Shown: positions 1-64,000 of the stretch, piece after piece
How the letters are laid out: every line of letters starts with the position of its first letter
How positions within the stretch are numbered: the stretch's first letter is position 1
Virus record (IMG/VR): IMGVR_UViG_3300042302_000394
Location: 143,814-207,813 of that record
DNA length: 64,000 bases
Reading direction: 5' to 3' (one strand)
Position numbers and translations under genes: made by a program
The notes under the pieces: generated by a model
What the model was told of the DNA's origin: nothing
Database searches by the model: none
What the model saw: the letters and a program-made list of their open reading frames with translations, nothing else

Positions 1-1267
1 GGGCAAAACGGCTTTCACGCATTTCTCGACCTGTTGTGCCCATGCCTGCTGCTGCATCACTAGCACCAAACTCGTCACCGGCCGGTGCAGGTGCATTCAT
101 ATCGTCTGGTGCCGCAATATCCATGCTTGGATCATCTGTTGGCATACCTGCGTCCATGCCTGGCTCCATTCCCATATTGCCCATGTCTGGAGTAGCTTCG
201 CCTGCCAACACTGCAACTGCGCCGCTTACTGCTTCACGCTGTTGTGTCAATACTTCTAGTGTTGCGCTCAGTGCCGGGCCTACGGATGCCTTGAATGCTT
301 CTGCTTCTTGTGCTCCAAAGTCTGCCTTGATAGCATCAGCCAATTCAATCATTGTCTTTGTCTGATATTGACCAACACGTTGCATCCAACTTGTAAAGTC
401 ATTGACCATGTCGCCTGCGGCTGTGATAGCCTTGGCCTTGCCTTCTTCGTCTTCTTGCAATAAGAACTGTAGGCTCTCATTTACAAAGTGAACGTTGTGG
501 TTAAATTGGCTTTCTTTCATAGCCTTCTTAGCTTTCTTATCGCTGTCTGGTGCTTTAGGAGCATCCTTACCACCGTAGTTCTTGCCTGCTGTGTGCTTTA
601 GACCTGTAGCAGTTTTAGTAATCTCGCCACCTGTGCTTGACTTCTTCTTCTCGCCTGCTTTCATACTGGCTGTACCAGCGGCTGCTTTCTTAGCATCGTC
701 AACAGTTGGGAAACCTTCTTTGACTTTTTTGTCTTTAACGGCTTTCTTCATCGGTTCTTTTTTATTACCGTCTTTGTCCATGTCGAGGAAGTCTGGCTTA
801 GATCCTTTACCTTCTTCAAATGGCTTGCCTGACTTGGCAGCAGCTTTAGCACGACTACCCCAGACTTCGTCCTTAGGGCTTTCTTTCTTGCCATCGCCGT
901 CGTAGTCTTTAGCAGAGGTACCCTGTGAGTGAATCTTGTACTTAGGTGCTTTGACGCCCTTTTTAGCTTCACTTAGCTCTGTCATTTTGTCACGTAGTTT
1001 TTTGATGTCTTCACCTAGCATTTCTTTAATCCTTGTGTTGAGCAAGTCCAACATGGCCTTGTCTTTTTGGTATGTTTCGTTAGTTAGCAGATCGTTAATA
1101 CCTGCACGTCCTTCTTGTTGGAACACCCTTGTGCGTAGTTTGTTACGCATATCTTCTAGCTGCTCTCTGTCATATTTGTCAAGATGAACGTTAAGGCCAA
1201 ACATTTTATTCATGTTTTCCTTTAGTTTAAAACTAGTAATTGTAGCTGAAAAATCTGTTGTCTTCAT
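1..1267 (-). CDS. Putative head/internal virion protein, truncated by the window edge (absent from the ORF track)
   Basis: ATG at 1267 opens MKTTDFSATITSFKLKENMNKMFG..., containing DYDGDGKKE and KPDFLDMDKDGNKKEPMKKA (DxDxDG-type motifs seen in large-phage head proteins). TAAATA box upstream at about 1295-1300. Translated by hand for about the first 180 codons; appears to run to the edge. Confidence 0.75.
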   Translation of the reverse strand, partial: MKTTDFSATITSFKLKENMNKMFGLNVHLDKYDREQLEDMRNKLRTRVFQQEGRAGINDLLTNETYQKDKAMLDLLNTRIKEMLGEDIKKLRDKMTELSEAKKGVKAPKYKIHSQGTSAKDYDGDGKKESPKDEVWGSRAKAAAKSGKPFEEGKGSKPDFLDMDKDGNKKEPMKKAVKDKKVKEGFPTVDDAKKAAAGTASMKAGEKKKSSTGGEITKTATGLKHTAGKNYGGKDAPKAPDSDKKAKKAMKESQFNHNVHFVNESLQFLLQEDEEGKAKAITAAGDMVNDFTSWMQRVGQYQTKTMIELADAIKADFGAQEAEAFKASVGPALSATLEVLTQQREAVSGAVAVLAGEATPDMGNMGMEPGMDAGMPTDDPSMDIAAPDDMNAPAPAGDEFGASDAAAGMGTTGREMRESRFA

Positions 1268-1297
1268 AGTGGTTCCGAAAGAATTGGTTAAATTTAT

Positions 1298-1768
1298 TTA
1301 TCTAAACCGCATTAGTTTCTCGAAGACTTTCTTAACTTCAAACATGTGCTGATTCTTTTTGTGTCTTGCAATAATTGACTTTGTGTACATCATTTCGGCT
1401 TTGTCTAGGTCTTTTTTACCTAGGCTGCGCTCAGCTAAATGAGTATGCAATTCTTCATCGAAATGTGCATGGCCATATTTTGTATCTGCCTGCATTATAT
1501 TGTCATCTATATACTTGCCCAGTGCTAACCTGTTGGCCTGTATTGCTGCGGTTTGCGGTAAGTTTATACGATTAAGTATAACTTCATTTTTAAAATCCAG
1601 TATGGAGTAAAATCCAGACCCTTCTTTTTTGATGCTGTACGAACCTATTTGAATAGATCCATCACGTTTCTTTACAGGAACAACAATGCCCTGACGTTTA
1701 AGTGTTTCCTTAACATCAGTGCTGATTTGTTGAATCTTTAAATAAATTTCATCTGAAGTTATTTTCAT
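1298..1768 (-). CDS. Hypothetical protein
   Basis: 156-aa ORF in a tightly packed minus-strand operon. Confidence 0.75.
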   Translation of the reverse strand: MKITSDEIYLKIQQISTDVKETLKRQGIVVPVKKRDGSIQIGSYSIKKEGSGFYSILDFKNEVILNRINLPQTAAIQANRLALGKYIDDNIMQADTKYGHAHFDEELHTHLAERSLGKKDLDKAEMMYTKSIIARHKKNQHMFEVKKVFEKLMRFR

Positions 1769-1958
1769 CTAATTTCTTTATAATTGATCGGCTGTCATTA
1801 CTTAGTTCATAGATGCCCTTGCGTACAAGGTTCTGAGCAATCCATTTATCTCGCTCGTCTAGTGCGTTGATAGTGGCTTCAGGGAAACGCTTTACAAATT
1901 TTTGTTCTTCATTTGTAAGTGCAATTGAAACACCGTCTAAAAGTTGTGCAATTTTCAT
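1749..1958 (-). CDS. Hypothetical protein
   Basis: 69-aa ORF coupled to its neighbours; starts MKIAQLLD. Confidence 0.7.
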   Translation of the reverse strand: MKIAQLLDGVSIALTNEEQKFVKRFPEATINALDERDKWIAQNLVRKGIYELSNDSRSIIKKLDENNFR

Positions 1959-1959
1959 A

Positions 1960-2376
1960 TTACATTGTTCCCTGTGCAGGAGTTGTTTGGCCTGGCAGGG
2001 TAGCAGGCTTTTGTCCCATTGGCTGACCTGGCTTTTGTGCAGATAATTGTTTTAGAGCAGTTGCAAATCCTTGATTCTTCATCATAGGATTAACTAGTTT
2101 ACCTAACAGCTCTTGCTGATCAGGCCTTAATTGTTTAGGATTCTGCATGGCAACTTGCAGAGCGGATGTGGCATTGTTTAGATCTTCCGGGTTTGTAATA
2201 CCCTGTGGCATCAACAACTTGGCCATCTTTTCTTGATCGGGATTTGTGGTTGCCTTATTATCAGTATTGGTCGGTGCAGATGATTGACTAACTTGAGGAA
2301 CCTGACCAGGAGTGCCTGCAGTTGAGCCCACACTGCCAATTGGTTGAATCTGCTCTAGAAGTTCGAATATACGCAT
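1960..2376 (-). CDS. Q/P-rich hypothetical protein, putative capsid-internal protein
   Basis: 138 aa, low complexity; N-terminus MRIFELLE resembles a capsid-targeting sequence. Confidence 0.7.
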   Translation of the reverse strand: MRIFELLEQIQPIGSVGSTAGTPGQVPQVSQSSAPTNTDNKATTNPDQEKMAKLLMPQGITNPEDLNNATSALQVAMQNPKQLRPDQQELLGKLVNPMMKNQGFATALKQLSAQKPGQPMGQKPATLPGQTTPAQGTM

Positions 2377-2377
2377 G

Positions 2378-2683
2378 TTATTTTATAAATTTTAAGATAG
2401 TGTCAGCATGTGCTGTTGCCCAACCTAATACTATCATTCCGCCGGCAAACGTATACATCCACCTGTCTTTTAATCTTTCCATGGCAGATATTTTTTTAGC
2501 CAGTTCCTCGTGCTGCTGGCAACTGGCCTGATACATAGTATCAAGTTTAACTCCTAGTTCATCACGAGTTTTATCTAGACAATCGTGCATTTCTTTTACA
2601 TCGACTTTAAGATTGTCTAATTTTTCATCTAAGTTAGTGACCTTGGTCTCTACTATACCAAGTCGCTCTACTGTTGTTGCCAT
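2378..2683 (-). CDS. Coiled-coil protein with C-terminal TM helix (holin/XhlA-like architecture)
   Basis: Heptad-rich N-terminus, hydrophobic WMYTFAGGMIVLGW near the C-terminus, AAGGAG RBS. Confidence 0.6.
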   Translation of the reverse strand: MATTVERLGIVETKVTNLDEKLDNLKVDVKEMHDCLDKTRDELGVKLDTMYQASCQQHEELAKKISAMERLKDRWMYTFAGGMIVLGWATAHADTILKFIK

Positions 2684-2721
2684 TGAGGCTCTCCTTAATT
2701 TTTAAAACTGAAACTTACTAC

Positions 2722-3147
2722 TTAGTTATTGCCTTGGATTGCCTTGATGATGGTATTTTTAGTGGCGGCGTTTTTTAACTCAAACATGGCCGTATCCATA
2801 TTTATAGTTTCTGTCAATTTTTGGATAACGGGGACTCCGTTGACATCGTCGAGTAGTGCGCCAACTTCGTTGTTTCCTTCTATGTAAGCCCCACTACGAT
2901 CTGGATAGAATCGGAATGTCCATACCCTGTGTTTGCCCTTGTATTGTGATCCAAATCCTAGATCCTTGATGTCGACTGTTTCCACAGTTGGACTAGCGTC
3001 ATAGCTGATAATAGATCTAATCTCAACACATTGTCTCAGTGTTGTAAAGTTTCGATATTGATCGTGTGCTAGAACAGATCCTTGATTGGGTCTAGCGACT
3101 TTAGTGTCTGTAATGTCTACAAGTGTTTGAATTTCGATGGTTTGCAT
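2722..3147 (-). CDS. Hypothetical late protein
   Basis: 141-aa ORF with a TAAATA box upstream. Confidence 0.75.
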   Translation of the reverse strand: MQTIEIQTLVDITDTKVARPNQGSVLAHDQYRNFTTLRQCVEIRSIISYDASPTVETVDIKDLGFGSQYKGKHRVWTFRFYPDRSGAYIEGNNEVGALLDDVNGVPVIQKLTETINMDTAMFELKNAATKNTIIKAIQGNN

Positions 3148-3180
3148 AAAGTACCTATTTAATTACAGATATTTATGTCA

Positions 3181-3208
3181 AAGAAAAAGGACGCTAAAAA
3201 ACGTCCTT
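3181..3208 (-). terminator. Rho-independent terminator
   Basis: On the minus strand AAGGACG-loop-CGTCCTT followed by a T-rich tail, just after the 3229-3633 gene. Confidence 0.65.
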
Positions 3209-3228
3209 CTCTTATCTAAGTAATTAGA

Positions 3229-3633
3229 TTATAGTGCGTAAGCAACTACGGTAGCATTTGCAAGGTTAACACCCTGGTGTGTACCAGCGGCAATAACTAG
3301 GTCTTCTAGGTGAACAGCGAAAGCTTCGCTGTTTGTACCGTCATATGTGTCAGCACCGTATGCACCGCCGATTGCTGCAACAGCAATACGTAGGCCATTA
3401 CCAGCACCGCCAGTTGCATCACCTGCACCGATAATTTCGATGCTAGCAACTTGTGCAATTGCTTCTAGAGCAACAGCAACTGGGCTGCGTGGAGCATTTG
3501 GGAATCCAACTGGGTCAGAATCGAACATTGCAGATACGTCTGCGCCGAAGTCAATTTGGAAGAACTGTAGTGTTACGCCGTTCTTGTAAAAAGGTGCTAC
3601 TACCTTTTCGTTTTTGTTTGTTAATGTTGCCAT
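3229..3633 (-). CDS. Probable abundant virion structural protein
   Basis: 134 aa, Ala/Gly-rich; strong AAGGAG RBS, 5' hairpin (about 3659-3678), TAAATA box and its own terminator. Confidence 0.6.
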   Translation of the reverse strand: MATLTNKNEKVVAPFYKNGVTLQFFQIDFGADVSAMFDSDPVGFPNAPRSPVAVALEAIAQVASIEIIGAGDATGGAGNGLRIAVAAIGGAYGADTYDGTNSEAFAVHLEDLVIAAGTHQGVNLANATVVAYAL

Positions 3634-3726
3634 TTTAATGGTCTCCTTAATCGTTTTTGAACTCCCCTATGGAGCTCGTTATGTTTTTATTTAGTCTCTT
3701 TGAAAAAAATTTACTCAAATGACTGA

Positions 3727-4026
3727 TTAATCGTCATCTTTTAGGTCACCCTCGATAACTTTTAACCCTTTAGCAGTTTCTTTACTATCACGTAACTTAC
3801 GTATACCCCTAGTAAATTTAGTAGGATCACCTGCTTTGATGCTGTTTAAGAGGCGCCGCTCTAACTCATACGCCTGCTCAGGTGGGAAATTTTCCTTAAT
3901 GATTGCTAAAAGATTAATTGCGCTATTAATGACATGAGCAGCTCTACTTTCTACAATAGCTTCGCCGTCTTTCTTAAGCGTAATTGAATTTAGTTCTTCT
4001 AATAGGCTTTTTGTGGCTCTTTTCAA
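3727..4026 (-). CDS. Hypothetical protein (probable TTG start at 4026)
   Basis: AAAGGA RBS 7 nt before the TTG; TAAATA at 4044-4049. Confidence 0.7.
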   Translation of the reverse strand: MKRATKSLLEELNSITLKKDGEAIVESRAAHVINSAINLLAIIKENFPPEQAYELERRLLNSIKAGDPTKFTRGIRKLRDSKETAKGLKVIEGDLKDDD

Positions 4027-4176
4027 GTTAGTATCCTTTGCAATATTTAGTTTCAAATAAAGTATAATAGATATTTTGGTAAAATACTATCTTGTTTTAA
4101 CTCAGTAGAAACACTAATATATAAATACAGAGTCAGTAGAAACCATGAGTCTACCCACACTTACAGAGGAAAAAAT

Positions 4177-4353
4177 ATGAAAATTATATCAGAATTTATG
4201 CTAGGACTAATGGAACGTTTAAGTGAGATGTTTCCGGGATCTAGTTATCAAAGCCGCTTAGACGCATATCTAAGCACCAAAGGCATTACCGATGCCGCAC
4301 AGTTGGAAACTTACGTCCGACAATTTAATTCTCAAAAGGAAAACTATCTATGA
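4177..4353 (+). CDS. DUF3563-like small protein, 58 aa (absent from the ORF track)
   Basis: GAGGA RBS; MKIISEFMLGLMERLSEMFPGSSYQSRLDAYLSTKGITDAAQLETYVRQFNSQKENYL; the AYL..x..D...LE...R pattern recalls betaproteobacterial DUF3563. Confidence 0.6.
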   Translation: MKIISEFMLGLMERLSEMFPGSSYQSRLDAYLSTKGITDAAQLETYVRQFNSQKENYL

Positions 4354-4472
4354 AAAAATTACTAAACATTCTATACGAAATTGGCCTAAGCATTGGTCAA
4401 GCTCGTGCTGCTTCTGCTATGGTTCGTGCAGGCATGCACAAAGAAGCACAGACATTACTGGCTGGCAAGTAA
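4350..4472 (+). CDS. Small hypothetical protein, 40 aa (absent from the ORF track)
   Basis: ATGA overlap with the upstream stop; MKKLLNILYEIGLSIGQARAASAMVRAGMHKEAQTLLAGK. Confidence 0.65.
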   Translation: MKKLLNILYEIGLSIGQARAASAMVRAGMHKEAQTLLAGK

Positions 4473-4493
4473 TATCGTATTTTGTCAGATCGC

Positions 4494-4527
4494 TTTACAC
4501 AGCGTAACAAGATCTATATAATAAATA
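4494..4527 (+). promoter_or_regulatory. Overlapping sigma70-type and late-type promoter
   Basis: TTTACA-17nt-TATAAT, with TAAATA overlapping the -10 box (TATAATAAATA). Confidence 0.6.
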
Positions 4528-4578
4528 CTTAGGCAGTAATGATACTGCTTATACAAACATACACACAAGGAGAAAAAT

Positions 4579-4833
4579 ATGTTTTCAGCATTTGCACCAT
4601 ACTTTACGCTCGAGGCACAGATCGATGCGTTTCAAACTACCAAGCGTGGTTTAACAGATAAGATCATCACTGATCCTACATTGAACAAAGCGGCACACCA
4701 ATACATCGATGCTCAGACTACATTTGCCAAGATGTTGTCTAAGAACTTCGCTGATCTTGCCAAGTATTCCGTGGATTCTTTTGCCAACAAGGCATTTCCA
4801 CAGACTAAAGAAAAAGCCACTACTAAGGCTTAA
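4579..4833 (+). CDS. Phasin-like amphipathic helical protein
   Basis: 84 aa, AAGGAG RBS, Ala/Thr/Lys-rich helical pattern (IDAFQTTK...YIDAQTTFAK) recalling phasins. Confidence 0.45.
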   Translation: MFSAFAPYFTLEAQIDAFQTTKRGLTDKIITDPTLNKAAHQYIDAQTTFAKMLSKNFADLAKYSVDSFANKAFPQTKEKATTKA

Positions 4834-4855
4834 TACACACATACAGGAAAAAAAT

Positions 4856-5125
4856 ATGACAGACTTTAATACACCAAAGCTACCAGAAGTTAAATTTAAT
4901 AAGAACGGCTACGAAATCCGTACAGACATTCTAGGCATGGCAAAAAGCCTAGTACAAGAAGATTTCCATGCTAAATTTCAAGGCTGGGAAATGACTGCTA
5001 CTCGTGACGAGAAGACTGGTCAGATCGTCAGTACTGTTGCAATGCCGACTTTTCCAGGACTAGACAAAGTTCTTGAAACAGCAGAAAAAATGTACGCATT
5101 TGTCAACGCTGGCGCCAAGAAATAA
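4856..5125 (+). CDS. Conserved phage hypothetical protein, called gene X here (89 aa)
   Basis: AGGA RBS, ATG at 4856: [26 protein letters not shown]...; second copy at 9225-9485. Confidence 0.8.
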   Translation: MTDFNTPKLPEVKFNKNGYEIRTDILGMAKSLVQEDFHAKFQGWEMTATRDEKTGQIVSTVAMPTFPGLDKVLETAEKMYAFVNAGAKK

Positions 5126-5173
5126 TTTATAATAATATTAGGGCATAGCCCATAAAATAATATACTAGAAAAT

Positions 5174-5200
5174 AAAAAAGGACCTTCGGGTCCTTTTTTT
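5174..5200. terminator. Bidirectional terminator with UUCG loop
   Basis: AAAAAAGGACC-TTCG-GGTCCTTTTTTT between convergent genes. Confidence 0.9.
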
Positions 5201-5603
5201 ATAGTGGCTTGCTTCTTAGATAGTTAGGATATCGTTTATTGAAGTTACGCATAATAACTCCTGCTATCTCATGTGCTTGATTTTCATGCGGACTACCTGT
5301 TTCACCACTAGTATCCGTTAGCTCACCTTGCTGATCTTGTTTGTAATGAACCAGCTCGTGTGCCACTGTTCTCAGTATGTCAACAGGGTGACGGTTCTTT
5401 AAGGCAACTAACAGCATATTCTCACTCGGCACGTATGCACCAAAGCTGGGCTGCTCGCCTGTATTTAGATCCGGGGCAAACTGCATCTTAGGCAACTGAT
5501 CTATTTCAAGGATCTCCATAGCTAGAGGTAGAAACTTTTGAAACATTTCCACAACGTTGGCATTTTCCTCTGCGCCTTCAACAATAAACTGACGTGCTCT
5601 CAT
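5199..5603 (-). CDS. Zincin-like metallopeptidase (HExxH)
   Basis: RTVAHELVH followed by E..A.E (PHENQAHE); N-terminus MRARQFIVE. Confidence 0.7.
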   Translation of the reverse strand: MRARQFIVEGAEENANVVEMFQKFLPLAMEILEIDQLPKMQFAPDLNTGEQPSFGAYVPSENMLLVALKNRHPVDILRTVAHELVHYKQDQQGELTDTSGETGSPHENQAHEIAGVIMRNFNKRYPNYLRSKPL

Positions 5604-5611
5604 AGCAGTAT

Positions 5612-8600
5612 TTAGCGCCGAACAAAATGATAATCACCGTCGGGTCCGTTGTTGCTAAAGATACCCAAACAGTCGAACCCTTGTGTGTCCATATATGCTA
5701 TTACATCATCTTTTAACGGGGCACCTTTATTGTATTCTACAACCTGTAGTTCTAGAATAACATGTTTCACTGTGGATAATGTTTCTACAGCACCCTTTAG
5801 CACATCTAACTCTGCACCTTGTACATCCATTTTAATCATATCTGGGGGAGGAAAGTTTTTAAGGCGGCGTACAGCATCTAGGGTCACTGTCTTTAGCCTA
5901 CGACGATGTGTTTCGTTAAAGTAGTTGACTGTTTCGGGATTTACTTCTTCGTTTTCTTTGTAATAACTGTTGCCACCCGGATGTACATCATTTTGATAGA
6001 AGTCAACTTCTTTGCCACTCTGGTCACTTAGCACACCCATATGATATTGCAAATTACGTTCTTTATATAGGAACTCGCTACTGTCCATTGCTTCAAATAC
6101 AACATACTTTGCTCGATCCCAAATACGTTGTGCTTCGTTAGTCCAGTGCAGAACACATGCACCGATATCGTATATAACCTTTGGTTCAAACCCTTCATTC
6201 TTGAGTTTGGCAAGATAATCTACATGGTTACGAGGAATCAGTCGTTGACTTCCTAACTCCCGTAAACGATCCTGTATGTTAAACGGTGTTACATCTGGGG
6301 CAGCAGTAATGGCATTATCTACATTAAAAGTAAAGCTGCCAGTATGGCTGCATAACACACTGGGATCTGCCCAAATTTTAAATCCTTTGTCCCGGGCCTT
6401 GCGACAGAAATCTACATCTTCTGAAACAGTGTTCCTATGATCGATAGCACTATAATACTTAAATTGTGGATAACCTATTTCACACATAACTTCTGCTTTG
6501 ACTAGAGCACAACCAAATCCACAGCCGGCAATTTCAACTAAAGGTCTACCCTTTAGCTTTTCATACGGCATATTGCTTACTCCGCCATTCTGATTGTGTT
6601 CATATATTTCTAAAATATGTAATCCAGGTTTACGTTGTATGTATAAACCGCTGACAACATCCTTATCGTGCGATAGCAACTTTGACAGTGTGTTAGGAGG
6701 GAAGCTAATATCACTATCTACACTGAATAGATAATCAAATCCTTTTACTACCCAGTCGGCAATCAAGTTGCGTACCTGATCAATATTGTATCCGTAAAAA
6801 TATTGGAACGTTGCTTCGTAGCCCTCGGGGATGATTAAGTCATAGATACTTTTAAAAGTTTCCGGTTCAATATTACGAGCTGTTGGAATTGCTATGAGAA
6901 TCTTTTTTTTAGATGGATTCATTTTTTTAATAATAGATTTAGCTGCTACGTTTTGTTCAATAGCATTTACTTTGTAATCGTTGAGTGGATTAACATCATT
7001 GTAATTATATACAATATCTTGTAGACATTTAACTTTACTAGGATCAGCATTTTCGATTAGTGCATAGAAAATACTGCCGTCACCGCCTGCCTTATACCAT
7101 GCACCTGTGTCATCTTGGAATAGGCTATCGTCTAGACCGTCAATTAACTGTTGTTTAAATGTGCGTAGGTGTGTGTAAGGTAAGATCCAATTAAAGTGAT
7201 GATTCCTGTATTCTTTGCTGTTCTTTACGTGCTCGGGATAAGGCTGACTAATCAATGGAATATTATCAACCATTGACCAGCAACTACCGTAGGTAAATTC
7301 TGTTGTGCCGTCATACACATTGTTATAGTAGCTGAACACAGTGTTGTCATTAACTAGACTGTCGTCACCGTCGAGTATCATTACAATAGCATTGGGATCT
7401 TGTAGACTTCTAAATGTATCTATTTGATTTTTTACTGCGCCTACGTTATTTTGATTTTCAATAACTTCAAACTTGGCTCGAATGTGTGCAGGATAGGCTG
7501 ACAGTGCAGTGTACAATGCTTCCAGTGTATTATCAGTACTTGCATCGTCTACCAAAATACATCGATAGTTGTCGTAGTCTTGTGTAGCAATACTGTTGAT
7601 GCAACGTGCAATATAATTTTTGCAATTGTAGAATGTGCTAACAACCACAATAGGTTGCTCTGTTCCCGGCTTGTAATCTTCTAATTCAACTGTATTATGA
7701 AACTTGCGATTGTAAATCTTGTGCAGTCTGTGGTTGATTTTGCTAACAGCACGATAGTCACTGCTGCTTAGATAATGTCCTGTCTTTTTATAAAAATGCT
7801 GCTTCCATTGCAGTGCTACACTGTCCCAACCCGCAATGTCTTTAACAATGTTGCAATAGTATTGTTTCTGTTGATGTAGATACGGATTACGATATGCTTC
7901 TACCGTGGTCTTGACAAACTGTTCAACCTGTGTTGGTACACTGATATCCGGAAACAGTCCATTGGGTTCAATAGCATAGTCAATTAAGTAACAAGCACCT
8001 GCCACTGCAATTTCTTCTAATGCACCAAAGCGGCAAGTTATGATAGGAGTGTTGTAGCATAAACTCTCCATTGATGAAATGCCGTAGGTTTCCGGAAACG
8101 CTGCCGGATACAGCATGAAGTTAGCAGTAGTTAGTATATCGGCAATTTCTTTCTGCGGTATAACACCTGTAAATTCTATACCTTGTGCTGCTAGCTGCGG
8201 ATCAGCAGCCATCTCGCGCCAATCTTTTTCTTGTTGATCAGGTTCTGCATTTGTGCTAAATCTATAGTAGCCGCCTATGACTTTTAGTTTAGCTTCAGGT
8301 ATATGTCGCTTGACATGTGGCCAGATCATTTTAACCAGCGGAATCATTCCTTTGGTCACTGATGCATTATAAACAAACAAATTCTTATCTTTGGCTTTGA
8401 TATCCACTTCGCGATTATAGATGCGTACACCGTTACGTGTGATGAACATCTTACGCTTTAGTACTTCGAAGTTTCGTCTGCGGCCATGATGACAGTTAGT
8501 AACATAGGTTAGGTGGAAATCGCTTAGTGTAAAGATGTCTGTAATTCTATCTGCAACAGCAAGCTCTTCGATCAAGTTATCGCCTAGACAGAATGTGTCG

Positions 8601-8980
8601 TGCATCCACAATACTCGCATTTTAGCTTTACTGATAATCCTGTCGTATAGATTCATAGACATGAATGGTACACTGCGATTATCGTTTAATCTCGGATAAT
8701 CTTTCGGATCAGTGAATGGAATAATTGTGCGACTGCTTATAACAATATCAAACTCGTGATTGTTAGCTAGATCTGTAAGTGGCCTATAAGTTACTGTGTC
8801 GTACTTGCCAGGTACTGCATGATCAATGTTACAGTTATTGAACACTGTAACATCAAATCCAATTTGTGCGAGTTCCCTACTCATTAGGATAACAGCACTT
8901 TCGCTGCCTCCTAGTCCTTGTTTGAATACCGTAGTTCCGTCGTATGGGATGCCGATAATATCTATAATAGCTAGCTTCAT
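5612..8980 (-). CDS. Four-domain enzyme: GT4-like (GT-B), GT2, second GT-A domain and FkbM-family methyltransferase
   Basis: GLGGSE and PETYGISSMES (GT4); VVVSTFYN...LVDDASTD...LDGDD (GT2); IAIPT...VDSD...GCGFGC (GT-A); YDIGAC and IKMDVQGAE (FkbM). Confidence 0.9.
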   Translation of the reverse strand: MKLAIIDIIGIPYDGTTVFKQGLGGSESAVILMSRELAQIGFDVTVFNNCNIDHAVPGKYDTVTYRPLTDLANNHEFDIVISSRTIIPFTDPKDYPRLNDNRSVPFMSMNLYDRIISKAKMRVLWMHDTFCLGDNLIEELAVADRITDIFTLSDFHLTYVTNCHHGRRRNFEVLKRKMFITRNGVRIYNREVDIKAKDKNLFVYNASVTKGMIPLVKMIWPHVKRHIPEAKLKVIGGYYRFSTNAEPDQQEKDWREMAADPQLAAQGIEFTGVIPQKEIADILTTANFMLYPAAFPETYGISSMESLCYNTPIITCRFGALEEIAVAGACYLIDYAIEPNGLFPDISVPTQVEQFVKTTVEAYRNPYLHQQKQYYCNIVKDIAGWDSVALQWKQHFYKKTGHYLSSSDYRAVSKINHRLHKIYNRKFHNTVELEDYKPGTEQPIVVVSTFYNCKNYIARCINSIATQDYDNYRCILVDDASTDNTLEALYTALSAYPAHIRAKFEVIENQNNVGAVKNQIDTFRSLQDPNAIVMILDGDDSLVNDNTVFSYYNNVYDGTTEFTYGSCWSMVDNIPLISQPYPEHVKNSKEYRNHHFNWILPYTHLRTFKQQLIDGLDDSLFQDDTGAWYKAGGDGSIFYALIENADPSKVKCLQDIVYNYNDVNPLNDYKVNAIEQNVAAKSIIKKMNPSKKKILIAIPTARNIEPETFKSIYDLIIPEGYEATFQYFYGYNIDQVRNLIADWVVKGFDYLFSVDSDISFPPNTLSKLLSHDKDVVSGLYIQRKPGLHILEIYEHNQNGGVSNMPYEKLKGRPLVEIAGCGFGCALVKAEVMCEIGYPQFKYYSAIDHRNTVSEDVDFCRKARDKGFKIWADPSVLCSHTGSFTFNVDNAITAAPDVTPFNIQDRLRELGSQRLIPRNHVDYLAKLKNEGFEPKVIYDIGACVLHWTNEAQRIWDRAKYVVFEAMDSSEFLYKERNLQYHMGVLSDQSGKEVDFYQNDVHPGGNSYYKENEEVNPETVNYFNETHRRRLKTVTLDAVRRLKNFPPPDMIKMDVQGAELDVLKGAVETLSTVKHVILELQVVEYNKGAPLKDDVIAYMDTQGFDCLGIFSNNGPDGDYHFVRR

Positions 8981-9102
8981 GCTATTAATTATACAGTATA
9001 TCTTAGTAGGGTCAATGATATTGATTTTTACTCATTGATCGGATAATGCTCGTGAAATTAATCTTTTAATAATCTAGGTAAGACTCTGTCAGTGCTGTAA
9101 AG

Positions 9103-9237
9103 TTAAGAAGTTTGGAAAGGACCTGCAGGTGCCGTGAAGTTAGCAGTGTAACGTGCTACACCATTGGTAATTCTGAAGTCACTAATGTATCCGTTCAAAT
9201 AATCACCAGCCTGGCCTCCAAAGTTTTGAAACCCCAA
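9103..9237 (-). pseudogene. Orphaned C-terminal remnant of a LamG tail-fibre gene
   Basis: Reads [43 protein letters not shown], paralogous to the end of 9578-14158 ([30 protein letters not shown]). In-frame stop at 9250-9252; no ATG or RBS. Confidence 0.85.
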
Positions 9238-9485
9238 AATTGCCAGAAGTTAAATTCAACAAAAACGGATACGAAATCCGTACAGATATCCTAGATATGG
9301 CAAAGGGACTAGTAAGCGAAGAATTTCATTCCAAATTTCAAGGTTGGGAAATGACTGCTACTCGTGACGAGAAGACTGGTCAGATCGTTACCAAAGTTGG
9401 TATGCCAGAGTTTCCAGGACTTGAAAAAGTTCTTGAGACAGCGGAAAAAATGTATAGTTTTGTCAATGCTGGTGCTAAGAAATAA
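9225..9485 (+). pseudogene. 5'-truncated second allele of gene X
   Basis: [27 protein letters not shown]...VNAGAKK*. Lacks the first codons and RBS, with an in-frame stop at 9183. The 3' UTR and terminator are also duplicated. Confidence 0.8.
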
Positions 9486-9537
9486 TTTTATAATAATAAT
9501 ATTAGGGCATAGCCCAAACATAATATAGTAAGTAATG

Positions 9538-9561
9538 AAAAAGGACCCGAAGGTCCTTTTT
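9538..9561. terminator. Bidirectional terminator
   Basis: AAAAAGGACC-CGAA-GGTCCTTTTT; same hairpin as 5174-5200 with the loop in the opposite orientation. Confidence 0.9.
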
Positions 9562-9577
9562 CTATAGTATTTCGCTG

Positions 9578-12500
9578 TTACTGAGTCAGGGAAACACCTG
9601 TAGGTGGTGTAAAGTTAGCAGTGTAACGGGCAATACCTAGGGTGATTCTAAAGTCACTAATATAACCATTGACACTATGAGCAGCACTAAAGCTACTGCC
9701 ACCTATATATATAAGACCGGTAGCAGATGCAAAATTAGTTGAATTAGAAGTAGTGGAGCCAACTTGTGTTCCGTTAACAAATAATCTCAGTGATGTGCCT
9801 GATCTGGTAGCTGCTATATGAGTCCAAGTATTTGCTACTACTGCTGTGGTCGTCACATTTAATATAACCGCGTTTCTTGCGTCAAGCTTCAGTTGGGTGG
9901 TGCTCCAATCGTAACCAAATGACACTACCGATCCTCCATCGTCAGGTCGTAAAAACGAAGAAAATGTACTAGTGTTTGCCATGTTTACCCAAAGTTCTAT
10001 AGTAAAGTCGCCTGTACCAAAATTTATAGAGGCACCGCCTATATAAGTCAAACTATCCCCATTACCGTCAAACTTCACGCTTTCTGTGCCGGTGAATTTA
10101 ACTACTGTGGTGTCAATTTTAGCATCACCCACAGTTTCATAATTGTTCATTCCCGAACTGTCATAGACACCAGCACCGGTTCCGTTGATCAATAATACAG
10201 TGTTTCTAACTGCTGTTAATGGTGTGTTTTGTGGTACGAAATTTGAGGTGTAGAGTGCGGTACCTTTGACATATCTAAAATCGCTGATGTAACCAGTAAC
10301 ACCTACTGGGTTAAAAGCAGTCCAATTGGTTGAATTAACGCCTAACCATAATCCGTTAGGTCCAGCTAAATCATATCGACTACTCAATGGTTGTGCTGCA
10401 CCAGGTGCGCTGACCGCTGTTCCTCCTACTCCATTTACATACACTTTAATAAAATTACTCGAACGAACTAGCGCAATGTGGTTCCAGCTATTAGTTGATA
10501 AAGTAGCCGACGACGGAAATAGCGCGGTATATTGTACAGAGCTCGTATTACTGCCGCCGCTGATAAAGATACTTGCGCTTTTGTTAGTAATCCAAATAAC
10601 CCGCTCACTGTTATATGCTTCTTTGTAAGTGCCGTAGTTTGCTATTGTGTAATCTGCCAAACCGCTAGTTGAGTAAACCCATAACTCCATAGTGAAGTCT
10701 TGACCGGAAGCAAAATTCATTACGGATGTGGTATTGGTCTGAGCAGAACCAATCCAATCATTGGTACCATCAAAGCGTGAACTACCGCCAAACACTTGTG
10801 GTGTATAACGTTGTCTAGTAGTGTAAGCGACGTTGAATGGTGCGAATTGGGATGGTATCGTGTTACCAACCGCAGTTATTGCAAAATTGTTTGTACTGTT
10901 ATCTATGAAAGTATTAGATTGGCAAGTCAATAAACTTGTACCTGCGATAGCAGTTAGTGGTTCAGTAGGTACTGTTATCGTAGTAGATGTAGCAGCGTAG
11001 GGAGCAGAACCAGTAGCACCATTATAAATCCTAACGTTACTAATATACCCCACATGGCCTCCGCCCCCAGCAATGATGCCAAAACCAATATATAAAGCAC
11101 TGGCACTGGTTTTTGCAGCAGTGTTCAATCCGTTGAAAGATGTTGCCCTAGTGCCATTGATGAACAAAGCCCAGTCTGCATTTGTTTTGACCAATGCCAA
11201 GTGATACCACTGACCTGCAACAGGAACGGTACTAGAAGGAAGAACGCCGATCCCCGAGCTGCCAGGTGCACCAGAAGCTCCCCAATTTATAGCAATTTGA
11301 CTAGATGCATTTAAATATATTGCCCAGTTTGAAAAAGAGACAGTATCTAATCCGCCGTTGTCAATGATAGTTCGGTTGGCACTAACAGTAGCAAAGTTTA
11401 CCCAAAGCTCGCAACTAAAAGAATCTGTGCTACCCGAAGTGATATTAAATGCAGCATTTGATGGTACAGTTAAATAATCCCCAGTACCATCAAAGTAGTT
11501 GCTATAATAAGGTGTAGGTAATGAGGTTTCTGTAAAAGGACTGAACTTTTGCACACTGACATCACCCGCCTTGGTGACGGCAAAGTTGTTGGGGCTGGCA
11601 TCGACGAGTCGATTGCGAGCACAGGTCAACAAACTTGTTCCAGCTATGGGTTGCAGTGGGGCGGTGCTTGGTGTAAAGTTAGCGGTATAAAGTGCGGTGC
11701 CTTTGACTAACCTTAAATTACTAATATAACCGGTAACATATTCAGATGTTCCGTCTGAATATGCTCCAACAGTCACTTGGCTTGCACCGTCGGTTAGTGC
11801 TCCTATTGTGCCGGTAGTTGCATCTAATACTCCGTTCACAAACAATCTAACAGTACTGCTGGATCGTGTAATTGCAACGTGATTCCATTGGTTGATGACT
11901 ACCGCAGTGGTAGTTCCTGTTACATTGGTAGCAGCCCCTGAAAATTGTAGTCGACCAGCAGCAACATATCTAAAGATCCATGCATTACCGGTACCCCATT
12001 GTGCCAATATATTATTATTTCCTGAAGTAATAGAAGTTGGATACACCCAGCATTCAAAAGTAAAGTCATTAGTGCCCAATGTGAACGCAGCGTTGTCCGG
12101 AATACTTAAATAATCGCCAGTACCATCAAAGTAGTTGCTCCATCCACCACCGTAGGGACTGAATGTTCCTTGTGTAGTATTACCATTTCTTGTTATCAAG
12201 AAATTGTTAGTGCTGTTGTCAATGAACACATTGTTGTTGACTGGTTGATTGGTTTGGCAAGTCAATAAACTTGTACCTGCGATAGCAGTTAGTGGTTCAG
12301 TAGGTACAGTTAATGTAGTTTGTGTCGGATCGTAAACTGCTGTACCTATAACAACTCTAAAATTACTAATATAACCAAAAAACATCTGTGAAGCTGCACC
12401 GCCTATAGTTGCTGGTCCTGCTACATAATTTGTGCTGACTGTACCATTGACATTACGAACACCGTTAAAAAATATACTTGTTTGGTTTGCACCTGTTCCA

Positions 12501-14158
12501 CTTCTTACAGCCACAATATGTAACCATCTATTTGTAACAAACGGACTTCCCGATGTTGCTATAGTATTGCCTACGCCGTATGTACCAATATTTAAATTTC
12601 CACCGCTATCTGTTTGTAATTGTATACCTCCGTTTGTAGTGGTACCAAATATAATAGCGTTTGTTGGTATTGATGTAGGATAAGCCCAAAACTCTATAGT
12701 AAAGGCACTAGTTCCGAGCGTCATTGATTGTGCCGTTAAAAAGTCCCCAGTACCATCAAAGTAAGTACTGCCGTATCCACTATAACTAGTATTGGGTACA
12801 AACGGATCAAACCCTGATATAGCCAAATTTCCATTTACTGTTAGTGCAAAATTGTTTGTACTGTTATCAATAAATCTATTGCTCTGACAAGTTAATAAAG
12901 TAGTACCTGCAATAGCAGTTAGTGGTACCGTAGGCGGTGTAAAGTTAGCTGTATAAACAGCAGAACCTTTGACTATTCTTACATTAGAAATATATCCGTT
13001 GAAGTCCCATCCACTGCCTGCATCTGGATTTCTACCAATGTAAAATGTACTTGCATTATCGGAGCCCGGGACAAGTGCGCCAGTAGCTGTTTGCGCTACA
13101 CCGTTTAAGTACAGTATATTTGTTGTTCCGTCGTAACACATGGCAACATGATTCCACTGGTTCAAAGGAGCAGTATTGTTTGATAGTTGACTACTGCCAG
13201 TATTAAATAACCAAGTCACTTGTTGAGATGTGTTTACATCAAGTCGCCATCTTGCGGCGCCTGATGAAATTAATTGAACTTGTTTTGAGCTTGTTTGATA
13301 AAACCAACATTCAACAGTCCACGACCCGGAGCTTAGGTTAAATGCTACATTTCCCGGATTAGATATAAAATCACCAGTACCATCAAAGAAATTACTGTAA
13401 TATCCAGGTGTATATGGACCGAAGTTATTTGGTCTAGTATCGCCAAATATAGATACTGGGAAGTTGTTTGTACTTGCATCGTCGACAAATACACTAGTTG
13501 CAGGGGAATTTGCACTAATCAATGTAGTGACATTTTTAAAGAAAGGGTCAGCGATCGTTATAGTAACAGTAAAGGCTCTGGGGCTTTCTTGTAATTCCAC
13601 ATCAATTGCTTCTATAGTAAAATTATAAAGTGTTTCAACACCCACTGCAACTAATCCAGTAATTAATCCACTGCTGGACAATGAAACACCGCTCGGTAAA
13701 CTACTACCGGCTTGAACCGCATATGTTAGTGGTGAATCTCCGGTTGTTTCTAGTTGTATAGAGATGGCAGTATTTGCCGGTTGATCGGGCAATGTACTAC
13801 CTGTTACCCAAGTAGGGTTTCCACTATAGGTTAACCCATTAACTCGTATTGCGACTCCACCATCGGGATTGACTACATACACTACATATGTACCCGCAAC
13901 CTGTGCAGGAACCTGTACATTTAGGGTAGTACTATTTACAAATGTAACTGATGTTGCGTTTGCACTGCCTAAAATAACTTGACATCCTGAAACAAACTTA
14001 GTTCCTGTGAGTTTTATGTAACCACCGGATAGTAATACAGCGGTATCATCAATAATAGCATAACTGGCATCTGTTATTTGTACGTTGGTTAACGTAGGGC
14101 CGCCCAACGCGGCTAATGTTGCAGGTTGTATGTTGTCTTGACTAATTTGAGTAGGCAT
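9578..14158 (-). CDS. Tail fibre/adhesin with IPT/TIG and Ig-like N-terminus and multiple LamG (ConA-like) domains
   Basis: About six repeats of YFDGTGD...FT.E.W...W.H.A..R...GYISN.R...YTANFTP. Confidence 0.85.
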   Translation of the reverse strand: MPTQISQDNIQPATLAALGGPTLTNVQITDASYAIIDDTAVLLSGGYIKLTGTKFVSGCQVILGSANATSVTFVNSTTLNVQVPAQVAGTYVVYVVNPDGGVAIRVNGLTYSGNPTWVTGSTLPDQPANTAISIQLETTGDSPLTYAVQAGSSLPSGVSLSSSGLITGLVAVGVETLYNFTIEAIDVELQESPRAFTVTITIADPFFKNVTTLISANSPATSVFVDDASTNNFPVSIFGDTRPNNFGPYTPGYYSNFFDGTGDFISNPGNVAFNLSSGSWTVECWFYQTSSKQVQLISSGAARWRLDVNTSQQVTWLFNTGSSQLSNNTAPLNQWNHVAMCYDGTTNILYLNGVAQTATGALVPGSDNASTFYIGRNPDAGSGWDFNGYISNVRIVKGSAVYTANFTPPTVPLTAIAGTTLLTCQSNRFIDNSTNNFALTVNGNLAISGFDPFVPNTSYSGYGSTYFDGTGDFLTAQSMTLGTSAFTIEFWAYPTSIPTNAIIFGTTTNGGIQLQTDSGGNLNIGTYGVGNTIATSGSPFVTNRWLHIVAVRSGTGANQTSIFFNGVRNVNGTVSTNYVAGPATIGGAASQMFFGYISNFRVVIGTAVYDPTQTTLTVPTEPLTAIAGTSLLTCQTNQPVNNNVFIDNSTNNFLITRNGNTTQGTFSPYGGGWSNYFDGTGDYLSIPDNAAFTLGTNDFTFECWVYPTSITSGNNNILAQWGTGNAWIFRYVAAGRLQFSGAATNVTGTTTAVVINQWNHVAITRSSSTVRLFVNGVLDATTGTIGALTDGASQVTVGAYSDGTSEYVTGYISNLRLVKGTALYTANFTPSTAPLQPIAGTSLLTCARNRLVDASPNNFAVTKAGDVSVQKFSPFTETSLPTPYYSNYFDGTGDYLTVPSNAAFNITSGSTDSFSCELWVNFATVSANRTIIDNGGLDTVSFSNWAIYLNASSQIAINWGASGAPGSSGIGVLPSSTVPVAGQWYHLALVKTNADWALFINGTRATSFNGLNTAAKTSASALYIGFGIIAGGGGHVGYISNVRIYNGATGSAPYAATSTTITVPTEPLTAIAGTSLLTCQSNTFIDNSTNNFAITAVGNTIPSQFAPFNVAYTTRQRYTPQVFGGSSRFDGTNDWIGSAQTNTTSVMNFASGQDFTMELWVYSTSGLADYTIANYGTYKEAYNSERVIWITNKSASIFISGGSNTSSVQYTALFPSSATLSTNSWNHIALVRSSNFIKVYVNGVGGTAVSAPGAAQPLSSRYDLAGPNGLWLGVNSTNWTAFNPVGVTGYISDFRYVKGTALYTSNFVPQNTPLTAVRNTVLLINGTGAGVYDSSGMNNYETVGDAKIDTTVVKFTGTESVKFDGNGDSLTYIGGASINFGTGDFTIELWVNMANTSTFSSFLRPDDGGSVVSFGYDWSTTQLKLDARNAVILNVTTTAVVANTWTHIAATRSGTSLRLFVNGTQVGSTTSNSTNFASATGLIYIGGSSFSAAHSVNGYISDFRITLGIARYTANFTPPTGVSLTQ

Positions 14159-14160
14159 AG

Positions 14161-14508
14161 TTATACTATTGTTATTCCATTCGGTTTTACTGCAACTTTT
14201 CCATTGTCAGTGGTTGTGACATAAACAATGTAATTTCCCACAGCTAGTGCAGGTACTTGAATATTTATTCTAACAGAGCTTACAAATGTAACTGTGCTGG
14301 CCAGTGCTGTACCTATCACAACATTGATGTTACTTGAAAAATTAGATCCGTTGATGATTGCAAACCCACCTGTTGTGCCTATTGTGGTTCCGCCTGTTGC
14401 AATATAAGAACCATTAGCAACCTGCACGCTGGTAATTTTAGGGCCAGATATATATATAATATCCAATGTACTGGGCTGAATATTGTTCGATGATATTTGA
14501 GTAGTCAT
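14161..14508 (-). CDS. IPT/TIG-domain virion protein, paralogous to the N-terminus of the LamG protein
   Basis: MTTQISSNNIQPSTL...VTFVSS...VPAL compared with MPTQISQDNIQPATL...VTFVNS...VPAQ. Confidence 0.7.
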   Translation of the reverse strand: MTTQISSNNIQPSTLDIIYISGPKITSVQVANGSYIATGGTTIGTTGGFAIINGSNFSSNINVVIGTALASTVTFVSSVRINIQVPALAVGNYIVYVTTTDNGKVAVKPNGITIV

Positions 14509-14535
14509 TTATTTAAATTTTGATCAAATAACGTT

Positions 14536-14901
14536 TCAAGACAGCGTGAGTAGAATCCAAGATTGTGTATCTTCGTCCCATGTATATGTTTCACCGTCAG
14601 TTGGATACGGTACTGGAGCAGTCCATTGGCTGGTATCTGTGTCAAGAACCCAACTTGGATAGGGACTGGGAGGTATAAATGCGTCTAATTCTAGATCATA
14701 TGTATGGCCCGTGCCCGCATAATTTTTTCTAAAATTAGCATTGTAACTGGTTTGAACCCAATTTCCACCCAATAACTGTGTACAAAATTCTTGACCCAAT
14801 TGTTCACTTTCATTACCGTTAGCATCCAATAAAACATCGTTGTTTACTACGATTACTTGAATTACTGAATTATTTTCATCTAGTTGGGCAAAATGTGCCA
14901 T
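14536..14901 (-). CDS. Tail-fibre-associated protein (MAHFA family)
   Basis: MAHFAQLD...WVQTSYN..FRKNYAG.G..YD...DAFIPP.PYPSW...W.APVPYP. Confidence 0.7.
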   Translation of the reverse strand: MAHFAQLDENNSVIQVIVVNNDVLLDANGNESEQLGQEFCTQLLGGNWVQTSYNANFRKNYAGTGHTYDLELDAFIPPSPYPSWVLDTDTSQWTAPVPYPTDGETYTWDEDTQSWILLTLS

Positions 14902-14918
14902 ATCTTTTCCTTTAATAT

Positions 14919-15857
14919 TTAAAATGTAATAGAGCCTGAGCCAATGAAGGAGTAGATTCTAAAACCGTTCAATAATGTAATAGTTGGACCACCAGTAGTA
15001 GATGTGGCCGCCGGGTACGCACTTGAGTATCTAAGTACCACAACTCCGGACGAACCGGCGGTACCTGTCGAACCTGTGCCACCACCACCACCGCCACCAC
15101 CCGTGTTTGCATCGCCAGCAACTGGTCTATTACCTGCGGCGGTTGGAGCGCCTTGGCCACCTGGTGAATAAGTTACAGCAGAGCCCCTAATACCATTAGA
15201 TAACCCTGCACCTCCGGCGGCCAGCACTATACCAGCACCGTTTGCGCCCACGCCGCCAGCTCCACCACCACCTGCGCCGCCGCCGCCGCTGGTGCCAGTT
15301 TCTGCTGTAGATCCACCGTTTCTACCGTAAACTCCGCCTGCACCAGCAGCGCCACTGGAGTTGGCGCCACCGCCTCCAGACCCATTTCCGGAACTATTTC
15401 CGGCACGAGTTGCAGCATAACTAGAGCCAGTACCACCGGCAGTTCCACCAAAACCTCCTCCATTGGCTGTGACAGAATACGCAACTGCTCCTGCTGTTGT
15501 AATACTGCTATTACCTCCGTTGGTTTGAGTTCTACTGGCCACGCCTCCAATTGTGCCGCCGCCGCCTACTGTGATGATATAGGTTTGGCCAATCTCAAAA
15601 TTCTGAGAAGACAATGTTAAGTATGCGCCGCCGCCGCCACCTCCGCCGCCACGTGCATTATTTGCTCCGGCACCGCCCGCTCCACCCCCTCCGACTATAA
15701 GTATATCATCAACAGGTATACGAAACAGCGGCGGCCAGGTATTAGTTTGTCTAGCCTGCATTTGCTGAGTAACATTAAAAACTCCATTTATCGCCGCTAC
15801 TGCGCTAATAGTTGGGGGTGTAGCCGATATTATTCCGCCAAGGTACCGTTTTACCAT
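14919..15857 (-). CDS. Glycine-rich domain tail-fibre protein
   Basis: LIVGGGGAGG...GGGGG...GSSGVVVLRY...YSFIGSGSITF. Confidence 0.8.
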   Translation of the reverse strand: MVKRYLGGIISATPPTISAVAAINGVFNVTQQMQARQTNTWPPLFRIPVDDILIVGGGGAGGAGANNARGGGGGGGGAYLTLSSQNFEIGQTYIITVGGGGTIGGVASRTQTNGGNSSITTAGAVAYSVTANGGGFGGTAGGTGSSYAATRAGNSSGNGSGGGGANSSGAAGAGGVYGRNGGSTAETGTSGGGGAGGGGAGGVGANGAGIVLAAGGAGLSNGIRGSAVTYSPGGQGAPTAAGNRPVAGDANTGGGGGGGGTGSTGTAGSSGVVVLRYSSAYPAATSTTGGPTITLLNGFRIYSFIGSGSITF

Positions 15858-15858
15858 G

Positions 15859-16230
15859 TTAACTTATATCCTCATAACTACAAGTAACTATCAATGAATT
15901 TCCTGTCGCCGCCGCAGCGCCTAGACTATTGTTTTCTTCTAAATAGTACTGACTAGTTTTGTCAATAACGTTCAATGTTGCTCCCGCCGGCACCGCTGCA
16001 TTACTTATAATTGCAAACGCAGCACCTCCTATGCTTGCAGTATTATACCAACTTACAGTTACATTGGTTGCTGTGGCTCCATAATTTGCCACGTTCAATG
16101 TGTTGACTTTCAAACATTTTCCACTATCTGATGGATTATTCAACACTGTAGTAGTTGATGTTGTGGTAAGACTAGTTCCGGTGGTCTTACCTGTAATTGT
16201 TGTTGCGCCGATTAAGTTTGGTGCTGTCAT
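15859..16230 (-). CDS. Small virion adaptor-like protein (MTAPNL)
   Basis: GGAGGA RBS before ATG 16230; paralogue of 17652-18005. Confidence 0.75.
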   Translation of the reverse strand: MTAPNLIGATTITGKTTGTSLTTTSTTTVLNNPSDSGKCLKVNTLNVANYGATATNVTVSWYNTASIGGAAFAIISNAAVPAGATLNVIDKTSQYYLEENNSLGAAAATGNSLIVTCSYEDIS

Positions 16231-16231
16231 A

Positions 16232-16693
16232 TTATCCTCCAAAGACTAAATTGTATCCTGCTATTGCTGCGTTGCTAGTTCCGCCGGATCCACCAGAGCC
16301 ACCAGAGCCACTAATGATTATTTCTCTTATCTGTATGGCCATATTTGTTGTAGGTGCTGTGACAAATATTAAGTTTGTGCCACTAACAGTATAATCAGTT
16401 GTGGGAAACTGCATAATACCGTTTTCAAATACAAACACACTGTTTACAGTCAATCCGTTCGTAATGGTAAAGGTTGTATTACTACCATTACCTGTGTAAT
16501 TTCTAGTTACAAAATTTATTGATGCGCTGCTGCCTTGACTACCTGTATATCCAATATCACCCTTTGAACCAGTATATCCCAATTCTCCCTGGGGTGGAAC
16601 AACTTCCCAGCCCTCGCCATTAAACTTCCATGTTCTAGTTCCTAGAGTATAGAGAGCGTCGAGGGCCGGTGATGATGGAAAATTTAATGACAT
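16232..16693 (-). CDS. Short fibre protein with GYTGS repeats
   Basis: MSLNFPSSP...W.FNG..W, GYTGS repeats, a beta-rich domain, C-terminus LVFGG. Confidence 0.75.
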   Translation of the reverse strand: MSLNFPSSPALDALYTLGTRTWKFNGEGWEVVPPQGELGYTGSKGDIGYTGSQGSSASINFVTRNYTGNGSNTTFTITNGLTVNSVFVFENGIMQFPTTDYTVSGTNLIFVTAPTTNMAIQIREIIISGSGGSGGSGGTSNAAIAGYNLVFGG

Positions 16694-16737
16694 AATATTG
16701 TATACTTATCTGTTGTTTGATAACTGATTGTTACTTT

Positions 16738-17652
16738 TTAGAATGTTATGCTACCGGACCCGGTGAAGGTATAGATTCTAAATCCACCAACTGTGGTAAT
16801 TGTAGGGCTTCCTGTTGTGGCTGATGCTGCATTGAATCTGTCTGGATAGCGAATGATGACAATGCCAGATCCACCACCACCGCCAGCACTGGTAGTGTTG
16901 CCGGCGCCACCGCCGCCACCACCTGTATTAGAAGTTCCCGGGGCAAACCCGCCGCTAGCTCTACCACCTTGGCCACCACCGCCAGCGCCTCCTGCAGGAA
17001 AAAAGCCAGCCGTTCCAGCAAAATGTCCGCCGCCTCCGCCGCCTGCATAGGTTACGGCATTTCCTGAAATAGCCGATGATGTTCCTGCGCCGCCAGCGCC
17101 GCCGCCAGTAGTATTGCCGGCAAATCCAGTACCACCTGCTCCACCACCACCACCAGCTGAAAACTGTGGGCTACCGGGACCTCCTTGTCCACCATTACTA
17201 CCTTGAGACGGAGTTGTAGACGGGGTATTACCGTCGCCGGCAGCTCCACTAGTATAGGAGCCACCTCCTCCTGAACCACCCGCAGCACCTGCTCCGGCAT
17301 TGCTAACACCACCTCTACCTCCACCGGTAGAAGTTATAGAAGAAAACACAGAGTTCACTCCGCTTGCAGCAGTAGTGCCGCCACTACCTCCTGCACCTAC
17401 TGTTATTGTATAACTTACTTGACTTGCAATACTTAAAGTTCCGGTTCTAAATCCTCCTGCGCCACCACCACCATAATTGCTGCCGCCGCCGCCGCCAGCA
17501 ACAACTAGATATTCAACTTCAGATACGATAAACCCCGGTGGCCATCTATTAAAGTTTTGCTGTTGTTCACTAATAGACCATATACCTGAAGATCCTAGCA
17601 GAGGATCTGGTGTATTCAACGAACCTATAAGGCCGCCATTATTCCTGCCCAT
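16738..17652 (-). CDS. Glycine-rich domain tail-fibre protein
   Basis: VEYLVVAGGGGG...GGSGIVIIRY...YTFTGSGSITF; paralogue of 14919-15857. Confidence 0.8.
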   Translation of the reverse strand: MGRNNGGLIGSLNTPDPLLGSSGIWSISEQQQNFNRWPPGFIVSEVEYLVVAGGGGGSNYGGGGAGGFRTGTLSIASQVSYTITVGAGGSGGTTAASGVNSVFSSITSTGGGRGGVSNAGAGAAGGSGGGGSYTSGAAGDGNTPSTTPSQGSNGGQGGPGSPQFSAGGGGGAGGTGFAGNTTGGGAGGAGTSSAISGNAVTYAGGGGGGHFAGTAGFFPAGGAGGGGQGGRASGGFAPGTSNTGGGGGGAGNTTSAGGGGGSGIVIIRYPDRFNAASATTGSPTITTVGGFRIYTFTGSGSITF

Positions 17653-18005
17653 TACTGAATTTCCTCATATGAGCACACTGCCTGTAGACGAGAATTGACC
17701 CCAGCAGTCAATCTCAATGTATCACCTTCTTCTAGATAAATTGATTTATTAATTACATCTAGTGTTGCATCAGCAGGTACAACTACAGTTTTGGCAATGT
17801 GATATGCAACACTGCTTCTAAACACATCTACAGTGACGGATTCATTATTTGTACCATCCACATTACTAATGTATAATGCGCTGATTTTCAACACAGTGTT
17901 GCTGGCAGTGCTGTTGGTAACAATAGCAGTTGCGGCAGTTGTTATTGATTGAACTGCGGTTTTTGGTGTAATTGTTGTTAAACTTAATAAATTTGGTGTT
18001 GCCAT
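17652..18005 (-). CDS. Small virion adaptor-like protein (MATPNL)
   Basis: GGAGGA RBS before ATG 18005; ends YLEEGD.L...CSYEEI like 15859-16230. Confidence 0.75.
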   Translation of the reverse strand: MATPNLLSLTTITPKTAVQSITTAATAIVTNSTASNTVLKISALYISNVDGTNNESVTVDVFRSSVAYHIAKTVVVPADATLDVINKSIYLEEGDTLRLTAGVNSRLQAVCSYEEIQ

Positions 18006-18006
18006 G

Positions 18007-19986
18007 TTATCCTCCAAAACTAAACACTGTGCCTAGTCCATAAACTTGTGAAGCGGTTAAGCCGCCCCCGCTGCCTGTCCCTACACTTCCAGTAAATCCA
18101 AGAGTACCTGGATTACTGAACTCTACCCACTGAGTAGAATTGCCGTCATCTATATAAAAATATTGTATGCCCGTGTCAGTATCAATCCAAACATCACCTA
18201 ATGATGGTGTGACTGGTGGCGTCGCAGATATTGTTGCTACTACTGCTCCTCGACTACCAGTGAATCCGACTCCTTGACTACCAGTGAATCCAACTCCCTG
18301 ACTACCAGTGAATCCTTGACTACCCACAAATCCATTAATACCTTGACTACCAGTGAATCCAACTCCCTGACTACCAGTGAATCCTTGACTTCCGTCATAT
18401 CCATTAATACCTTGACTACCAGTGAATCCAACTCCCTGACTACCAGTGAATCCTTGACTTCCCACAAATCCAACACTGCCAGTAAATCCCTGACTACCGG
18501 TATAGCCAATATCCCCCTGCGGCCCAACAATGCTGCCAACTGCATTCCATGTTGAACCAGTCCAAACATTAAGATATCCATTGTCTGTTGTAATGTATCC
18601 GTCGCCTATATTGCCTGAATAAGGATCAGGTAACGCAGTGTAAGTAGAAGTAGACCCAACGATAGCCACAGAAGTTCCGTCATTTCCTTGACTACCAGTA
18701 TATCCTTGACTACCAGTATATCCAATAACAGTGCTTGCCGAACCAGTGAATCCGACTCCTTGTGATCCAGTATAGCCAATATCTCCTTGACTACCTGTAT
18801 AACCTTGACTGCCAGTAAATCCTTGACTTCCGGTATAGCCAATATCTCCTTGACTACCCACAAATCCAACACTGCCAGTAAATCCTTGACTCCCGGTATA
18901 GCCAATATCTCCTTGACTACCCACAAATCCAACACTGCCAGTAAATCCTTGACTTCCGGTATAGCCAATATCTCCTTGACTACCTGTATAACCTTGACTA
19001 CCAGTAAATCCTTGACTTCCGGTATAGCCAATATCTCCTTGACTACCTGTATAACCTTGACTACCAGTGAACCCCTGACTACCAGTAAATCCCTGACTAC
19101 CAGTAAATCCCTGACTACCAGTATAGCCAATATCTCCCTGACTGCCAGTATAACCATCAGCGCCATCTGAGCCATTAGTACCGTCTGTACCCGGGTCTCC
19201 TTGGCTACCTGTATATCCCGTATCGCCTTGACTACCAGTATACCCTTGTGATCCGTCATAGCCTCTAGATCCAGTATATCCGTAGCCTACACTGATTCCA
19301 TTTCTGAATATCTCTCCGGCAATTTGTAGATCCTTACCAATGCCCGCGCCACCGGCAACTACTAACGCACCAGTTTCTGTTGATACGGAGTTAGTATCAT
19401 TGTCCACTGTGAATACATCATCAGTGACAATAGATGTTGTAGTAATTGTAGTCAGCTGTATTGTTAACTTTTCAGCAACAATCTCACCACCTACATATAG
19501 GTTTCCGCCGATGCCCACTCCGCCTGCTACTACTAATGAGCCCGTAACAGTTGATGTTGACTGTGTTGCAGTTGTCAACACTATGCTGGCAGCAGTTATA
19601 GTAGAATTGGCATTTATTCCACTAGTGAATAACGTTCCATTCTGATATAGGTCACCGCCAAAGTATATATTGCCACCGACTCCTAGGCCGCCAGAAATAA
19701 CCAATGCACCCGTTGTAGTGCTAGTAGATTCTGTGTCATTGACTATTGATAGGATACCGCTTACAGTTCCTGTAGTTATTGTAACAAAATCTAAAGTTAG
19801 ATTAGTTAATGTTTGTGACCAATATCTTAAACCATCGATACTACCTAATAATACAGAATTGTCATCGTTGGGTAGACCCAAGTCAGGTTCCGCTTGACTT
19901 ACATCTAAATATTCGTAGCGATCAACGGAGAGTTGCCCTCCGCTTAACTTTTTTATCTTACCGCTGAAGAGTCTGCTCTTACTCAT
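18007..19986 (-). CDS. Collagen-like fibre protein with G[YF]TGSQ repeats
   Basis: STTTGALV..GG.G.G repeats followed by long Gly-X-Y tracts of GYT/GFT-GSQ. Confidence 0.85.
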   Translation of the reverse strand: MSKSRLFSGKIKKLSGGQLSVDRYEYLDVSQAEPDLGLPNDDNSVLLGSIDGLRYWSQTLTNLTLDFVTITTGTVSGILSIVNDTESTSTTTGALVISGGLGVGGNIYFGGDLYQNGTLFTSGINANSTITAASIVLTTATQSTSTVTGSLVVAGGVGIGGNLYVGGEIVAEKLTIQLTTITTTSIVTDDVFTVDNDTNSVSTETGALVVAGGAGIGKDLQIAGEIFRNGISVGYGYTGSRGYDGSQGYTGSQGDTGYTGSQGDPGTDGTNGSDGADGYTGSQGDIGYTGSQGFTGSQGFTGSQGFTGSQGYTGSQGDIGYTGSQGFTGSQGYTGSQGDIGYTGSQGFTGSVGFVGSQGDIGYTGSQGFTGSVGFVGSQGDIGYTGSQGFTGSQGYTGSQGDIGYTGSQGVGFTGSASTVIGYTGSQGYTGSQGNDGTSVAIVGSTSTYTALPDPYSGNIGDGYITTDNGYLNVWTGSTWNAVGSIVGPQGDIGYTGSQGFTGSVGFVGSQGFTGSQGVGFTGSQGINGYDGSQGFTGSQGVGFTGSQGINGFVGSQGFTGSQGVGFTGSQGVGFTGSRGAVVATISATPPVTPSLGDVWIDTDTGIQYFYIDDGNSTQWVEFSNPGTLGFTGSVGTGSGGGLTASQVYGLGTVFSFGG

Positions 19987-20314
19987 TGCTTGTTTCTAGA
20001 ATACTTAGAATTAAATTTACACTGTTATTGGCACCGGCGCTGGCAGTAACAGATGAACCTGTTTCGATTACCAATTTACCTGTAGTTACTTCAGCCGCAT
20101 CATTAACAGGGATTTCAAAATCTTTTAACATGACAAAATTTGTATCATTTTTAATCAAGGTAAATCTAACAGTAACTGGGTCATTACCTATGTTGTTTGC
20201 CTGAGCGCCTAGTACGATGGTAGTAATATCAGCCGGCGTTTCATATATTGTCTGCGTCGATGTTGTTAACTCGAATGCCATAGTTTTAAACGAATTTAAG
20301 GGTAGCGTTGCCAT
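19979..20314 (-). CDS. Small virion adaptor-like protein
   Basis: 111 aa, beta-rich, same general pattern as the MATPNL proteins. Confidence 0.65.
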   Translation of the reverse strand: MATLPLNSFKTMAFELTTSTQTIYETPADITTIVLGAQANNIGNDPVTVRFTLIKNDTNFVMLKDFEIPVNDAAEVTTGKLVIETGSSVTASAGANNSVNLILSILETSNE

Positions 20315-20317
20315 TTT

Positions 20318-22561
20318 TTAGGATCCTATTGCCAGTATATATGGCGTCATTACTGCGAACAGACTCTTGGTAAATGTTCTACCAGATATTGTTCCTATGC
20401 TGTTATTTATAACCAGGTCATTACCAATACGGAAATCTCCCTGCTGGTCTGTACCGGTATAGTAGACTTTCCCCCCATCTAATGCCACTGCTTGATTATC
20501 ACTGTTGGGTTCACCGCCTAGATAGGGCAAGGCCGAATTGATGTTTATACCTGCACCAATCCATTCAAAGTTGTGTGCCGAACTCTGTATTTGACTGTAT
20601 TGATGGAATGATACCACAGTGTTGTCCGCAACAGCCGGACTAACTGACGACTGTAAGGTAACTGTGCTCGAGTAAGCGTTTTCTAATATGTTAGATACGA
20701 TTGCTACTAATGCCTGTGCTCTTGCTGATTCAGTAGATGTTCCTGCTGTGGTACTAGTATTCTGCACTACACTAGACTGCAATGGAGTAACGGCTGTTGC
20801 TAATATACAATCATCTACAATTGTACTGATAAAATCATATGCTGCAATAGTAGCAGGTTTTTCTTCTAATGGTATTCTAAACACTGCTCCGTCGTAGTAG
20901 GAATCGGCAGCATCGGCAGTCTGACTATTGCCCCCGTATAATACATCGTAACTTACTGCATCTATAATATATCCTACATCTCTCTTGCAGGTGCCTGTAT
21001 TGTAGACAAGAGAAGGATATTCATCAGCAATATAGGCTATAGTTTCTTCTGCAATGAATGCTCTATTAGACTGAAGTAAAGTAACTGCATTAACAGTAGA
21101 AGTACTTGCACCTGTTGGTGTATTATAAGCCAGTGCAGGCGCTGCCGATTCGCCATTCTCTAATATGTTTAATAATATATCAAACAGATTAGATGTGCGT
21201 GTATAGGCAGTAGTTGCCGGAGTTAATAAAGCCAGTGTCTTGGTTTTTAAGAAACTGATAGCACTTAATGTTTCAGTTAATTGATCTTCTACGACTACTA
21301 AACTTGCTGCTCTATAATAACTCGTGCCTGCTTTCACAGTTTGATAGTTAGTGTTTAACACCATGTCGTATGCCACAGCATTTAAAATGTCACCTACGTC
21401 TCTACTGCACTTGAATTGATTAAAATCAAATCCTGGAAATGTTTCAAGAACATGATTAATAGTCATCACCTGTAATTTTGGCTTTTCGTTGAGTATAACT
21501 TGTCTAGAATTTCTTAAACCTGCATCTTCTGCTGTTAATATAGGATAGACAATGTCTGTGTTGCCCGTTTTAAATGCAGTTGCACTGACAATGGTATAGT
21601 ATGTACTAGTACCGAAACTGATAGCATCTCCCACGGATGGTTTAATACTTAAATTATCAATAGTAATTGTTCTACCACTAGATGTGCTGACTACCTTGCC
21701 TGTGTATTTTGCGGGACTTACTCCTACTGCTTTTAATGCATAGTTACCGAAACTGCTGTTACTGTTGGTAATAGAACAGAATCCGCCTGTTTCACACAAA
21801 AATCCCACATCGCAGCAAATGGTAAACACTGACACTAAAGATGCATATCCACTGTTTAACATATGTATGCCGATGCCGCCCTGGTTATACTGCGTGAACG
21901 CATCAACCATCATACTCTTTGTACCCAGTGCATGATCCCCGTCAACACGCATACCAGTACCGCTGCTGGTCATACTGGTGCAGTTTTGCACATATGGACT
22001 AGTAGATATAACACCTGCACTACCGTCCGGATCAAATGCCACTGCTGCGGAGGGGCTTACATGATCCTTAAATGTCATGTGTGCTAGGTAAGATCCATTG
22101 TTTACGTAGAATAAGTCGTTAGTGGGAGTTTGTGGACGAACTGTAACAGATCTTAAATTATCACCAATTACAGATACAAAATCTGGTACTGTGATAGGAT
22201 TTGCTTCAGTGTAGTCCCCGCTCTTGACAAAAACTGTAGTACCGCGAGTAGCAATAGCTAACGCTGCTTTGATAGTTCTTTTGCTTAAATTTAGTGCAGT
22301 TCCAGAATTTGCATCGTTGCCGCTTTCACTAACATACAGAACATTATCGACTGCAATGTTGCCCACGCTACCTGCATAACCTACACTACCTGTATAGCCG
22401 CGAATCCCGCCGTAGTCTAAATCTAGCCAGTTGTCCTGGCCGTTACCTATTTTAAACAGATCAGTATCTGTTTCTATACCCATTTCGGCTACAGCTAGGG
22501 CAGGGTTAACGCTAGCCCATTCCGCTGCTGTCCCCCTTTTAAATTGAATCTGTATTGCCAT
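20318..22561 (-). CDS. Tail fibre/spike: Mtd_N-like N-terminus, beta-helix region and two C..RDVG helical repeats
   Basis: IQFKRGTAAEW..NP.LA..E.G.ETDT..FKIGNG; YVSESGNDANSG; KCSRDVG and TCKRDVG repeats. Confidence 0.75.
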   Translation of the reverse strand: MAIQIQFKRGTAAEWASVNPALAVAEMGIETDTDLFKIGNGQDNWLDLDYGGIRGYTGSVGYAGSVGNIAVDNVLYVSESGNDANSGTALNLSKRTIKAALAIATRGTTVFVKSGDYTEANPITVPDFVSVIGDNLRSVTVRPQTPTNDLFYVNNGSYLAHMTFKDHVSPSAAVAFDPDGSAGVISTSPYVQNCTSMTSSGTGMRVDGDHALGTKSMMVDAFTQYNQGGIGIHMLNSGYASLVSVFTICCDVGFLCETGGFCSITNSNSSFGNYALKAVGVSPAKYTGKVVSTSSGRTITIDNLSIKPSVGDAISFGTSTYYTIVSATAFKTGNTDIVYPILTAEDAGLRNSRQVILNEKPKLQVMTINHVLETFPGFDFNQFKCSRDVGDILNAVAYDMVLNTNYQTVKAGTSYYRAASLVVVEDQLTETLSAISFLKTKTLALLTPATTAYTRTSNLFDILLNILENGESAAPALAYNTPTGASTSTVNAVTLLQSNRAFIAEETIAYIADEYPSLVYNTGTCKRDVGYIIDAVSYDVLYGGNSQTADAADSYYDGAVFRIPLEEKPATIAAYDFISTIVDDCILATAVTPLQSSVVQNTSTTAGTSTESARAQALVAIVSNILENAYSSTVTLQSSVSPAVADNTVVSFHQYSQIQSSAHNFEWIGAGININSALPYLGGEPNSDNQAVALDGGKVYYTGTDQQGDFRIGNDLVINNSIGTISGRTFTKSLFAVMTPYILAIGS

Positions 22562-22593
22562 TTTTATATATTCCAGTTGACAGGATATTTATT

Positions 22594-25500
22594 CTAAACA
22601 ATGTAGCCTGCATCTAAGGCAGTAATGCCCACATGATTTGAGTCCGGAGTCCCGCCATCGTAATTACCGGATGCGCCGCTGCCACCCGATATAGTAACTA
22701 CGACGGCTCCTGTGCCACTTGACACAGCAGACACTCCGTCCCCTAAGAATGTGATACTTGTAACGGTGTTAGTTATAGTAGTTGTTTGATCGACAATTTT
22801 AATAGAAGATCCTGATCCGGCGCTACCAGTGTAACCAACAGCAGCATATTCACCCGGGATACCTTGGCTACCAGTGTATCCTAGATCGCCCTTACTTCCG
22901 GTAAATCCAGTTTCACCTTGACTACCGGTAAATCCAGATCCTTGACTGCCGGTGTATCCAATACTGCCAATAAATCCAACTGATCCCACAAATCCAGTTT
23001 CACCTTGACTACCTGTGAATCCGGTTCCTTGACTGCCGGTGTATCCAACTGATCCCACAAATCCAGTTTCACCTTGACTACCTGTAAATCCAGCTCCTTG
23101 GCTACCAGTAAATCCAATACTGCCAGTGTATCCAACTGATCCCACAAATCCAGATTCGCCTCGACTACCTGTAAATCCAACTCCTTGACTACCTGTGTAA
23201 CCTAAATCGCCGGCAATACCCTGACTACCAGTGAAACCTGTAATGCCTTGACTACCTGTAAATCCAATACTGCCTGTATAACCTTTACTACCCGTAAAGC
23301 CCTTGCCGCCGGCAACAGGTGTAAACACAACAATTAAATTAAACGTTGCTGATGCTGTTTGTGGAACTGTGTCTTGCACTGTCACAGTAAAAGCAGCAGA
23401 ATTCGTCAGTACAGTAGGAATACCAGTGATAAATCCTGTAGCAGTGTTGAAACTTAGACCTGCAGGAAGATTAGGACTGATAGAATAAGTAACTGCACCA
23501 AAGCCCCCGGACACGATCACTGGCTGAAATTCTGTTTCAGCGTTTAATTCTAAAGCAACATCGCTGTTTTGCGGTGCAGCAACTAACGACGGAGGAACAG
23601 CATCATTTACTACTAAGTTAAAGTTAGCCGACGCAGTTATGCCCACACTGTCCAATGCAGTTACTGTATAAGTTGCTGAGGATTCAGTAGTAGGGGTTCC
23701 TGTAATTTGTCCGCTGGCGGTGTTAAATGTCAATCCGATAGGAAGCGAAGGACTAATGCTATATGTTTTAGATCCAGTGCCGCCTGTAGCAGTGACAGGG
23801 CTGACTGCTGTAATTTGAACATACTCTGTCAATACAATAGTTGGATTATTAACTACGGCAACTAACGGTTGTGCGATTACAGATAGACTAAAAGTGTTAC
23901 TGCTGGTTTGCGATAAACTATCAGTTACTGTAACAGTAAAATTAGTAGAAGTTAATAGTGCAACAGGTGTTCCTGTTATTCTTCCTGTGCTGCTGGCAAA
24001 TTGTAAACCAGTTGGCAAACTCGGGCTGATAGAAAATACTAGTGTACCATCGCCGCCTGTGGCAGTAACTGGAATAACGGGTGTGATCGTTTGACTTATA
24101 ACTAGCTCAACTGACGCAGTACTCAACACAGTGTTAACTGGCGGAGGATCTATTACAGTTAACAAGAATGTGGAAGAATTTGAAGACCCTACACTGTCAG
24201 ACACAATAACAGTAAAAGATGTAGCTGTCAACAAAGAATTAGGTTTACCGCCAACGAGTCCAGTGTTGACATTTAATGTCATTGTTGCAGGTAATGAAGG
24301 GCTTATGCTGTAAACCAAAGGAGCAATACCTCCAGCGCCGTTCACTGGTTTAAATGCTGTTGTTTCTTTTGTTCTTGTTGCAGTAGTTGAAGCAATCACC
24401 GTTGTTGCAGTAACAGGTGGATTGTTCAACGTTAAATTAAATTGTTTACTACTGACTTGTGCAATAGAATCATTTGCCGTAATAGTATAAGTTTGGTTAA
24501 CTAATACTGTGGCAACACCGCTGATTCTACCGTTGCCACTGTTAAAACTTAATCCTGCGGGCAAACTTGGGCTAATAGCAAAACTTATTGAACCAAAGCC
24601 GCCGGATGCGCTTACCGGGACTATGCTGATTGTGTCGGTTACTCTGTTAAATGTAGCAGACGATATAACCAAAGTGGTAGTTAATGGTGGCGGCTCATTT
24701 ACTGTTATTTTAAATGTGTTGCTGGCTGTTTGACTTAAACTGTCTGTAACAGTAACTGTATAAGTTGTTTCTGTTGATACAACTGTAGGGGTTCCAGTGA
24801 TCTGTCCAGTTGAAGTGCTAAATGCTAGCCCTGCAGACAAATTTGGTGCTACGCCGTAAGAATAAATTAAAGACCCGCCTGTAGCAGTCACTGGTGTAAA
24901 TGCTGAAATTGGTACAGTTCTAATCAGTGTCGAACCTGCAACAGATTGTTGTGCTTGTAATGGAGGCGTTTCAACTGTTAAACTAAAACTCTCGCTAGCA
25001 GACTGTGTAGCCTGATCTGAGACTGTTACAGTATGATTGGTAGCAGTACGGAAAATAGTAGCGGTGCCTGATACCTGTCCAGTTGCTGCGTTAAAATTTA
25101 AACCTGTAGGGAGTGCTGGATTAATTGCAAATGTCAGTGTACCAAATCCGCCAGTTGCAGTTATTGGAATAAAAGGAGTGTCTGCTAGATTTTGAACCAG
25201 TGTCTTAGTACCAATACTGGAAATTATCAATATAGGTGCAGGGTCTACTTTAAGACTAAATGTTTTGCTGCTAGTCTGTGGGGTACTATTACTGTCAGTT
25301 ACTGTAACAGTGTTGTTGGTGTTAGCACTTACAACTGTAGAAGATCCTGTTATTTGTCCAGTCGCAGTATTAAATGACAATCCTGAGGGCAAGCTAGGAC
25401 TAATTGCAAATGTCAGTGTACCTTCGCCACCACTTGCAGTTACCGGTGTAAAGGGAGCACTAACTTGCGAATTCTGAATCAATGTTCTAGAAGAAATCGC

Positions 25501-27216
25501 CAGTGTCGTTGATAATACAGGTGGGCCAACTAGAATAGTAAACTGTTTTGATGTAGTTTGTGTTGCTTGATCCGTTATGGTAACTGTATACTGCGTCTGA
25601 GTAGAAGTAACAGTAGGACGACCAGATATTTGACCAGTTGTAGTACTGAATGTTAATCCAGCAGGTAGTGCCGGACTAATTGCATAAGATAAAGTTAAAT
25701 ACCCACCGCTAGCAGATACTGGAGTAAATGCCGTAATGGTAGTATTTTTAATGAATGTACTAGTTGCAACTAGTAGTGTTGAATTAAGAGCAGGTAATGC
25801 TTCAACTGTTAAACTAAAAGTTTTGCTGCTAACTTGTGAAGGACTACTAGAGTCAGTAACTGATACAGTGTAAGTCGAAGCTGCAATGGCTTCAGTGGCC
25901 GTGCCCGATACTACCCCAGTTGATGTGTTAAAACTTAACCCAGCAGGCAATGCTGGACTAATTGAAAATGCTAAAGGCGTTATACCACCGCTAGCAGTTA
26001 CTGGAGTAAATGCTGTGAACGCAATAGTTCTAATTAGAGTTCTACTAGAAACATTTTGTACAGTAATTAGCGCCGGAGGAAGTATTTCTAAACTAAAAGT
26101 CTTACTGCTAGTAGCACCAGAACTGTCGCTAACAGTAATAACAAAATTATTCTGTGCAAAAGATACAGATGGTGTTCCTGAAATAAATCCTGTTGCAGTA
26201 TTAAATGTTAGTCCTGCAGGTAATGCAGGATTGATAGAATATGTTAAAGTTCCAATTCCGCCTGTACCATTAACTGGTTTAAATGCGGTAATAGATAAAT
26301 TTTGTGTAAGTGTTCTACTTGCCGTGTCTAGTGTAGAACCCAATTGGGTTGCTCCTGCGGCAACAGCTAATGTAAATGTTGCACTGCCTGTTTGACCGCT
26401 AGCATCTGTAAAAGTCATTACATATGAAGTAGATGGCGATGCTACTGTAGGAGTTCCGGCGATAACAATATCAAGATAGTTGTACCAGTAATTAACTGTG
26501 TCCGCTGCTGTTATCGATTTAACAGTAGCATCAGTGATACTAACAGTTGCACCTGTATTCCACGCAACCTGTCCTATCGGTGATGTTCCTCCGCTTAGAC
26601 TAGGATTAGCATTATATCTAAGCGTGATTGTGGATACTGTAACAGCAGTACATTCCCATATTCCGTTGTAGCTGGTTTTAGTTTGTCCTCTTACTGCGTA
26701 AAAACTTCCAGCAACAGGAGTTTGTCCGTTAGAAGTATATTGATATGTTACAGACCACGAAGTTCCAGATCCTGATATAGTAGGAGCAGTGCCAGAGACA
26801 TTTAGATCAACTCTAGTTTTTTTAATAGCAAGTCCAGCAGGCAGTGCAGGATTGATACTAACATTTAAAATTTCAGTTGGTATCGCACTTCCGCCGTACA
26901 CACTTACCGGATTAAAGGTGGCCAGTGTGCCTTGTGTAAAATTCAATGTAGGAACTAAGGTCGTTGCTACAATATTAGGCGGAGTAGGAGGTGAAGCTAG
27001 ACCGGGAAATCTAGAACCTGTTACGCCCAGGTAAGGTTTTGTTAAATCGTAGTTGCCCAGTGTAATCTTACCAGCAGACAACCCAGTACCTAATACGCCC
27101 GTTCTGGCAGCGCCGTTTTGGTTGATATAAGCGTCTTGAGCACCGAAGTAATTGTCACCTGCTACAGTAGCGGGTGCAGGTTGAGCTGTTGGATAGGGAA
27201 AGTAATAAATGGTCAC
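22594..27216 (-). CDS. Large virion protein with tandem putative-Ig (He_PIG-like) repeats and a collagen-like tail
   Basis: More than 10 repeats of [YF]SISP.LP.GL.FNT.TG.I.GTPT; GFTGSQ tract; GTG start 7 nt after TAAATA. Confidence 0.85.
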   Translation of the reverse strand: MTIYYFPYPTAQPAPATVAGDNYFGAQDAYINQNGAARTGVLGTGLSAGKITLGNYDLTKPYLGVTGSRFPGLASPPTPPNIVATTLVPTLNFTQGTLATFNPVSVYGGSAIPTEILNVSINPALPAGLAIKKTRVDLNVSGTAPTISGSGTSWSVTYQYTSNGQTPVAGSFYAVRGQTKTSYNGIWECTAVTVSTITLRYNANPSLSGGTSPIGQVAWNTGATVSITDATVKSITAADTVNYWYNYLDIVIAGTPTVASPSTSYVMTFTDASGQTGSATFTLAVAAGATQLGSTLDTASRTLTQNLSITAFKPVNGTGGIGTLTYSINPALPAGLTFNTATGFISGTPSVSFAQNNFVITVSDSSGATSSKTFSLEILPPALITVQNVSSRTLIRTIAFTAFTPVTASGGITPLAFSISPALPAGLSFNTSTGVVSGTATEAIAASTYTVSVTDSSSPSQVSSKTFSLTVEALPALNSTLLVATSTFIKNTTITAFTPVSASGGYLTLSYAISPALPAGLTFSTTTGQISGRPTVTSTQTQYTVTITDQATQTTSKQFTILVGPPVLSTTLAISSRTLIQNSQVSAPFTPVTASGGEGTLTFAISPSLPSGLSFNTATGQITGSSTVVSANTNNTVTVTDSNSTPQTSSKTFSLKVDPAPILIISSIGTKTLVQNLADTPFIPITATGGFGTLTFAINPALPTGLNFNAATGQVSGTATIFRTATNHTVTVSDQATQSASESFSLTVETPPLQAQQSVAGSTLIRTVPISAFTPVTATGGSLIYSYGVAPNLSAGLAFSTSTGQITGTPTVVSTETTYTVTVTDSLSQTASNTFKITVNEPPPLTTTLVISSATFNRVTDTISIVPVSASGGFGSISFAISPSLPAGLSFNSGNGRISGVATVLVNQTYTITANDSIAQVSSKQFNLTLNNPPVTATTVIASTTATRTKETTAFKPVNGAGGIAPLVYSISPSLPATMTLNVNTGLVGGKPNSLLTATSFTVIVSDSVGSSNSSTFLLTVIDPPPVNTVLSTASVELVISQTITPVIPVTATGGDGTLVFSISPSLPTGLQFASSTGRITGTPVALLTSTNFTVTVTDSLSQTSSNTFSLSVIAQPLVAVVNNPTIVLTEYVQITAVSPVTATGGTGSKTYSISPSLPIGLTFNTASGQITGTPTTESSATYTVTALDSVGITASANFNLVVNDAVPPSLVAAPQNSDVALELNAETEFQPVIVSGGFGAVTYSISPNLPAGLSFNTATGFITGIPTVLTNSAAFTVTVQDTVPQTASATFNLIVVFTPVAGGKGFTGSKGYTGSIGFTGSQGITGFTGSQGIAGDLGYTGSQGVGFTGSRGESGFVGSVGYTGSIGFTGSQGAGFTGSQGETGFVGSVGYTGSQGTGFTGSQGETGFVGSVGFIGSIGYTGSQGSGFTGSQGETGFTGSKGDLGYTGSQGIPGEYAAVGYTGSAGSGSSIKIVDQTTTITNTVTSITFLGDGVSAVSSGTGAVVVTISGGSGASGNYDGGTPDSNHVGITALDAGYIV

Positions 27217-27239
27217 AGTATTATATTTACCCTATTTTA

Positions 27240-28931
27240 TTATGCTCTCACTGTCAAGTCTAATATGTCAAAATATCCTAATCCAGTATCGTAACAAATG
27301 AATATAGCAGCATTGACATCATCATAGTAATAGTCACCGGGTTTAAGATCGCTTAGGCTTAATCCGTTTGCAGCATCTGCATTGGTATACATTCTAGGTG
27401 CAGCTGACAGTTGTCCCGAGCCATCTGGAAATACTAGGGTGTAACCCGATTGTATAGTAATAGAACCGATACCGTCTGAAACAAGACCTTCTACGGCACT
27501 ACCTGTATAGCCAATGTCCCCTTGACTACCTGTATAACCATCACGTCCTATTACACCGTCAACACCTGCACTACCTGTGAATCCAATACTACCTGTATAA
27601 CCTAGATCACCGGCGCTGCCTACATCACCTTTTTCTCCTTGCGAACCTACATAACCTACGTTGCCTCTCGAACCTACATAGCCCACATCGCCTTGTGAAC
27701 CTACATAGCCCACATCGCCTTTTTCTCCCTGCGAACCTACATAACCTACGTTGCCTCTCGAACCTACATAGCCCACATCGCCTTGTGAACCAGTATATCC
27801 ATCTATGCCTTGGCTACCAGTAAAACCAATACTTCCAGTATACCCTAACTCTCCCTGCGGTCCTACAATATTTCCAACATCTAACCAATCATCACCGACC
27901 CAAATGTTTAAGTGGCCATTATCAGATGTAATGTATCCATCACCGATATTTCCTAGATAGGACCCGGGGAGAGTTGCGTAGGTAGAAGTACTACCTAAAA
28001 TCTGTACACTAGTACCGTCAGTACCTCGACTACCCACATAGCCCACATTTCCCTGACTACCTGTAAATCCTAATTCTCCTTGTGAACCCGAGTATCCAAT
28101 GCTTCCAGTAAAACCTAGATCACCTTGACTACCTGTAAATCCTAATTCACCTTGTGATCCGGTAAAACCTTGTGATCCAGTATATCCACGACTTCCAGTA
28201 AATCCTATATCGCCTTGACTACCAGTAAATCCAGTATCACCAACTGATCCATCAACACCGGCACTTCCAGTAAATCCTATATCGCCTTGACTACCAGTAA
28301 ATCCAGTATCACCAACTGATCCATCAACACCGGCACTTCCAGTAAATCCAGTATTGCCTTGACTACCAGTAAATCCAGTATCACCAACTGATCCATCAAC
28401 ACCGGCACTTCCAGTAAATCCAGTATTGCCTTGACTACCAGTAAATCCAGTATCACCAACTGATCCAGTATAACCTACATTCCCTTGACTACCTGTAAAA
28501 CCTTGACTGCCTGTGTAGCCCGTATATCCGAGATTTCCCTGAGATCCAGTGTACCCGGTATCTCCACGCGAGCCTGTATAGCCAATATTACCCTGCGAAC
28601 CTGTATAGCCTGTAGGGCCTTGTATTTTTCCTACATCAACCCAAACTGTCCCGTCCCATACCCATAAATTTCCAGTGGCTTCTTCAATAAATCCATCACC
28701 GGAATCGCCTGCGTAACTAGTTTCCAATTGAGTACTATTAGATACGCTGCCTGTAATAGTAACGCCACTACCCGAACCATTAAATTGCAGTAATCTGCCG
28801 CCAGGGGTAACGCCGTCACCTATGCGTAGGTCCCCTAATGTCTCATCATACCAAATTGTGCCCTTGTCCCCTACCCAGTCGTAAGAATTGACAGTTATTA
28901 TTCTACCGGCTTGTATTTTATAGATTGGCAT
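27240..28931 (-). CDS. Collagen-like fibre protein with G[YF]TGSQ repeats
   Basis: [12 protein letters not shown]-terminus and long [17 protein letters not shown] tracts with exact DNA tandem duplications. Confidence 0.85.
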
Positions 28932-28952
28932 AACGATATTTATCGTATGCTG

Positions 28953-29243
28953 TTATCTTGACATTAATGCTTTTAGTTGTTGAATAATGTCGTTCTGCTC
29001 AGGGGGCTCTTCGCCCACTGTTTCCTGACCTGTTAGTTTGTCTATAACAGGGCTGTCTTTGCCTGCTGCGGCTTTAGCAAGTTCTAGTTCTTGCTGCTGT
29101 GGGCTGATCATCACAGGATTTTGCTGCAATTCTGTATCGGCTTCCTCGGGTGGGTTTTGACCAGCAGCATTAACCACAGGATCTTCATCACCATTAATTG
29201 TAATGGTAATAGGTACATTAATGGTGAATTCTTTTGCTCTCAT
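28953..29243 (-). CDS. Acidic hypothetical protein, putative capsid-internal protein
   Basis: Starts MRAKEF; TAAATA-4nt-ATG. Confidence 0.7.
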   Translation of the reverse strand: MRAKEFTINVPITITINGDEDPVVNAAGQNPPEEADTELQQNPVMISPQQQELELAKAAAGKDSPVIDKLTGQETVGEEPPEQNDIIQQLKALMSR

Positions 29244-29381
29244 GATGTATTTAGTTGCCGGTTACTTAATCCGGCGCCGAATTTTTTATGGCTCAGCAGT
29301 GTAATTACGCCGGCAATTTACGTTTGCTAGACGGACGCCTGCCCGGTGGGCTAACCGTTACGACAACGGACCTAAGGTGGT

Positions 29382-29822
29382 TTAGTTACACCAACTTTGT
29401 TTAGCATCGCCGTAATATTCGCGTGCTAGACCGTTGGCAATTAATCCTTGACGAATGCTCTGTCCATTGACTAAGATGTCTCCTAGAATGCGACCGCCAA
29501 ACTTGTCCCAACCGTAGATGATAACTTGATGTTTAGGGTGGGATTGAATCGCATGTGTGGTAAATTTGCTGGCCACTAATGCTCTCTCGTTTTCTTGCGG
29601 GCACTGTGCTCTGTGTCCTTTTTCCGGAGTATCAACACCAAATATACGAACTGCTAGTTCTGGCTTTAGTGGAGCAGGAAGGAATGGTGCTGCAATCACA
29701 ATAGTGTCACCGTCGCTTACACGTATAATCTGTGCGTCATAAGTTGCACCTTTAGGTGTCTTTTGTGCTAGAGCAGGAACTGCCGCCACTGCTAATAATA
29801 GGGTTAATAATAGTTTTTTCAT
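29382..29822 (-). CDS. Thermonuclease (SNase-like) with signal peptide
   Basis: MKKLLLTLLLAVAAVPALA signal; DGDT, RIFGVDTPE, DKFGGRILG motifs; start moved to ATG 29822. Confidence 0.9.
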   Translation of the reverse strand: MKKLLLTLLLAVAAVPALAQKTPKGATYDAQIIRVSDGDTIVIAAPFLPAPLKPELAVRIFGVDTPEKGHRAQCPQENERALVASKFTTHAIQSHPKHQVIIYGWDKFGGRILGDILVNGQSIRQGLIANGLAREYYGDAKQSWCN

Positions 29823-29829
29823 AATGTAT

Positions 29830-31542
29830 TTAAGTAATTTCTTGCCAGCCAATTTGTGCCAGCACGTCTGCGTTGTTTGATGTTGCTGCCATAGTTAGTG
29901 TCACAATATCGCTGACTCCTGCCAATGTTCTGCCTAACTGAAACGCAAACGCATCTGCTCCTAGTTCCGATAGTTCTCTACTGCTGACATAACCAGTTTG
30001 TAGTTCTATACCGCCCGAAACTCCTGTGGCGGCCGTGTCATATTCAACAGTTCCTGAAGTACTGGTTCCTGCCCAAGTAGCACCAGTTAGGGTAGGGTTT
30101 AGCACCAATCTCCAACGATAGTAATTCACTGTGGGACTCAGCACATCCACTTGTCTGGGCAACACAATAGCATCTAATCTTGTGCTGGCCAATCTAATGC
30201 TGACCAACGGATAGTATGTTCCGGCATTGACCAATCTCAACACACTGGTGCCACGTCCTGCTGATTCGCTGTAGGTAAATGCGTTGTAGCCACCTTCGCT
30301 GATTACAGTGGAGCATATCTGTCTCATCATACTGGATGAAGCAGTGGCTCCAGTATTGGTTATTTCATAACGCACTGGCAGTACAGCCGTGGTCATATAA
30401 GTGGTGGTATTATTCACAACATTGGCATGATGGAATGTGTGGCAAAGCACATAAGCACCGTTGACAACAAATCCACAGCGAACACTTCCCACGCCCAACC
30501 ACTCAATGTCTGTCCAAAATATCTGTGTCCTGTCTACATTTAATGCGGCGAATGGATTGTCCCAAGCGTCTTGTCTTATCCTATCTTCAACCAACGCACC
30601 TGTACTATAACTTCTTATTACCAAATAGTTATATGCGCCATCATTTTCAAAATAGACTCCGTTGTTGGTGGTAAAATATCCCACACGCTGACGCAGGTTG
30701 GCCTTGGGAGTGTTCATGGCAAAAGTGGCCAACACCAGCAGACTCTTGCCTGGCTGATAAGGAAAAACTCTTTTGGTTTCTCGTATGACACTGGATCCAT
30801 TACTTGTGCTCACTGCCAGTCTAAATGTAGAACTGTCTGTTTCGTAGACCACTGTGCCGCCAGTGCTGGTGCTACTGCTAAAATCATTGTGGTCGTAATA
30901 TCTTGCTCTACTGTCAAACAGTGTATAAGGCTCACTGACTCGCAGTCTACCAAACGCATCAGTAGATCCTGTGCCCAATGTAAATGTGTTAGTGCCAGTT
31001 AGTGTGGCAGTTACCGTACCACTGACGGGTATAGGATTACCTGAATCGTTTTTAATCTCTACTTCCGGAAGGCTTGAGATAGCAACTGTGCCAGTTATAG
31101 TCCACGGTATTGTACCTTGGTATACTGTGGAGGTGGTTGGAAAGTTAGTTACAGCAAAACTGGTGTTGCTGATTGTCAGTGTATTGCTTACAAATACAGT
31201 TGAAGTAAAATTACTTACTGTGACTGTTCCTGTGATAGCAGGTAGAGAAGAAATATTTACAGTTGATGTAAAATTGCTGACTACAACTTGTCCGTTGGTT
31301 CCTATGCTAACTGTCCAGGTGCCTTCTTGACGAACACTAATGCTTTCTAATGCAGCCAGTGTTGATGTACTTAAACTTACAGTGTCAACAATAACATCAC
31401 CTTCAAGATTGATACCATCAACATGTACACGAGCCACGGGTTGCCCCTGGCTGTTGTACTGCATAGTCTTATGAATATTTAGAAGATTGCTCTCCTGTGG
31501 ATGTTCATAGGCTGTGCTGTTCTGATAGCGATCAACCGCCAT
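29830..31542 (-). CDS. Virion structural protein
   Basis: S/T-rich VSNF repeats then a DAFGRLRVSEPYTLFD...YQPGKS...EWLGVG domain typical of phage virion proteins. Confidence 0.7.
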   Translation of the reverse strand: MAVDRYQNSTAYEHPQESNLLNIHKTMQYNSQGQPVARVHVDGINLEGDVIVDTVSLSTSTLAALESISVRQEGTWTVSIGTNGQVVVSNFTSTVNISSLPAITGTVTVSNFTSTVFVSNTLTISNTSFAVTNFPTTSTVYQGTIPWTITGTVAISSLPEVEIKNDSGNPIPVSGTVTATLTGTNTFTLGTGSTDAFGRLRVSEPYTLFDSRARYYDHNDFSSSTSTGGTVVYETDSSTFRLAVSTSNGSSVIRETKRVFPYQPGKSLLVLATFAMNTPKANLRQRVGYFTTNNGVYFENDGAYNYLVIRSYSTGALVEDRIRQDAWDNPFAALNVDRTQIFWTDIEWLGVGSVRCGFVVNGAYVLCHTFHHANVVNNTTTYMTTAVLPVRYEITNTGATASSSMMRQICSTVISEGGYNAFTYSESAGRGTSVLRLVNAGTYYPLVSIRLASTRLDAIVLPRQVDVLSPTVNYYRWRLVLNPTLTGATWAGTSTSGTVEYDTAATGVSGGIELQTGYVSSRELSELGADAFAFQLGRTLAGVSDIVTLTMAATSNNADVLAQIGWQEIT

Positions 31543-31544
31543 AA

Positions 31545-31835
31545 TTAATCAGCGTCGATAAGTGTAACGTAACCTAAACCCGTTGGACTGATAAACGCAA
31601 CGTGCGTTCCTGTAGTAACATTAAAATCCATCATAGAGTTTGCAGGAACTACACAGCTGGCAGTCGTTGCAGCAACAGTTCCTGTACCGAATGACATGAA
31701 CTGGCTAGTACCGTTGGTTACTACAGTAATACGTCTTGCGGTAATTGCTGTATTAACACTGGCTGCACCTGTTTGCAGTGTGGTGAATTTTGGAGTGGCG
31801 CTATTGCTAGCATAAAGGGTGTGATATCTACTCAT
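31545..31835 (-). CDS. Small beta-rich virion protein
   Basis: 96-aa ORF in the late operon. Confidence 0.65.
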   Translation of the reverse strand: MSRYHTLYASNSATPKFTTLQTGAASVNTAITARRITVVTNGTSQFMSFGTGTVAATTASCVVPANSMMDFNVTTGTHVAFISPTGLGYVTLIDAD

Positions 31836-31837
31836 TG

Positions 31838-32140
31838 TTATTCCTTGGTTTGAAAGTTTGGATACATGCTTACGCTGTCTGATCTAATGTCACTAGGGTT
31901 TTTAGGACCGTTTAGTCCGCCTAGCCCTGCGGCTGTGGTCACGCTGTCAATGCCTTGTACATGCACGTCTGGACTGTTGTCATACATGCCAGCAGATTTA
32001 ACTTCTACAGGTTCTGCTGATAATTGTGCAAACAGTTGTGCAAAGGCACCACCGATCGGATCTTGCTGTGTAGATTGTTGGGCGCACTCAACTTGATCAA
32101 TAAGATCCAGTACGCCACGAATAATTTCAGTTGCTCTCAT
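31838..32140 (-). CDS. Hypothetical protein, putative capsid-internal protein
   Basis: Starts MRATEII; TAAATA-6nt-ATG. Confidence 0.7.
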   Translation of the reverse strand: MRATEIIRGVLDLIDQVECAQQSTQQDPIGGAFAQLFAQLSAEPVEVKSAGMYDNSPDVHVQGIDSVTTAAGLGGLNGPKNPSDIRSDSVSMYPNFQTKE

Positions 32141-32170
32141 AATGTGTATTTACTCGTAAGTTAACACTGA

Positions 32171-34870
32171 TTAGACTATGTTGATAACATTACCCATTAC
32201 GCCATGGATAGTGCATTGATAATACAGTGTAGATGGTGCATTCATTGGCACAGTAAATGTCTGTGTGCCTGCTTGACTGCCTGAAACGCCGTCAGTATAA
32301 GCTGCGCCGCCGTCACTTACTCTAATAGCAAAGGGATGACTGCCACCCGTAGTGTTGATAAAAGTATAGGTAAATCCTCTGTATAGATATAGCACAGGAT
32401 CATTAGTGTTGCCTGCAACTACACCGGGTCCGCTGAATACGTAATCACTAGTTCCAGTAGATGATACTGACCACGTAATAGAAGCACTAGGGCCAGTTGG
32501 CCCTGTATCGCCTTGTGGTCCTTGTGGTCCAGTTACTCCTTGTGGACCAGTTGGACCTACGTTTCCTTGAACGCCTTGTGAACCACTTGGCCCAGTTGGC
32601 CCTGATGGTCCAATAAATCCTATGCCGTTTGCTCCACTAGGTCCTGATGGCCCGGTTGGCCCGGTGGGTCCTGTGGCCCCGTCGACTCCTGTGGGTCCCG
32701 ATGGCCCAGTAGGACCCGAAGGTCCTGCTACTGCGCTTGCCGGTCCTGCTGGTCCAGTGGCGCCTGATGGGCCAGTAGGTCCTGTATCACCAGATGGTCC
32801 TTGTGGACCAGTTGGGCCTGCACCTGTAGGTCCTGTATCGCCTGGAATTCCTTGAGCACCTGATGGTCCAGTTGGACCAGTTGGACCTACAGCTCCTTGA
32901 ACACCCTGTGGGCCAGTTGGACCCACGTCTCCTTGAACGCCTTGTGGACCTTGCGGGCCACCGGATGGGCCAGTTGGACCCACGTCTCCTTGAACGCCTT
33001 GTGGACCAGCAGGGCCAGTTGCACCAGTAGGCCCCTGTGGACCTACGTCTCCTTGAACGCCTTGTGGACCTTGCGGGCCACCGGATGGGCCAGTTGGACC
33101 CACGTCTCCTTGAACGCCTTGTGGACCAGCAGGGCCAGTTGCACCTACCGATCCTTGACCACCGGCAGGGCCAGTTGGACCCACGTCTCCTTGAACGCCT
33201 TGTGGACCAGCAGGACCAGTTGGACCTACAGCTCCTTGACCACCAGCAGGTCCTTGTGGGCCAGTTAGTCCTTGTGATCCGGTACTTGCAACTACAATAC
33301 CATTTACACTTATATCACCTTCGAGTGTAACTTGCAAAGGAATACCGCCAAAATATACGGTGCTAGTCCCAACATACAAACTACGCCATTGTTTATCAGC
33401 ACTACCTAAATCAAATCTTATATCATCTGTTGGAATTAAACTGTTTTGCACTTGTAAGTCTGTACCTGTTGCCAGTGACCCTATCTTTGTAAACTTAAAT
33501 GTTCCTGTTGATGAAAGCTCCGATGAAACTATGCTAGTAGTAGTAGTTCCGGAGTTAGTAAAAAACATAAACTTGGCAGTGGGGAAAGTCCCTGTGTTTT
33601 CAACTCGAACGTGTATTCTTGCGGGAGCCATGAATTGTGTTGGAGTTCGAGTTGAAAACACAAGCTCTGCAATATTATCATTTTCTAACAAAGGTGTTGG
33701 TGCAGTTGCTGTTCCTCTAGTTCTAACCCATCTAAAATCTAATGCATCTGGTTGATCAAAGTGTTGTGAAAATGACCAACCTGCGGCACCTGGTATAAAA
33801 AGTTCTCTAGACCAAGCAACACTTGTACCAGTATTAGAGGTAGCACCACCAATAAAAATTACCTGACTATCGAAATTGTAAGACATTGCTAAACTAGGAG
33901 AAATTTCTGTATTATTAGTTGTTCCGTAGAGTGCAAATCTTCCAAATTGACCAGGATTTACTCTTCCTTGTCTAATACCATCTATACTAATTCCGGTTGT
34001 TGGATCTACAGATACTTGGTAATTGTCAAAGTACATGGATGTAGATGCTACATGTATCGTTCCACTGTTTAGGTATAGATTGCCTTGTCCAGTTAGTTCT
34101 AACTTTTTAACCCAGGTAGTTTCCTGTCCGGTGGTAGGGACTGTATAGGTTTCAAATGAATTGTCAGCAACACCGATACCGAATAATGTCTGTGAATCAC
34201 CCGGTCCCGTATCCCCTAGAAATAAAACTTGATTTATGTTTGCATCTTCATTTACTAAAACTGTTGATTGCTCGTATGCCGAGGCGAATCCGTATGCTCG
34301 ATATTCACCTCCGGTAAATGGAGTTGATTCTAAGTGACGTATTCTACTATAATTGTCACTATCATAACCTCCAACAACAATAGCTTGACGAATGGTAAGT
34401 GTGTTAACATAGACGGTATTCCATCTACGTAGGTCAGATCCTAAGTTAAATTGGTTACTAGCATTGGGTAATACATTACCGGAAGTTACTAAGTTTCCAA
34501 AGCTATTTAGACTAGTAACAAAAGATCCGTTAACCAGAGACGACGTGGTTGAAAATCCGCCCCCGGTACCGGCAGGGCCAGTTGGGCCAGTCTCACCTTG
34601 TGGCCCAGCAGGGCCGGTAGGACCGGCAGCTACAGTAAATTGAACAATATTTAATGCATCATTATATACAGCAGTCATGCCACTATGACTACTATGAACT
34701 AATAGCGTAGCACCAGCGTCTGCTACTGCTTCTGTAAAATCAGTACCAGTTGTTCCTAGCAGTGTGGCAATTTCTGTAAAATTTTGATTTACTTTGATAA
34801 ATGCAGATCGTATGCTGTCACCGTCGCCTGAGTTTGCATTAGAACCTGTATTGATAACTTGAATGGTCAT
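32171..34870 (-). CDS. Tail fibre: baseplate-attachment N-terminus, GPT/GPQ collagen tract, C-terminal cupredoxin-like domain
   Basis: [26 protein letters not shown] (T4 gp9/gp10-like); long G-P-T/G-P-Q/G-P-S tract; HPF...[10 protein letters not shown]. Confidence 0.85.
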
Positions 34871-34872
34871 TT

Positions 34873-35160
34873 TTATAATCCTGCTAGTTTTCTAATTGAC
34901 TCTAACTGATCCGGTTTCTCTAGAATCTTGTCATAATCTTGCATAGTGAGTACACCCTTGTTCTTAATAGCCAAAATGTTAGTGATAACAAAGTGCAGGT
35001 CTGCATCCGATTTTACGTCCTCGCGGGCTAGTTCTAAAATTCGAGTAAGTAATGGAATATCCAATGTTACTGTATCAACAGCATCTGCGGACTCCTTTAC
35101 TGTAATATTTGGTTTGGCAGGGTTTACAATGCCGGAATGTATAAAAGTTGAGTGACTCAT
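34873..35160 (-). CDS. Hypothetical head-associated protein
   Basis: C-terminal [10 protein letters not shown] motif; TAAATA-5nt-ATG. Confidence 0.65.
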
Positions 35161-35236
35161 ATGACTATTTAGTTGCTCTTTATGGTAAATGACTGTATAA
35201 TAAATACTGGGTCACAACAACCTTTGAAAGTAGTAA

Positions 35237-35749
35237 ATGAGTTCGACATTATTGTTAAATGCAGACGGAGCCCCGATTTCTTGGCTACCGTTGAGCACAA
35301 TTTCCTGGGAAGAATCTATTAAGTTCATAGTGCTTGAAAAAGCCACTGTGTTAGATGTCTACGATAATTGGGTCGTGCATAGTGCAAACTGGGAAACACA
35401 GGTTCCTGCCGTTATGATTCTTCGCGAGTACGAAAAGCGCAAGACTGCAATTCGTTATTCCAAACATAATGTGTTCCTTCGTGATGGCTATACATGCCAG
35501 TACTGTGGGGATGATGTAAGCCGTAAAACAGCCACGTTAGACCACGTGCTGCCAGTTAGTCACGGTGGTAAGACTACCTTTGAAAACACTGTCTGCGCCT
35601 GCGCGAGCTGTAATGCAAACAAGGGTAACGACAAGAAGATTGTGCCAAAGCACAAGCCAGTTAAGCCCACCTACTATCAATTAGTAGACAAGCGTAGACA
35701 GCAAAAGTGGGATATACCACACCCATCGTGGGCCAACTACTTAGGATAA
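35237..35749 (+). CDS. HNH endonuclease (McrA-like)
   Basis: RDGYTCQYCG...TLDHVLP.SHGG...EN.V.AC..CN..K; upstream TTGCTC-17-TATAAT (35173-35201). Confidence 0.92.
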   Translation: MSSTLLLNADGAPISWLPLSTISWEESIKFIVLEKATVLDVYDNWVVHSANWETQVPAVMILREYEKRKTAIRYSKHNVFLRDGYTCQYCGDDVSRKTATLDHVLPVSHGGKTTFENTVCACASCNANKGNDKKIVPKHKPVKPTYYQLVDKRRQQKWDIPHPSWANYLG

Positions 35750-35752
35750 AAG

Positions 35753-35777
35753 AAAAGCACCGTAAGGTGCTTTTTTT
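35753..35777. terminator. Bidirectional terminator
   Basis: AAAAGCACC-GTAA-GGTGCTTTTTTT between convergent genes. Confidence 0.9.
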
Positions 35778-35789
35778 ATGACCCAAATT

Positions 35790-36008
35790 TTATTTTGAAC
35801 GATATACTATACGACATTTAGTTAAGTCGTATGGGCTCATTTCTACCCTAACTCTATCCCCTAACAGTATTTGAATTCTGTTCTGTCGCATCTTGCCCGA
35901 GATGAATCCCAGAACTGCGGAACCTTGTTCCAACCTTACCCGAAACATTGCGTTGGGTAGTACTTCTTCGATCCTGCCCTCAAGGCTGATCATATCTTCT
36001 TTAGCCAC
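35790..36008 (-). CDS. infA: Translation initiation factor IF-1
   Basis: [19 protein letters not shown]...[28 protein letters not shown]; 72 aa. Confidence 0.97.
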
Positions 36009-36010
36009 GA

Positions 36011-36253
36011 TTAAACACTTTCTCCTTTAAGTCCTTTAATGACCATTTCTTTAGCTCTCCTATCTAAATCAGCTACTTCAGCTTTGTGTATATTTACTGC
36101 CATTTGAATCATAAAGTCCGTTATGGCAATCTTGCCCCGATCAGTAAAATAACAGTATTCTGGACCTACGGCACTGCGGTGGTAGAATCGATCGTCCCTG
36201 GCCAACTCGCAGAAGCCTCCGAACATTAAATTTTTAACAGCTTCTTTATCCAT
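36011..36253 (-). CDS. Hypothetical protein
   Basis: ATG 36253 ([13 protein letters not shown]) lies immediately after the ligase stop. Confidence 0.7.
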
Positions 36254-36254
36254 A

Positions 36255-37547
36255 TTATAGTTTCTCACCTGCTTTAAAACCTCGGAATCGAAGAGCCCGT
36301 GGAAATCGGAGGCTGTATACGTCTTCACTATCTTGGCTCCGAGTAATTGCATCTGCTCGCACTTCCAAGACTTGACCAATAACCTCATCGTCAACTTCGG
36401 CTCTCTGATCATCTGTCCAGCCAGAGCCAACATTAACACGGATGAACTTGCCATCCTCTTCGCCTTCGCAGATAACTGCGCCCATTTTGCCTTCATTTTT
36501 ACCTGTTCCTGGCTCGATGCCCACAATGGTTAAACTTACTTCGATAAATGGCTTTTGTTTGAGCCACGCCACATGACGCTTACAGACATAAGGTGCATCA
36601 ATGTCTTTGATCATAATGCCTTCAAACCCTGCATCAATGGCATCTTTGTTATATTGTTTAAATTGCATTTCACCAACTGCTGTGTCTAGATCCACTTCAA
36701 GTTGAGGAATAATATCAATGTTCCCAATCTTATCCAGTACAGACTGCATACTGCGTAGGAGATTACTACGACGGCGTTGTCCCAGAATGCTTTTACCTTT
36801 TCGGAATTCACTAAGTGGAAGAACATCAAAGGCCATCAGTCGTGCATCGCTGGCATCTGCATCGCTTTTACGATGTACCTGTTTCATTAGTGCTTGGAAG
36901 CTAGAGCTAACCACTTCACCGTCAATGACAATACTGCGATCAAACAGTTCGATGTTATCTTCAATGCCTTTGGTAATGTGTCCAAAGTTTTCTAAAATTT
37001 TGCCATTGCGGCTGTAGACAGTTGCAGTCTTAGCATCGGCATCAACAATCAACACAGCACGAACACCGTCCAGTTTAGGCTCAAGCAGTTTCTTACCTGC
37101 GACTTTGCTTTCGTGGTTGGCGCCGTCGTGAGCCAACATGCACTCGAACAATGGTACAGCGTCTTTCTTAATCTTATTGATAGTCTTTTCACTAACACCG
37201 CAACGGAGATCCTTGATTAGGATACGACGATACCAATCATTCCATTGCTTCTGTGTGCTTGCACTCAATGCCAATTCGATTGCATCACGTGCGGCATCGC
37301 CTGTTAGTTGTCGAGTGCGTAGAAGTTCGCACAGTTCTTTAAATGCAACCCAAGGCAGACCCTGTCCGCTACCACCTGTGCTGGTAGGTACTTTCTTTAC
37401 ACCAAATGTAATAAATGGACTTAGAGCCAGTTGAAAGCCTTCAAACAACTCTACGTTGTCGATTTCTGCTTCTAGGATTGCTTCTTTGTTTAGTCGGCTG
37501 GAGTGTTCTTCCAGACTGCGGATTACTGCATCGCAAGGAGTTGTCAT
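36255..37547 (-). CDS. ATP-dependent DNA ligase
   Basis: Motif I EPKLDGVR, IDGEV, EGIMIK, WLKQKP, SLRFPR. Confidence 0.95.
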   Translation of the reverse strand: MTTPCDAVIRSLEEHSSRLNKEAILEAEIDNVELFEGFQLALSPFITFGVKKVPTSTGGSGQGLPWVAFKELCELLRTRQLTGDAARDAIELALSASTQKQWNDWYRRILIKDLRCGVSEKTINKIKKDAVPLFECMLAHDGANHESKVAGKKLLEPKLDGVRAVLIVDADAKTATVYSRNGKILENFGHITKGIEDNIELFDRSIVIDGEVVSSSFQALMKQVHRKSDADASDARLMAFDVLPLSEFRKGKSILGQRRRSNLLRSMQSVLDKIGNIDIIPQLEVDLDTAVGEMQFKQYNKDAIDAGFEGIMIKDIDAPYVCKRHVAWLKQKPFIEVSLTIVGIEPGTGKNEGKMGAVICEGEEDGKFIRVNVGSGWTDDQRAEVDDEVIGQVLEVRADAITRSQDSEDVYSLRFPRALRFRGFKAGEKL

Positions 37548-37578
37548 GTGTGTTTCATTAGTGTGTTACGATAAGACA

Positions 37579-37607
37579 ATTATACAACATTTTTGGAACA
37601 GTGTCAA
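37579..37607 (-). promoter_or_regulatory. Consensus sigma70 promoter for the ligase-infA operon
   Basis: TTGACA-17nt-TATAAT on the minus strand. Confidence 0.85.
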
Positions 37608-37625
37608 TGGACATTTTACCAAAAT

Positions 37626-37949
37626 TTAAATGGAGAAGCTACTGCCGCAGCCGCAAGTGGATTGAGCGTTTGGATTTTTTATTGAAAAGCTAGATCCGGA
37701 AAGATCTTCTTTGTAATCAATTTCGGCACCTTGTAGATACTGCATACTCATAGCATCTACTACGACTTTAAATTCACCAATTGGAAATTGGAAATCATCT
37801 TCGTTAAATTCTTCATCAAAGGTAAATCCGTAACTAAATCCAGAACAGCCGCCACCTTGTACAAAGGTTCTTAAGGCAAGTTTTGGATTATTTTCCTCCA
37901 TTAGGAGGTCTGTAATCTTTGTCTTAGCATTTGATGTTATGTTGATCAT
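37626..37949 (-). CDS. erpA: A-type Fe-S cluster carrier (ErpA/IscA, HesB family)
   Basis: [20 protein letters not shown]...VD..S..YL.G..IDY...[12 protein letters not shown]; start moved to ATG 37949. Confidence 0.9.
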
Positions 37950-37989
37950 ACTACTATTTACACTATAAATATCCAAGCAGGAGAAAAAC

Positions 37990-38154
37990 ATGGAACAATA
38001 CATGGATGACTTTCAAAACTACAAACGATTTACAGCTAAATGCAAATGCGGATGTCCTGCACACTGCAATCATAGTTGTACTGAATGCGAATACTGCCCG
38101 GACTGCGAATGTCCAGAGTGCATAGAATTAGATAATAGCAGAGGGTACAATTAA
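37990..38154 (+). CDS. Metallothionein-like Cys-rich peptide, 54 aa (absent from the ORF track)
   Basis: TATAAATA (37964-37971), [62 protein letters not shown]; stop overlaps the next ATG. Confidence 0.8.
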
Positions 38155-38507
38155 TGGCATACTGGTCTAGAGATGATACTAAAGAATGGATCATACAGTT
38201 AGAGCATCGTATTGACGACATCGACTACTATTTGAATAAAACTTTAGAATGGTGCGAAGAATACGGTATAGAAAATCAACGTGTGATTTTTATGTGCAGT
38301 TTCTTAACCTGTATTTGGGTTAGCCAGGTTCGGGGAGAGACTATAACGTTTACAGAACTAATGGAAATGTTAGGCGTTTCGGAATGGGAAACTAATTTTA
38401 ATAACGAAGAAAAAATATATGAACTCGACAAGTGTTTCGCCGAGTTAGATCATCACGAGTTGTTAGAAACGGCCGTGCTGAAACTCAATCAGAATGACGA
38501 GTGGTAA
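38154..38507 (+). CDS. Acidic hypothetical protein
   Basis: 117 aa, TAATG coupling to the Cys-rich peptide. Confidence 0.75.
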   Translation: MAYWSRDDTKEWIIQLEHRIDDIDYYLNKTLEWCEEYGIENQRVIFMCSFLTCIWVSQVRGETITFTELMEMLGVSEWETNFNNEEKIYELDKCFAELDHHELLETAVLKLNQNDEW

Positions 38508-38759
38508 TCATTTACTGTCGTAGTCTTTAACAGGGCCGCCGTGTAATTCACTCTTAGACTTTTTGCCTTTGAGTCTTACACCGCTGCCTGCCTTGCCCTG
38601 TGTACCCGTACCGTCAGTATGATTGCTATCATGTTTAAGCATGCCGCGGCTCACGCATTGTGAATAGCGCACATTACTCAATCTAGAACGCCCAATAGAG
38701 CATTGGCTAGCAGTAGGTGCGGCTATTTTCTTTTCGGCAAGTAGTTCTGTGATTCGCAT
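38508..38759 (-). CDS. Basic hypothetical protein, putative capsid-internal protein
   Basis: Starts MRITELLAE; TAAATA-5nt-ATG. Confidence 0.7.
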   Translation of the reverse strand: MRITELLAEKKIAAPTASQCSIGRSRLSNVRYSQCVSRGMLKHDSNHTDGTGTQGKAGSGVRLKGKKSKSELHGGPVKDYDSK

Positions 38760-38767
38760 AGATTTAT

Positions 38768-39088
38768 TTATTTGAATAGGATCAAACTCATAATTACTGT
38801 CTGTGCCGCAAAGCCCAAACAGATAGTAGCAATGTACAAGAAGTTACGTTCAATAAGAGCTTTAAAAAACAGCGTGATCAATGCACTCCAAACAAATACC
38901 ATTAAATCTACAGGAGGCAGCTTATCGCTCTGCGCCATCAATACTGCTACAAGAGTAGGAATACTAGACAGATGCAGTAGGATAATTGTAACCCAACCTA
39001 ATGTATGGGCACTTACATGCCCAAGGTGATCTTTAGCAAATTTAACAAGAAATAATACTGCGTCTTTAATTTGATCAATGATAAACAT
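38768..39088 (-). CDS. Small three-TM membrane protein
   Basis: Three hydrophobic segments; directly downstream of the cell-wall hydrolase. Confidence 0.7.
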   Translation of the reverse strand: MFIIDQIKDAVLFLVKFAKDHLGHVSAHTLGWVTIILLHLSSIPTLVAVLMAQSDKLPPVDLMVFVWSALITLFFKALIERNFLYIATICLGFAAQTVIMSLILFK

Positions 39089-39096
39089 ACTTGTCC

Positions 39097-39678
39097 TTAC
39101 TTGTAAAAAATGTGATTGCCGATTTTAGTGATACGTTCTCTCTTCCAGCCTGGATTGATATAATCACCGTGGAAGTACATGGCCTCTTTTAGGCTAGGAA
39201 GGCGAAATCCTTCTAGTAGAACTTTCTTAGCGACTTCTTCGCTTTCTTTAAAAGAAGCCTTGTTCACTGCCCTAGTTGGAACAGTCCTGTCACAGACCCA
39301 ACTAAATTGGCATAGGACCTTTTCATAGACAATGTTCTTTTGATAGATTGTCTTGCAGATATCGCTTGGATACTGCCCGCTTTCAGTTCTGTTTATTGTA
39401 ACTTGTGCAACTGCAACCTTGCCCTCAAACGGCTGATTGCCTGCTTCATAATAGATGTTCTTGGCGAGACAAGCTAATTGTCTTTCGCGAACTTCTGTTG
39501 TAATTTGGGAACTATCTGTTACTTGATAATTAGATTGCTTGTTAGCAATGGCCCATTGTAATAGAGATACAGATCCATAAGCAGCTACAATCATCAACAA
39601 TAATGTGATGATCTTCAACAAAGTCGAAGAAACTTGCACCTGTGTATCTTGATCCCTATCTAGCGTTAACTCAGTCAT
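39097..39678 (-). CDS. Cell wall hydrolase, SleB/CwlJ (Hydrolase_2) family, with N-terminal TM
   Basis: CLAKNIYYEA.NQ...GK.AVAQV..NR...CQFSW.C...YFH..YI.P.W...IGNHIFY. Confidence 0.92.
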   Translation of the reverse strand: MTELTLDRDQDTQVQVSSTLLKIITLLLMIVAAYGSVSLLQWAIANKQSNYQVTDSSQITTEVRERQLACLAKNIYYEAGNQPFEGKVAVAQVTINRTESGQYPSDICKTIYQKNIVYEKVLCQFSWVCDRTVPTRAVNKASFKESEEVAKKVLLEGFRLPSLKEAMYFHGDYINPGWKRERITKIGNHIFYK

Positions 39679-39777
39679 ATAGACCTCCTTTTTCGTTAGT
39701 GGTAAAATAATTATACAACAATGACTATTATACAGTCAAAGTTGGTAAAAAGCAACCGGTTTTGGTAAAATCTAGGA

Positions 39778-40329
39778 TTACTTAATGCCAATAAGCATAA
39801 ATCTTGAGAACTTCCAAGTGGGGTACTCAAAGTCTTTTTGGCCGCGGTACAGTAGGTTACTAACTGGATAAGTCCCGATGAACTCGTCTAAACTACTGCT
39901 GTGTATGTGGTGGTCTTCGTGCGGCATATTGTTGCCTTGAAGTACTACAGTGGTTCCTTTTGGGATACTGTTCCACCAATCCAAACTTTCGAAGTGTTCG
40001 GTGCTTGTATTTATAACCAAATCTGGGCCGTGCCAGTCCAGATCAAGTAGATTACAGTCCTGGGTTTTAGCTTTAAACTTCCAGTTATCTATAACCCAAT
40101 TCTCGTTGATCATGTCCGCCACAGCTTCGCATTTTGGATCAACGTCGTAACTGCGTATCTTTCCAATCTGTATATTGCCTCGACTGTTTAATAGGAACGC
40201 TGTTACTCCATACCATCCGCCGTAGATCCAAATACTATCGACAGAATCAAAAAGTTTTTCTAATTCTTCGCAGAGCCAAATCTTACTTCCTATTTGACCG
40301 CTACTAAATGCATCCTTATTCACTATCAT
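39778..40329 (-). CDS. Class I SAM-dependent methyltransferase-like protein
   Basis: SK.WL...IYGGWYG...SYDVDP...VINTSTEH. Confidence 0.7.
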   Translation of the reverse strand: MIVNKDAFSSGQIGSKIWLCEELEKLFDSVDSIWIYGGWYGVTAFLLNSRGNIQIGKIRSYDVDPKCEAVADMINENWVIDNWKFKAKTQDCNLLDLDWHGPDLVINTSTEHFESLDWWNSIPKGTTVVLQGNNMPHEDHHIHSSSLDEFIGTYPVSNLLYRGQKDFEYPTWKFSRFMLIGIK

Positions 40330-40438
40330 ACTTTAATTTCAATATTTTTTTCAAGACTAGGAACCCTAAATATAGCATCTATTTACTGAGAGATCAAATG
40401 TTGTTAATATAACAGTATTTTATTTAATAAATACCGCT

Positions 40439-42403
40439 ATGCCTGATAGATCTATACAATTACTAACTGATGTTTTTCCAAATTCAACTACAAATCATGG
40501 TAATTTGAACAATCCCGATATAATACTAGTCCAGGCACCTGGATGGGGAGTGCAAACAGCTCCGCTTTCTTTAGCATCACTTTCAGCCTATGTTCGGCAG
40601 AAAGGATACAAGATTTTACCATTAGATTTAAATGTTGAATTTTTTGCTATTAGACCTGAGAAATTTTCCATAATGTGGGACATAGATCAATCTCAGTGGT
40701 TTTGGGAATCTAAAGACTGCGTTAATGACCTGTTAACCGAATACAAAAAAGAAATTGATGACTTTGTCGAGTTAGTGGTGTCGACTAATACACCATTAGT
40801 TGGATTTAGTTTATACAACACTTCAATGCATACTTCGATGCATCTTATCAAACTGCTCAAAGCACGTAAGCCTGAGCTAAAGATTATTGTCGGTGGTCCT
40901 CATGCCCACCGATATCTAGCTGGTAATGTTTTGGCAAAAAATCCGTTAATAGATGCAGTCGCCCAGGCTGAGGGAGAAGAAACATTAGTAGACATAATTG
41001 AGCGTGTTCGAAAAAATCAATCATTGCTCGATTGCCCTGGATTGTTAGTGTTTAAAGACGGAGCAGTACATGCTACTCCAACAAGGCCAATGATTCCAAA
41101 AATCGACACTCTTCCGATACCCCACTACAGTGATTTTTCATTAGCTCCTTACCTATCCCCAACACGATTACCAATGGCGTCTAGTCGAGGGTGTCCTAAT
41201 AAATGTATATTCTGTAATGAGCAACCTTATTGGGAATCATATCGATTTCGGTCTGCAGAAAGCATGATTGAAGAAGTTAAGTACCAATTAAAATTATATC
41301 CTGAAATTGACTTTATTGACTTTCAAGATAGTTTATGTAACGGGAAGATAAGCGCAATTGAAAAGTTTGCCGAATACCTCATTGAAAATAAAATTAAAAT
41401 ACAATGGGCCGGACAGGCAGTTATTAGAAAAGAAATGACCGAAGAACTGATGATAAAATTAAAACAGTCCGGATGTGTGGTCATGGCCTACGGATTAGAA
41501 ACTCCAAACCCTACACTTATGAGGAGTGTAGGAAAGTTATTATCAAAAGGTGCCGATATTGATAAAATTGCTGAATCTCATGCAAGGACCGGACTTAATG
41601 CAGTTTACAATGTCATGTTTGGGTTACCGGGAGAAACTGAAGAAGATTCATTAATGGTCTTAGAGTTTTTAAGACGTAATTCAAAAAATAAATTATATGT
41701 AAATCCCAGTGCAGCATTTTGCGGATTTGCTAACGGAACTCCTGGATGGGAGAACGCAGAAAAATTCGGTATTGACAAAACACTCGGCGGAACTTTTTGG
41801 AAAAGTGTAGATGGTAATAACACATTCCTAGTTCGATTAAAAAGATTTGAAGATTTTTGTCGATTAGTTTCCGACTTAGGTATAAAAACCACTTATCCGT
41901 CGACATATCTTCTCAATAGAAATCAAGTCATTGCCCAATATTATATTGCAATAGGTCAACCAGAAAAAGCAATATACTATTACACAGAATGGGTTAAAGA
42001 TCATCCCGAAGATCAAATAGCTAAAAAGTTTTTATTCGAATATTCAGGTTTCTTAAAAAGTACCCCAAGTTCAAATGTTTATGCAATTAGCCGGCATTCG
42101 GATGAGAATTGGTTAAATGGTGTTGCTAGAAATTGGGGGCCTGCAATATTATTTTCACATGTTCCTTACATTTTAGAAGAATTAACAGTTGGTAAAATTG
42201 TACAGTTTTCAGATCTTCAAACAAGAAAAATAATTAGAGTTGAAGATAATTTTGAAAATGATTGTATTGTAATACACCTCGACGGCACTCATTTAGATGG
42301 AGATCAAGTTGGTTGGCCAAAACTAATAACTGTTTTAGAGGAGCCTAGCAAAGTTATCCCTATTAAGATAGTTAATTACACAGAAATAGATTTTAAAAAA
42401 TGA
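40439..42403 (+). CDS. Cobalamin-binding radical SAM enzyme (class B methyltransferase-like) with C-terminal extension
   Basis: PLSLASL...D.N, VGGPH, EGEE, SRGCPNKCIFC, YGLET, MFGLPGET. Confidence 0.9.
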   Translation: MPDRSIQLLTDVFPNSTTNHGNLNNPDIILVQAPGWGVQTAPLSLASLSAYVRQKGYKILPLDLNVEFFAIRPEKFSIMWDIDQSQWFWESKDCVNDLLTEYKKEIDDFVELVVSTNTPLVGFSLYNTSMHTSMHLIKLLKARKPELKIIVGGPHAHRYLAGNVLAKNPLIDAVAQAEGEETLVDIIERVRKNQSLLDCPGLLVFKDGAVHATPTRPMIPKIDTLPIPHYSDFSLAPYLSPTRLPMASSRGCPNKCIFCNEQPYWESYRFRSAESMIEEVKYQLKLYPEIDFIDFQDSLCNGKISAIEKFAEYLIENKIKIQWAGQAVIRKEMTEELMIKLKQSGCVVMAYGLETPNPTLMRSVGKLLSKGADIDKIAESHARTGLNAVYNVMFGLPGETEEDSLMVLEFLRRNSKNKLYVNPSAAFCGFANGTPGWENAEKFGIDKTLGGTFWKSVDGNNTFLVRLKRFEDFCRLVSDLGIKTTYPSTYLLNRNQVIAQYYIAIGQPEKAIYYYTEWVKDHPEDQIAKKFLFEYSGFLKSTPSSNVYAISRHSDENWLNGVARNWGPAILFSHVPYILEELTVGKIVQFSDLQTRKIIRVEDNFENDCIVIHLDGTHLDGDQVGWPKLITVLEEPSKVIPIKIVNYTEIDFKK

Positions 42404-43182
42404 AAAGTTTTTTAAATCAATATAATGTTATATCTGAAGATATACCAGGGTCCTTACAATTTCCCAGTGCATTAGTATGGGACTCGTTATTAGGTTATCA
42501 AACCGAAAATAAAGTTGTGCGTAATTTTTTAGAAATAGGTGTATTACATGGAAAGTCTGCAATGCTAAGTGGGCTATATGCACAGGCCAACAACACACAG
42601 CAGGTGATTGTAGATCCCGGTGAATGGATGGACACAACTTATTCAAATTTACTATCAAAGATTGAGGGATTAAATCTAAGATTAATAAATGATTATTCTA
42701 ACAGTTTGGTGCATTTTCATTATTCTATTTTTCAAGAACATTCTCGCGATTATTCATGGTTTCATATTGATGGCGATCATAGTTATGCACAATGCTATAA
42801 AGATTTAATTTTAGCTGATCATTTTTTGTCTGACTATGGAGTTGTTATTGTTGATGATTTCTTTTCAACCATGTTTCCTCAGGTTACAGCTAGCACTTTT
42901 TCATATTTAGAAAAACATCCATTAAATTTAAAAATGTTTTTAGTTGGTCAATGTAATAAAGCATATCTATGCAGACCGCCAGCATTTGATTTTTATAAAA
43001 CGTTTTGCATAGATGTATTATCTAAAGATATGAAAGACCGAAAATATCCTGTAACTATAACTAAAACAACTTATCCTCAGGATTTTGATTGTTACGGGTA
43101 TCAACCCATAGGATGGACTGATGACAGAATGGAGTTTCGTGGTCCGGACTGGGATAGAACTAATTTTATAAAATATACCTAA
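42400..43182 (+). CDS. Class I SAM methyltransferase (Methyltransf_24-like)
   Basis: LEIGVLHGKS...HIDGDHSY...D...L...GV..VDD. Confidence 0.85.
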   Translation: MKSFLNQYNVISEDIPGSLQFPSALVWDSLLGYQTENKVVRNFLEIGVLHGKSAMLSGLYAQANNTQQVIVDPGEWMDTTYSNLLSKIEGLNLRLINDYSNSLVHFHYSIFQEHSRDYSWFHIDGDHSYAQCYKDLILADHFLSDYGVVIVDDFFSTMFPQVTASTFSYLEKHPLNLKMFLVGQCNKAYLCRPPAFDFYKTFCIDVLSKDMKDRKYPVTITKTTYPQDFDCYGYQPIGWTDDRMEFRGPDWDRTNFIKYT

Positions 43183-43185
43183 CAG

Positions 43186-44421
43186 TTAATTTTTCCACCA
43201 CGGCAAATATTTTTCTGTATTGTGATTTCGATAAGCATCCATCTTTTTTATTATCGAAACACTGTTTTTAAAATTTATATCTGACTCAGGTGTTCCGATT
43301 AAAAATGTAATCATTGCACTCAATATGTTAGCCTTTTCTTTAACTGCATCTTTTTCAAGTAGTTCTCTATTGTTTTCAAACCAGGTTGCAATTTCTTGAT
43401 ACACTGTATTTTTATAAGCTGTTGGTAAATTACTCGGGGATGCATAGCTTGGATCGTAGATATAATTTATGTGAGGAAAGTTTAAAATATTCTTTCCTTC
43501 CAACCTCACAATATAATCTAACAATTCTGTAAATTTATGTGTATTAAAAATAGAAAACACAGTGTGAAACTCGATACCAATATTTTCGTTTTCATTCGAA
43601 TATTGAACTATGCTATCAATATTATCTTTAACAATGTTCCATTTTCCAGGATATCTAATATATTCGTACATATCAGCAACAGCATCAATACTTACTTTAA
43701 TAGTCATAGTCTTAAAATGGCTCCAGATGTCAAACCATTTTGACGGTGTCACAGTTAAATTTGTATGTATAGATAAGTCAACCTGTTTAGATAAACCTGA
43801 ACTAATTAGTTCTTTACAAAATGTATAAAAATCGTTGTTGATTAATGGTTCACCACCGGTTACTAATATCTGCACTAATCCGTCAGTCTTTACTAGGTCA
43901 AGGATATGTTTAATTTGATCATAGTTCCATTGAGCTTTATAATCACTTTCTTTTTCACCCCATGGTTTAATGTTGAGGAATTTAAATTCTTTTATTAGTT
44001 GATCGCTAGCTCCCGGGGTACACATCTTGCATTGTAGATTACACTTATTCGACCAACTTAAATCTAAGTAATTTACATCAACAGATTCTAACTTGCCCGT
44101 ATGCATTTCAGTGTTTGTTATAATATCTTCAATCGGCCATCTCTTTACAAACCAATTTCTAACACTTTCACCCCCATTGTCCTCAACATTATAACAATGC
44201 TGGCACTCGGCCACCCGCTCGCCGTCTATCATTTTCTTTCTTATATTTTTTAATTGATCAATATTGTAAAATTCAATCAAACTTGTTATCTCATTTATTT
44301 TTACAAACTTGCCATCTTTCTTTAATCTTCCTGCATTAGTAGAATTACAACAAAGACGCATATTGCCATCAGTGTGTGTAGAAAAATGATTCCATGCTAA
44401 CGGGCAATATGTCTTAGTCAT
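43186..44421 (-). CDS. Radical SAM protein with N-terminal SPASM/twitch-like Cys cluster
   Basis: CPLAW...CC...CQHCY; NKCNLQCKMC; TGGEP. Confidence 0.9.
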   Translation of the reverse strand: MTKTYCPLAWNHFSTHTDGNMRLCCNSTNAGRLKKDGKFVKINEITSLIEFYNIDQLKNIRKKMIDGERVAECQHCYNVEDNGGESVRNWFVKRWPIEDIITNTEMHTGKLESVDVNYLDLSWSNKCNLQCKMCTPGASDQLIKEFKFLNIKPWGEKESDYKAQWNYDQIKHILDLVKTDGLVQILVTGGEPLINNDFYTFCKELISSGLSKQVDLSIHTNLTVTPSKWFDIWSHFKTMTIKVSIDAVADMYEYIRYPGKWNIVKDNIDSIVQYSNENENIGIEFHTVFSIFNTHKFTELLDYIVRLEGKNILNFPHINYIYDPSYASPSNLPTAYKNTVYQEIATWFENNRELLEKDAVKEKANILSAMITFLIGTPESDINFKNSVSIIKKMDAYRNHNTEKYLPWWKN

Positions 44422-45763
44422 GTTTAAAAGCATCTTTCAAGTCTGGAATATAATCGCCGATTGAAATTCCTCTATGGTCATCAAGTATTTTAATTCTATG
44501 TTTGAATACCTTAAACAGTTTCGGATTGTCAGGCTTGGTTAATTCATTTAATAACAAGTGTATCTTTCCATCTAGTCCGGGAAAATCTTTAATGACTTGA
44601 CTATTTTCTAGATATGCTGTTAATCTCTGTGTAGCTAAATCTTTCAGAGACTGTGGTAACATTGATATTTGTTGTTCCATCGGAAACATAATTAAGTTGA
44701 TGTTATATGGCCACTCTTTAAAGTATGGATGCACTTTGGCCTGTTCTTCTATAAAATATAATAGGCTATCTAAGTTAACAATGTTCAATGAGCTAACGGT
44801 GATATTATTCAATATCTTAACATTGCTGTGTTTCATATAACTCTTTGCTTCAATGTAATTCTTTGATACCTGGCGCCATTTACTAGGATATCTAGCATAA
44901 TCGTTGACTTTATCAAACCCGTCAATACTGGCAATGAGTTCAAACTTTTTAAACTTAGGCATTAACTCTAAAAAGTTTTTATTTAGGTTTGTAAAGTTAC
45001 TGGACAAAAATACAGTAATATTTTTAGCATGATCATTGTCTACAACATATTGCAGTGCCTTTAACACAAATGGCATAATTGTAGGTTCACCACCGGCAAA
45101 ACTTAATACTTCTAGTCCAGGTGCTAATTTTGTAAAACTTTCCCATATTTCTTCATTATCAGACCAATCGGGATGTTCGACATCTTTCCATGTTTTATTA
45201 TGTTCAGTGATTCCAAACACACTGGAAATTTCAATAAATCTTCCATCTAATACTTTGATGCCACCAAATTTATTATTAAGTTCACCTAACTCTTTAGCAA
45301 TCTGACTACTGTCGTAACTGTTGCACATGACACATTTAAGGTTGCACAAATTACTAGGCTTTAATTCTAAATATGTTGGTTGGTGTAACACTTCGTAACT
45401 GTTGTTTATGCTGTTGGCAACTATCTCTAATGTTTTTCGATTATTTTTATAATCTTCAATTGACCGTGTACGCATACTAACGTCGCCGTCTCGAATGCAA
45501 CGCCTGCAAGCATCAGGAGTATCTCCTGTATGTAATTTTTTTCTTAAATCAACAAGGTGTTCGCTGTTCCACGCATCACTAAAATTATCCCCGGATAAAA
45601 TGCTAATGATATCTCCGTTCGGGTGTGTCATTGTTCCTACATAATTACAACACGGTTTAAGGTGGCCAGCGGGATTAGAACTTAGTTGTGTAAAAGGATA
45701 AAAACAAAATGTCTCACTTTCAATAATTTCTGTTCTTAATTGATCAATCTTGTCCATATTCAT
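44414..45763 (-). CDS. Radical SAM protein with N-terminal SPASM/twitch-like Cys cluster
   Basis: CFYPF...PCC...CRRC; NLCNLKCVMC; AGGEP. Confidence 0.9.
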   Translation of the reverse strand: MNMDKIDQLRTEIIESETFCFYPFTQLSSNPAGHLKPCCNYVGTMTHPNGDIISILSGDNFSDAWNSEHLVDLRKKLHTGDTPDACRRCIRDGDVSMRTRSIEDYKNNRKTLEIVANSINNSYEVLHQPTYLELKPSNLCNLKCVMCNSYDSSQIAKELGELNNKFGGIKVLDGRFIEISSVFGITEHNKTWKDVEHPDWSDNEEIWESFTKLAPGLEVLSFAGGEPTIMPFVLKALQYVVDNDHAKNITVFLSSNFTNLNKNFLELMPKFKKFELIASIDGFDKVNDYARYPSKWRQVSKNYIEAKSYMKHSNVKILNNITVSSLNIVNLDSLLYFIEEQAKVHPYFKEWPYNINLIMFPMEQQISMLPQSLKDLATQRLTAYLENSQVIKDFPGLDGKIHLLLNELTKPDNPKLFKVFKHRIKILDDHRGISIGDYIPDLKDAFKHD

Positions 45764-48689
45764 TATTCCTTGTTGCTTCTAACACTAATTTCATTTCTGG
45801 TATGATTTCATAAGTATTCTCACCTCTTAACTTATCCAATTGTTCCGTCACTGTTACAAATTTCTTTGCTGATGTTAAATCAAATGGTTTTTTTAATTCA
45901 TGTATGATATGTGTTAAAAGATGATCTATGCTTGTATTATATGTTTCGTTGTGCTCTTTGACAAAAGTTTCTAATTTAATTACAGTCTCTGCACGATAAT
46001 CATCGGGTAGAATACTAACATGATAATGTGAAGGATGTTCTAACAAATTGATGAAGAAATTATTGTAATTAATAAATTTGGTTTTAGGATGTTGACGTAT
46101 AACTCCTATTGAAATCAAATGTTTAATAATTTCAGGAAATCTGCCAACATTCCAAGCACCTACAGTAATACCCGGGCGTATGATAGCATTATCTAATGTC
46201 ATCAATTCTTTTAGATTTGACTCAACCTTAGACCATACAGTGCCGGCTCGAATGAGTTCTGCACGTTCTCCAACTTCATCGATACTGGGCCATATTTCTA
46301 ATTTGCCAAAGTTCCATCGCCGCCAGTAGTCAATAACATTTTTCTTATTATAAGATAACACTGATGCATTTGTGTTATATGATAGTTTAACATCAAATCG
46401 TTGTTTTTCTACCAACATTTCTAAAATTTGCCAGTGTTCAGGCATGAGTAGAGGTTCGCCTCCAGCAAAGTAAATTCTTTCCACATGGTTAATTTGATCT
46501 TTTAGAAAATCAAAGTTATTCTTATCATCTACTGATTCGATGCTCCATATTTTTTCTTGATCAGTGAGGCCTAATTTTTTAGCATCCGGCACCCATGCTG
46601 AACTGTAACGTGGTCCGCAACTACGACATTTAAAATTGCAAAGATTACTAAAACGGAAATCCCAATACTTCAACTCCATAGTAGTGCATGTTCCGTCTGC
46701 TAGTGTAATTTCTGGAATTTTTTTTACTACCTCTGGAAAGTCTCTATTGTGATAGAAACGACCACTTTCACCAGTGACCCGTTCTCTATCAAAACATTTA
46801 CGGCATATTTCGGGCTCTTTGCCCCCTATCATATCTTTTCTTAAAGATTTCATATTGCCGCTGTTCCAAATTTCTTCAATGCTCTGATGTGTTAGATCAC
46901 CAGCAAAATAATTATGTACAGAGGTTAGGCAACACGGAATTACTTTTCCACTAGGTTCAAATGCAAGATGCATCCAGGGCACTGCACATATTGTGGTTGT
47001 ATTTGTTGCAACTGCAACTACATCTTCTTTTTTGACAATTTTAATAGGTTTGTAATCGAAGGCAGTTATTTTTTTTGAGTTGAACATTGTGAGTAACCAG
47101 GACCTGTTATTTATTTGTTGTAATGTTGGTGTATTTTTATTTGCATCAAAGAACTCTTTAGCAGAATGTACAGCAGATAATGCATAATTACCGAACGGCC
47201 TATCTACTCCCAGAGTCTCCCATGCTGCCAATCTATCAATAGCTTCAGCATTATCGGGATCTTGTGCAATGGTATTGCATAACTTAATTGTTTCCCTAAA
47301 TGCACTTCGCCATGTGGCAAACTCGTCTGTGTTAAATGTTGTAATGTTACTGACTTTATCGAAGACTTTTAATTTAGGAACAATAGTCGTCAGTAGGTCT
47401 AATGTTTTCCAAACTTTGATTTTGCCAAATGCCCGCTTAGGGAATAATTTAACGCCACCGTAACCATATTCTAAATCATTAACAGGATTCTTACTGTGCC
47501 AGACGTATGTACAGTCTCTATCAAATATCTCTGGTTGGTAGTCGAACTGCCAGTCATCGACTAAGTAAGCATCACCGTCGACTACATAGAACATGTCAGT
47601 CTTGGATAACTTAGCCGCTGCCTTATGTGCCTCAAAGATACCAGTAACACCATCCACACGTTTGGCATGTGGTGCTTTTTCTAAAACACGCTGCCAATTC
47701 TCTTCTGCATTAGATTCATGGTAACTAATAAAGATTACATCCAGTGTTTCGGCAATCAGAGGAGTAACTGTTCCTATTTCTTTAACACCCACAATCTCTG
47801 CACTGGGAGTAATTTTCAAAGCCCAAATCTTCTCCCCGTTTATTTCTTTGTCTAGATACCATATATGTTCATAGGCTAGATCGTGCCAAGGAATGTCGTA
47901 ATCTAAATCAAAACGCATTTCTGGTAGGCTAGGATTTTGTTCAATTTTAAACTCAGGACTAACTGTGCCTAACCATTCCCATTTAGAAGTTTTTTTACGT
48001 TTAGGTTCAAACTTAATCAACCAAGTACCTGGTTTTGGACTGTAGTTAGGATCCAGCTCAAGTGCAGTAACGTAATCCAGAAACCAAAATGGCGGATAAC
48101 ATTCGTTGACATCGATGAGTAGTTTAGGAAGATCAGGATTCCATGTAACTCGCATTTCAGGCATAACGTATCCCATGTCTTTCTCGCCTTTAACGTTGGC
48201 GCCAGGCACCTCACAAGTAAATGCCCATATTTTATCTTCTAAAGGATTGACTCTAGGATCAATGTACCAAACTAACGTATAGTCAGCATCGTCTTGATTA
48301 TATACATAACTTTCTATAGGATTAAATTCAAATGTAATAGAACTTGCTATTGCAGAATTCTTTTTCCAGATAGGCGTTTTTGCCCACATGTGATTCTTTG
48401 GTACTTCTATTTCATGTGTTTCATATCCAGCATATGGGTGCCACCCATCTTTAAACAGTTTGGCTACCCACTCACCTTTGTATGTCCAAACTAGACATTT
48501 TCTTGTTTTAGGCACATCATTTACAAAGTTCAAGACACTAGAATGTCTTGCATAAGGATTTATCACTAAGAATTCAGTATCGCCTTCACCTAAGTTGTAT
48601 AATTGTTGGTCATAATAAAACTCATCCCCTCCCCAGGGGATTTCTTTGATTAGGTCTGTATTGATTTTGGGGTATTGATCTAGAAGCAT
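45744..48689 (-). CDS. Fusion of aromatic-rich repeats, a glycosyltransferase-like (DxD) domain and a twitch radical SAM domain
   Basis: DVIFISY.E..AEENW...AHKAAA...YVVDGD...YGYGGVKL; then CAVPW...PCC...CRKC, NLCNFKCRSC, AGGEP. Confidence 0.85.
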   Translation of the reverse strand: MLLDQYPKINTDLIKEIPWGGDEFYYDQQLYNLGEGDTEFLVINPYARHSSVLNFVNDVPKTRKCLVWTYKGEWVAKLFKDGWHPYAGYETHEIEVPKNHMWAKTPIWKKNSAIASSITFEFNPIESYVYNQDDADYTLVWYIDPRVNPLEDKIWAFTCEVPGANVKGEKDMGYVMPEMRVTWNPDLPKLLIDVNECYPPFWFLDYVTALELDPNYSPKPGTWLIKFEPKRKKTSKWEWLGTVSPEFKIEQNPSLPEMRFDLDYDIPWHDLAYEHIWYLDKEINGEKIWALKITPSAEIVGVKEIGTVTPLIAETLDVIFISYHESNAEENWQRVLEKAPHAKRVDGVTGIFEAHKAAAKLSKTDMFYVVDGDAYLVDDWQFDYQPEIFDRDCTYVWHSKNPVNDLEYGYGGVKLFPKRAFGKIKVWKTLDLLTTIVPKLKVFDKVSNITTFNTDEFATWRSAFRETIKLCNTIAQDPDNAEAIDRLAAWETLGVDRPFGNYALSAVHSAKEFFDANKNTPTLQQINNRSWLLTMFNSKKITAFDYKPIKIVKKEDVVAVATNTTTICAVPWMHLAFEPSGKVIPCCLTSVHNYFAGDLTHQSIEEIWNSGNMKSLRKDMIGGKEPEICRKCFDRERVTGESGRFYHNRDFPEVVKKIPEITLADGTCTTMELKYWDFRFSNLCNFKCRSCGPRYSSAWVPDAKKLGLTDQEKIWSIESVDDKNNFDFLKDQINHVERIYFAGGEPLLMPEHWQILEMLVEKQRFDVKLSYNTNASVLSYNKKNVIDYWRRWNFGKLEIWPSIDEVGERAELIRAGTVWSKVESNLKELMTLDNAIIRPGITVGAWNVGRFPEIIKHLISIGVIRQHPKTKFINYNNFFINLLEHPSHYHVSILPDDYRAETVIKLETFVKEHNETYNTSIDHLLTHIIHELKKPFDLTSAKKFVTVTEQLDKLRGENTYEIIPEMKLVLEATRNNEYGQD

Positions 48690-48728
48690 TACTACTAATT
48701 ATCTTAGTAGAGAATGCTTCCGAATCTT

Positions 48729-50258
48729 TTAGAAACTCTTAGGCAGCGACACAATGCTGGTCAGTACTGTACCCGAATTGTCAAATCCTATAAATTTACG
48801 TGTCACTGTTCCATCAAGTATAGCGCCGGAGTCTAACTGGTAATACCTAGGCGGAGTATCAACATTCGAATAATAATGGAATGCTCTAGTTAGATTTTTT
48901 AGTGTTGTATCAAAATCACTGTTAAGATCCGATATGTCCCTCAACTGATTTAATGAAACATTAACGTTTCCGTTGCCGTCGTCATTGACAATGAACATAG
49001 ATCCTACAGAAGATTCTAAACCAAAAGATGTTTCGTAGTCCAATCCTGGTGTACTCTTTACCTTATACAGTGGCAGGCCGTCACTATTTGTGGCGCTACT
49101 GAGATGCTGTACAGGTCCAGTAGACGATAACGGGAATCTATATACAGTGGCCCATCCACTATACGGATAGTCTGTAGCTGTGGCAAGATAGCCCAATGTG
49201 CTGGTTGCTGTAAAGACTTGACCACCAGCACCATATAAATCTGTGCCATCTCCACCTGTACCTACACCTATGGTAAGAACTTTAACTTGATCAATCTTGT
49301 CGTAACTCATTCCTATAACACTGTTATACGGTGCAGCAGGACTTACCCAATAACCCAAGGATTCAAATCTCGAAAGGTCAATAGCTACATTAACTATGTT
49401 AGTGACTGTGACTACAGAGTTAATTCCAACACCGCCTTCAGATGCAATAGTTACATTGTTAGTATAGGTTCCGGGTGTGTTGTTTAGCTCTAGCACACGC
49501 AATCTTACAGTAAAGGTATTGTTGGCTTTATCAACGATGCTCCATCCTGGGTTGTTGTTTCCAAACGATGTAGTAAAATCTAATAGTACATCTGGCTGAT
49601 CAATTAGATCATATACGGGCATAATTTCAAAACTTTGACGTACTTGTTCTCCTAGCTGTGTTGCCGTGGTAGTTGCAGTGATGGGACTTACACGCATACT
49701 AAAGGTACGTTCTACATTTTGAAATGTAGGTATCTTATAGTTTACAGCATCAAAATCAGAAACAATATTTAAGAAATTAGAATATTGACCTACTTCAGTT
49801 CCATAATAAGAGATAATAAAGTTTTGACTGCCGCCCGGAGGGATAACAAAGGAACTGGTAGTATGAAATATTGGAAAGACTCCGTTAGGAAAAGATCGTT
49901 TAATACCATTACCATCAGTGTCTCCTACGGTCAAAGGAGTATTTCCGTCATTATGTAGGGTAAGAGTCTGTCGTGTAGCAGTACTGTACCATTTTAACAA
50001 ATCTGCCCAGTTAGTTGGATTTTGCAAAACAAGATCTGTGGTACTGGTCGAAGCTGGTGGAAATACAAAGGTAGGAACGGGATTAGGTGTTACTCGTAAT
50101 ATCTTTGTTTGAGTAACAGCCGTAGGTGCCCTCTTAACTGGTTCCCATAGATATTTCAGTGTCTCTAATGTTGGAACTGGGCCTTTAACAGCGCCACCAG
50201 ATATTCTAAATCCGAGTGAACTGGTAATTCTTAGATTAGTATCAAAATTATTTGCCAT
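48729..50258 (-). CDS. Virion protein with Ig-like domains
   Basis: T/S/N-rich beta protein; LTLHNDGNTPLTV motif. Confidence 0.6.
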   Translation of the reverse strand: MANNFDTNLRITSSLGFRISGGAVKGPVPTLETLKYLWEPVKRAPTAVTQTKILRVTPNPVPTFVFPPASTSTTDLVLQNPTNWADLLKWYSTATRQTLTLHNDGNTPLTVGDTDGNGIKRSFPNGVFPIFHTTSSFVIPPGGSQNFIISYYGTEVGQYSNFLNIVSDFDAVNYKIPTFQNVERTFSMRVSPITATTTATQLGEQVRQSFEIMPVYDLIDQPDVLLDFTTSFGNNNPGWSIVDKANNTFTVRLRVLELNNTPGTYTNNVTIASEGGVGINSVVTVTNIVNVAIDLSRFESLGYWVSPAAPYNSVIGMSYDKIDQVKVLTIGVGTGGDGTDLYGAGGQVFTATSTLGYLATATDYPYSGWATVYRFPLSSTGPVQHLSSATNSDGLPLYKVKSTPGLDYETSFGLESSVGSMFIVNDDGNGNVNVSLNQLRDISDLNSDFDTTLKNLTRAFHYYSNVDTPPRYYQLDSGAILDGTVTRKFIGFDNSGTVLTSIVSLPKSF

Positions 50259-50261
50259 GAC

Positions 50262-51086
50262 TTATTTGTTTTTCCTATATAAGGATATCCACGATTTTCT
50301 TGCATATCTTTTACTTACAACAGCACCAGTTACAGTCATTGCCGCTAACCAAACAACACTATTTGGTATAGATAATTTATTAAATCTGTTACCGCGTAAC
50401 ATATTTGTAGCATTAGTAAATGACCATTCTACATATTTAGATGTCCACCTTGTTCCGTTTTTAAACAATAAAGGAAGAATGATTTTTGATCCAATAACCT
50501 GATAACCGCGTCGAAATGTTTCACCTAACATTGTATCATGTAAAGCATTTTCGCACCACTTTACTAATTCCATTTTTTCAGATAAAGACCAAGTGCCAGC
50601 GGTAGTCAACGCTGTTGCTACTACGCAAGCACCGGCGCTGCCGCTGCCGCTGCCGCTGGCCGAGCAACTACTACTGTTGCTGTCAGCACAAGAAACACCA
50701 CCGCCACCACCGCCGTCACCTGTAGGTGTGTAAGGAACTTCTGGGTCTGGCTGCGATGTTCCAGAAATACGCACTGTTGTGGTCTCTGATGTAGTAGTTG
50801 AACTAGCGTCCGGGTACTGACCAGACACTGTTAAAACACTGAGATAGTCACCTGTGACCAGTGTGGCCGAAGTATGGAATGTGGTAAATTCAGAACTGTA
50901 TGTACGTGGGGGCAACACCAACGGACTAGCCAGGGTAATGGGCGTTGTGGTAATGTCACTGCCCTCTCCAAATACTGTGAGATTCGCGTGTTGCAGTATC
51001 TTAGTGTTGTCAATTGTAAAAGAGAATGTGGTAACAGTGATGGTGTTTGCACTGTTGTTGTATAGTTTAAAGTTTCCCGCTGCCAT
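50262..51086 (-). CDS. Virion protein with Gly/Ser linker and a C-terminal Cys-initiated helical domain
   Basis: GDGGGGGGVSCADSNSSSCSASGSGSGSAGACVVATAL...RRGY; basic hydrophobic end. Confidence 0.6.
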   Translation of the reverse strand: MAAGNFKLYNNSANTITVTTFSFTIDNTKILQHANLTVFGEGSDITTTPITLASPLVLPPRTYSSEFTTFHTSATLVTGDYLSVLTVSGQYPDASSTTTSETTTVRISGTSQPDPEVPYTPTGDGGGGGGVSCADSNSSSCSASGSGSGSAGACVVATALTTAGTWSLSEKMELVKWCENALHDTMLGETFRRGYQVIGSKIILPLLFKNGTRWTSKYVEWSFTNATNMLRGNRFNKLSIPNSVVWLAAMTVTGAVVSKRYARKSWISLYRKNK

Positions 51087-51101
51087 ATATGTTGTTCTCT
51101 T

Positions 51102-51929
51102 TTATAGTACGATGTTCTCAAAATGGGTCTTGGGCGTGATGATAAAGCCAGGAGCCGTGGTATCTGTATAGGTTATGGTAAATTCCACACCCTTGCCGGT
51201 GTTAACGTCCTTTTGTGCTACCATGCTGATCTGCAGGGTACCACTGGTCCAGTAGGTACTGGTAGTGGGCCAGGCTGTGTCGCGCCACTGTGTTCTGGTA
51301 TATTTCCAGTTCTGGGTATCCTGTATATAGAGTATAAATGCAGCCCACTCCTGATCTAGATCGTTGACCCCCGTGGTGTCATCGTAGAAACTGCTCCAAA
51401 CAAACTCACCCCCAGTGTTAAAGAAATAGTGACCTAGCAGGCTAGTAGTCCAACTGGCCGTGACCACATGGCTGATTTCCCCAACCCATGATGTAGTTGT
51501 ACTGGTACTAACACCCCCTCTATAAGGGCTTGTGGTCACAGCGCCTGTGCGATCTATAGTATTACCACCATCTGAGAAGTACTGGCTAGGATGGCAAGTG
51601 TACCGACGCACATCGTCCAAGAGCCAAAGAGCTCTGTAGTGTAGATCATTATGTGTGGCTGTGGAGACCAGGGTAGTGCCTGTTGTGGGGCCCACTGTTG
51701 ATGTAGTGACGTTTAGTACGTGAAGATGTATTTGATTAATGTCAGCAATCAAGTTATGCCAACCCTGGGCTGTGACCCTGTTGCGATTGGTCACGGGCAC
51801 ACTGTTCAGCCAGGTCAACCCATAGCCATCTATGCCCGTGCCCAGAATTTCTTCCACATTGTTGTAGATGGTGTTGTAGTCGTCGATCTGGATTAGAGTC
51901 AATGGACTGGAATATAGTGGATAGGTCAT
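51102..51929 (-). CDS. Virion (tail/baseplate-associated) structural protein
   Basis: I...DYN.I...V..ILGTG..GYG...W..L..DI.....H and YFFNTGG motifs; TAAATA upstream. Confidence 0.6.
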   Translation of the reverse strand: MTYPLYSSPLTLIQIDDYNTIYNNVEEILGTGIDGYGLTWLNSVPVTNRNRVTAQGWHNLIADINQIHLHVLNVTTSTVGPTTGTTLVSTATHNDLHYRALWLLDDVRRYTCHPSQYFSDGGNTIDRTGAVTTSPYRGGVSTSTTTSWVGEISHVVTASWTTSLLGHYFFNTGGEFVWSSFYDDTTGVNDLDQEWAAFILYIQDTQNWKYTRTQWRDTAWPTTSTYWTSGTLQISMVAQKDVNTGKGVEFTITYTDTTAPGFIITPKTHFENIVL

Positions 51930-52004
51930 AATGATGTTACAATAGTGTGATATTTATCCTTGATCTCGACATTGACAAATCAGCTTAGATTAAATACTAA
52001 CATT

Positions 52005-52763
52005 ATGAAACGATACAAACATTCAGGTACCATGGGCGACATCATATATGCTCTGCCCATAATGCGTCACTTTGGCGGTGGAGAATTTTATCTACACCTC
52101 AATCAAGTTGACTGGATAGGTCAACACTACTACGGTAGCCCCCCAAACCCATTCCATCAGGGTCGCATGACCCCAAAAGATCTAGACTTCATGCAGAGCT
52201 TTTTCCTGGCCCAGGACTACATCACACGCTGTGATGCACTGGATCCCAAAGAGGAAATCACGCACAATTTGGATCTATTCAGACCCTTGTTCGTGGGTCA
52301 CCCGGGCAACTATGTGGACTGCTACGCAGAAGCATTCAAGATCCGAGAGCCGGGTCTGCGCACAATTTTACGCAATCAACCCTGGCTCACCGTGCCCAAG
52401 CCCACGCCCATTGCGGAAATAGTGGTCAACAGGTCCGCTCGTTGGAACAGTCCCGACAGTCTAACAGGTTGGACAGCCATTCGTGATCAAGCAGAAGATC
52501 GAGCTGTGTTTGTGGGTCTACCCGAAGAGCATCAAGAGTTCTGTAAGTTTGCCAACTGGGCCATACCCTATCATCCCACAGAGACCCTACTGGAGTTGGC
52601 TGAAGTCATTGCGGGTGCGGATCAGTTCGTGGGCAATCAAAGCCTAGGTTTGAGTCTGGCCATAGGACTGGGAGCGGACTGGGCCTGTGAACTACGCAGA
52701 GATCTACCACAGGAACGCAATGAATGCTGGTTCCCGGATCATCCCCGCGGCGAATACTTTTAA
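52005..52763 (+). CDS. GT9 (heptosyltransferase-like) glycosyltransferase
   Basis: HSGTMGDIIYALP...LLELAEVIAGADQFVGNQS...LAIGLG; start moved to ATG 52005. Confidence 0.75.
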   Translation: MKRYKHSGTMGDIIYALPIMRHFGGGEFYLHLNQVDWIGQHYYGSPPNPFHQGRMTPKDLDFMQSFFLAQDYITRCDALDPKEEITHNLDLFRPLFVGHPGNYVDCYAEAFKIREPGLRTILRNQPWLTVPKPTPIAEIVVNRSARWNSPDSLTGWTAIRDQAEDRAVFVGLPEEHQEFCKFANWAIPYHPTETLLELAEVIAGADQFVGNQSLGLSLAIGLGADWACELRRDLPQERNECWFPDHPRGEYF

Positions 52764-52771
52764 TCAACAAT

Positions 52772-53503
52772 ATGACAGCAAAATCTCCACGTAGACCCAA
52801 ACTGGGCATAGTACAATCAAGAGGTCTAGGCGACATAGTGATAGCTCTGCCCATAGCTAAATTTTATCACGATCAAGGCTGGGATATTCTGTGGCCCATA
52901 TGTACAGAATTCATCTCGCACTTTGAACACACAGTACCCTGGATCAAATGGATTCCAGTGCAGACAGACCCGGGCAGTTTCTTCTACGACCAACCCATGA
53001 AGGCCCTGAAGAACTTTCATTGTGACGAGATCATCCCCCTGTATCAAGCACTGACGGGCCATAAATTCCACGAAGAACTGTACTTTCAACAGACCAAGTT
53101 TGATCAATACAAGTACATCAAAGCGGGCGTACCATTCTTAAACAAGTGGAAACTTAGCGAGTGTATTCAGCGTGATGCACAAAGAGAACAACGTCTATAT
53201 GACAAGATCATTACCAATGAAAAATACGCAGTAGTACATCTAGAAGGCAGCGATCACACGGCCAACTTCGATCCCAGTATAATACCCAGCGACTGGCAAA
53301 CAGTGTATATCAAAGCGGAAACTGACAGCATCTTCGACTGGCTAAAGATCATAGAAGGCGCAGAAAGTCTAGTAATGGTCGACAGTGTGTATAGTAATCT
53401 AGTTGATCAATTAAAGATCAAAACGGACAAATACTTTATACCAAGAAGTCATGTGGGACTAACACCTGTACACGGTATGGACTGGACATGGATTAAGTTC
53501 TAA
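52772..53503 (+). CDS. GT9-like glycosyltransferase
   Basis: RGLGDIVIALPIA...IFDWLKIIEGA...MVDS; start moved to ATG 52772. Confidence 0.7.
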   Translation: MTAKSPRRPKLGIVQSRGLGDIVIALPIAKFYHDQGWDILWPICTEFISHFEHTVPWIKWIPVQTDPGSFFYDQPMKALKNFHCDEIIPLYQALTGHKFHEELYFQQTKFDQYKYIKAGVPFLNKWKLSECIQRDAQREQRLYDKIITNEKYAVVHLEGSDHTANFDPSIIPSDWQTVYIKAETDSIFDWLKIIEGAESLVMVDSVYSNLVDQLKIKTDKYFIPRSHVGLTPVHGMDWTWIKF

Positions 53504-53523
53504 ACACACAGTATATATACACT

Positions 53524-53664
53524 ACACTGTATACACCCAAATACCCCGCTACAGCCTAATACGTTATAGCGGGATTCTTATATATACACATAGTCAAATA
53601 CCCCGCTGTAGGTCTATTGGGGATTAGTCATACAGCGTATATACACATAGTCAAATACCCCGCT
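53524..53664 (+). repeat. Three direct repeats with a 57-bp period
   Basis: CAAATACCCCGCT at 53538, 53595 and 53652; exact 27-mer TATATACACATAGTCAAATACCCCGCT at 53581-53607 and 53638-53664. Confidence 0.9.
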
Positions 53665-53924
53665 ATAAGAGGCCCCTCACACAGTAAAGAGAACTCAAAC
53701 TTCTACAATGATTGGCGGTGGGAGAACCTGAGAGAACCTGAGGAAGAACGGTGAAAACCATTTTACGATAACCTCTCTTCACCATGGCCCCACCACAGCC
53801 CGCACCCTAGAAATCACGGTGAATCCACAGCCAAACCACAGCATCTTATGCTGGAAAAGTGGCATTTTCGCCACAGAAATGCTGGAAATACACCGGTTAT
53901 TAGCAGGGTTTTTCAGCCCCACAG

Positions 53925-53953
53925 TTGCCCAAACTAGCTAATGATGTTATACT
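53925..53953 (+). promoter_or_regulatory. Sigma70-type promoter with no downstream ORF
   Basis: TTGCCC-17nt-TATACT with extended -10 TG. Confidence 0.6.
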
Positions 53954-53959
53954 ATACGC

Positions 53960-54270
53960 ATACAGTAGAGAAAACCGTAACTGTATAGGTAGTGTATGAG
54001 CTTAACCACAGTCGCTTACCGGATGGGAGTGGGGACCAAGTACATGAGCAGAAGTCCTAGACCTGTGTACTATACAGTGAAAGACCGGCCGGAATGTGGT
54101 AAGCGGCAAAGTCTAGCTCATTGAGCAGGAACAAGGTCTGCGGGCCCGTATAATGACACTTGCGTATATACGGGATATATAATGACTATACTGGTATATT
54201 GGAGTATTATCTCACTATATACAGTATAGTCTATTATGTAGATAATCAATAACTGATTATCTGGATTATC
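53960..54270 (+). ncRNA. Candidate structured non-coding RNA A
   Basis: Promoter upstream, no ORF, nested stems ATGAGCT/AGCTCAT and GTCGCTTACC/GGTAAGCGGC, plus further hairpins. Confidence 0.5.
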
Positions 54271-54272
54271 TT

Positions 54273-54524
54273 TTAAACAAACTCAATATTATCTGTACGC
54301 ATAGTTTGTTTTGCAGTAGAGATAATACGCTCTTTATCTTTTTGTATAGTTTCCCAAACAAAATCTCCGCTAACAAAATCGCATTTAGCACGAGTGGGAA
54401 ACTTCCAAGCACCTTTATCTGTTTGTTCTGTAACATTAAAAGCGCAGATAATAGTATATACTTCTTTTTCTTTATTATATACAATTTTAGCTTTTGCAGT
54501 GTTTGCAGTGTATACTTTTGACAT
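54273..54524 (-). CDS. Hypothetical early protein in inverted orientation, AT-rich
   Basis: AAGGA RBS; TATAAT at 54551-54556 on the minus strand. Confidence 0.75.
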   Translation of the reverse strand: MSKVYTANTAKAKIVYNKEKEVYTIICAFNVTEQTDKGAWKFPTRAKCDFVSGDFVWETIQKDKERIISTAKQTMRTDNIEFV

Positions 54525-54651
54525 GTGCTTCCTTTGTTGTTTAAGTATGTATTATAGCATCTTTTGGAGTGCCTGTCTTGTTGTATTTTGAACACAGATC
54601 ATTTGGAGGGTCTTTGGTTGACTGATTGGTAAAACCTTGCTATAATACACT

Positions 54652-54990
54652 ATGACGACACAAACAGTAACCCGTAAGAAGCGTGTAGACCGCAATCATA
54701 TCATCTATGAGCTTGTGGTCAACGGCAAGAACTACATTGGCGTCACAGCTAAGACAGAGAGCACTGTGAACAAGAGTGTTTTGAGTCGTGCCGCTAAACA
54801 CTTCTATCGTGCCAAGACTGAGACTAAGAACTGGCTGCTCTGTGCTGAGTTGCGCACACTGAGCGACAAGAGCGAGATTGAAGTATACGTGCATGAAGTT
54901 ATACGAGGCAAGGCAGAAGCCCACAAGCGTGAAGTAGAGATCCGCAGAATGGTTAAGCCTGTTTTAAATACAGACGTTCGTGGGGACTAA
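54652..54990 (+). CDS. GIY-YIG nuclease-superfamily protein
   Basis: HIIY...NYIGVT...R...H...E...KPVLN; ATG only 5 nt after TATAAT. Confidence 0.7.
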   Translation: MTTQTVTRKKRVDRNHIIYELVVNGKNYIGVTAKTESTVNKSVLSRAAKHFYRAKTETKNWLLCAELRTLSDKSEIEVYVHEVIRGKAEAHKREVEIRRMVKPVLNTDVRGD

Positions 54991-55061
54991 GTGTCACTTC
55001 AAGTAACACTTGACAAGTTGGTAAAACCGTGTTATAATTGACACTTACACACTAAGGAGCA

Positions 55062-55340
55062 ATGATGAGTTATACACTATACATCTACAAAGCAGATCGT
55101 CGTACAAAGACCGGAGAGCGCTTGTTCTCTACTACAGTTTGGCCCGTAGCGGATGACAATGCCATGCGCCGCACTGTAGCGGACTTGTTCCATTTGTACA
55201 GGCCAGAAGACGGCTTCCGCTTCGACTGGACTCCCAGCATGAAGACTGTTAAGAACTTGATGACTGGGGCAATGGTTGAGATCGCACACGACACTCCCCG
55301 CAGTTGCGATCCGTCAAGCGAACTCTACTGGAGCATGTGA
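55062..55340 (+). CDS. Hypothetical early protein
   Basis: AAGGAG RBS; C-terminal TP.SCDPSSELYWSM. Confidence 0.8.
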   Translation: MMSYTLYIYKADRRTKTGERLFSTTVWPVADDNAMRRTVADLFHLYRPEDGFRFDWTPSMKTVKNLMTGAMVEIAHDTPRSCDPSSELYWSM

Positions 55341-55501
55341 TGAAGAACGAAATTGAACGTTTGAACTTTGTGATCTGGGCCAAGGATCGATTCCCGGGCT
55401 TTACCACCAATCACGAACAATGGACCAAGGCCAATCGGGCATGGCGGGCTGTGGCTCGCAAAAACCCAATGGTTGACAAGGTTATCGGTTTTACCGTATA
55501 A
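55340..55501 (+). CDS. Small hypothetical early protein
   Basis: TGATG coupling, GGAG RBS; its last codons run through the next promoter. Confidence 0.55.
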   Translation: MKNEIERLNFVIWAKDRFPGFTTNHEQWTKANRAWRAVARKNPMVDKVIGFTV

Positions 55502-55528
55502 TATACACTTACACACAAAGGAGCTGAT

Positions 55529-55801
55529 ATGTCCGTTCAATCTATCAACAATGAGATTCTTGCAGGCAACTTCACTAACGATCAACTGACCAGCATCATC
55601 GACGCTGTGAAATTTGCCCGAGCACGCCTTGCAGAGAAGACCAAACGCTCTGTCACGCTGGGCAGTGCTGTGAAGTTCACTAGCACTAAAACAGGCATCA
55701 CTATGCAGGGTGTCGTAGACAAGATCGCGATCAAATACGTAACAGTTCGTACTAACCAGGGCCTGTGGAGGGTGCCTGCAAATATGTTAGAAACCGCTTG
55801 A
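55529..55801 (+). CDS. Hypothetical early protein (SH3-like C-terminus)
   Basis: AAGGAG RBS; G..VKF...G.V.KI..K...V....WRVPA.ML. Confidence 0.8.
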   Translation: MSVQSINNEILAGNFTNDQLTSIIDAVKFARARLAEKTKRSVTLGSAVKFTSTKTGITMQGVVDKIAIKYVTVRTNQGLWRVPANMLETA

Positions 55802-55852
55802 CACTTTGGTAAAACCGTGTTATAATACATACTTGTTTAACAGGAGAAGACG

Positions 55853-56209
55853 ATGACTGTAGTGTATAAAGCAGGTGAGCAGACCTTTAAGGCCGTTGAG
55901 TTGTTGTTTGGCAAGCGCGAACTGGTCAATGCCGTTGTAGAGCAAGTACTGATCAGCCAGACAGAAGCTTTCATTGAGATGATCATGGACGGGCAAGAGG
56001 ACATGTCGCGCAATGGGATCAACGAAACCCTGCGTGGCGTTAAAGACAGCGCCACTGACTTCATTGGCGATATGATGGGCGACCTCGAAAGCATGATCAG
56101 AGAGCGTCTCAAGCAGGTCAACTACGGCGCGGCTGTGACGGGTATTAAGTACGATCTCGCTGGCGACGTTACAGATATTGAGGTCGATGTGTCTGTGGGC
56201 GTTGAATAA
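55853..56209 (+). CDS. Acidic hypothetical early protein
   Basis: AGGAG RBS, 118 aa. Confidence 0.8.
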   Translation: MTVVYKAGEQTFKAVELLFGKRELVNAVVEQVLISQTEAFIEMIMDGQEDMSRNGINETLRGVKDSATDFIGDMMGDLESMIRERLKQVNYGAAVTGIKYDLAGDVTDIEVDVSVGVE

Positions 56210-56271
56210 CCCTTCGGTTGACAGGGTTGGTAAAACCTGTTATAATACATACATCGCAACAAGGAGCTGAT

Positions 56272-56502
56272 ATGCGCAAGTACACTACGAAGCTGTTAGA
56301 GATGATGGATGAGGGTTTGATCTCAGCAGAAGCTGTGGCAGAGATGGCATTGGCCTACATGAGCGAGGACGATGTTAAAGACATGTGCCGTGCTAACGAC
56401 ATCCTGGACGAAGAGGATGAGGACACCATTGTTGAAGAAGACGAGGAGTGGACTCCCGACAATGCAGACTTCTGCGATCCCGGCTCACGTCACCACTATT
56501 GA
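56272..56502 (+). CDS. Acidic hypothetical early protein
   Basis: AAGGAG RBS before ATG 56272. Confidence 0.8.
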   Translation: MRKYTTKLLEMMDEGLISAEAVAEMALAYMSEDDVKDMCRANDILDEEDEDTIVEEDEEWTPDNADFCDPGSRHHY

Positions 56503-56511
56503 AAGGCAACT

Positions 56512-56892
56512 ATGCGATACTACGATGAACTGGCAACTTACGAGCGCGATGGCTTTACTGTGATCGTAGACAAGAGCTACGAAGACCTGAACCCACGTGA
56601 TTGCTTTGACTTTGATAGTGAAGAAGAAGTTAGCAAGATGTGTAAAGACATCGACAATGGCAACTTGGATTGGTTCATGTTGCGAGTGCGTGTAATGGTT
56701 GACAGCCTTGAGATGGGTTCGCACTACCTGGGCGGATGTCTGTACAAGGATGCTCGCGAAGTACTGACAGACGGCACCGCAGAGGACTGCATCGGCGAAG
56801 CACTGCACGAAGCCAAACGCGAAGTCTACAAGTACAAACAAAAATTCGCTGAGTTGAGCGACATGGTTGATCGTGAAGGTGTTGATGTTTAA
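56512..56892 (+). CDS. Hypothetical early protein
   Basis: 126 aa, YLGGCLY motif. Confidence 0.8.
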   Translation: MRYYDELATYERDGFTVIVDKSYEDLNPRDCFDFDSEEEVSKMCKDIDNGNLDWFMLRVRVMVDSLEMGSHYLGGCLYKDAREVLTDGTAEDCIGEALHEAKREVYKYKQKFAELSDMVDREGVDV

Positions 56893-57115
56893 TAAGAATG
56901 AAGTACTACAGTGGGTGGGTGCCGTGGCGATCATTGCCGGGCACGTACTCAACGCAATAGGTCCCAGTGTCTATCCTTACAATATTATCGCGTTCGCTGT
57001 GGGCACTGTAGCGTTCTTGGCATGGGCTATCCGTGTGGCAAATAAGCCACAGGCTGTGGTCAACGTTGTATCATTAGCCATAGGCATTGTAGGGTTATAC
57101 AAAGCATTTGGTTGA
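56885..57115 (+). CDS. Small three-TM membrane protein
   Basis: Hydrophobic 76 aa; stop is the TGA of the next TTGACA. Confidence 0.75.
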   Translation: MFNKNEVLQWVGAVAIIAGHVLNAIGPSVYPYNIIAFAVGTVAFLAWAIRVANKPQAVVNVVSLAIGIVGLYKAFG

Positions 57116-57146
57116 CAAGTTGGTAAAACCTTGCTATAATAAGGCA

Positions 57147-57348
57147 TAGTAAGAAATAAACAGGGTTACCTAGTCCGTTAGGGCCCACAGCAAGCGAAGA
57201 GTTCCGACGGGGACAGGTTGCTGTGGGGCATGAAGGCAGTTGTAAACGAAAGTTTACACGAGTTGCTGACGGGGAACTAGGGCGTAATGTTTGGCACACC
57301 GAACGTTAGAGACGGACTAACGGGTAGTTGACAATCCCCTGTTTTCTT
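57147..57348 (+). ncRNA. Candidate structured non-coding RNA B
   Basis: Perfect TTGACA-17-TATAAT upstream, no RBS or ORF, multi-stem junction (see findings). Confidence 0.75.
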
Positions 57349-57382
57349 GCTATAATACACACTTACACACTAAGGAGCAAAG

Positions 57383-57652
57383 ATGAAAGCACTAGAGAAG
57401 TTTATCGAGCAGAAGAATCACTGGAACAGTTTCTTCAAAGGCGAGCAATACGAGATCCAGAGTGCCAAGGGTCGCCAGCGTATCGCAGACATGATCGATG
57501 CCGCATTGAGTCCGGAGAACTTGACCTGTGATGGCGAACTGAGCCGCACAGAAGTCAATCGTCGCTACAAGGAACTGATGACTGCGGCAAAGCAGTTGAA
57601 GAAGTTGGACCCGGCTGTTTCTTTTTACGAGTGGGAAGAGGAGATCATCTAA
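57383..57652 (+). CDS. Hypothetical early protein
   Basis: AAGGAG RBS; LSPENLTCDGE motif. Confidence 0.85.
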   Translation: MKALEKFIEQKNHWNSFFKGEQYEIQSAKGRQRIADMIDAALSPENLTCDGELSRTEVNRRYKELMTAAKQLKKLDPAVSFYEWEEEII

Positions 57653-57864
57653 TGAAAGCAATGGTTACAACTGTTCTCCGTCAGGAGATTGAAGTGCCCG
57701 AGGGCACGGATCGTCAAAGTGTGCTGGAGTTTCTGGCAGAGAACCAAAGCTTCACAGATGCGTTCTGTGGTGTTAGCGATATGACACAACGGTTCCGCAT
57801 TGTTGATATCAGTGTGGTGGAAGAAGAGATTACTGAACTTGGCGAGGAGAGCTACGATGCCTAA
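57652..57864 (+). CDS. Hypothetical early protein
   Basis: TAATG coupling, GAGGAG RBS. Confidence 0.7.
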   Translation: MKAMVTTVLRQEIEVPEGTDRQSVLEFLAENQSFTDAFCGVSDMTQRFRIVDISVVEEEITELGEESYDA

Positions 57865-58405
57865 TTGGTGTTCAAACGGTATTACACTGCGTCACGCAGA
57901 CCCCCAAATGATCCAGCGGGCCGCCAAGGCTCTGCAAGAGGGCAAGTTCCTGCAGGAGTTCATTCCTTGCCCTGCCGAACTGCTGGACACTGTGGCTCAG
58001 ATGGGCACCAACGATGCTGAAAAAGCTAACCGAGAGAAGTACGGATACAGTTCCTGGTATGACTTCAATGTGGCCAACTGGGGCACCAAGTGGGATGTAG
58101 AGTCTAGCAATGTAGAGATCGAGGATGCTAACACTGTCACAGCTGGCTTCGACAGTGCCTGGGCACCACCCATCCGTGCATATGAGCAGTTGATGGACTT
58201 GGGCTTTGATCTAGTGGCCTTCTACTACGAGCCTGGCATGCAGTTTGTGGGCAAGTGGGACAACGGTAGTGACGACTGCTGTGAGTACGGTGGCGCAACT
58301 GCTGACACGGTGCGTGACATGATCGGCGAGGAGTTAGACGACTACTTCTGCATCAGCGAGAGTATGGCTGACTGGGAAGAAGAGAACCAAGAGGATCAAG
58401 AATAA
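57857..58405 (+). CDS. DUF1281/YubB-like ferredoxin-fold protein
   Basis: MPNWCSN...WY.....NWGTKWD...FDSAWAPP...YYEPGM.F.G. Confidence 0.8.
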   Translation: MPNWCSNGITLRHADPQMIQRAAKALQEGKFLQEFIPCPAELLDTVAQMGTNDAEKANREKYGYSSWYDFNVANWGTKWDVESSNVEIEDANTVTAGFDSAWAPPIRAYEQLMDLGFDLVAFYYEPGMQFVGKWDNGSDDCCEYGGATADTVRDMIGEELDDYFCISESMADWEEENQEDQE

Positions 58406-58488
58406 CCCTACAGCCCCCAGGGGCTTTGGTTGCTCGTTTTACAAAACAGTGTTATAATACACACATGTTAAAACAAACAGGAACCAAA

Positions 58489-58665
58489 ATGTTAAAAATG
58501 TATACACTGCAACGCAATAACACTTATCTAATTGCAGGAAAATTTGTGCCGCTAGCAGTAGCACAAAAAAATAAAGCAAGCATGTACAAATATAAAACTA
58601 TGCTCGCACATGCAACACAAAGCATTAAGCAAGCAGGAGACACTGTAGCAGTGTTTACTTTATAA
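58489..58665 (+). CDS. Small basic hypothetical protein, AT-rich
   Basis: AGGA RBS after promoter 58430. Confidence 0.6.
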   Translation: MLKMYTLQRNNTYLIAGKFVPLAVAQKNKASMYKYKTMLAHATQSIKQAGDTVAVFTL

Positions 58666-58748
58666 CCCTACAGCACATAGGGTCTTTGGTTGCCCTGTGT
58701 ACCTTTTTGCGTTATAATACACACATGTTAAACGAAAAGGAAATTAAA

Positions 58749-59135
58749 ATGCAAACATACACTACACTGCACACAAACGGACTCGGCTACTGGAGCCGCA
58801 CAGCTAAAGCTGTAGACGTTACGAAACTAGACTTGCAGTTCATTAACGACGAGAGAGACTTCGGCGAGCTGTGTGTGTACTTTACAGCAGACAGCTGGGA
58901 CGTTAACACAATGGGACTAATTTACACAGACAAGCAGTTTAAAGCAGAACTGCGTGAGTACTTGGTTACGTTGGGCTTTACGCAAGCAGAAGCAAACGAC
59001 GTGGAGTACAGCGAGCAGGGTATGCAGGGCGACAATTACGTGTCGTGCGATGTAGGAGATAAGTTTATTGCGGGCTTAATGCGTTTGGACCCCCAGCATG
59101 TTAACGCTGTGATTGCGGAGTGCGAGGGCATTTAA
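58749..59135 (+). CDS. Hypothetical early protein
   Basis: AAGGA RBS; G.GYWS...GLIYTD...YSEQGMQG..YVS.D. Confidence 0.8.
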   Translation: MQTYTTLHTNGLGYWSRTAKAVDVTKLDLQFINDERDFGELCVYFTADSWDVNTMGLIYTDKQFKAELREYLVTLGFTQAEANDVEYSEQGMQGDNYVSCDVGDKFIAGLMRLDPQHVNAVIAECEGI

Positions 59136-59217
59136 TAGTACAGTAAAGTGGAAGGGCATTGTTGACAGCAGTGCCCTTTTGCGTTATAATACACACATAC
59201 ACTAAACAGGAGCAGAC

Positions 59218-59373
59218 ATGAAGCGTACAGATGTTGAAGAGCTGTTGGGAAAGATGGAACAGTTTGCGGACTTCCTGTTTGCACAGGGCAAGAACTGTGC
59301 AGGCAATGAGCTGTTGGGCTTTATTGAGACCGCAGATGCTGTGTTAGAGGACTGCGAGTTGGAGGCGGAATGA
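59218..59373 (+). CDS. Small acidic protein, 51 aa (absent from the ORF track)
   Basis: AGGAG RBS; MKRTDVEELLGKMEQFADFLFAQGKNCAGNELLGFIETADAVLEDCELEAE; ATGA overlap with the next gene. Confidence 0.75.
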   Translation: MKRTDVEELLGKMEQFADFLFAQGKNCAGNELLGFIETADAVLEDCELEAE

Positions 59374-59594
59374 TTACAGCGGACAAACTCAAACTCCTCA
59401 CCAACATGCCAGCAGTTATGCTAGAGCAGGCACTGCCCGTCAAAGGCCGACCCAAACTCAAGACAGCCCGCTTCCTGGGCATCACCAACGGGCACGAGTT
59501 CTGCTACCTTGTGACAGACACTGATGACGGTGCGGGCAAACTGTTCCTCAAGTATGACCCTACAGCGGATAAGGTTTCTGCTACGCTGGCTTGA
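59370..59594 (+). CDS. Hypothetical early protein
   Basis: GGAGG RBS; stop lies inside the next TTGACA. Confidence 0.75.
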   Translation: MITADKLKLLTNMPAVMLEQALPVKGRPKLKTARFLGITNGHEFCYLVTDTDDGAGKLFLKYDPTADKVSATLA

Positions 59595-59644
59595 CAAGTT
59601 GGCAAAATCTTGTTATAATACATACATCGCAACAAGGAGTAGAC

Positions 59645-59908
59645 ATGCTTACAGTCAATCAAACTACCCGCTCTTACACTGGCAAGCCCGGCTGCATGTG
59701 CGGATGCAATGGCACTTACAACGAGGGCGAACGTGCTCGTAAGATGGCTATAACTGCTCTGCTTAAAAACCCTGCTGTGCGCTACGACAGCTGGAACGAT
59801 GGGCAAGAGGGCGCTGTGTTTGTTGTTACAGCTACCCGCAATCGTGTACTTTATCTTACAGCAGAGGGCGTGAAAGCTGTTGAAGCTATGGGCGTAAAGC
59901 CCGAGTAA
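59645..59908 (+). CDS. Hypothetical early protein with GCMCGC motif
   Basis: AAGGAG RBS; YTGKPGCMCGCNGTY. Confidence 0.8.
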   Translation: MLTVNQTTRSYTGKPGCMCGCNGTYNEGERARKMAITALLKNPAVRYDSWNDGQEGAVFVVTATRNRVLYLTAEGVKAVEAMGVKPE

Positions 59909-59980
59909 GCTGTAGGGTCTTTGGTTGACAGGGTAGCCAAACAGTGTTATAATACACACATACACAACAAAGGAGCTGAT

Positions 59981-60223
59981 ATGAATATGTCTTACTGCAT
60001 GTTTGAGAACACAATGAATGATCTGCGTCACTGCGTGGAAGCAATGGACAATGCGGACTCTATGAGCGAGCTGGACTTGAGCCGCACTGAGAAAGCAGCT
60101 TATGAGTATATGCGCGAGCTGTGCCAAAACTTCCTGGACTGTGCAGAGCGCCTGGAGCAAGAGGAAGCTGACGGACAGCCCGACGAAGCGCAAGAGTGGG
60201 CAGACTTTGATCCCGATTGCTGA
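59981..60223 (+). CDS. Acidic hypothetical early protein
   Basis: AAGGAG RBS; NMSYCMFENT..DL..C motif. Confidence 0.8.
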   Translation: MNMSYCMFENTMNDLRHCVEAMDNADSMSELDLSRTEKAAYEYMRELCQNFLDCAERLEQEEADGQPDEAQEWADFDPDC

Positions 60224-60336
60224 AATGTCAACCCCTGCCATTAGACCCTGCAACACGCCTGGGTACTTCGCAGGGGTTGACAGTTTGGTAAAACCTTGCT
60301 ATAATTAACACTTACACAAACACACTGGAGCACACA

Positions 60337-60750
60337 ATGGGTACACGAAGCACTATCGCACTTGAGTTTGCAGATGGCACAGTACAGCAAGTCTACTGTC
60401 ACTGGGACGGCTACCTGGCACACAACGGCCAGCTCTTGCTCAAGCACTACAGCGATCCGTTCAAACTGCGTGACTTGATTGACTTGGGCGGTTTCTCAAG
60501 CCTGTGCGACTCTGTTGAGGAAACTAAACAGGGTGCCTACACACAACGCGGTGAAGAGTTGTCGATTGAGAAATACAAAGACATTGAGGACTATTACAAA
60601 AATGTCAGCGGCGAGGAGTACGACTACATCCTCAGCATGAACTGGAAAGGCAAGGCTCAGTGGTATGTTCGTCACTACGGCACACAAGAGAATTGGATTC
60701 CGTTAGAACTGGCATTTGAACAAGAGAAGCAAGAGGAGGAAATGGAATGA
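60337..60750 (+). CDS. Hypothetical early protein (YCHWDGY family)
   Basis: MGTRS.I...VYCHWDGY...G..L..HY...EEYDY. Confidence 0.85.
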   Translation: MGTRSTIALEFADGTVQQVYCHWDGYLAHNGQLLLKHYSDPFKLRDLIDLGGFSSLCDSVEETKQGAYTQRGEELSIEKYKDIEDYYKNVSGEEYDYILSMNWKGKAQWYVRHYGTQENWIPLELAFEQEKQEEEME

Positions 60751-60926
60751 GCAAGATCGCTGAACTGGCATACGACATTGAGCAACTGTACATCGATGGC
60801 ATGAGTGCCAGAATGATTGCACTGACATTGGATTGCCCCGTGGAGATGGTCTACGGTTGGATTGAAGGCAACAGTGTTGCTGATACGCCACAAGAGGAGG
60901 AAGTCTATTCGCCATATTTTGGTTGA
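60747..60926 (+). CDS. Small helix-turn-helix protein, 59 aa (absent from the ORF track)
   Basis: GAGGAGG RBS, ATGA overlap; LYIDGMSARMIALTLDCPVEMVYGWI fits an HTH pattern. Confidence 0.7.
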   Translation: MSKIAELAYDIEQLYIDGMSARMIALTLDCPVEMVYGWIEGNSVADTPQEEEVYSPYFG

Positions 60927-61008
60927 CAGTTCCTCCAAAAGAGGTTATAATTAATACATGGACAGCGCGGTGCTGTTCGTACACACAGACAAACACAAAG
61001 GAAATTTT

Positions 61009-61428
61009 ATGTCTAAATCTTTTACCCATGCTGGCGTTTCTAAACAAGATGGCCAATTCAAAGTTCGTTTTGCCAATGACGCACTGCGTACCAAGGTGCT
61101 GATCAAGAACGGTCATACCGATATTGATATCATCGAGCTGAAACACGCTATGACCAAAGAGGACGCTGTTGCTTATCTCATGGAGATCGACTTTGCCACT
61201 ACCAACGGCAAGACCAATGCTGATGTGTTGGCTGCACTGGCTGCTGAGATCGACAAGCGTAGCGAAGTGCCTGCTAAAGAGGCTAAGGTTGCCAAAGCTG
61301 CAAAGGCCAAGCCTACTATGAAGGCTATCGAAGCCAAGGTGGCTGCTAAGAAGGCAGAAGCCAAACCCACTCCTACTAAAGCCCAAGTGATTGCCCAGCT
61401 GGCTGACATGGAAGACGCCCCTTACTAA
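61009..61428 (+). CDS. Hypothetical protein with Lys/Ala-rich tail
   Basis: AAGGA RBS; KVRFAND...KVL.KNGHTDI; AKEAKVAKAAKAKP tail. Confidence 0.8.
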   Translation: MSKSFTHAGVSKQDGQFKVRFANDALRTKVLIKNGHTDIDIIELKHAMTKEDAVAYLMEIDFATTNGKTNADVLAALAAEIDKRSEVPAKEAKVAKAAKAKPTMKAIEAKVAAKKAEAKPTPTKAQVIAQLADMEDAPY

Positions 61429-61512
61429 GAATAACCCCTGCAGTGTGCGTAGAGGCAATGTCAATAAGTCCTCTTCGATAACATGTATAACGGGGTATTC
61501 AGAGAGAACACT

Positions 61513-61731
61513 ATGAGTAGATTAGATTATATTGGTCGTCCTTGGACGGCATTCGATCCGGAGAACAAGCAACACCGCAAATGGTTTGCAGAGTTCCAAA
61601 GGTCCGGTACTTGGGGTCGTTGCCCTGTTCGATTCATTGTTTCGGATCAGCACGGGGATTTGATTACCCTTATCCAGCGTAAACTGATCGGACATTATGT
61701 CGATCGTGAATTTGGCAAAATTAGTGCTTGA
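61513..61731 (+). CDS. Hypothetical early protein
   Basis: RP...FDP.NK.HR.W...F.....WG.CPVRF. Confidence 0.75.
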   Translation: MSRLDYIGRPWTAFDPENKQHRKWFAEFQRSGTWGRCPVRFIVSDQHGDLITLIQRKLIGHYVDREFGKISA

Positions 61732-61796
61732 TTTACCAGTCAGTCTTCTCTATAATAGATAATAACTGCACAGCAGTATCTAACAAGGAAGACAAA

Positions 61797-62066
61797 ATGA
61801 AAACGATTAATCCAGAAACCAAAGCCGGGAAACTATTCACAGCATTGAAAGCAGGCGAGGCATTGACTCCTGCACAGGCTGCAAAGCGTTTCGGTATCAA
61901 GAATGTCACAGCTGAAGTCAGCCGTATTCGTCAAAGCGGTTTCGCAGTGTATGCAAACAACCGCAAAGCCGGTAACGGTGTTGAAGTGACCGAGTATGTT
62001 ATGGGTCAACCAAGCCGCAAGATCATTGCCGCAGGTTACAAGGCTATGGCTCTCGGCCTTGCGTAA
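61797..62066 (+). CDS. Winged helix-turn-helix DNA-binding protein
   Basis: L..GE.LT..QA..RFGI.N..A.VS.IR..GF.VY.N; AAGGA RBS. Confidence 0.75.
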   Translation: MKTINPETKAGKLFTALKAGEALTPAQAAKRFGIKNVTAEVSRIRQSGFAVYANNRKAGNGVEVTEYVMGQPSRKIIAAGYKAMALGLA

Positions 62067-62116
62067 GTAGAGAGTTCGCTCCGAAGTCCTGGGGGTAGTG
62101 TCCCAGGCAAACCCCC

Positions 62117-62158
62117 GAGCCCTGCCACGCTGTGAAGCTGTTGCGGGGCTCACCTTTT
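62117..62158 (+). terminator. Probable terminator hairpin
   Basis: GAGCCCTGC...GCGGGGCTC followed by ACCTTTT. Confidence 0.5.
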
Positions 62159-62220
62159 GTGGCAAAAATACAACACCAAAAGAGGTTGACAGAGTGGTAA
62201 AACCTTGCTATAATACATAC

Positions 62221-62493
62221 ATGAACTTAAACAATGTCGACGAAGAATGGTTCCGCAGAGATCGAAGCTTTCGTATCATAGGCAATGATCAAGTAGGCTA
62301 TCATGTCCGAGCCTGTGGAAACCATCGTGTTCTCAGCGATAGAGAAGAGCCCTTAAAGACCCTACAAGACGCAAGGAATTGGTTGACAGAATACTATCCC
62401 GGTGTTATAATACATACATCGCAACAAGGAGCAGTCAATGAGCTACATTGTTTTCAAACACAACAAGGAATACGGTCCACGCAAAGGACTTGA
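62221..62493 (+). CDS. Possible leaderless ORF that reads through the next promoter cassette
   Basis: ATG 6 nt after TATAAT; the C-terminal third overlaps promoter 62383 and the next gene. Confidence 0.35.
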   Translation: MNLNNVDEEWFRRDRSFRIIGNDQVGYHVRACGNHRVLSDREEPLKTLQDARNWLTEYYPGVIIHTSQQGAVNELHCFQTQQGIRSTQRT

Positions 62494-62641
62494 AGGACCC
62501 TTCCACTATCCCAATGGCCGTGTTGCCTACTACGATCCTAAGGAAGGCCGCTACTGGGATCCACGGACTGACTTCTACCTCGAGACTGAGGAAGCCGCTG
62601 AACTCCAGAACTCGATCTTCGGAGTGCTGAAACGTGCTTAA
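62438..62641 (+). CDS. Hypothetical early protein
   Basis: AAGGAG RBS; GLEGPF...G.V.YYDPKEG.Y.D...D.Y. Confidence 0.8.
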   Translation: MSYIVFKHNKEYGPRKGLEGPFHYPNGRVAYYDPKEGRYWDPRTDFYLETEEAAELQNSIFGVLKRA

Positions 62642-62819
62642 GATACATCCAGACCTTAACCCACTAGAGGTCATCCTAGTCGAAGAGGACATGGCCCGCA
62701 AGGGAATCACACACTACACAATGACTCCGGGCAATGACTGCATCTGGGTCTACTACGGTTCTATGAACCTTTACTACATCTTCAACGAGGGTAAGATACA
62801 TGACATCCAAATCGATTAA
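62634..62819 (+). CDS. Hypothetical early protein
   Basis: GTG start with GGAG RBS, overlaps both neighbours. Confidence 0.6.
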   Translation: MLKIHPDLNPLEVILVEEDMARKGITHYTMTPGNDCIWVYYGSMNLYYIFNEGKIHDIQID

Positions 62820-63009
62820 AGTCTATCAGGAAACCACACAGTGGACAGACAGCAACGCCGGTAACCATGTCTACATCTTCAACGAGCGGGTTACAGGTCG
62901 AAGTGCCACAGCTATTGCCTACATACCTGCGGGCACAGATCAGGTAAAGAAGTTCCGTACACCGCTCAAGCTGGATCTCAAAGGGCGAACATTTAAAGAG
63001 TTGACTTGA
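62800..63009 (+). CDS. Hypothetical early protein
   Basis: 69 aa; ETT.W...NH.Y...R.F pattern. Confidence 0.7.
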   Translation: MTSKSIKVYQETTQWTDSNAGNHVYIFNERVTGRSATAIAYIPAGTDQVKKFRTPLKLDLKGRTFKELT

Positions 63010-63035
63010 TAAATAATTGACTGTATAATAGAACT

Positions 63036-63323
63036 ATGAAACGAATCCTTACTTCAATCGCACTGATCGCATCCTTGGGCACTGCACAGGCAGCTGGTCC
63101 AGAGGATGTCTTGCTGGGTATCATCCTAGGCGGATTCATAGGCAATTCAATGGCTAAACAACAGCCCGTTCAGCCTCCTGTAATCGTTCAACAACCTCCT
63201 GTGATCTACCAACCACAACCGCAGATCATCTACCAACCCTTGCCCCCACAGCCGGTATGCTACCATACTCCGGTCTATAACGGCTATGGTCAGTTCTTTG
63301 GCTGGCGCACTCACTGTAGATAA
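63036..63323 (+). CDS. Exported or membrane Pro/Gln-rich protein
   Basis: Signal peptide, glycine-zipper-like LLGIILGGFIG, QPPVIYQP repeats; ATG 6 nt after TATAAT. Confidence 0.75.
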   Translation: MKRILTSIALIASLGTAQAAGPEDVLLGIILGGFIGNSMAKQQPVQPPVIVQQPPVIYQPQPQIIYQPLPPQPVCYHTPVYNGYGQFFGWRTHCR

Positions 63324-63329
63324 AGATTC

Positions 63330-63404
63330 CTGGCCATAGTTCAATGGACAGAACATCTGCCTTCTAAGCAGTCAATCCAGGTTCGATTCCTGGTGGCCGG
63401 ACCA
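63330..63404 (+). tRNA. tRNA-Arg (anticodon TCT)
   Basis: Acceptor CTGGCCA/TGGCCGG, D arm GTTC/GAAC, anticodon loop CTTCTAA, T loop TTCGATT, encoded CCA. Confidence 0.95.
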
Positions 63405-63472
63405 AATAACCCTGCACTTGACAGGGTTTCTTTTTGATGTTATAATACATACATCGCAACAAGGAGCACACA

Positions 63473-63790
63473 ATGGCTAAACTGTTAATCACTACACAAT
63501 ACTACGAGAACTACGGTGCCCATGATTGGGACGGCAAGAACGAGTGCCCACAGTACTGGAAAGCCAAGGGCGGTTCGGACTACGTGGTCAAGAAGTTCAA
63601 AGGTGGCTCTGCCGATGCTACCATGGCGGTCATGTGCCTGCGAGCACAGATTGAGTCAGACAACGATCACTTCCGTGAAACAGTGATCGACTTCCGCATT
63701 GTCAAGGACGACTACCTCACAGAGTTTGAGCAGAGCCAGTTGGACTACGAAGGTTCCATCCGTTACCCAGCAAAAGAGTTGGTTTGGTAA
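63473..63790 (+). CDS. Hypothetical early protein
   Basis: AAGGAG RBS; TQY.ENYGAHDWDG..ECPQYWK.KGG. Confidence 0.85.
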   Translation: MAKLLITTQYYENYGAHDWDGKNECPQYWKAKGGSDYVVKKFKGGSADATMAVMCLRAQIESDNDHFRETVIDFRIVKDDYLTEFEQSQLDYEGSIRYPAKELVW

Positions 63791-63857
63791 AGACCTTAGT
63801 GGTTGACAGGGCTTTGAATTCCTGTTACAATACACACATAGACACTAAGGAGCAAAG

Positions 63858-64000
63858 ATGATTAGAGAACACATCGAGATGGACACACGACACGGTGGTC
63901 CTTATGATCGCGGCATGGCAGACAGCTATTACCGCAGGGACTACAATCCCCACTACTACCTAGGTGACACCAAAGCCTCAGGGCGTGTCACTCTCAAGGA
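63858..64000 (+). CDS. Hypothetical early protein, truncated by the window edge
   Basis: AAGGAG RBS; RHGGPYDRG.ADSYY.R...PHYY. Confidence 0.75.
   Translation, partial: MIREHIEMDTRHGGPYDRGMADSYYRRDYNPHYYLGDTKASGRVTLK

What the first reader, a model, noticed from the sequence alone, without database searches (positions are those of the whole stretch)
4856..9561. Direct repeats of about 300 bp flank the four-domain glycosyltransferase: a potentially excisable or amplifiable glycosylation cassette
Seen: gene X with its 3' UTR and terminator occurs twice in direct orientation (about 4865-5200 and 9225-9561), including an identical block TGGGAAATGACTGCTACTCGTGACGAGAAGACTGGTCAGATCGT. Between the copies lie only the metallopeptidase, the GT4-GT2-GT-FkbM gene and a LamG remnant. 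Inference: homologous recombination between the copies would delete or duplicate about 4.4 kb and leave one intact gene X beside the LamG gene, giving subpopulations with and without this glycosyltransferase.
Basis: partly seen in the sequence, partly recalled or inferred. Interest (0 to 1): 0.65.

Follow-up and report, generated by a model that had tools for sequence, protein, structure and literature searches.

The report
Recombination scar flanking phage glycosyltransferase cassette
The two ~345-bp repeats around this lake jumbo phage's glycosyltransferase genes are real, but the second is a start-less copy imported from a different phage, a leftover of past gene shuffling, and every assembly examined keeps the cassette, so nothing shows it popping in and out.

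Summary
The repeat is real: 4865-5205 and 9225-9568, direct, 4360 bp apart, about 82% identical. It holds one identical 44-nt block and one identical 24-nt block. Between the copies lie only an HExxH protein gene, the 1122-aa GT4-GT2-GT-FkbM gene and a 38-codon LamG remnant.

The two copies are not a fresh duplication. Copy B has lost its ATG and first codons. It abuts the LamG remnant back to back. Its coding part is 97% identical to gene X of another phage (L181) and only 81% identical to copy A. A tree test rejects A and B as sisters (p=0.01). B's 3' UTR and terminator are of a third type, seen only where the peptidase gene follows X. So B is a chimeric scar of illegitimate joints in a hypervariable fibre/glycosylation island of a ~350-kb lake phage.

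Relatives that carry the cassette have a single X. No deletion or circle joint appears in any assembly: 8 IMG/VR records and the 24+24 longest contigs from exact-protein look-ups, including a 99.4% strain. Unitig depth is flat in four lake runs. The 44-nt block is the family consensus, so it is inherited.

Rare homologous crossover remains possible but is unshown. This is ordinary phage mosaicism, of low interest.

The parts
4579..4833 (+). up84, a small conserved gene just upstream of X_A (left flank, single copy)
   Evidence: ORF. It is 100% identical in all same-phage contigs and in L134/L086.
4856..5125 (+). Gene X copy A: intact, 89 aa, ATG start with an AGGA ribosome-binding context. X is a strongly conserved small protein of this phage family, function unknown.
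   Evidence: More than 590 IMG/VR matches. Mean column identity is 83%. No Pfam or PHROG family. The AlphaFold model is low confidence, pLDDT 62.
5126..5205 (.). 3' UTR A: small hairpin GGGCATAGCCC (5141-5151), bidirectional terminator hairpin (5175-5198, loop TTCG) and the last two codons plus stop of pep
   Evidence: MFE -22.4 kcal/mol, z -3.5. The motif occurs only at the two copies in the genome.
5199..5603 (-). pep: 134-aa HExxH (HELVH) protein, zincin-like, family not assignable
   Evidence: Translation. Only sub-threshold Pfam hits, M78/IrrE, Tox-MPTase3 and DUF6782. Atlas lead to Peptidase_M78 clusters. No PDB relative.
5612..8980 (-). 1122-aa multidomain glycosyltransferase/methyltransferase (GT4, GT2, third GT-like domain, FkbM)
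   Evidence: Pfam; PHROG. 136 relatives in IMG/VR.
8988..9015 (-). Sigma-70-like promoter match, TTGACC-16-TATAAT with TG extension. The -10 hexamer ends 7 nt before the GT ATG. Conserved in relatives.
   Evidence: 11 of 12 matches. Alignment A3: TGTATAATTAATAGC-ATG is invariant in 7 of 7 sequences and TTGAC is kept in 6 of 7.
9024..9102 (.). 79-nt spacer found only in this phage, between the conserved GT leader and the LamG remnant stop codon
   Evidence: Homology to relatives stops at about 8995-9023.
9103..9219 (-). LamG' remnant: the last ~38 codons plus stop of a LamG-repeat fibre-like gene. It sits where relatives have their giant gene, directly upstream of GT.
   Evidence: tblastn gives 71% to the C-terminus of LamG1526. 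Repeat D2. blastn hits the C-termini of the GT-adjacent giants of L131 and L135-L137. Synteny.
9211..9224 (.). Joint J1: an illegitimate junction between the LamG' coding remnant (minus strand) and X_B, which lacks its ATG and first codons (plus strand)
   Evidence: LamG homology ends at about 9210-9219 and X homology starts at 9221-9225.
9225..9476 (+). X_B coding part, a 5'-truncated xenolog of gene X. The ORF is open from TTG 9240 (81 aa) with no ATG and no ribosome-binding context.
   Evidence: 247/255 identical to X of L181 against 205/252 to X_A. Clade with L181 supported at 100/99. The AU test rejects an X_A+X_B clade, p=0.010.
9477..9568 (.). X_B 3' end, UTR B and bidirectional terminator B (9538-9561, loop CGAA, i.e. 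UUCG on the LamG transcript) plus a TAG/Leu relic of a pep 3' end. It is of the 'pep-adjacent' type, not the L181 type.
   Evidence: 83/92 to L020, 80/92 to L040, 50/92 to L181. The 24-nt UTR block occurs only where pep is adjacent, 9 of 21 contexts against 0 of 75. Fold.
9569..9577 (.). Joint J2: 9 nt between the end of repeat B and the stop codon of LamG1526
   Evidence: All homology to X_A and to relatives ends at 9562-9568.
9578..14158 (-). LamG1526: 1526-aa protein with six Laminin_G_3 domains (putative fibre or adhesin). Its sequence is found only in this phage.
   Evidence: Pfam. The IMG/VR scan found only same-phage contigs at 100% and nothing else above 38%.

Best explanation
The region is a hypervariable island of a ~350-kb lake-water jumbo phage. 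The usual gene order in the family is up84 > X > terminator < pep < GT < giant LamG/fibre gene.

In this phage the giant gene next to GT was cut off about 38 codons before its stop. It was joined, by illegitimate recombination, to a foreign piece. That piece is a gene X without its start codon, whose coding part came from an L181-like phage. Its 3' UTR and terminator came from a phage in which pep followed X. A different LamG gene (LamG1526) follows the piece after 9 nt.

The second 'copy' of X is therefore a chimeric recombination scar left by a swap of the fibre (LamG) module. It was not made by duplicating the neighbouring X_A. Because the scar brought a bidirectional terminator, pep-GT now sits between two terminators as its own transcription unit, driven by a conserved promoter-like element next to the GT start codon.

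The architecture is fixed in the population.

Shown: the repeat, both junction positions, the foreign ancestry of X_B, the single-X state of relatives, and the uniform architecture in all assemblies.
Inferred: the order and number of recombination events, that X_B is not expressed, and the promoter and terminator functions.
For: Repeat and junctions.

Synteny in relatives: X, pep, GT and a giant gene, with one X. The remnant matches the C-termini of the GT-adjacent giants.

Foreign ancestry of X_B:
- 97% identical to L181 against 81% to X_A.
- Tree clade with L181 at 100/99, and AU p=0.010 against an X_A+X_B clade.
- Shared allele motif DILDMAKGLVSEE.
- L181's record has no close GT and no pep beside X.

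Chimeric UTR: 90% to L020 against 54% to L181. The UTR block is tied to an adjacent pep.

Fixed architecture:
- IMG/VR contigs from 7 metagenome ids plus the window's own record.
- 24+24 longest contigs holding exact LamG1526 and X_A, including two NCBI assemblies.
- A 99.44% strain with the same layout.
- Only parental forms across the 44-nt block.
- One 4376-nt unitig from 4999 to 9374 without mismatch, and flat depth.

The 44-nt block is the family consensus. It is exact in L181 (kin of B) and in L029 and L035 (kin of A).
Against: - No donor with X_B directly followed by LamG1526 was found. LamG1526 has no close relative anywhere, so the event order stays a reconstruction.
- The 5-7-nt 'pep relic' at 9562-9568 is too short to prove anything on its own.
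- X_B keeps an open 81-codon frame (dN/dS 0.10 against X_A) and a possible TTG start, so it might still be made.
- Under naive nulls the identical 44-nt run is unusual: P=0.0026 by permutation, and 0.8% of comparably diverged pairs. A past conversion between the copies cannot be fully excluded.
- The metagenomes may be a time series of one lake, so the assemblies are independent but the populations may not be.
Confidence: 0.72

Rival explanations
1. One reading: the two X copies act as recombination substrates. Crossing over between them regularly deletes the 4.36-kb pep-GT segment, releases it as a circle, or duplicates it. The population would then hold phages with and without the glycosyltransferase.
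For: - The repeats are direct and about 345 bp long, with 44-nt and 24-nt identical blocks.
- The deletion product would be a complete hybrid X followed by terminator B and LamG1526, and many relatives live without pep-GT beside X.
- Patchy SNP clusters in a 99.4% strain show that homologous exchange is active in this region.
- Short flanking repeats give mini-circles in T4-type phages (PMC2839356).
Against: - No hybrid joint was found in IMG/VR.
- All assemblies have the full form.
- Depth is flat within about 20%.
- The copies are 18% diverged with at most 44 identical bases. From own knowledge of phage T4 and RecA-type systems, that is near the lower limit for efficient homologous recombination.
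- The identical blocks are inherited family consensus, not a footprint of exchange.
- Cassette-bearing relatives have a single X.
- k=31 unitigs cannot see a crossover inside a 44-nt identical block, so rare events remain untested.
Confidence: 0.1
2. In-situ tandem duplication: X plus its terminator, or a larger segment, was duplicated within this phage lineage. The copies then diverged to 82% and part of the duplicate was lost.
For: Direct orientation and matching ends of the two copies. Both UTRs carry the same 24-nt block.
Against: - The X_B coding part is 97% identical to another phage's X and 81% to X_A.
- The AU test rejects an X_A+X_B clade, p=0.010.
- dS between the copies is about 0.88, while the rest of the locus is identical among assemblies.
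- This model needs extra deletions to remove a second pep-GT.
Confidence: 0.05
3. Assembly artefact: the second copy arose by chimeric assembly of two co-occurring strains or phages that share gene X.
For: Many related phages with X homologues occur in the same samples. One search shows low-depth foreign X unitigs. De Bruijn unitigs break at the 44-nt block.
Against: - The same 6.7-kb sequence, base for base, appears in separate assemblies from 7 IMG metagenome ids, in JGI 3300042875 and in two NCBI assemblies.
- A 99.44% variant has the same layout.
- A single unitig runs from inside X_A through pep, GT and the remnant into X_B.
- The identical block is only 44 nt, shorter than ordinary reads.
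- The junctions J1 and J2 are unique sequence.
Confidence: 0.02
4. The scar is kept for a function. Terminator B, and perhaps an expressed 81-aa X_B, was selected because it insulates the LamG1526 transcript from the pep-GT unit or adds X dosage. On this view the repeat is adaptive and not neutral debris.
For: - The hairpin is a strong bidirectional terminator, with a UUCG loop on the LamG transcript strand.
- The X_B frame is intact.
- The architecture is stable across strains.
Against: - X_B has no ATG, no ribosome-binding context and no promoter match upstream.
- The intact frame is explained by recent import (97% to L181).
- Relatives manage with a 45-nt LamG-GT spacer and no terminator.
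Confidence: 0.1

Closest known systems
PeSL-mediated modular shuffling and mini-circles in T4-type phages (Arbiol et al. 2010, PMC2839356; Comeau et al. 2014, PMC4122927)
   Same: Non-essential genes in a hyperplastic region are bounded by repeated elements that contain a stem-loop terminator. Recombination between flanking elements can delete the cassette or release it as a circle.
   Different: PeSLs are short promoter plus stem-loop motifs repeated many times per genome. Here the repeat is a whole conserved gene plus terminator, present only twice and 18% diverged, and one copy is a truncated import. No circle or deletion form was found.
Morons: autonomous promoter-gene-terminator units inserted between phage genes (Juhala/Hendrix concept; own knowledge)
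   Same: pep-GT has a conserved promoter-like element at its start, ends at a terminator, and is present or absent among related phages at the same site.
   Different: This is a 4.3-kb two-gene unit in a jumbo phage, and expression was not tested. In relatives it sits directly downstream of a giant fibre-like gene and may be co-transcribed with it.
Mosaic joints from illegitimate recombination in phage genomes (Hendrix/Hatfull model; own knowledge, also mentioned in PMC3029335, which I found but did not read)
   Same: Sharp transitions of ancestry lie at or near gene borders. The joints are out of register and leave truncated gene relics (J1). The segments have different nearest relatives.
   Different: Here a joint happened to bring in a second copy of a gene that was already present, which created a direct repeat. 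Most described joints leave no repeat.
Spontaneous 9.5-kb deletion of the 'ORFanage' region in cyanophage S-PM2 (Puxty et al. 2015, PMC4503421)
   Same: It shows that a block of accessory genes can be lost spontaneously from a large myovirus and that the deletion form can take over a population.
   Different: In that case the mixed population was seen directly by PCR and read mapping. Here every data set shows only the full form.

Membership tests
Repeat-flanked excisable cassette (PeSL type) | Cassette flanked by direct repeats that contain a stem-loop | tested here: met
   345-bp direct repeats, each with a terminator hairpin.
Repeat-flanked excisable cassette (PeSL type) | The repeat is a recurrent intergenic promoter plus stem-loop motif found at many sites in the genome | tested here: not met
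   the UTR block and the hairpin occur only at the two copies within the 207.8-kb record. The repeat is mostly coding sequence.
Repeat-flanked excisable cassette (PeSL type) | Deleted or circular recombinant forms exist | tested here: inconclusive
   No hybrid was found in IMG/VR or in the 48 contigs from exact look-ups, and depth is flat. Only contigs were on hand. k=31 unitigs cannot see a crossover inside a 44-nt identical block, and the metagenome-contig scans came back empty even for the parental forms.
Repeat-flanked excisable cassette (PeSL type) | Close relatives differ by presence or absence of the cassette exactly at the repeats | tested here: not met
   Relatives with pep-GT have a single X. 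Relatives without it carry other genes after X.
In-situ tandem duplication (paralogous copies) | The two copies are each other's closest relatives | tested here: not met
   X_B is 97% identical to L181 and 81% to X_A. AU test p=0.010 against a joint clade.
Moron-like autonomous unit | Own promoter and own terminator | tested here: inconclusive
   There is a consensus promoter match, conserved in 6-7 relatives, and a predicted terminator. No transcript data are available.
Moron-like autonomous unit | Variable presence at a fixed site among related genomes | tested here: met
   pep-GT lies next to X in about 20 of about 96 distinct contexts and is absent in the rest.
Glycosyltransferase GT4 / GT2 and FkbM methyltransferase domains | Pfam domain matches above the gathering score | tested here: met
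   Glycos_transf_1 38.5 bits (cut-off 26.4), Glycos_transf_2 70.6 bits (23.3), Methyltransf_21 57.6 bits (22.7). The third GT-like domain rests only on PHROGs 1574 and 12406.
Zincin metallopeptidase (M78/IrrE-like) | HExxH motif and a family match above threshold | tested here: inconclusive
   The HELVH motif is present. All Pfam hits fall below the cut-offs, at E 0.02-0.3. There is an Atlas feature lead only and no PDB relative.
Laminin_G_3 (LamG) repeat protein | Pfam PF13385 repeats | tested here: met
   six stretches, 349.9 bits. The remnant at 9103-9219 matches the C-terminal motif at 71%.

The most novel reading that the evidence does not exclude
Rare homologous crossovers between the native X_A and the imported X_B continuously produce a minority of phages that lack pep-GT, along with 4.36-kb circles or tandem duplications. 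This would give the lake population a standing GT+/GT- polymorphism that selection can draw on, for example when glycosylation changes host recognition or defence evasion. That would amount to a repeat-driven 'glyco-switch' in a jumbo phage.
Probability: 0.07. Interest if true: 0.5.

Novelty: new member of a known kind. Interest (0 to 1): 0.2.

Why it matters
The region is a clean, datable example of how fibre and glycosylation islands of uncultured jumbo phages are rebuilt. Three ancestries meet within 350 bp, one joint lies at a start codon, and another lies at a terminator. It also shows how such joints can create direct repeats by accident.

It warns against reading a repeat-flanked cassette as mobile without population data.

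For annotation, X_B (9240-9485) is best treated as a truncated relic, and pep-GT as a terminator-insulated unit with its own conserved promoter-like element. Beyond that the finding is ordinary phage mosaicism.

Tried and rejected
- GenBank phage collection: no match by megablast, blastn or tblastn. No cultured relative was found there.
- Metagenome contigs: two exact-pattern scans returned nothing, even for the parental sequences. They say nothing about deletion forms.
- Gene conversion between the copies. I first took the identical 44-nt run as a footprint, because permutation gave P=0.0026 and only 0.8% of comparably diverged pairs share the block. I rejected this because the block is the family consensus. 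It is exact in L181 (kin of B) and in L029 and L035 (kin of A).
- 'Joint' 5022>9402 in run X13: depth 2, 7 mismatches, 19 extra letters. It comes from another phage's single X gene and is not a deletion of this phage.
- First tree, made before L181 was found: the AU test could not reject an X_A+X_B clade, p=0.148. One search supersedes it.
- Function of X: no Pfam or PHROG family. The Atlas gave only unnamed viral clusters. The AlphaFold model has pLDDT 62, too poor for a fold search.
- Single-crossover model with an 'X_B-terminator-LamG1526' donor: no such donor was found, and LamG1526 is unique to this phage.
- RecA/UvsX (PF00154) is absent from the 58%-complete record, and the Gp23 search rang nowhere. 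Neither result tells whether the phage encodes a recombinase.
- Gene call of 62 aa for X_B in L251: this is a gene-caller difference, because the DNA is identical.
- Read laying was given 5,901 letters. No alternative genetic code was used.


Full report
**Setting.** The window is the last 64 kb of a 207,813-bp linear IMG/VR virus record. CheckV rates it 58% complete, which implies a genome of roughly 350 kb. Related contigs reach 265-383 kb. The window carries collagen-like tail-fibre, baseplate, ligase and radical-SAM genes. All public runs that hold the stretch are lake or freshwater metagenomes. The GenBank phage collection has no relative by DNA or protein.

**Observation.** The direct repeat is real.
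- It spans 4865-5205 and 9225-9568, 4360-4364 bp apart, and is about 82% identical.
- It holds an exact 44-nt block (4985-5028 / 9345-9388) and an exact 24-nt block (5129-5152 / 9493-9516).
- blastn between the copies gives E about 5e-93, and there is no third copy in the record.
- Copy A is an intact 89-aa gene (4856-5125) with an AGGA-type ribosome-binding context.
- Each copy is followed by a small GGGC-ATA-GCCC hairpin and by an 11-bp A/T-flanked hairpin that scores as a terminator on both strands.
- The two terminator hairpins are exact reverse complements of one another, with loop TTCG against CGAA.
- Between the copies lie three features: a 134-aa HExxH protein gene (5199-5603), the 1122-aa gene with Glycos_transf_1, Glycos_transf_2, a third GT-like domain and an FkbM methyltransferase domain (5612-8980), and the last ~38 codons of a LamG-type gene (9103-9219).
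- The 'metallopeptidase' label rests on the motif and on sub-threshold hits only.

Copy B is not a whole gene. Homology to X begins at 9221-9225. CTC stands at 9216 where the ATG should be. The first canonical start in frame is TTG 9240, without a ribosome-binding context. The truncated X_B abuts the LamG remnant, which is coded on the other strand. The join (J1) lies within 9211-9224. At the other end all homology stops at 9562-9568, and LamG1526 (1526 aa, six Laminin_G_3 domains) ends 9 nt further on (J2).

**Comparison with relatives.** Gene X is a highly conserved small protein of a large family of lake phages. It has more than 590 IMG/VR matches and a mean column identity of 83%.
- In relatives that carry the GT, the order is up84 > X > terminator < pep < (0-3 genes) < GT < giant LamG/fibre gene < d121. 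They have one X.
- Most relatives have other genes after X and no pep-GT there.
- The LamG remnant therefore sits exactly where relatives keep their giant gene. It resembles the C-termini of the GT-adjacent giants of L131 and L135-L137.
- Only this phage has a second X.

**Ancestry of the copies.**
- The coding part of X_B (9225-9476) is 247/255 identical to gene X of another phage (L180/L181, a 228.8-kb contig) and only 205/252 identical to X_A.
- In a maximum-likelihood tree of 81 distinct X sequences, X_B and L181 form a clade with 100/99 support. The AU test rejects a tree that holds X_A and X_B together (p=0.010, lnL difference 58.5).
- An earlier tree without L181 was inconclusive (p=0.148).
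- L181 has a complete X, followed by unrelated genes. Its record holds no close GT.
- The 3' end, UTR and terminator of X_B (9477-9568) are unlike L181 (50/92). They are 87-90% identical to the UTRs of L020 and L040, phages in which pep follows X.
- The 24-nt UTR block was found in 9 of 21 distinct contexts with an adjacent pep and in 0 of 75 without.
- X_B is thus itself a chimera. Its UTR indicates that a pep gene once followed it. The TAG-Leu relic at 9562-9567 fits this but is too short to count as evidence.

**The identical 44-nt block.** Under a permutation that keeps mismatches per codon position, the run is unusual (P=0.0026). Only 0.8% of comparably diverged pairs share the block. However, the block equals the family consensus. 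It is also exact in L181 (kin of B) and in L029 and L035 (among the nearest kin of A). Inheritance explains it, and no exchange between the copies is needed.

**Population evidence.**
- IMG/VR holds contigs of this phage from seven metagenome ids, besides the window's own record. All that reach both sides have the full layout, and their 6.7-kb region is identical base for base.
- A degenerate pattern that would match any combination of A- or B-type flanks around the 44-nt block found only A-A and B-B.
- Exact-sequence look-ups list LamG1526 in 89 blocks and X_A in 140 blocks of a larger collection. All of the 24+24 longest contigs show LamG1526 - X_B - GT - pep - X_A - up84. They include a 239.9-kb JGI contig and two NCBI assemblies.
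- One contig (L253) is a 99.44% strain with the same layout. Its 43 differences cluster in patches inside pep, GT and LamG1526. None lies in the X copies or at the joints.
- In four lake runs the k=31 unitigs break at the 44-nt block, as expected. One 4376-nt unitig runs from 4999 to 9374 without a mismatch.
- Unitig depths of flanks and cassette are alike: 10.9 and 10.4, 44-46 and 42, 32-40 and 26-32, 23-25 and 21-29. Variation inside GT is as large as at the repeat borders.
- The one 'joint' listed (5022>9402; depth 2, 7 mismatches, 19 extra letters) is another phage's X.
- Limits: only contigs were available. A crossover inside a 44-nt identical block makes no new 31-mer. The two metagenome-contig scans were empty even for the parental forms. 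Minor variants below roughly 10-20% are therefore untested.

**Mechanism.** The best reading is that a swap of the fibre (LamG) module, by at least two illegitimate joints, left a start-less foreign X plus terminator between the new LamG gene and the stump of the old one. The result looks like a repeat-flanked cassette, but the repeat is a by-product.

pep-GT is nevertheless a self-contained unit. A TTGAC-N17-TGTATAAT element ends 7 nt before the GT ATG. It is invariant or nearly so in seven phages, and the unit ends at terminator A. Terminator B now also separates the unit from LamG1526. These functions are inferred from sequence and were not measured.

**Comparison with known systems.** Its defining recurrent intergenic motif is absent here, and no circle or deletion form was seen. 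The anatomy fits the moron concept and the illegitimate-recombination model of phage mosaicism, both from my own knowledge. Spontaneous loss of an accessory block has been shown directly in cyanophage S-PM2 (PMC4503421). Nothing comparable is visible here.

**Verdict.** This is a new member of a known kind, of low interest. The decisive missing test is raw-read or long-read counting of hybrid joints.

Noticed in passing
window 8981-9023 (minus strand); L017, L040, L134, L020, L064, L131 upstream of GT: A sigma-70-like element, TTGAC-N17-TGTATAAT, ends only 7 nt before the GT start codon. It is invariant or nearly so in seven phages, while the surrounding sequence is not (alignment A3). This suggests a leaderless GT message or some other conserved control element.
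   Followed up: partly
window 5175-5198 and 9538-9561: The two terminator hairpins are exact reverse complements. The stable UUCG tetraloop forms on the X_A transcript at copy A and on the LamG1526 transcript at copy B.
   Followed up: partly
X 3' UTRs in about 96 distinct IMG/VR contexts: The UTR hairpin block ATAATAATATTAGGGCATAGCCCA travels with the downstream pep gene and not with the X coding sequence: 9 of 21 contexts with an adjacent pep, 0 of 75 without. L104 is an example, 73% identical in the CDS but 89% in the UTR. The stop codon of X appears to be a recurrent recombination border.
   Followed up: partly
L253 (JGI 3300042892) against window 5328-5549, 6623-6824, 10727-10739: A 99.44% strain differs by 43 substitutions. 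They are clustered in three short patches inside pep, GT and LamG1526, which fits short-patch homologous exchange with related phages.
   Followed up: partly
L134 and L086 against window 4579-5125: up84 is 100% identical in protein and pep is 95% identical, while the X gene between them is only 80% identical. This is a further sign of gene-by-gene mosaicism at this site.
   Followed up: no
window 14161-14508 and 13829-14158 (minus strand): The 115-aa gene upstream of LamG1526 has a weak IPT/TIG match and is 44% identical to the N-terminal ~110 residues of LamG1526. This looks like a duplicated N-terminal module.
   Followed up: no
window 4156-4179, 4558-4581, 4834-4858: A shared upstream context, ACACA...AGGA(G)AAAAATATG, precedes the plus-strand small genes up58, up84 and X_A (D8). 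X_B lacks it.
   Followed up: no
genome C1:48330-48815 (outside the window): A second, distant copy of the third GT-like domain (29% identity to GT residues 730-886) lies elsewhere in the record.
   Followed up: no
L249, L250 and L251, locus coordinates 2507-5240 (the far side of LamG1526, about window 15300-18000): Assemblies with identical LamG1526 differ in their gene calls there: 304 aa against 90+100 aa, and 312 against 280 against 107+110 aa. This may reflect frameshift variants or differences between gene callers.
   Followed up: no
L085 (IMGVR 3300046001_003542) end, at window 9115: One short assembly of this phage stops inside the LamG remnant, probably because the LamG C-terminal motif is repeated 475 bp further on.
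   Followed up: no

What the first reader, a model, noticed from the sequence alone, without database searches (positions are those of the whole stretch)
5603..63036. Systematic promoter-to-start spacing implies widespread leaderless mRNAs in a phage that carries its own IF-1
Seen: TAAATA is followed after 4-7 nt by the start codon, with no Shine-Dalgarno between, at starts 5603 (5 nt), 27216 (7), 28931 (5), 29243 (4), 29822 (4), 32140 (6), 35160 (5), 37949 (5), 38759 (5) and 40439 (5). The same holds for TATAAT at 54652 (5), 62221 (6) and 63036 (6). Known: T4-type late promoters are a lone -10 box (TATAAATA) with transcription starting a few nt downstream, and leaderless initiation is sensitive to initiation-factor balance. 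Inference: many late transcripts start at or near the AUG, and phage infA (35790-36008) may retune ribosomes for them.
Basis: partly seen in the sequence, partly recalled or inferred. Interest (0 to 1): 0.65.

Follow-up and report, generated by a model that had tools for sequence, protein, structure and literature searches.

The report
Promoters abutting start codons: leaderless phage genes
In this lake-water jumbo phage and its close relatives, dozens of genes have a promoter -10 box placed so that transcription should begin on the ATG itself, giving mRNAs with no ribosome-binding leader. The more distant relatives tested (T4, RaK2, PA5oct, Phosso, a cyanophage) do not show this. The suggested role of the phage's own IF-1 is untested.

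Summary

- **Statistics.** In the 207.8-kb contig, 34 of 172 TAAATA boxes lie 4-8 nt (mode 5) before an ATG that opens a long ORF (P about 1e-23). Among all hexamers, only Shine-Dalgarno words are more tightly tied to starts.
- **Second promoter class.** About 14-15 full sigma-70-type promoters (TTGAC-N17-TATAAT) also sit 5-7 nt from an ATG. The rest carry 20-31-nt leaders with AAGGAG.
- **Geometry.** The T4 late box spans -13 to -6, so a 5-nt gap puts the A of ATG at +1.
- **Relatives.** Complete relatives (357-372 kb) encode a gp55-type late sigma and show the same two-peak spacing. Orthologues switch between box-N5-ATG and box-leader-SD-ATG. T4, a cyanophage, RaK2, PA5oct and Phosso show only the leadered peak.
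- **Start codons.** Pfam domains begin at residues 1-5 of several of these proteins, which confirms the starts.

Widespread leaderless expression, early as well as late, is therefore the best reading. No RNA data exist to map 5' ends.

The IF-1 idea is weak. IF-1 is real and conserved in the clade. However, Phosso has IF-1 without this architecture, and early leaderless genes must be translated before any phage IF-1 exists. This is a new variant of a known kind; Thermus phage phiYS40 is the precedent.

The parts
5603..5614 (-). TAAATA box (5609-5614), 5-nt gap, ATG at 5603; gene 5199-5603 (134 aa, 'MRA...' small-protein paralogue)
   Evidence: orthologues in L029 and L042 keep TAAATA-N5-ATG
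27216..27229 (-). TAAATA box (27224-27229), 7-nt gap, GTG at 27216; 1540-aa tail-fibre-like gene 22594-27216
   Evidence: This is the only non-ATG start in the class. No orthologue upstream region could be compared.
28931..28942 (-). TAAATA box, 5-nt gap, ATG at 28931; collagen-repeat tail-fibre gene 27240-28931
   Evidence: the G003 orthologue has TAAATA-N4-ATG
29243..29253 (-). TAAATA box, 4-nt gap, ATG at 29243; 96-aa 'MRA...' paralogue 28953-29243
   Evidence: the L033 orthologue keeps TAAATA-N5-ATG, while L050 has an SD (AAAGGA) instead
29822..29832 (-). TAAATA box overlapping the stop codon of the 570-aa virion gene, 4-nt gap, ATG at 29822; 146-aa endonuclease-like protein with a signal-like N-terminus
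   Evidence: orthologues in L033 and L029 keep TAAATA-N4-ATG at 71% identity
32140..32152 (-). TAAATA box, 6-nt gap, ATG at 32140; 100-aa 'MRA...' paralogue 31838-32140
   Evidence: Orthologues split into TAAATA-N5/6-ATG (L029, L025, L023, L017, L024) and TAAATA-N19-with-AAGAGGA-ATG (L050, L048, L045).
35160..35171 (-). TAAATA box, 5-nt gap, ATG at 35160; 95-aa ORF 34873-35160 ahead of the 899-aa collagen-repeat fibre gene
37949..37960 (-). TAAATA box, 5-nt gap, ATG at 37949; 107-aa protein (phrog_17776). It lies back to back with a + strand TAAATA (37966-37971) that serves an SD-led ORF at 37990.
   Evidence: the start is confirmed by orthologues, which are SD-led in L061
38759..38770 (-). 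TAAATA box, 5-nt gap, ATG at 38759; 83-aa ORF
40428..40441 (+). TAAATA box (40428-40433), 5-nt gap, ATG at 40439; B12-binding radical-SAM enzyme 40439-42403
3147..3161 (-). Extra site: TAAATA, 8-nt gap, ATG at 3147; 141-aa ORF
   Evidence: orthologues at 33-43% identity (L038, L044, L050, L045) keep TAAATA-N4/5-ATG
8980..9015 (-). Extra site: sigma-70-type promoter (TTGACC-N16-TATAAT), 7-nt gap, ATG at 8980; 1122-aa multidomain glycosyltransferase/methyltransferase-like gene
51991..52007 (+). Extra, weaker site: TAAATA, 8-nt gap, ATG at 52005 (in-frame upstream alternative starts exist)
54618..54654 (+). Sigma-70-type promoter TTGACT-N17-TATAAT (TG-extended), 5-nt gap, ATG at 54652; 112-aa ORF
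   Evidence: the ORF has no confident family match
58690..58727 (+). Extra site: TTGCCC-N17-TATAAT, 6-nt gap, ATG at 58725; 136-aa ORF
60923..60960 (+). Extra site: TTGACA-N17-TATAAT (12/12 consensus), 6-nt gap, ATG at 60958; 156-aa ORF
62186..62223 (+). TTGACA-N17-TATAAT (12/12 consensus), 6-nt gap, ATG at 62221; 90-aa ORF
63001..63038 (+). TTGACT-N17-TATAAT, 6-nt gap, ATG at 63036; 95-aa ORF, followed by tRNA-Arg(TCT) at 63330-63404
   Evidence: the promoter could instead or also serve the tRNA
35790..36008 (-). infA, phage-encoded translation initiation factor IF-1 (72 aa). It is the last gene of a ligase-orf80-infA unit behind a sigma-70-type promoter upstream of 37547, and is followed by a hairpin plus T-run.
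   Evidence: conserved in G001-G003 at 46-62% identity

Best explanation
The window is the end of a 208-kb fragment of a roughly 360-kb freshwater jumbo myovirus with a T4-type late transcription system. About one gene in six has its promoter -10 element placed 4-8 nt (mode 5-6) upstream of the ATG. Two promoter types are used this way. One is the lone TAAATA late box, read by a gp55-like phage sigma factor on host RNA polymerase core. The other is a full host-type TTGAC-N17-TATAAT early promoter. RNA polymerase should therefore start on, or 1-3 nt before, the A of AUG. The resulting mRNAs have no 5' leader and no Shine-Dalgarno sequence, and would be translated by direct binding of ribosomes (70S plus fMet-tRNA) to the 5'-terminal AUG. 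Genes that are not at the 5' end of a transcript, and the other promoters of both classes, use a 20-30-nt leader with AAGGAG. Over evolutionary time a gene can switch between the two modes. What is shown: the motif, its spacing, its statistics, the confirmed start codons, conservation of the arrangement, and its restriction to this clade. What is inferred: the position of the transcription start and the mode of translation.
For: (1) Spacing statistics and the unbiased hexamer ranking.
(2) The T4 late box occupies -13 to -6 (PMC2988020), so the modal 5-nt gap places the A of ATG at +1. A TATAAT gap of 5-7 nt fits sigma-70 geometry in the same way (established knowledge).
(3) Both promoter classes are bimodal: either 4-8 nt to the ATG, or a 16-33-nt leader containing an SD. 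This is what a promoter predicts and not what a ribosome-binding signal predicts.
(4) The complete relatives G001-G003 each encode a late sigma factor (phrog_12791 E 2e-80; gp55 family phrog_234 E 2e-23) next to a gp47-like gene.
(5) Orthologues at 32-77% protein identity either keep box-N4-6-ATG or carry box-leader-SD-ATG, in both promoter classes.
(6) Start codons are independently confirmed. Pfam domains begin at residues 1-5 for peptide deformylase, a fatty-acid desaturase, an Rv2179c-like exoribonuclease and a metallophosphoesterase. Most sites have no upstream in-frame start, and few window sites have a downstream SD-led one.
(7) Divergent gene pairs are separated by only 18-26 nt, each with its own box 4-6 nt from its ATG, which leaves no room for leaders.
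(8) 34 of 35 TAAATA-class starts are ATG, against about 83% for SD-led starts. The first 36 nt are less structured than in SD-led genes (mean -1.33 versus -2.37 kcal/mol, P=2e-4).
(9) TAAATA counts at gap 4-8: G000 34, G001 25, G002 45, G003 19, against 3-7 (background level) in T4, S-RIM12, RaK2, PA5oct and Phosso. Sigma-70-type counts: 14, 6, 10 and 3, against 0-1.
Against: No transcript 5' end has been mapped. All 24 runs that hold the phage are DNA. The G000 fragment itself has no late sigma gene, so this rests on its complete relatives. No gp45 homologue was found with the T4 sequence, and gp33 was not tested. One site starts with GTG (27216), which is a poor leaderless start in E. coli. 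The small early ORFs at 54652, 58725, 60958, 62221 and 63036 have no homologues that confirm they are coding. Tightly packed genes such as 29243, 28931 and 27216 could also be read from upstream transcripts. The host, and its ability to translate leaderless mRNA, are unknown.
Confidence: 0.75

Rival explanations
1. The boxes are real promoters, but most protein comes from longer read-through transcripts. The SD-less internal AUGs are then reached by termination-reinitiation or 70S scanning, and the leaderless transcripts are a minor product. On this view phage IF-1 would help scanning rather than leaderless initiation.
For: Several sites lie in very short gaps between same-strand genes (28931 is 21 nt after the previous stop; the box at 29822 overlaps a stop codon). 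IF1 is described as strongly stimulatory for 70S scanning (PMC9031893).
Against: Many sites head divergent or isolated genes where no upstream same-strand transcript is expected (1612/1639, 73657/73676, 40439, 8980). The exact +1 geometry and the less structured 5' coding ends are not needed for scanning. According to the same review, scanning ends at a canonical ribosome-binding site, which these genes lack.
Confidence: 0.12
2. TAAATA or TATAAT next to the ATG is an A/U-rich translation signal (a non-SD ribosome-binding site, for example S1-dependent) on mRNAs that start further upstream. It is not a promoter.
For: A/U-rich enhancers exist (established knowledge). Huge phages with S1-like proteins often lack SD motifs (PMC7162821).
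Against: Fourteen other A4T2 hexamers show no such spacing. The TATAAT cases carry a consensus -35 box at exactly 17 nt. The same boxes also occur 20-30 nt upstream of SD-led starts. The box matches the T4 late promoter, and the clade encodes the matching sigma factor.
Confidence: 0.05
3. The phage IF-1 is a specific adaptation that retunes host ribosomes toward leaderless phage mRNAs.
For: IF-1 is full length and conserved in all four clade members. It sits behind a sigma-70-type (early/middle) promoter, so it would be made before the late burst. The clade has IF-1 but no IF-3, whereas the leadered relatives RaK2 and Phosso carry IF-3. IF1 and IF2 stimulate, and excess IF3 inhibits, leaderless translation in vitro (PMC9031893).
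Against: Phosso has IF-1 and TAAATA promoters but no leaderless peak. PA5oct, T4 and S-RIM12 have neither factor and are also leadered, so the comparison amounts to a single evolutionary event. Early leaderless genes must be translated before phage IF-1 exists (inference). IF-1 occurs widely in huge phages, for example the Lak phages. No initiator-like tRNA accompanies it.
Confidence: 0.2
4. The pattern is chance, AT-richness, stop-codon overlap (TAA within TAAATA) or duplication of one promoter-plus-gene cassette.
For: The genome is 41% GC. Three window sites belong to one small paralogue family that begins ATGAGAGCA.
Against: P values are 1e-17 to 1e-25. Other TAA-containing permutations (TAAAAT, TAATAA) score 1-2%. 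More than 30 unrelated genes are involved. The pattern recurs in relatives that are only 45-71% identical.
Confidence: 0.01

Closest known systems
Thermus thermophilus phage phiYS40 (Sevostyanova et al. 2007, as summarised in PMC3594737)
   Same: A large lytic phage whose middle/late genes are expressed mostly as leaderless mRNAs from -10-type promoters, linked to a shift in initiation-factor balance.
   Different: The phiYS40 host phylum (Deinococcus-Thermus) itself uses leaderless mRNAs widely (PMC12340547). In phiYS40 host IF2 goes up and IF3 goes down, and no phage-encoded IF is involved. Here the promoters are T4 gp55-type TAAATA boxes plus consensus sigma-70 promoters. Only about one gene in six is affected, both early and late genes are included, and the phage carries its own IF-1. 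The primary paper could not be read here.
T4-type late promoters (TATAAATA at -13 to -6, gp55/gp33/gp45; PMC2988020) and the ATAAATA late motif of RaK2-like jumbo phages (CBB, GAP32; PMC5259590)
   Same: A lone AT-rich -10 box with no -35 box, a gp55-family sigma factor encoded by the clade, and boxes placed ahead of structural genes. The late sigma factor is 39-43% identical to those of Phosso, PA5oct and RaK2-like phages.
   Different: In T4, S-RIM12, RaK2, PA5oct and Phosso the box lies about 20-33 nt before the ATG, with an SD in between, and there is no gap-5 peak. Here the conserved core is 6 bp (TAAATA) and about 10-20% of boxes abut the ATG.
Leaderless genes of Actinobacteria and Deinococcus-Thermus ('-10 region adjacent to ORF', PMC12340547; mycobacteria, PMC4633059)
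   Same: The same genomic signature: a -10 element a few nt upstream of an ATG, no SD, affecting a sizeable fraction of genes.
   Different: Those are cellular genomes using the housekeeping sigma factor. Here it is a phage clade that uses a phage late sigma factor as well as the host sigma factor, and whose other genes carry strong AAGGAG sites.
Phage-encoded initiation factors in huge phages (Al-Shayeb et al. 2020, PMC7162821)
   Same: IF1 and IF3 genes in phages larger than 200 kb, proposed to redirect host translation.
   Different: That work makes no link to mRNA architecture. Here IF-1 without IF-3 co-occurs with leaderless architecture in a single clade, which is a correlation only.

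Membership tests
Bacterial-type leaderless mRNA genes | Promoter -10 element 4-8 nt upstream of the start codon, so that +1 falls at or next to the A of AUG | tested here: met
   18 sites in the window and about 48 in the contig, with modal gaps of 5 (TAAATA) and 6 (TATAAT)
Bacterial-type leaderless mRNA genes | No Shine-Dalgarno sequence ahead of the start; AUG strongly preferred as start codon | tested here: met
   The gap is too short for an SD. 34 ATG to 1 GTG in the TAAATA class, against about 83% ATG at SD-led starts.
Bacterial-type leaderless mRNA genes | Mapped primary 5' end at the start codon (5' UTR of 0-5 nt) | not testable with these tools
   No RNA run holds the sequence. The DNA contigs laid on it give no transcript ends.
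Bacterial-type leaderless mRNA genes | The annotated start is the true N-terminus | tested here: met
   Pfam domains start at residues 1-5 in four tested proteins. Orthologue alignments start at residue 1. There are few alternative starts. This is not confirmed for the small early ORFs.
T4-type (gp55-dependent) late promoter system | Lone TATAAATA-like -10 box with no conserved -35 element | tested here: met
   The core is TAAATA and the two upstream positions vary. By inspection of the 36 listed sites, nothing is conserved around -35. No logo was computed.
T4-type (gp55-dependent) late promoter system | Phage encodes a gp55-family late sigma factor | tested here: inconclusive
   Present in the complete relatives G001-G003. 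Absent from the 58%-complete G000 fragment.
T4-type (gp55-dependent) late promoter system | gp45 sliding-clamp activator and gp33 co-activator | tested here: inconclusive
   T4 gp45 finds nothing in G000-G003, but the query is very distant. gp33 was not tested. RaK2-like phages are also reported to lack both (PMC5259590).
Translation initiation factor IF-1 (infA) | Single S1-like OB domain of about 72 aa that aligns end to end with bacterial IF-1 | tested here: met
   PF01176 E 3.6e-25. Residues 1-72 align to solved IF-1 chains at E 3.5e-24. Identity to cellular IF-1 is 57-67%, with no close donor.
phiYS40-type leaderless late programme | Most middle/late transcripts leaderless, with host IF2 raised and IF3 lowered | not testable with these tools
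   Here about 10-20% of TAAATA boxes abut a start and the rest are leadered. Host factor levels cannot be measured.

The most novel reading that the evidence does not exclude
A clade of freshwater jumbo phages has moved a large share of both early and late genes to leaderless expression by sliding gp55-type and sigma-70-type promoters onto the start codon. Its initiation-factor gene set has co-evolved with that architecture: IF-1 is kept and IF-3 is absent, whereas IF-3-carrying sister lineages keep leaders. In other words, phage-encoded initiation factors are matched to the phage's own mRNA 5'-end design.
Probability: 0.2. Interest if true: 0.8.

Novelty: new variant of a known kind. Interest (0 to 1): 0.55.

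Why it matters
Leaderless translation in phages is known mainly from single genes such as lambda cI, and from one Thermus phage whose host phylum is itself rich in leaderless mRNAs. Among jumbo phages with mapped 5' ends, phiKZ showed no leaderless transcripts (PMC8244752) and AR9 had UTRs of 26-491 nt (PMC5312081).

This is a clade-wide, two-promoter-class leaderless architecture in phages that otherwise use strong SD sites. The related phages compared here lack it. That offers a natural system for asking three questions:

- Why would a phage choose leaderless expression, for example to escape host translational shut-off or to be independent of 30S/SD recognition?
- How are T4-type late promoters positioned relative to coding starts?
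- What are phage-encoded initiation factors for?

There is also a practical consequence. Gene callers that require an SD will mis-place starts in such genomes.

Tried and rejected
- **RNA evidence.** The single run search found 24 lake-water DNA runs and no RNA. Laying four of them only confirmed the DNA sequence and showed assembly breaks in the collagen repeats at 27.5-28.5 kb.
- **Near-identical phages.** No match among isolated phages.
- **T4 gp55 and gp45 in the window's own contig.** Nothing found. The contig is only 58% complete.
- **gp45 in the complete relatives.** Nothing found. This is inconclusive.
- **Initiator tRNA as a leaderless booster.** The three tRNA-CAT genes lack the GGG:CCC anticodon-stem hallmark, so there is no support.
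- **Origin of IF-1 and host.** The best cellular matches are 57-67% identical and spread over Proteobacteria, Chloroflexota and Bacteroidales. No donor or host can be inferred.
- **phiYS40 primary paper.** Not held; it is cited through reviews.
- **Families for the small early ORFs.** None found.
- **Rejected explanations.** Chance or composition, stop-codon overlap, and a single duplicated cassette.

Full report
**What the window is.** The window is the last 64 kb of a 207,813-bp IMG/VR viral contig. The contig is linear and CheckV rates it 58% complete. It comes from lake water, and 24 lake DNA runs hold it at 98-99% of sampled words. It encodes:
- many collagen-repeat tail fibres and virion proteins;
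- a radical-SAM gene island;
- a DNA ligase;
- 39 tRNAs elsewhere on the contig;
- a full-length IF-1.

Related IMG/VR contigs include three complete genomes of 357-372 kb: G001 and G002 (71% identity in a virion protein) and G003 (45%). Each of the three encodes a late sigma factor of the T4 gp55 family (phrog_12791 E about 1e-80, phrog_234 E about 1e-23) next to a gp47-like gene. That sigma factor is 43% identical to those of Sinorhizobium phage Phosso and Pseudomonas phage PA5oct, and 39% identical to RaK2-like phages. The phage is therefore a freshwater member of the broad gp55-bearing jumbo myovirus group. Its host is unknown.

**The observation.** I then tested the pattern without relying on gene calls.
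- Of the 172 TAAATA occurrences on both strands of the contig, 16 are followed at a gap of exactly 5 nt, and 34 at gaps of 4-8 nt, by an ATG that opens an ORF of at least 50 codons.
- About 0.63 are expected per gap, giving P=1.6e-17 for gap 5 and P=1.4e-23 for gaps 4-8. Against all other A/T-only hexamers (1.8%), P=9e-25.
- In a scan of all hexamers for "followed at 4-8 nt by an ORF-opening ATG", TAAATA ranks fifth of about 4000, directly behind AAAGGA, AAGGAG, AGGAGA and AGGAGC. Its 14 composition permutations, including other TAA-containing words, score 5% or less.
- The sites belong to more than 30 unrelated genes. A small paralogue family beginning ATGAGAGCA accounts for only three or four of them.
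- Contigs from four lake runs cover the junctions with no differences.

**A second, host-type class.** Promoters of the form TTGAC-N16-18-TATAAT are abundant. There are 14 perfect 12/12 consensus sites, all on the + strand, in 53.5-64 kb alone. Their distance to the next start is also bimodal:
- about 14-15 have the ATG 5-7 nt after the -10 box, including window starts 8980, 54652, 58725, 60958, 62221 and 63036;
- the others have a 20-31-nt leader ending in AAGGAG.

The window holds 18 candidate leaderless starts and the contig about 48. That is roughly one in six of about 300 ORFs.

**Why a promoter and not a ribosome signal.**
- *Geometry.* The T4 late box TATAAATA occupies -13 to -6 (PMC2988020), so a 5-nt gap puts the A of ATG at +1. 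For TATAAT (-12 to -7, established knowledge), a 6-nt gap does the same.
- *Bimodality.* The same boxes occur at two distances, abutting the ATG or about 16-33 nt upstream with an SD between. This holds in this contig and in all relatives.
- *Orthologue switching.*
  - The 32140 family is TAAATA-N5/6-ATG in five relatives and TAAATA-N19-with-AAGAGGA-ATG in others.
  - The 3147 family keeps TAAATA-N4/5-ATG down to 33% protein identity.
  - In the sigma-70 class, the genes at contig positions 26456, 112429 and 127188 each have a promoter-N6-ATG orthologue in G003, L028 or G001. Two of them (112429 and 127188) also have SD-led orthologues in other relatives.
- *Tight divergent pairs.* Divergent genes separated by only 18-26 nt each have their own box 4-6 nt from the ATG.
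- *Confirmed starts.* Pfam domain matches begin at residues 1-5 for a peptide deformylase and a desaturase (TAAATA class) and for an exoribonuclease and a metallophosphoesterase (sigma-70 class).
- *Start codon and structure.* ATG is used in 34 of 35 TAAATA-class starts. The first 36 nt are predicted to be less structured than in SD-led genes (P=2e-4). Both are expected for leaderless mRNAs.

**Clade specificity.** I ran the same scan on nine genomes.

| Genome | TAAATA at gap 4-8 | Total TAAATA | Sigma-70-type promoters abutting an ATG |
|---|---|---|---|
| G000 | 34 | 172 | 14 |
| G001 | 25 | 253 | 6 |
| G002 | 45 | 449 | 10 |
| G003 | 19 | 530 | 3 |
| T4 | 5 | 225 | 0 |
| Cyanophage S-RIM12 | 3 | 136 | 0 |
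| RaK2 | 4 | 306 | 0 |
| PA5oct | 7 | 611 | 1 |
| Phosso | 3 | 141 | 0 |

All the outgroups show a clear leadered peak at about 20-33 nt. In T4 the TAAATA fraction sits at the hexamer median (rank 1310). The abutting arrangement is therefore a derived property of the freshwater clade and not a general feature of T4-type late promoters.

**Known precedents.**
- Thermus phage phiYS40 makes most middle/late mRNAs leaderless and shifts host IF2 and IF3 (PMC3594737).
- A -10 box adjacent to the ORF is common in Deinococcus-Thermus (PMC12340547) and in mycobacteria (PMC4633059).
- In jumbo phages with mapped 5' ends, phiKZ had no leaderless transcripts (PMC8244752) and AR9 had UTRs of 26-491 nt (PMC5312081).
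- The PA5oct and CBB papers report late or AT-rich promoters but no leaderless genes.

I therefore rate this a new variant of a known kind.

**The IF-1 idea.** infA is genuine and is conserved in G001-G003 at 46-62% identity. It has no close cellular donor. It is the last gene of a unit headed by a sigma-70-type promoter upstream of the ligase gene, and it ends at a terminator-like hairpin. It would therefore be made before the late phase.

The distribution of initiation factors is as follows:

| Genome(s) | IF-1 | IF-3 | Leaderless peak |
|---|---|---|---|
| G000-G003 | yes | no | yes |
| Phosso | yes | yes | no |
| RaK2 | no | yes | no |
| PA5oct | no | no | no |
| T4 | no | no | no |
| S-RIM12 | not searched | no | no |

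A review states that IF1 and IF2 stimulate, and excess IF3 inhibits, leaderless translation in vitro, and that IF1 strongly stimulates 70S scanning (PMC9031893). The hypothesis is therefore not unreasonable, and the "IF-1 without IF-3" pattern is suggestive. Three points weigh against it:
- the pattern rests on one evolutionary event;
- Phosso shows that IF-1 does not imply leaderless genes;
- early leaderless genes must be translated by unmodified host ribosomes (inference).

I put about 0.2 on a specific role for IF-1.

**Limits.** No RNA data exist for this phage, so the transcription start is inferred. The late sigma factor is seen only in relatives, because this contig is incomplete. gp33 and gp45 are unresolved. 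The small early ORFs are unconfirmed as proteins, and the promoter before 63036 could instead serve tRNA-Arg at 63330. The GTG start at 27216 is atypical for a leaderless gene.

Noticed in passing
window 40439-50258: A low-GC (34-36%) island of at least four radical-SAM, SPASM or B12-binding enzymes (654, 415, 449 and 981 aa) plus unknown ORFs. It looks like a peptide- or sugar-modification cassette acquired as a block.
   Followed up: partly
window 53500-64000 (+ strand): An array of 14 perfect-consensus sigma-70 promoters (TTGACA-N17-TATAAT, mostly TG-extended), about one per small ORF. Many share a near-identical leader of the form ACATACATCGCAACAAGGAGC. GC content is 45-49%, against 41% for the genome. 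This is probably the early region.
   Followed up: partly
window 5199-5603, 28953-29243, 31838-32140: Paralogous small proteins (96-134 aa, beginning MRA...). Two of the three lie immediately upstream of a tail-fibre gene, and each has its own TAAATA-N4-6-ATG. No family match; possibly fibre chaperones.
   Followed up: partly
window 27500-28500: Collagen-repeat tail-fibre gene. Public assemblies break here and show many skip or go-back joints, so the repeat number may vary or be mis-assembled.
   Followed up: no
G000 83070-92415 (L006 3070-12415): Cluster of 39 tRNA genes on the minus strand, including three with anticodon CAT. None has initiator hallmarks, and one (83677-83750) has an odd predicted fold.
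   Followed up: partly
window 35237-35749 (+): HNH homing-endonuclease gene on the opposite strand, inserted between the fibre operon and infA. It is preceded by an overlapping TGTATAATAAATA element, with both box types in one stretch.
   Followed up: no
window 37955-37971: Back-to-back TAAATA boxes on opposite strands, 5 nt apart. One serves a leaderless gene (37949, - strand) and the other an SD-led gene (37990, + strand).
   Followed up: no
G000 16057-16566 (L002): Phage-encoded peptide deformylase (PF01327, E 7e-41), itself a TAAATA-N5-ATG gene. This is another translation-related function in the phage.
   Followed up: partly
G000 13782-16073, 114138-115535 and 117347-118741: An ATP-dependent protease-like ATPase (phrog_4871), an RNA-binding protein (phrog_850) and a nicotinamide phosphoribosyltransferase. 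These are auxiliary genes typical of jumbo phages.
   Followed up: no

What the first reader, a model, noticed from the sequence alone, without database searches (positions are those of the whole stretch)
9103..9700. Visible scar of a receptor-binding tip swap with a microhomology junction
Seen: a 44-codon orphan C-terminus of a LamG fibre (minus strand, 9103-9237) is fused back-to-back to a decapitated gene X. The bases TTTGAAACCC (9225-9234) read as part of G-F-Q-N in the LamG remnant and as F-E-T-P in gene X, so they fit both parents. Many differences between the paired copies are synonymous, as expected for diverged functional alleles. Inference: DNA from a related phage in which the LamG gene abuts gene X entered by homologous recombination inside the LamG gene and by microhomology at the other end, replacing the fibre tip and stranding the old one.
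Basis: partly seen in the sequence, partly recalled or inferred. Interest (0 to 1): 0.65.

Follow-up and report, generated by a model that had tools for sequence, protein, structure and literature searches.

The report
Recombination scar beside a phage fibre gene
A freshwater giant phage carries, between a glycosyltransferase gene and a large LamG-repeat fibre gene, the stranded last 40 codons of another fibre gene joined head-to-head to a start-less second copy of a conserved small gene: a real, fixed footprint of illegitimate recombination between related phages, of a kind already known in principle.

Summary
Window 9103-9225 (-) is the end of a terminal LamG domain. Window 9225-9485 (+) is a second copy of gene X without start codon, ribosome site or promoter. 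The joint is not an assembly artefact. Seven metagenome contigs are identical over 10.2 kb, 22 lake or freshwater runs hold the stretch, and error-free contigs from two runs bridge 9225.

Corrections:
- X is 89 aa (4856-5125), not 138, so X' lacks only Met plus three codons.
- X' is foreign. Its coding part is 98% identical to the X of another phage lineage (L088), with 6 synonymous and 0 non-synonymous changes. It is 82% identical to the resident X.
- X' is itself chimeric: its last codons, 3'UTR and terminator are of the type found beside p134/GT in close relatives.

The whole fibre gene is collinear with orthologues (L351, L352) that have the same tip. In L351 that tip sits directly next to GT. 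Nothing shows a crossover inside the fibre gene. An arrangement with X next to a LamG gene was not found in more than 150 loci.

The ten "shared" bases are identical to the X parent. The LamG parent is unknown, so microhomology has only weak indirect support.

This is ordinary phage mosaicism, neatly preserved.

The parts
4494..4522 (+). Sigma-70-like promoter (TTTACA, 17 nt, TATAAT) of the W-X operon, followed by a conserved 5'UTR. This is the signal set that X' lacks.
   Evidence: scores it 11 of 12. It is conserved directly upstream of X in L088, L107, L021 and L044.
4579..4833 (+). W, an 84-aa ORF inserted between the X promoter/5'UTR and X in this lineage only.
   Evidence: it is absent in L088 and L021. 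It has no Pfam or PHROG hit.
4856..5125 (+). Resident, complete gene X (89 aa, [13 protein letters not shown]...).
   Evidence: More than 590 IMG/VR loci and more than 4500 proteins are homologous.
5174..5199 (.). Bidirectional intrinsic terminator between X and p134. The UUCG loop is on the X strand.
5199..5603 (-). p134, a 134-aa cargo gene convergent with X.
   Evidence: It is 81-83% aa identical in L021, L024, L053 and L133.
5612..8980 (-). 1122-aa fusion of two glycosyltransferase domains and an FkbM methyltransferase domain ('GT').
   Evidence: Pfam domains GT1, GT2 and Methyltransf_21. It is 78-91% aa identical in relatives.
8988..9015 (-). Promoter-like site of GT (TTGACC, 16 nt, TATAAT). 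Homology with relatives ends at 9023.
9024..9102 (.). 79-nt spacer found only in this lineage, presumably the 3' flank of the former fibre gene. It has no hairpin.
9103..9225 (-). Stranded 3' end of a former LamG fibre gene: stop codon plus 40 codons, [40 protein letters not shown].
9225..9240 (.). Joint zone. It is 100% identical to L088-type X. On the other strand it reads I-L-G-F-Q-(N), which fits the 'viG' strand of the LamG-tip profile. A short shared homology is possible here.
9225..9485 (+). X': gene X from codon 5 of the L088-type allele to the stop. It has no ATG, no ribosome site and no promoter. 9225-9470 is L088-like at 98%. From about 9471 it is the p134/GT-clade type.
9486..9568 (+). 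3'UTR of X', 91% identical to that of L053, L024 and L044, where it abuts p134.
9537..9562 (.). Bidirectional intrinsic terminator that now ends the fibre transcript. Its loop is flipped, so UUCG lies on the fibre strand.
9578..14158 (-). 1526-aa fibre-like virion protein with six Laminin_G_3 domains. Its terminal domain is the present 'tip'.
   Evidence: Orthologues are P0004 in L351 and P0024 in L352.

Best explanation
The joint at 9224/9225 is the footprint of one illegitimate, non-allelic recombination between two related freshwater phages. It happened inside a hypervariable island that all relatives carry between the conserved gene X and a conserved SNase-like nuclease gene.

- Parent G1 had X, terminator, p134, GT, then a LamG fibre with the old tip.
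- Parent G2 had an L088-type X and a terminator followed directly by the present fibre block.
- The 3' part of G1's fibre gene, about 40 codons before its stop, was joined to the 5' end of G2's X at codon 5. A few shared bases may have helped.
- The product kept G1's left side (complete X, p134, GT, old tip end) and G2's right side (start-less X', its terminator, and the whole present fibre with its downstream genes).

The two stubs are inert by-products. X' has no promoter, ribosome site or start codon. The remnant has no upstream part. The bidirectional terminator that came with X' now ends the fibre transcript.

Which parent counts as 'recipient' cannot be told. The same structure can be read as replacement of a fibre gene or as acquisition of the X-p134-GT cassette.

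Shown: the two fragments, their foreign origin, the reality and fixation of the joint, the variable island, and the whole-gene collinearity of the fibre with orthologues.

Inferred: a single event, the existence of G2, the role of short homology, and the inertness of the stubs.
For: - The fragments and their homologies are established.
- X' is a xenologue. It is 98% nt identical to L088 X over 246 nt, with 6 synonymous and 0 non-synonymous changes. Against the resident X, dS is 0.9.
- Identity with L088 begins exactly at 9225, after ATG TCA ACA AAA.
- The joint is real and fixed.
- Island structure. Relatives run p3727m, X, variable cargo, SNase homologue, with cargo from nothing (L118) to more than 30 kb. 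p134, GT and fibre blocks are each optional.
- The gene next to GT differs in every relative and always ends 2-5 nt beyond the GT -35 box.
- The fibre belongs as a whole to one lineage. Both ends are 84-91% aa identical to L351 and L352, which have the same tip type. Downstream genes are collinear at 77-88% nt.
- No promoter lies before X'. The only RNA contig over X' carries the L088 allele and its own 3' end, so it comes from another phage.
- The terminators are strong hairpins on both strands.
- Neither stub has a frameshift or stop, which suits a recent event.
Against: - A G2-type arrangement, with X and terminator directly followed by a LamG fibre, was never observed.
- The 3'UTR and terminator of X' are of the type that abuts p134 in GT-bearing relatives. 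G2 may therefore have had p134-GT, and a second event, a deletion, would then be needed.
- L351 has GT directly next to the same fibre type. One could read 9024-9577 as a composite insertion into such an ancestor.
- No intact copy of the old tip exists in the collections searched.
- All copies are clonal, so selection on the stubs cannot be measured.
Confidence: 0.6

Rival explanations
1. Only the receptor-binding tip was exchanged. Donor DNA (X, terminator, new tip) entered by homologous recombination inside the LamG gene and by a 10-nt microhomology at the other end.
For: The remnant and the present tip share 80% nt over 75 nt, which could serve homeologous recombination. Phage recombinases tolerate 22% divergence (PMC2327257). 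The antisense of the X-derived bases 9225-9240 reads ILGFQ, in the register where LamG tips have 'viG'. The chance of this is about 3%.
Against: No breakpoint is visible inside the fibre. The N-terminal 200 aa and the terminal domain are equally close (84-91%) to L351 and L352, which have the same tip. Upstream of NGY the remnant is unrelated to the present tip. No shaft with the old tip, and no donor arrangement, was found. The ten bases are fully explained by the X parent.
Confidence: 0.12
2. Two steps. An illegitimate join between two GT-bearing genomes first gave a hybrid with two p134-GT copies. A later deletion removed the second copy, from just after the X' terminator to just before the fibre stop.
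For: The 3'UTR and terminator of X' are 91% identical to those that abut p134 in L053, L024 and L044. The closest fibre orthologue (L351) has GT next to the fibre. 'CTATAG' after the hairpin could be the last codon and stop of a p134 gene.
Against: Direct repeats of 3.8 kb would be expected to recombine and erase the scar itself. The deletion end points would have to be very neat. It needs one more event.
Confidence: 0.15
3. In-situ tandem duplication of the X-to-fibre-end segment within one genome, followed by deletion and divergence of the copies.
For: The architecture is X ... tip end | X' ... tip end, which is formally that of a tandem duplication joint.
Against: X' is 98% identical to a foreign allele and dS is 0.9 to the resident X. 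The remnant's loop region is unrelated to the present tip, which is the ancestral type shared with L351 and L352.
Confidence: 0.03
4. A functional element: a diversity-generating-retroelement template repeat, a silent tip cassette for programmed switching, or an expressed small gene.
For: A non-coding copy of the 3' end of a receptor-binding-type gene lies 350 bp downstream of it in the same orientation, as in retroelement systems. Both stubs are free of stops.
Against: Mismatches are not adenine-specific: 7 of 25 in the remnant and 5 of 25 in the tip. There is no reverse transcriptase in the 207-kb record, which is 58% complete. The copies are direct, not inverted, so there is no invertible segment. 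The remnant occurs only in this clone. There is no promoter and no specific RNA.
Confidence: 0.03
5. Assembly artefact: a chimeric join at a repeat shared by co-occurring phages.
For: X is a conserved repeat in these communities. Logan contigs break at 9257 and 9374, and other X alleles are present in the same runs.
Against: Identical joints occur in seven independently assembled contigs, and 22 runs hold the stretch. Contigs bridge 9225 by 32 to 149 nt on the X' side and more than 1200 nt on the other side, without mismatch.
Confidence: 0.01

Closest known systems
Mosaic phage genomes made by illegitimate and homeologous recombination (Hendrix-type model; Martinsohn, Radman and Petit 2008, PMC2327257; De Paepe et al. 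2014, PMC3945230)
   Same: There is an abrupt joint between segments of different ancestry and no signal at the border. Truncated genes are left at the joint. Diverged homologous flanks (X alleles, LamG ends) are of the kind phage recombinases can use.
   Different: Both by-products are still intact and readable, and a near-identical allele of one parent (L088-type X) is on record. The event lies in a lytic-looking giant freshwater phage rather than in lambdoid or temperate phages.
Modular exchange of tail-fibre and tailspike genes among T4-related and other phages (PMC2993671; PMC10408124)
   Same: The gene beside GT is replaced in every relative at one fixed boundary, and LamG-repeat virion proteins carry variable parts.
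   Different: The terminal domain is the conserved part among the three orthologues, while the internal LamG cores vary. This particular joint was non-allelic, fibre gene to gene X, not an allelic cassette swap.
Diversity-generating retroelements and invertible tip cassettes (Bordetella phage BPP-1 Mtd; Mu/P1 G and C segments), recalled from general knowledge
   Same: A second partial copy of the 3' end of a receptor-binding-type gene lies close to the gene.
   Different: There is no adenine-specific mismatch pattern, no reverse transcriptase was found, the copies are direct, and no invertase sites are seen.

Membership tests
Terminal Laminin_G_3 (concanavalin A-like) domain of phage virion proteins, for the remnant | Sequence match to the last beta-strands: hhG, loop, NGYI.D.RIT.G.ARYT.NFT.P, then a stop within about 10 residues. 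| tested here: met
   A profile of 86 terminal LamG ends gives 59 bits, E 5e-20. tblastn gives 57-77% identity to many tips.
Terminal Laminin_G_3 (concanavalin A-like) domain of phage virion proteins, for the remnant | Match to the curated Pfam model PF13385. | tested here: inconclusive
   The 40-46 aa piece gives no Pfam hit. Neither does the equally short end of the intact fibre. The full fibre hits at 1.8e-105.
Gene X family (unnamed conserved phage protein), for X' | Full-length collinear homology to X alleles. | tested here: met
   86 of 89-92 codons are present. Identity is 98% nt to L088 and 99% aa to P0122.
Gene X family (unnamed conserved phage protein), for X' | Own start codon, AGGAG ribosome site and conserved promoter/5'UTR. 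| tested here: not met
   The first in-frame start is TTG 9240, without a ribosome site.
Illegitimate-recombination scar | Two truncated genes of different ancestry abut, each with intact homologues elsewhere. | tested here: met
Illegitimate-recombination scar | Both parental arrangements are on record. | tested here: inconclusive
   GT next to a LamG fibre is seen in L044 and L351. X next to a LamG fibre was never seen. The collections were only sampled: the best 80 of more than 599 hits per scan.
Illegitimate-recombination scar | Microhomology shared by both parents at the joint. | tested here: inconclusive
   The X parent has the bases. The LamG parent was not found. The indirect register argument gives a chance of about 0.03 and is post hoc.
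Intrinsic (Rho-independent) bidirectional terminator | A G+C-rich hairpin flanked by an A-run and a T-run, stable on both strands. | tested here: met
   -19.9 and -17.1 kcal/mol, z about -5.5.
Diversity-generating retroelement | Template/variable repeat pair differing at adenines, and a reverse transcriptase nearby. | tested here: not met

The most novel reading that the evidence does not exclude
The scar may be more than debris. X and X' are 345-bp direct repeats at 82% identity that bracket the p134-GT cassette. Homeologous recombination between them would excise the cassette and the remnant exactly. It would regenerate an 'X, terminator, fibre' genome, which is the missing parent type. The same repeats would let the cassette move into any relative that carries X. 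On this reading the structure marks a portable, reversible glycosyltransferase module in a widespread lake phage. The captured terminator, whose loop is flipped so that UUCG lies on the fibre mRNA, would be kept because the fibre gene needs it.
Probability: 0.15. Interest if true: 0.45.

Novelty: new member of a known kind. Interest (0 to 1): 0.3.

Why it matters
Joints of illegitimate recombination are assumed to underlie phage mosaicism. They are seldom caught with both by-products intact and one parental allele identifiable.

This example gives a concrete, dated-by-sequence case in an abundant uncultured freshwater phage. It maps a hypervariable island between gene X and an SNase-like gene, where glycosyltransferase and fibre modules come and go. 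It also shows that in this fibre family the internal LamG cores vary, not the terminal domain.

It does not reveal a new mechanism.

Tried and rejected
- Megablast and tblastn against GenBank phages found nothing.
- Degenerate patterns for the old tip ([13 protein letters not shown] and FGGQAGDY) hit only the six scar-bearing contigs in IMG/VR and nothing in JGI metagenome contigs.
- A search for the present tip in metagenome contigs gave at best a 69% identical internal domain of an unrelated phage.
- The 3'UTR motif scan found no X next to a LamG gene.
- The fibre N-terminus has no close kin in IMG/VR apart from its own clone.
- The fibre block has no nucleotide match in five large relatives.
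- The contexts of tips at 61-74% identity are unrelated phages without X.
- Pfam is blind to such short pieces.
- The L351 intergenic region is not homologous to the window's spacer.
- The composition profile shows no boundary at the joint.
- The RNA runs gave no evidence for X' expression. The one contig over X' belongs to an L088-type phage.
- The retroelement, tandem-duplication and assembly-artefact readings were rejected, as set out under rival explanations.
- The protein atlas gave only 'hypothetical protein, viral' for X.
Full report
**Context.** The window is the last 64 kb of a 207,813-bp IMG/VR virus record, linear and estimated 58% complete. The runs that hold it are lake-water and freshwater metagenomes. 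The region around the finding belongs to a cluster of tail-fibre-like genes. These are the 1526-aa protein with six Laminin_G_3 domains at 9578-14158 (-), and further fibre-like proteins of 747, 1540 and 899 aa.

**Anatomy, left to right.**
- A sigma-70-like promoter at 4494-4522, with a conserved 5'UTR.
- An 84-aa ORF, W, at 4579-4833.
- Gene X at 4856-5125 (89 aa).
- A bidirectional terminator at 5174-5199.
- p134 at 5199-5603 (-).
- A 1122-aa protein with two glycosyltransferase domains and an FkbM methyltransferase domain ('GT') at 5612-8980 (-).
- The GT promoter at 8988-9015 (-).
- A 79-nt spacer at 9024-9102.
- The LamG remnant at 9103-9225 (-).
- X' at 9225-9485 (+).
- The X' 3'UTR and a second bidirectional terminator at 9537-9562.
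- Nine bases, then the stop codon of the fibre gene at 9578.

The 138-aa ORF 4709-5125 in the mechanical ORF list is an artefact. Its first 49 codons run through the 3' end of W in another frame. All homologues begin near MTDF, MSTKF or MSNF, behind an AGGAG site.

**Check of the observation.** Both homologies are real. Window 9225-9568 matches 4865-5205 at 82% over 345 bp (E 5e-94). Window 9121-9195 matches 9596-9670 at 80% over 75 bp (E 1.7e-13). The remnant ends like a terminal LamG domain, not an internal one. A profile of 86 terminal LamG ends from other phages matches it at 59 bits, E 5e-20. The substitution patterns are those of coding sequences:

| Pair | dS | dN |
|---|---|---|
| X versus X' | 0.91 | 0.10 |
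| Remnant versus tip (31 codons) | 0.80 | 0.22 |

The joint is not an artefact. The same 10.2 kb occurs without a single difference in seven IMG/VR contigs from different metagenomes. Twenty-two DNA runs from about 21 studies hold 98% of the sampled words. Contigs from two runs cross 9225 without mismatch. The correction is that X' is missing only the start codon and three codons, plus every expression signal.

**Origin of X'.** X is an extremely conserved, virus-only small protein of unknown function. It has more than 590 loci in IMG/VR and more than 4500 proteins at E below 1e-30. It always lies just right of the p3727m homologue.

X' is not a diverged in-situ copy of the resident X. Its coding part, 9225-9470, is 98% identical to the X of contig 3300043438_000807 (L088), and the next best match is 86.5%. 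It differs from L088 by 6 synonymous and 0 non-synonymous changes, while both are at dS about 0.9 from the resident X.

Identity with L088 starts exactly at 9225, after ATG TCA ACA AAA.

From about 9471 onwards X' changes type. The last codons (AKK*), the 3'UTR and the terminator are 91% identical to those of L053, L024 and L044, and unlike L088. X alleles are thus themselves mosaic. P0126 is a natural chimera of the two types.

The absence of non-synonymous change and of any frameshift means one of two things. Either X' was decapitated recently relative to a dS of 0.12, or it is still under selection. X' has no promoter, ribosome site or ATG. The only RNA contig over it carries the L088 letters and the L088 3' end, so it comes from another phage. 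Recency is therefore the better reading.

**The surroundings in relatives.** Across about 150 loci the backbone is p3727m, X, terminator, variable cargo, an SNase-like nuclease (homologue of window 29382-29852), then homologues of 29830 and 31838.
- Cargo ranges from nothing (L118), through a fatty-acid desaturase (most loci, including L088 and all 13 contigs of the X'-type allele), to p134 with or without GT, to more than 30 kb with fibre genes (L021).
- In the GT-bearing relatives, the gene upstream of GT differs each time. It has a LamG end in L044, ...SAYWF* in L021, L024 and L028, a Gly-rich protein in L054, and another in L020.
- In each case that gene stops 2-5 nt beyond the -35 box of the GT promoter, which corresponds to window 9023.

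This is a recurrent exchange boundary.

**The fibre itself.** The word search of the large protein collection found two orthologues: P0004 (1497 aa, contig Ga0620604_000142, L351) and P0024 (1550 aa, L352).
- L351 has GT (88% aa identity over its 452 visible residues), a 57-nt unrelated intergenic stretch, then the fibre with the same tip type as the window (92% aa in the terminal domain).
- This is followed by collinear orthologues of the downstream genes at 77-88% nt. There is no remnant and no X'.
- Along the fibre, the first 200 and last 200 residues are 84-91% identical in all three proteins. The middle alternates between about 25-30% and about 60-70% per 100 residues, even between L351 and L352.

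Two consequences follow:
1. The present tip is an old, shared feature of this fibre lineage. It was not newly grafted onto a resident shaft, and there is no sign of a crossover inside the gene.
2. If any part of this protein is the fast-changing specificity determinant, it is the internal LamG cores rather than the terminal domain.

That the protein binds a receptor at all is inference from family annotation.

**Most likely history.** A single non-allelic, illegitimate join between two related genomes accounts for everything with the fewest steps. G1 had X, terminator, p134, GT, spacer, then a fibre with the old tip. G2 had an L088-type X and terminator followed directly by the present fibre block. 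The join is G1 up to 40 codons before the stop of its fibre gene, then G2 from codon 5 of X onwards.

Whether one calls this 'the fibre gene was replaced' or 'the X-p134-GT cassette was acquired' is a matter of viewpoint. The data do not fix the second crossover. Orthology to L021 and L054 at nucleotide level resumes only near window 19,780.

There are three weak points:
- G2's arrangement has not been observed.
- X' carries a terminator type that elsewhere abuts p134, so a prior or later deletion of p134-GT may be needed (rival 2).
- L351 shows GT next to this fibre type, which allows a reading as a composite insertion.

**Microhomology.** They need no second parent. Demonstrable LamG homology reaches N-F-G-G, with the N codon at 9223-9225. 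So the two homologies abut with at most one base of proven overlap.

There is an indirect hint of more. The antisense of the X-derived bases 9229-9240 reads I-L-G-F. This sits where the tip profile has 'v-i-G', with an acceptable loop length of 12 residues (observed range 3-18, mode 9-11). A hydrophobic-hydrophobic-Gly triplet at any of the six acceptable positions is expected by chance in about 3% of cases. The argument is post hoc. An alternative register, with N-F-G as the strand as in L186, is also possible. The claim is therefore plausible but unproven. Only an intact copy of the old tip can decide it, and none is in IMG/VR or the JGI contigs searched.

**Rivals rejected.**
- In-situ duplication is contradicted by the allele affinities.
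- A retroelement template is contradicted by the mismatch spectrum and by the absence of a reverse transcriptase in the available 58% of the genome.
- An invertible cassette is excluded by the direct orientation of the copies.
- An assembly artefact is excluded by the independent assemblies.

**Comparison with what is known.** This is phage mosaicism by illegitimate recombination, possibly helped by very short homology. That mechanism has been discussed for lambdoid and other phages (PMC2327257, PMC3945230, PMC2993671). It is a new, unusually legible instance rather than a new kind of thing.

The most novel reading not excluded concerns the X/X' direct repeats. They may make the p134-GT cassette excisable and portable, and the captured terminator may have been co-opted by the fibre gene. 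Its loop is flipped relative to all relatives, so that UUCG lies on the fibre mRNA. I give this reading 0.15.

Noticed in passing
window 5175-5198 and 9538-9561: The two terminator hairpins are exact reverse complements of each other. In all relatives the loop reads TTCG on the X strand. In the X' copy it is flipped to CGAA, so the stable UUCG tetraloop lies on the fibre mRNA. This is either a small hairpin inversion or four substitutions.
   Followed up: partly
window 4579-4833 (+): An 84-aa ORF (W) sits between the conserved X promoter/5'UTR and X, with the ribosome-site context repeated on both sides. It is absent in L088 and L021 and has no family match. This is a small gene insertion at the 5' end of X. 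The listed ORF 4709-5125 is an artefact of it.
   Followed up: partly
window 4856-5125; loci L005-L137: Gene X is a virus-only protein of about 90 aa. It stays 80-93% identical among phages whose neighbouring genes are only 45-50% identical. It has a strong conserved promoter and marks the left edge of a hypervariable island that ends at an SNase-like gene (window 29382-29852). Its alleles are mosaic (P0126) and its function is unknown.
   Followed up: partly
window 9578-14158 versus L351:10001-14494 and L352:617-5269: In three orthologous fibre proteins both ends are 84-100% identical. The middle alternates between about 25-30% and about 60-70% identity per 100 residues. This suggests the cores of the internal LamG domains are exchanged or diversified while the linkers are kept.
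   Followed up: partly
window 8981-9023 and L044, L021, L024, L054, L020: Five different genes end 2-5 nt beyond the -35 box of the conserved GT promoter in relatives. This is a fixed boundary for cassette exchange.
   Followed up: yes
window 15000-15800: G+C rises to 58-61%, against about 40% elsewhere, inside the 312-aa Gly-rich-domain gene (14919-15857).
   Followed up: no
window 14161-14508 and 13800-14158: The 115-aa protein with an IPT/TIG-like domain is 44% identical to the N-terminal part of the fibre protein encoded next to it. This looks like a local duplication of the N-terminal domain.
   Followed up: no
run X24, over window 9355-9475: A freshwater metatranscriptome holds a contig of the L088-type X allele with its own 3' end. 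The intact gene of the X' donor lineage appears in RNA libraries from lakes.
   Followed up: partly
L088:8314-9057 and most X loci: In most relatives the first cargo gene after X is a fatty-acid desaturase (PF00487), an auxiliary metabolic gene.
   Followed up: no
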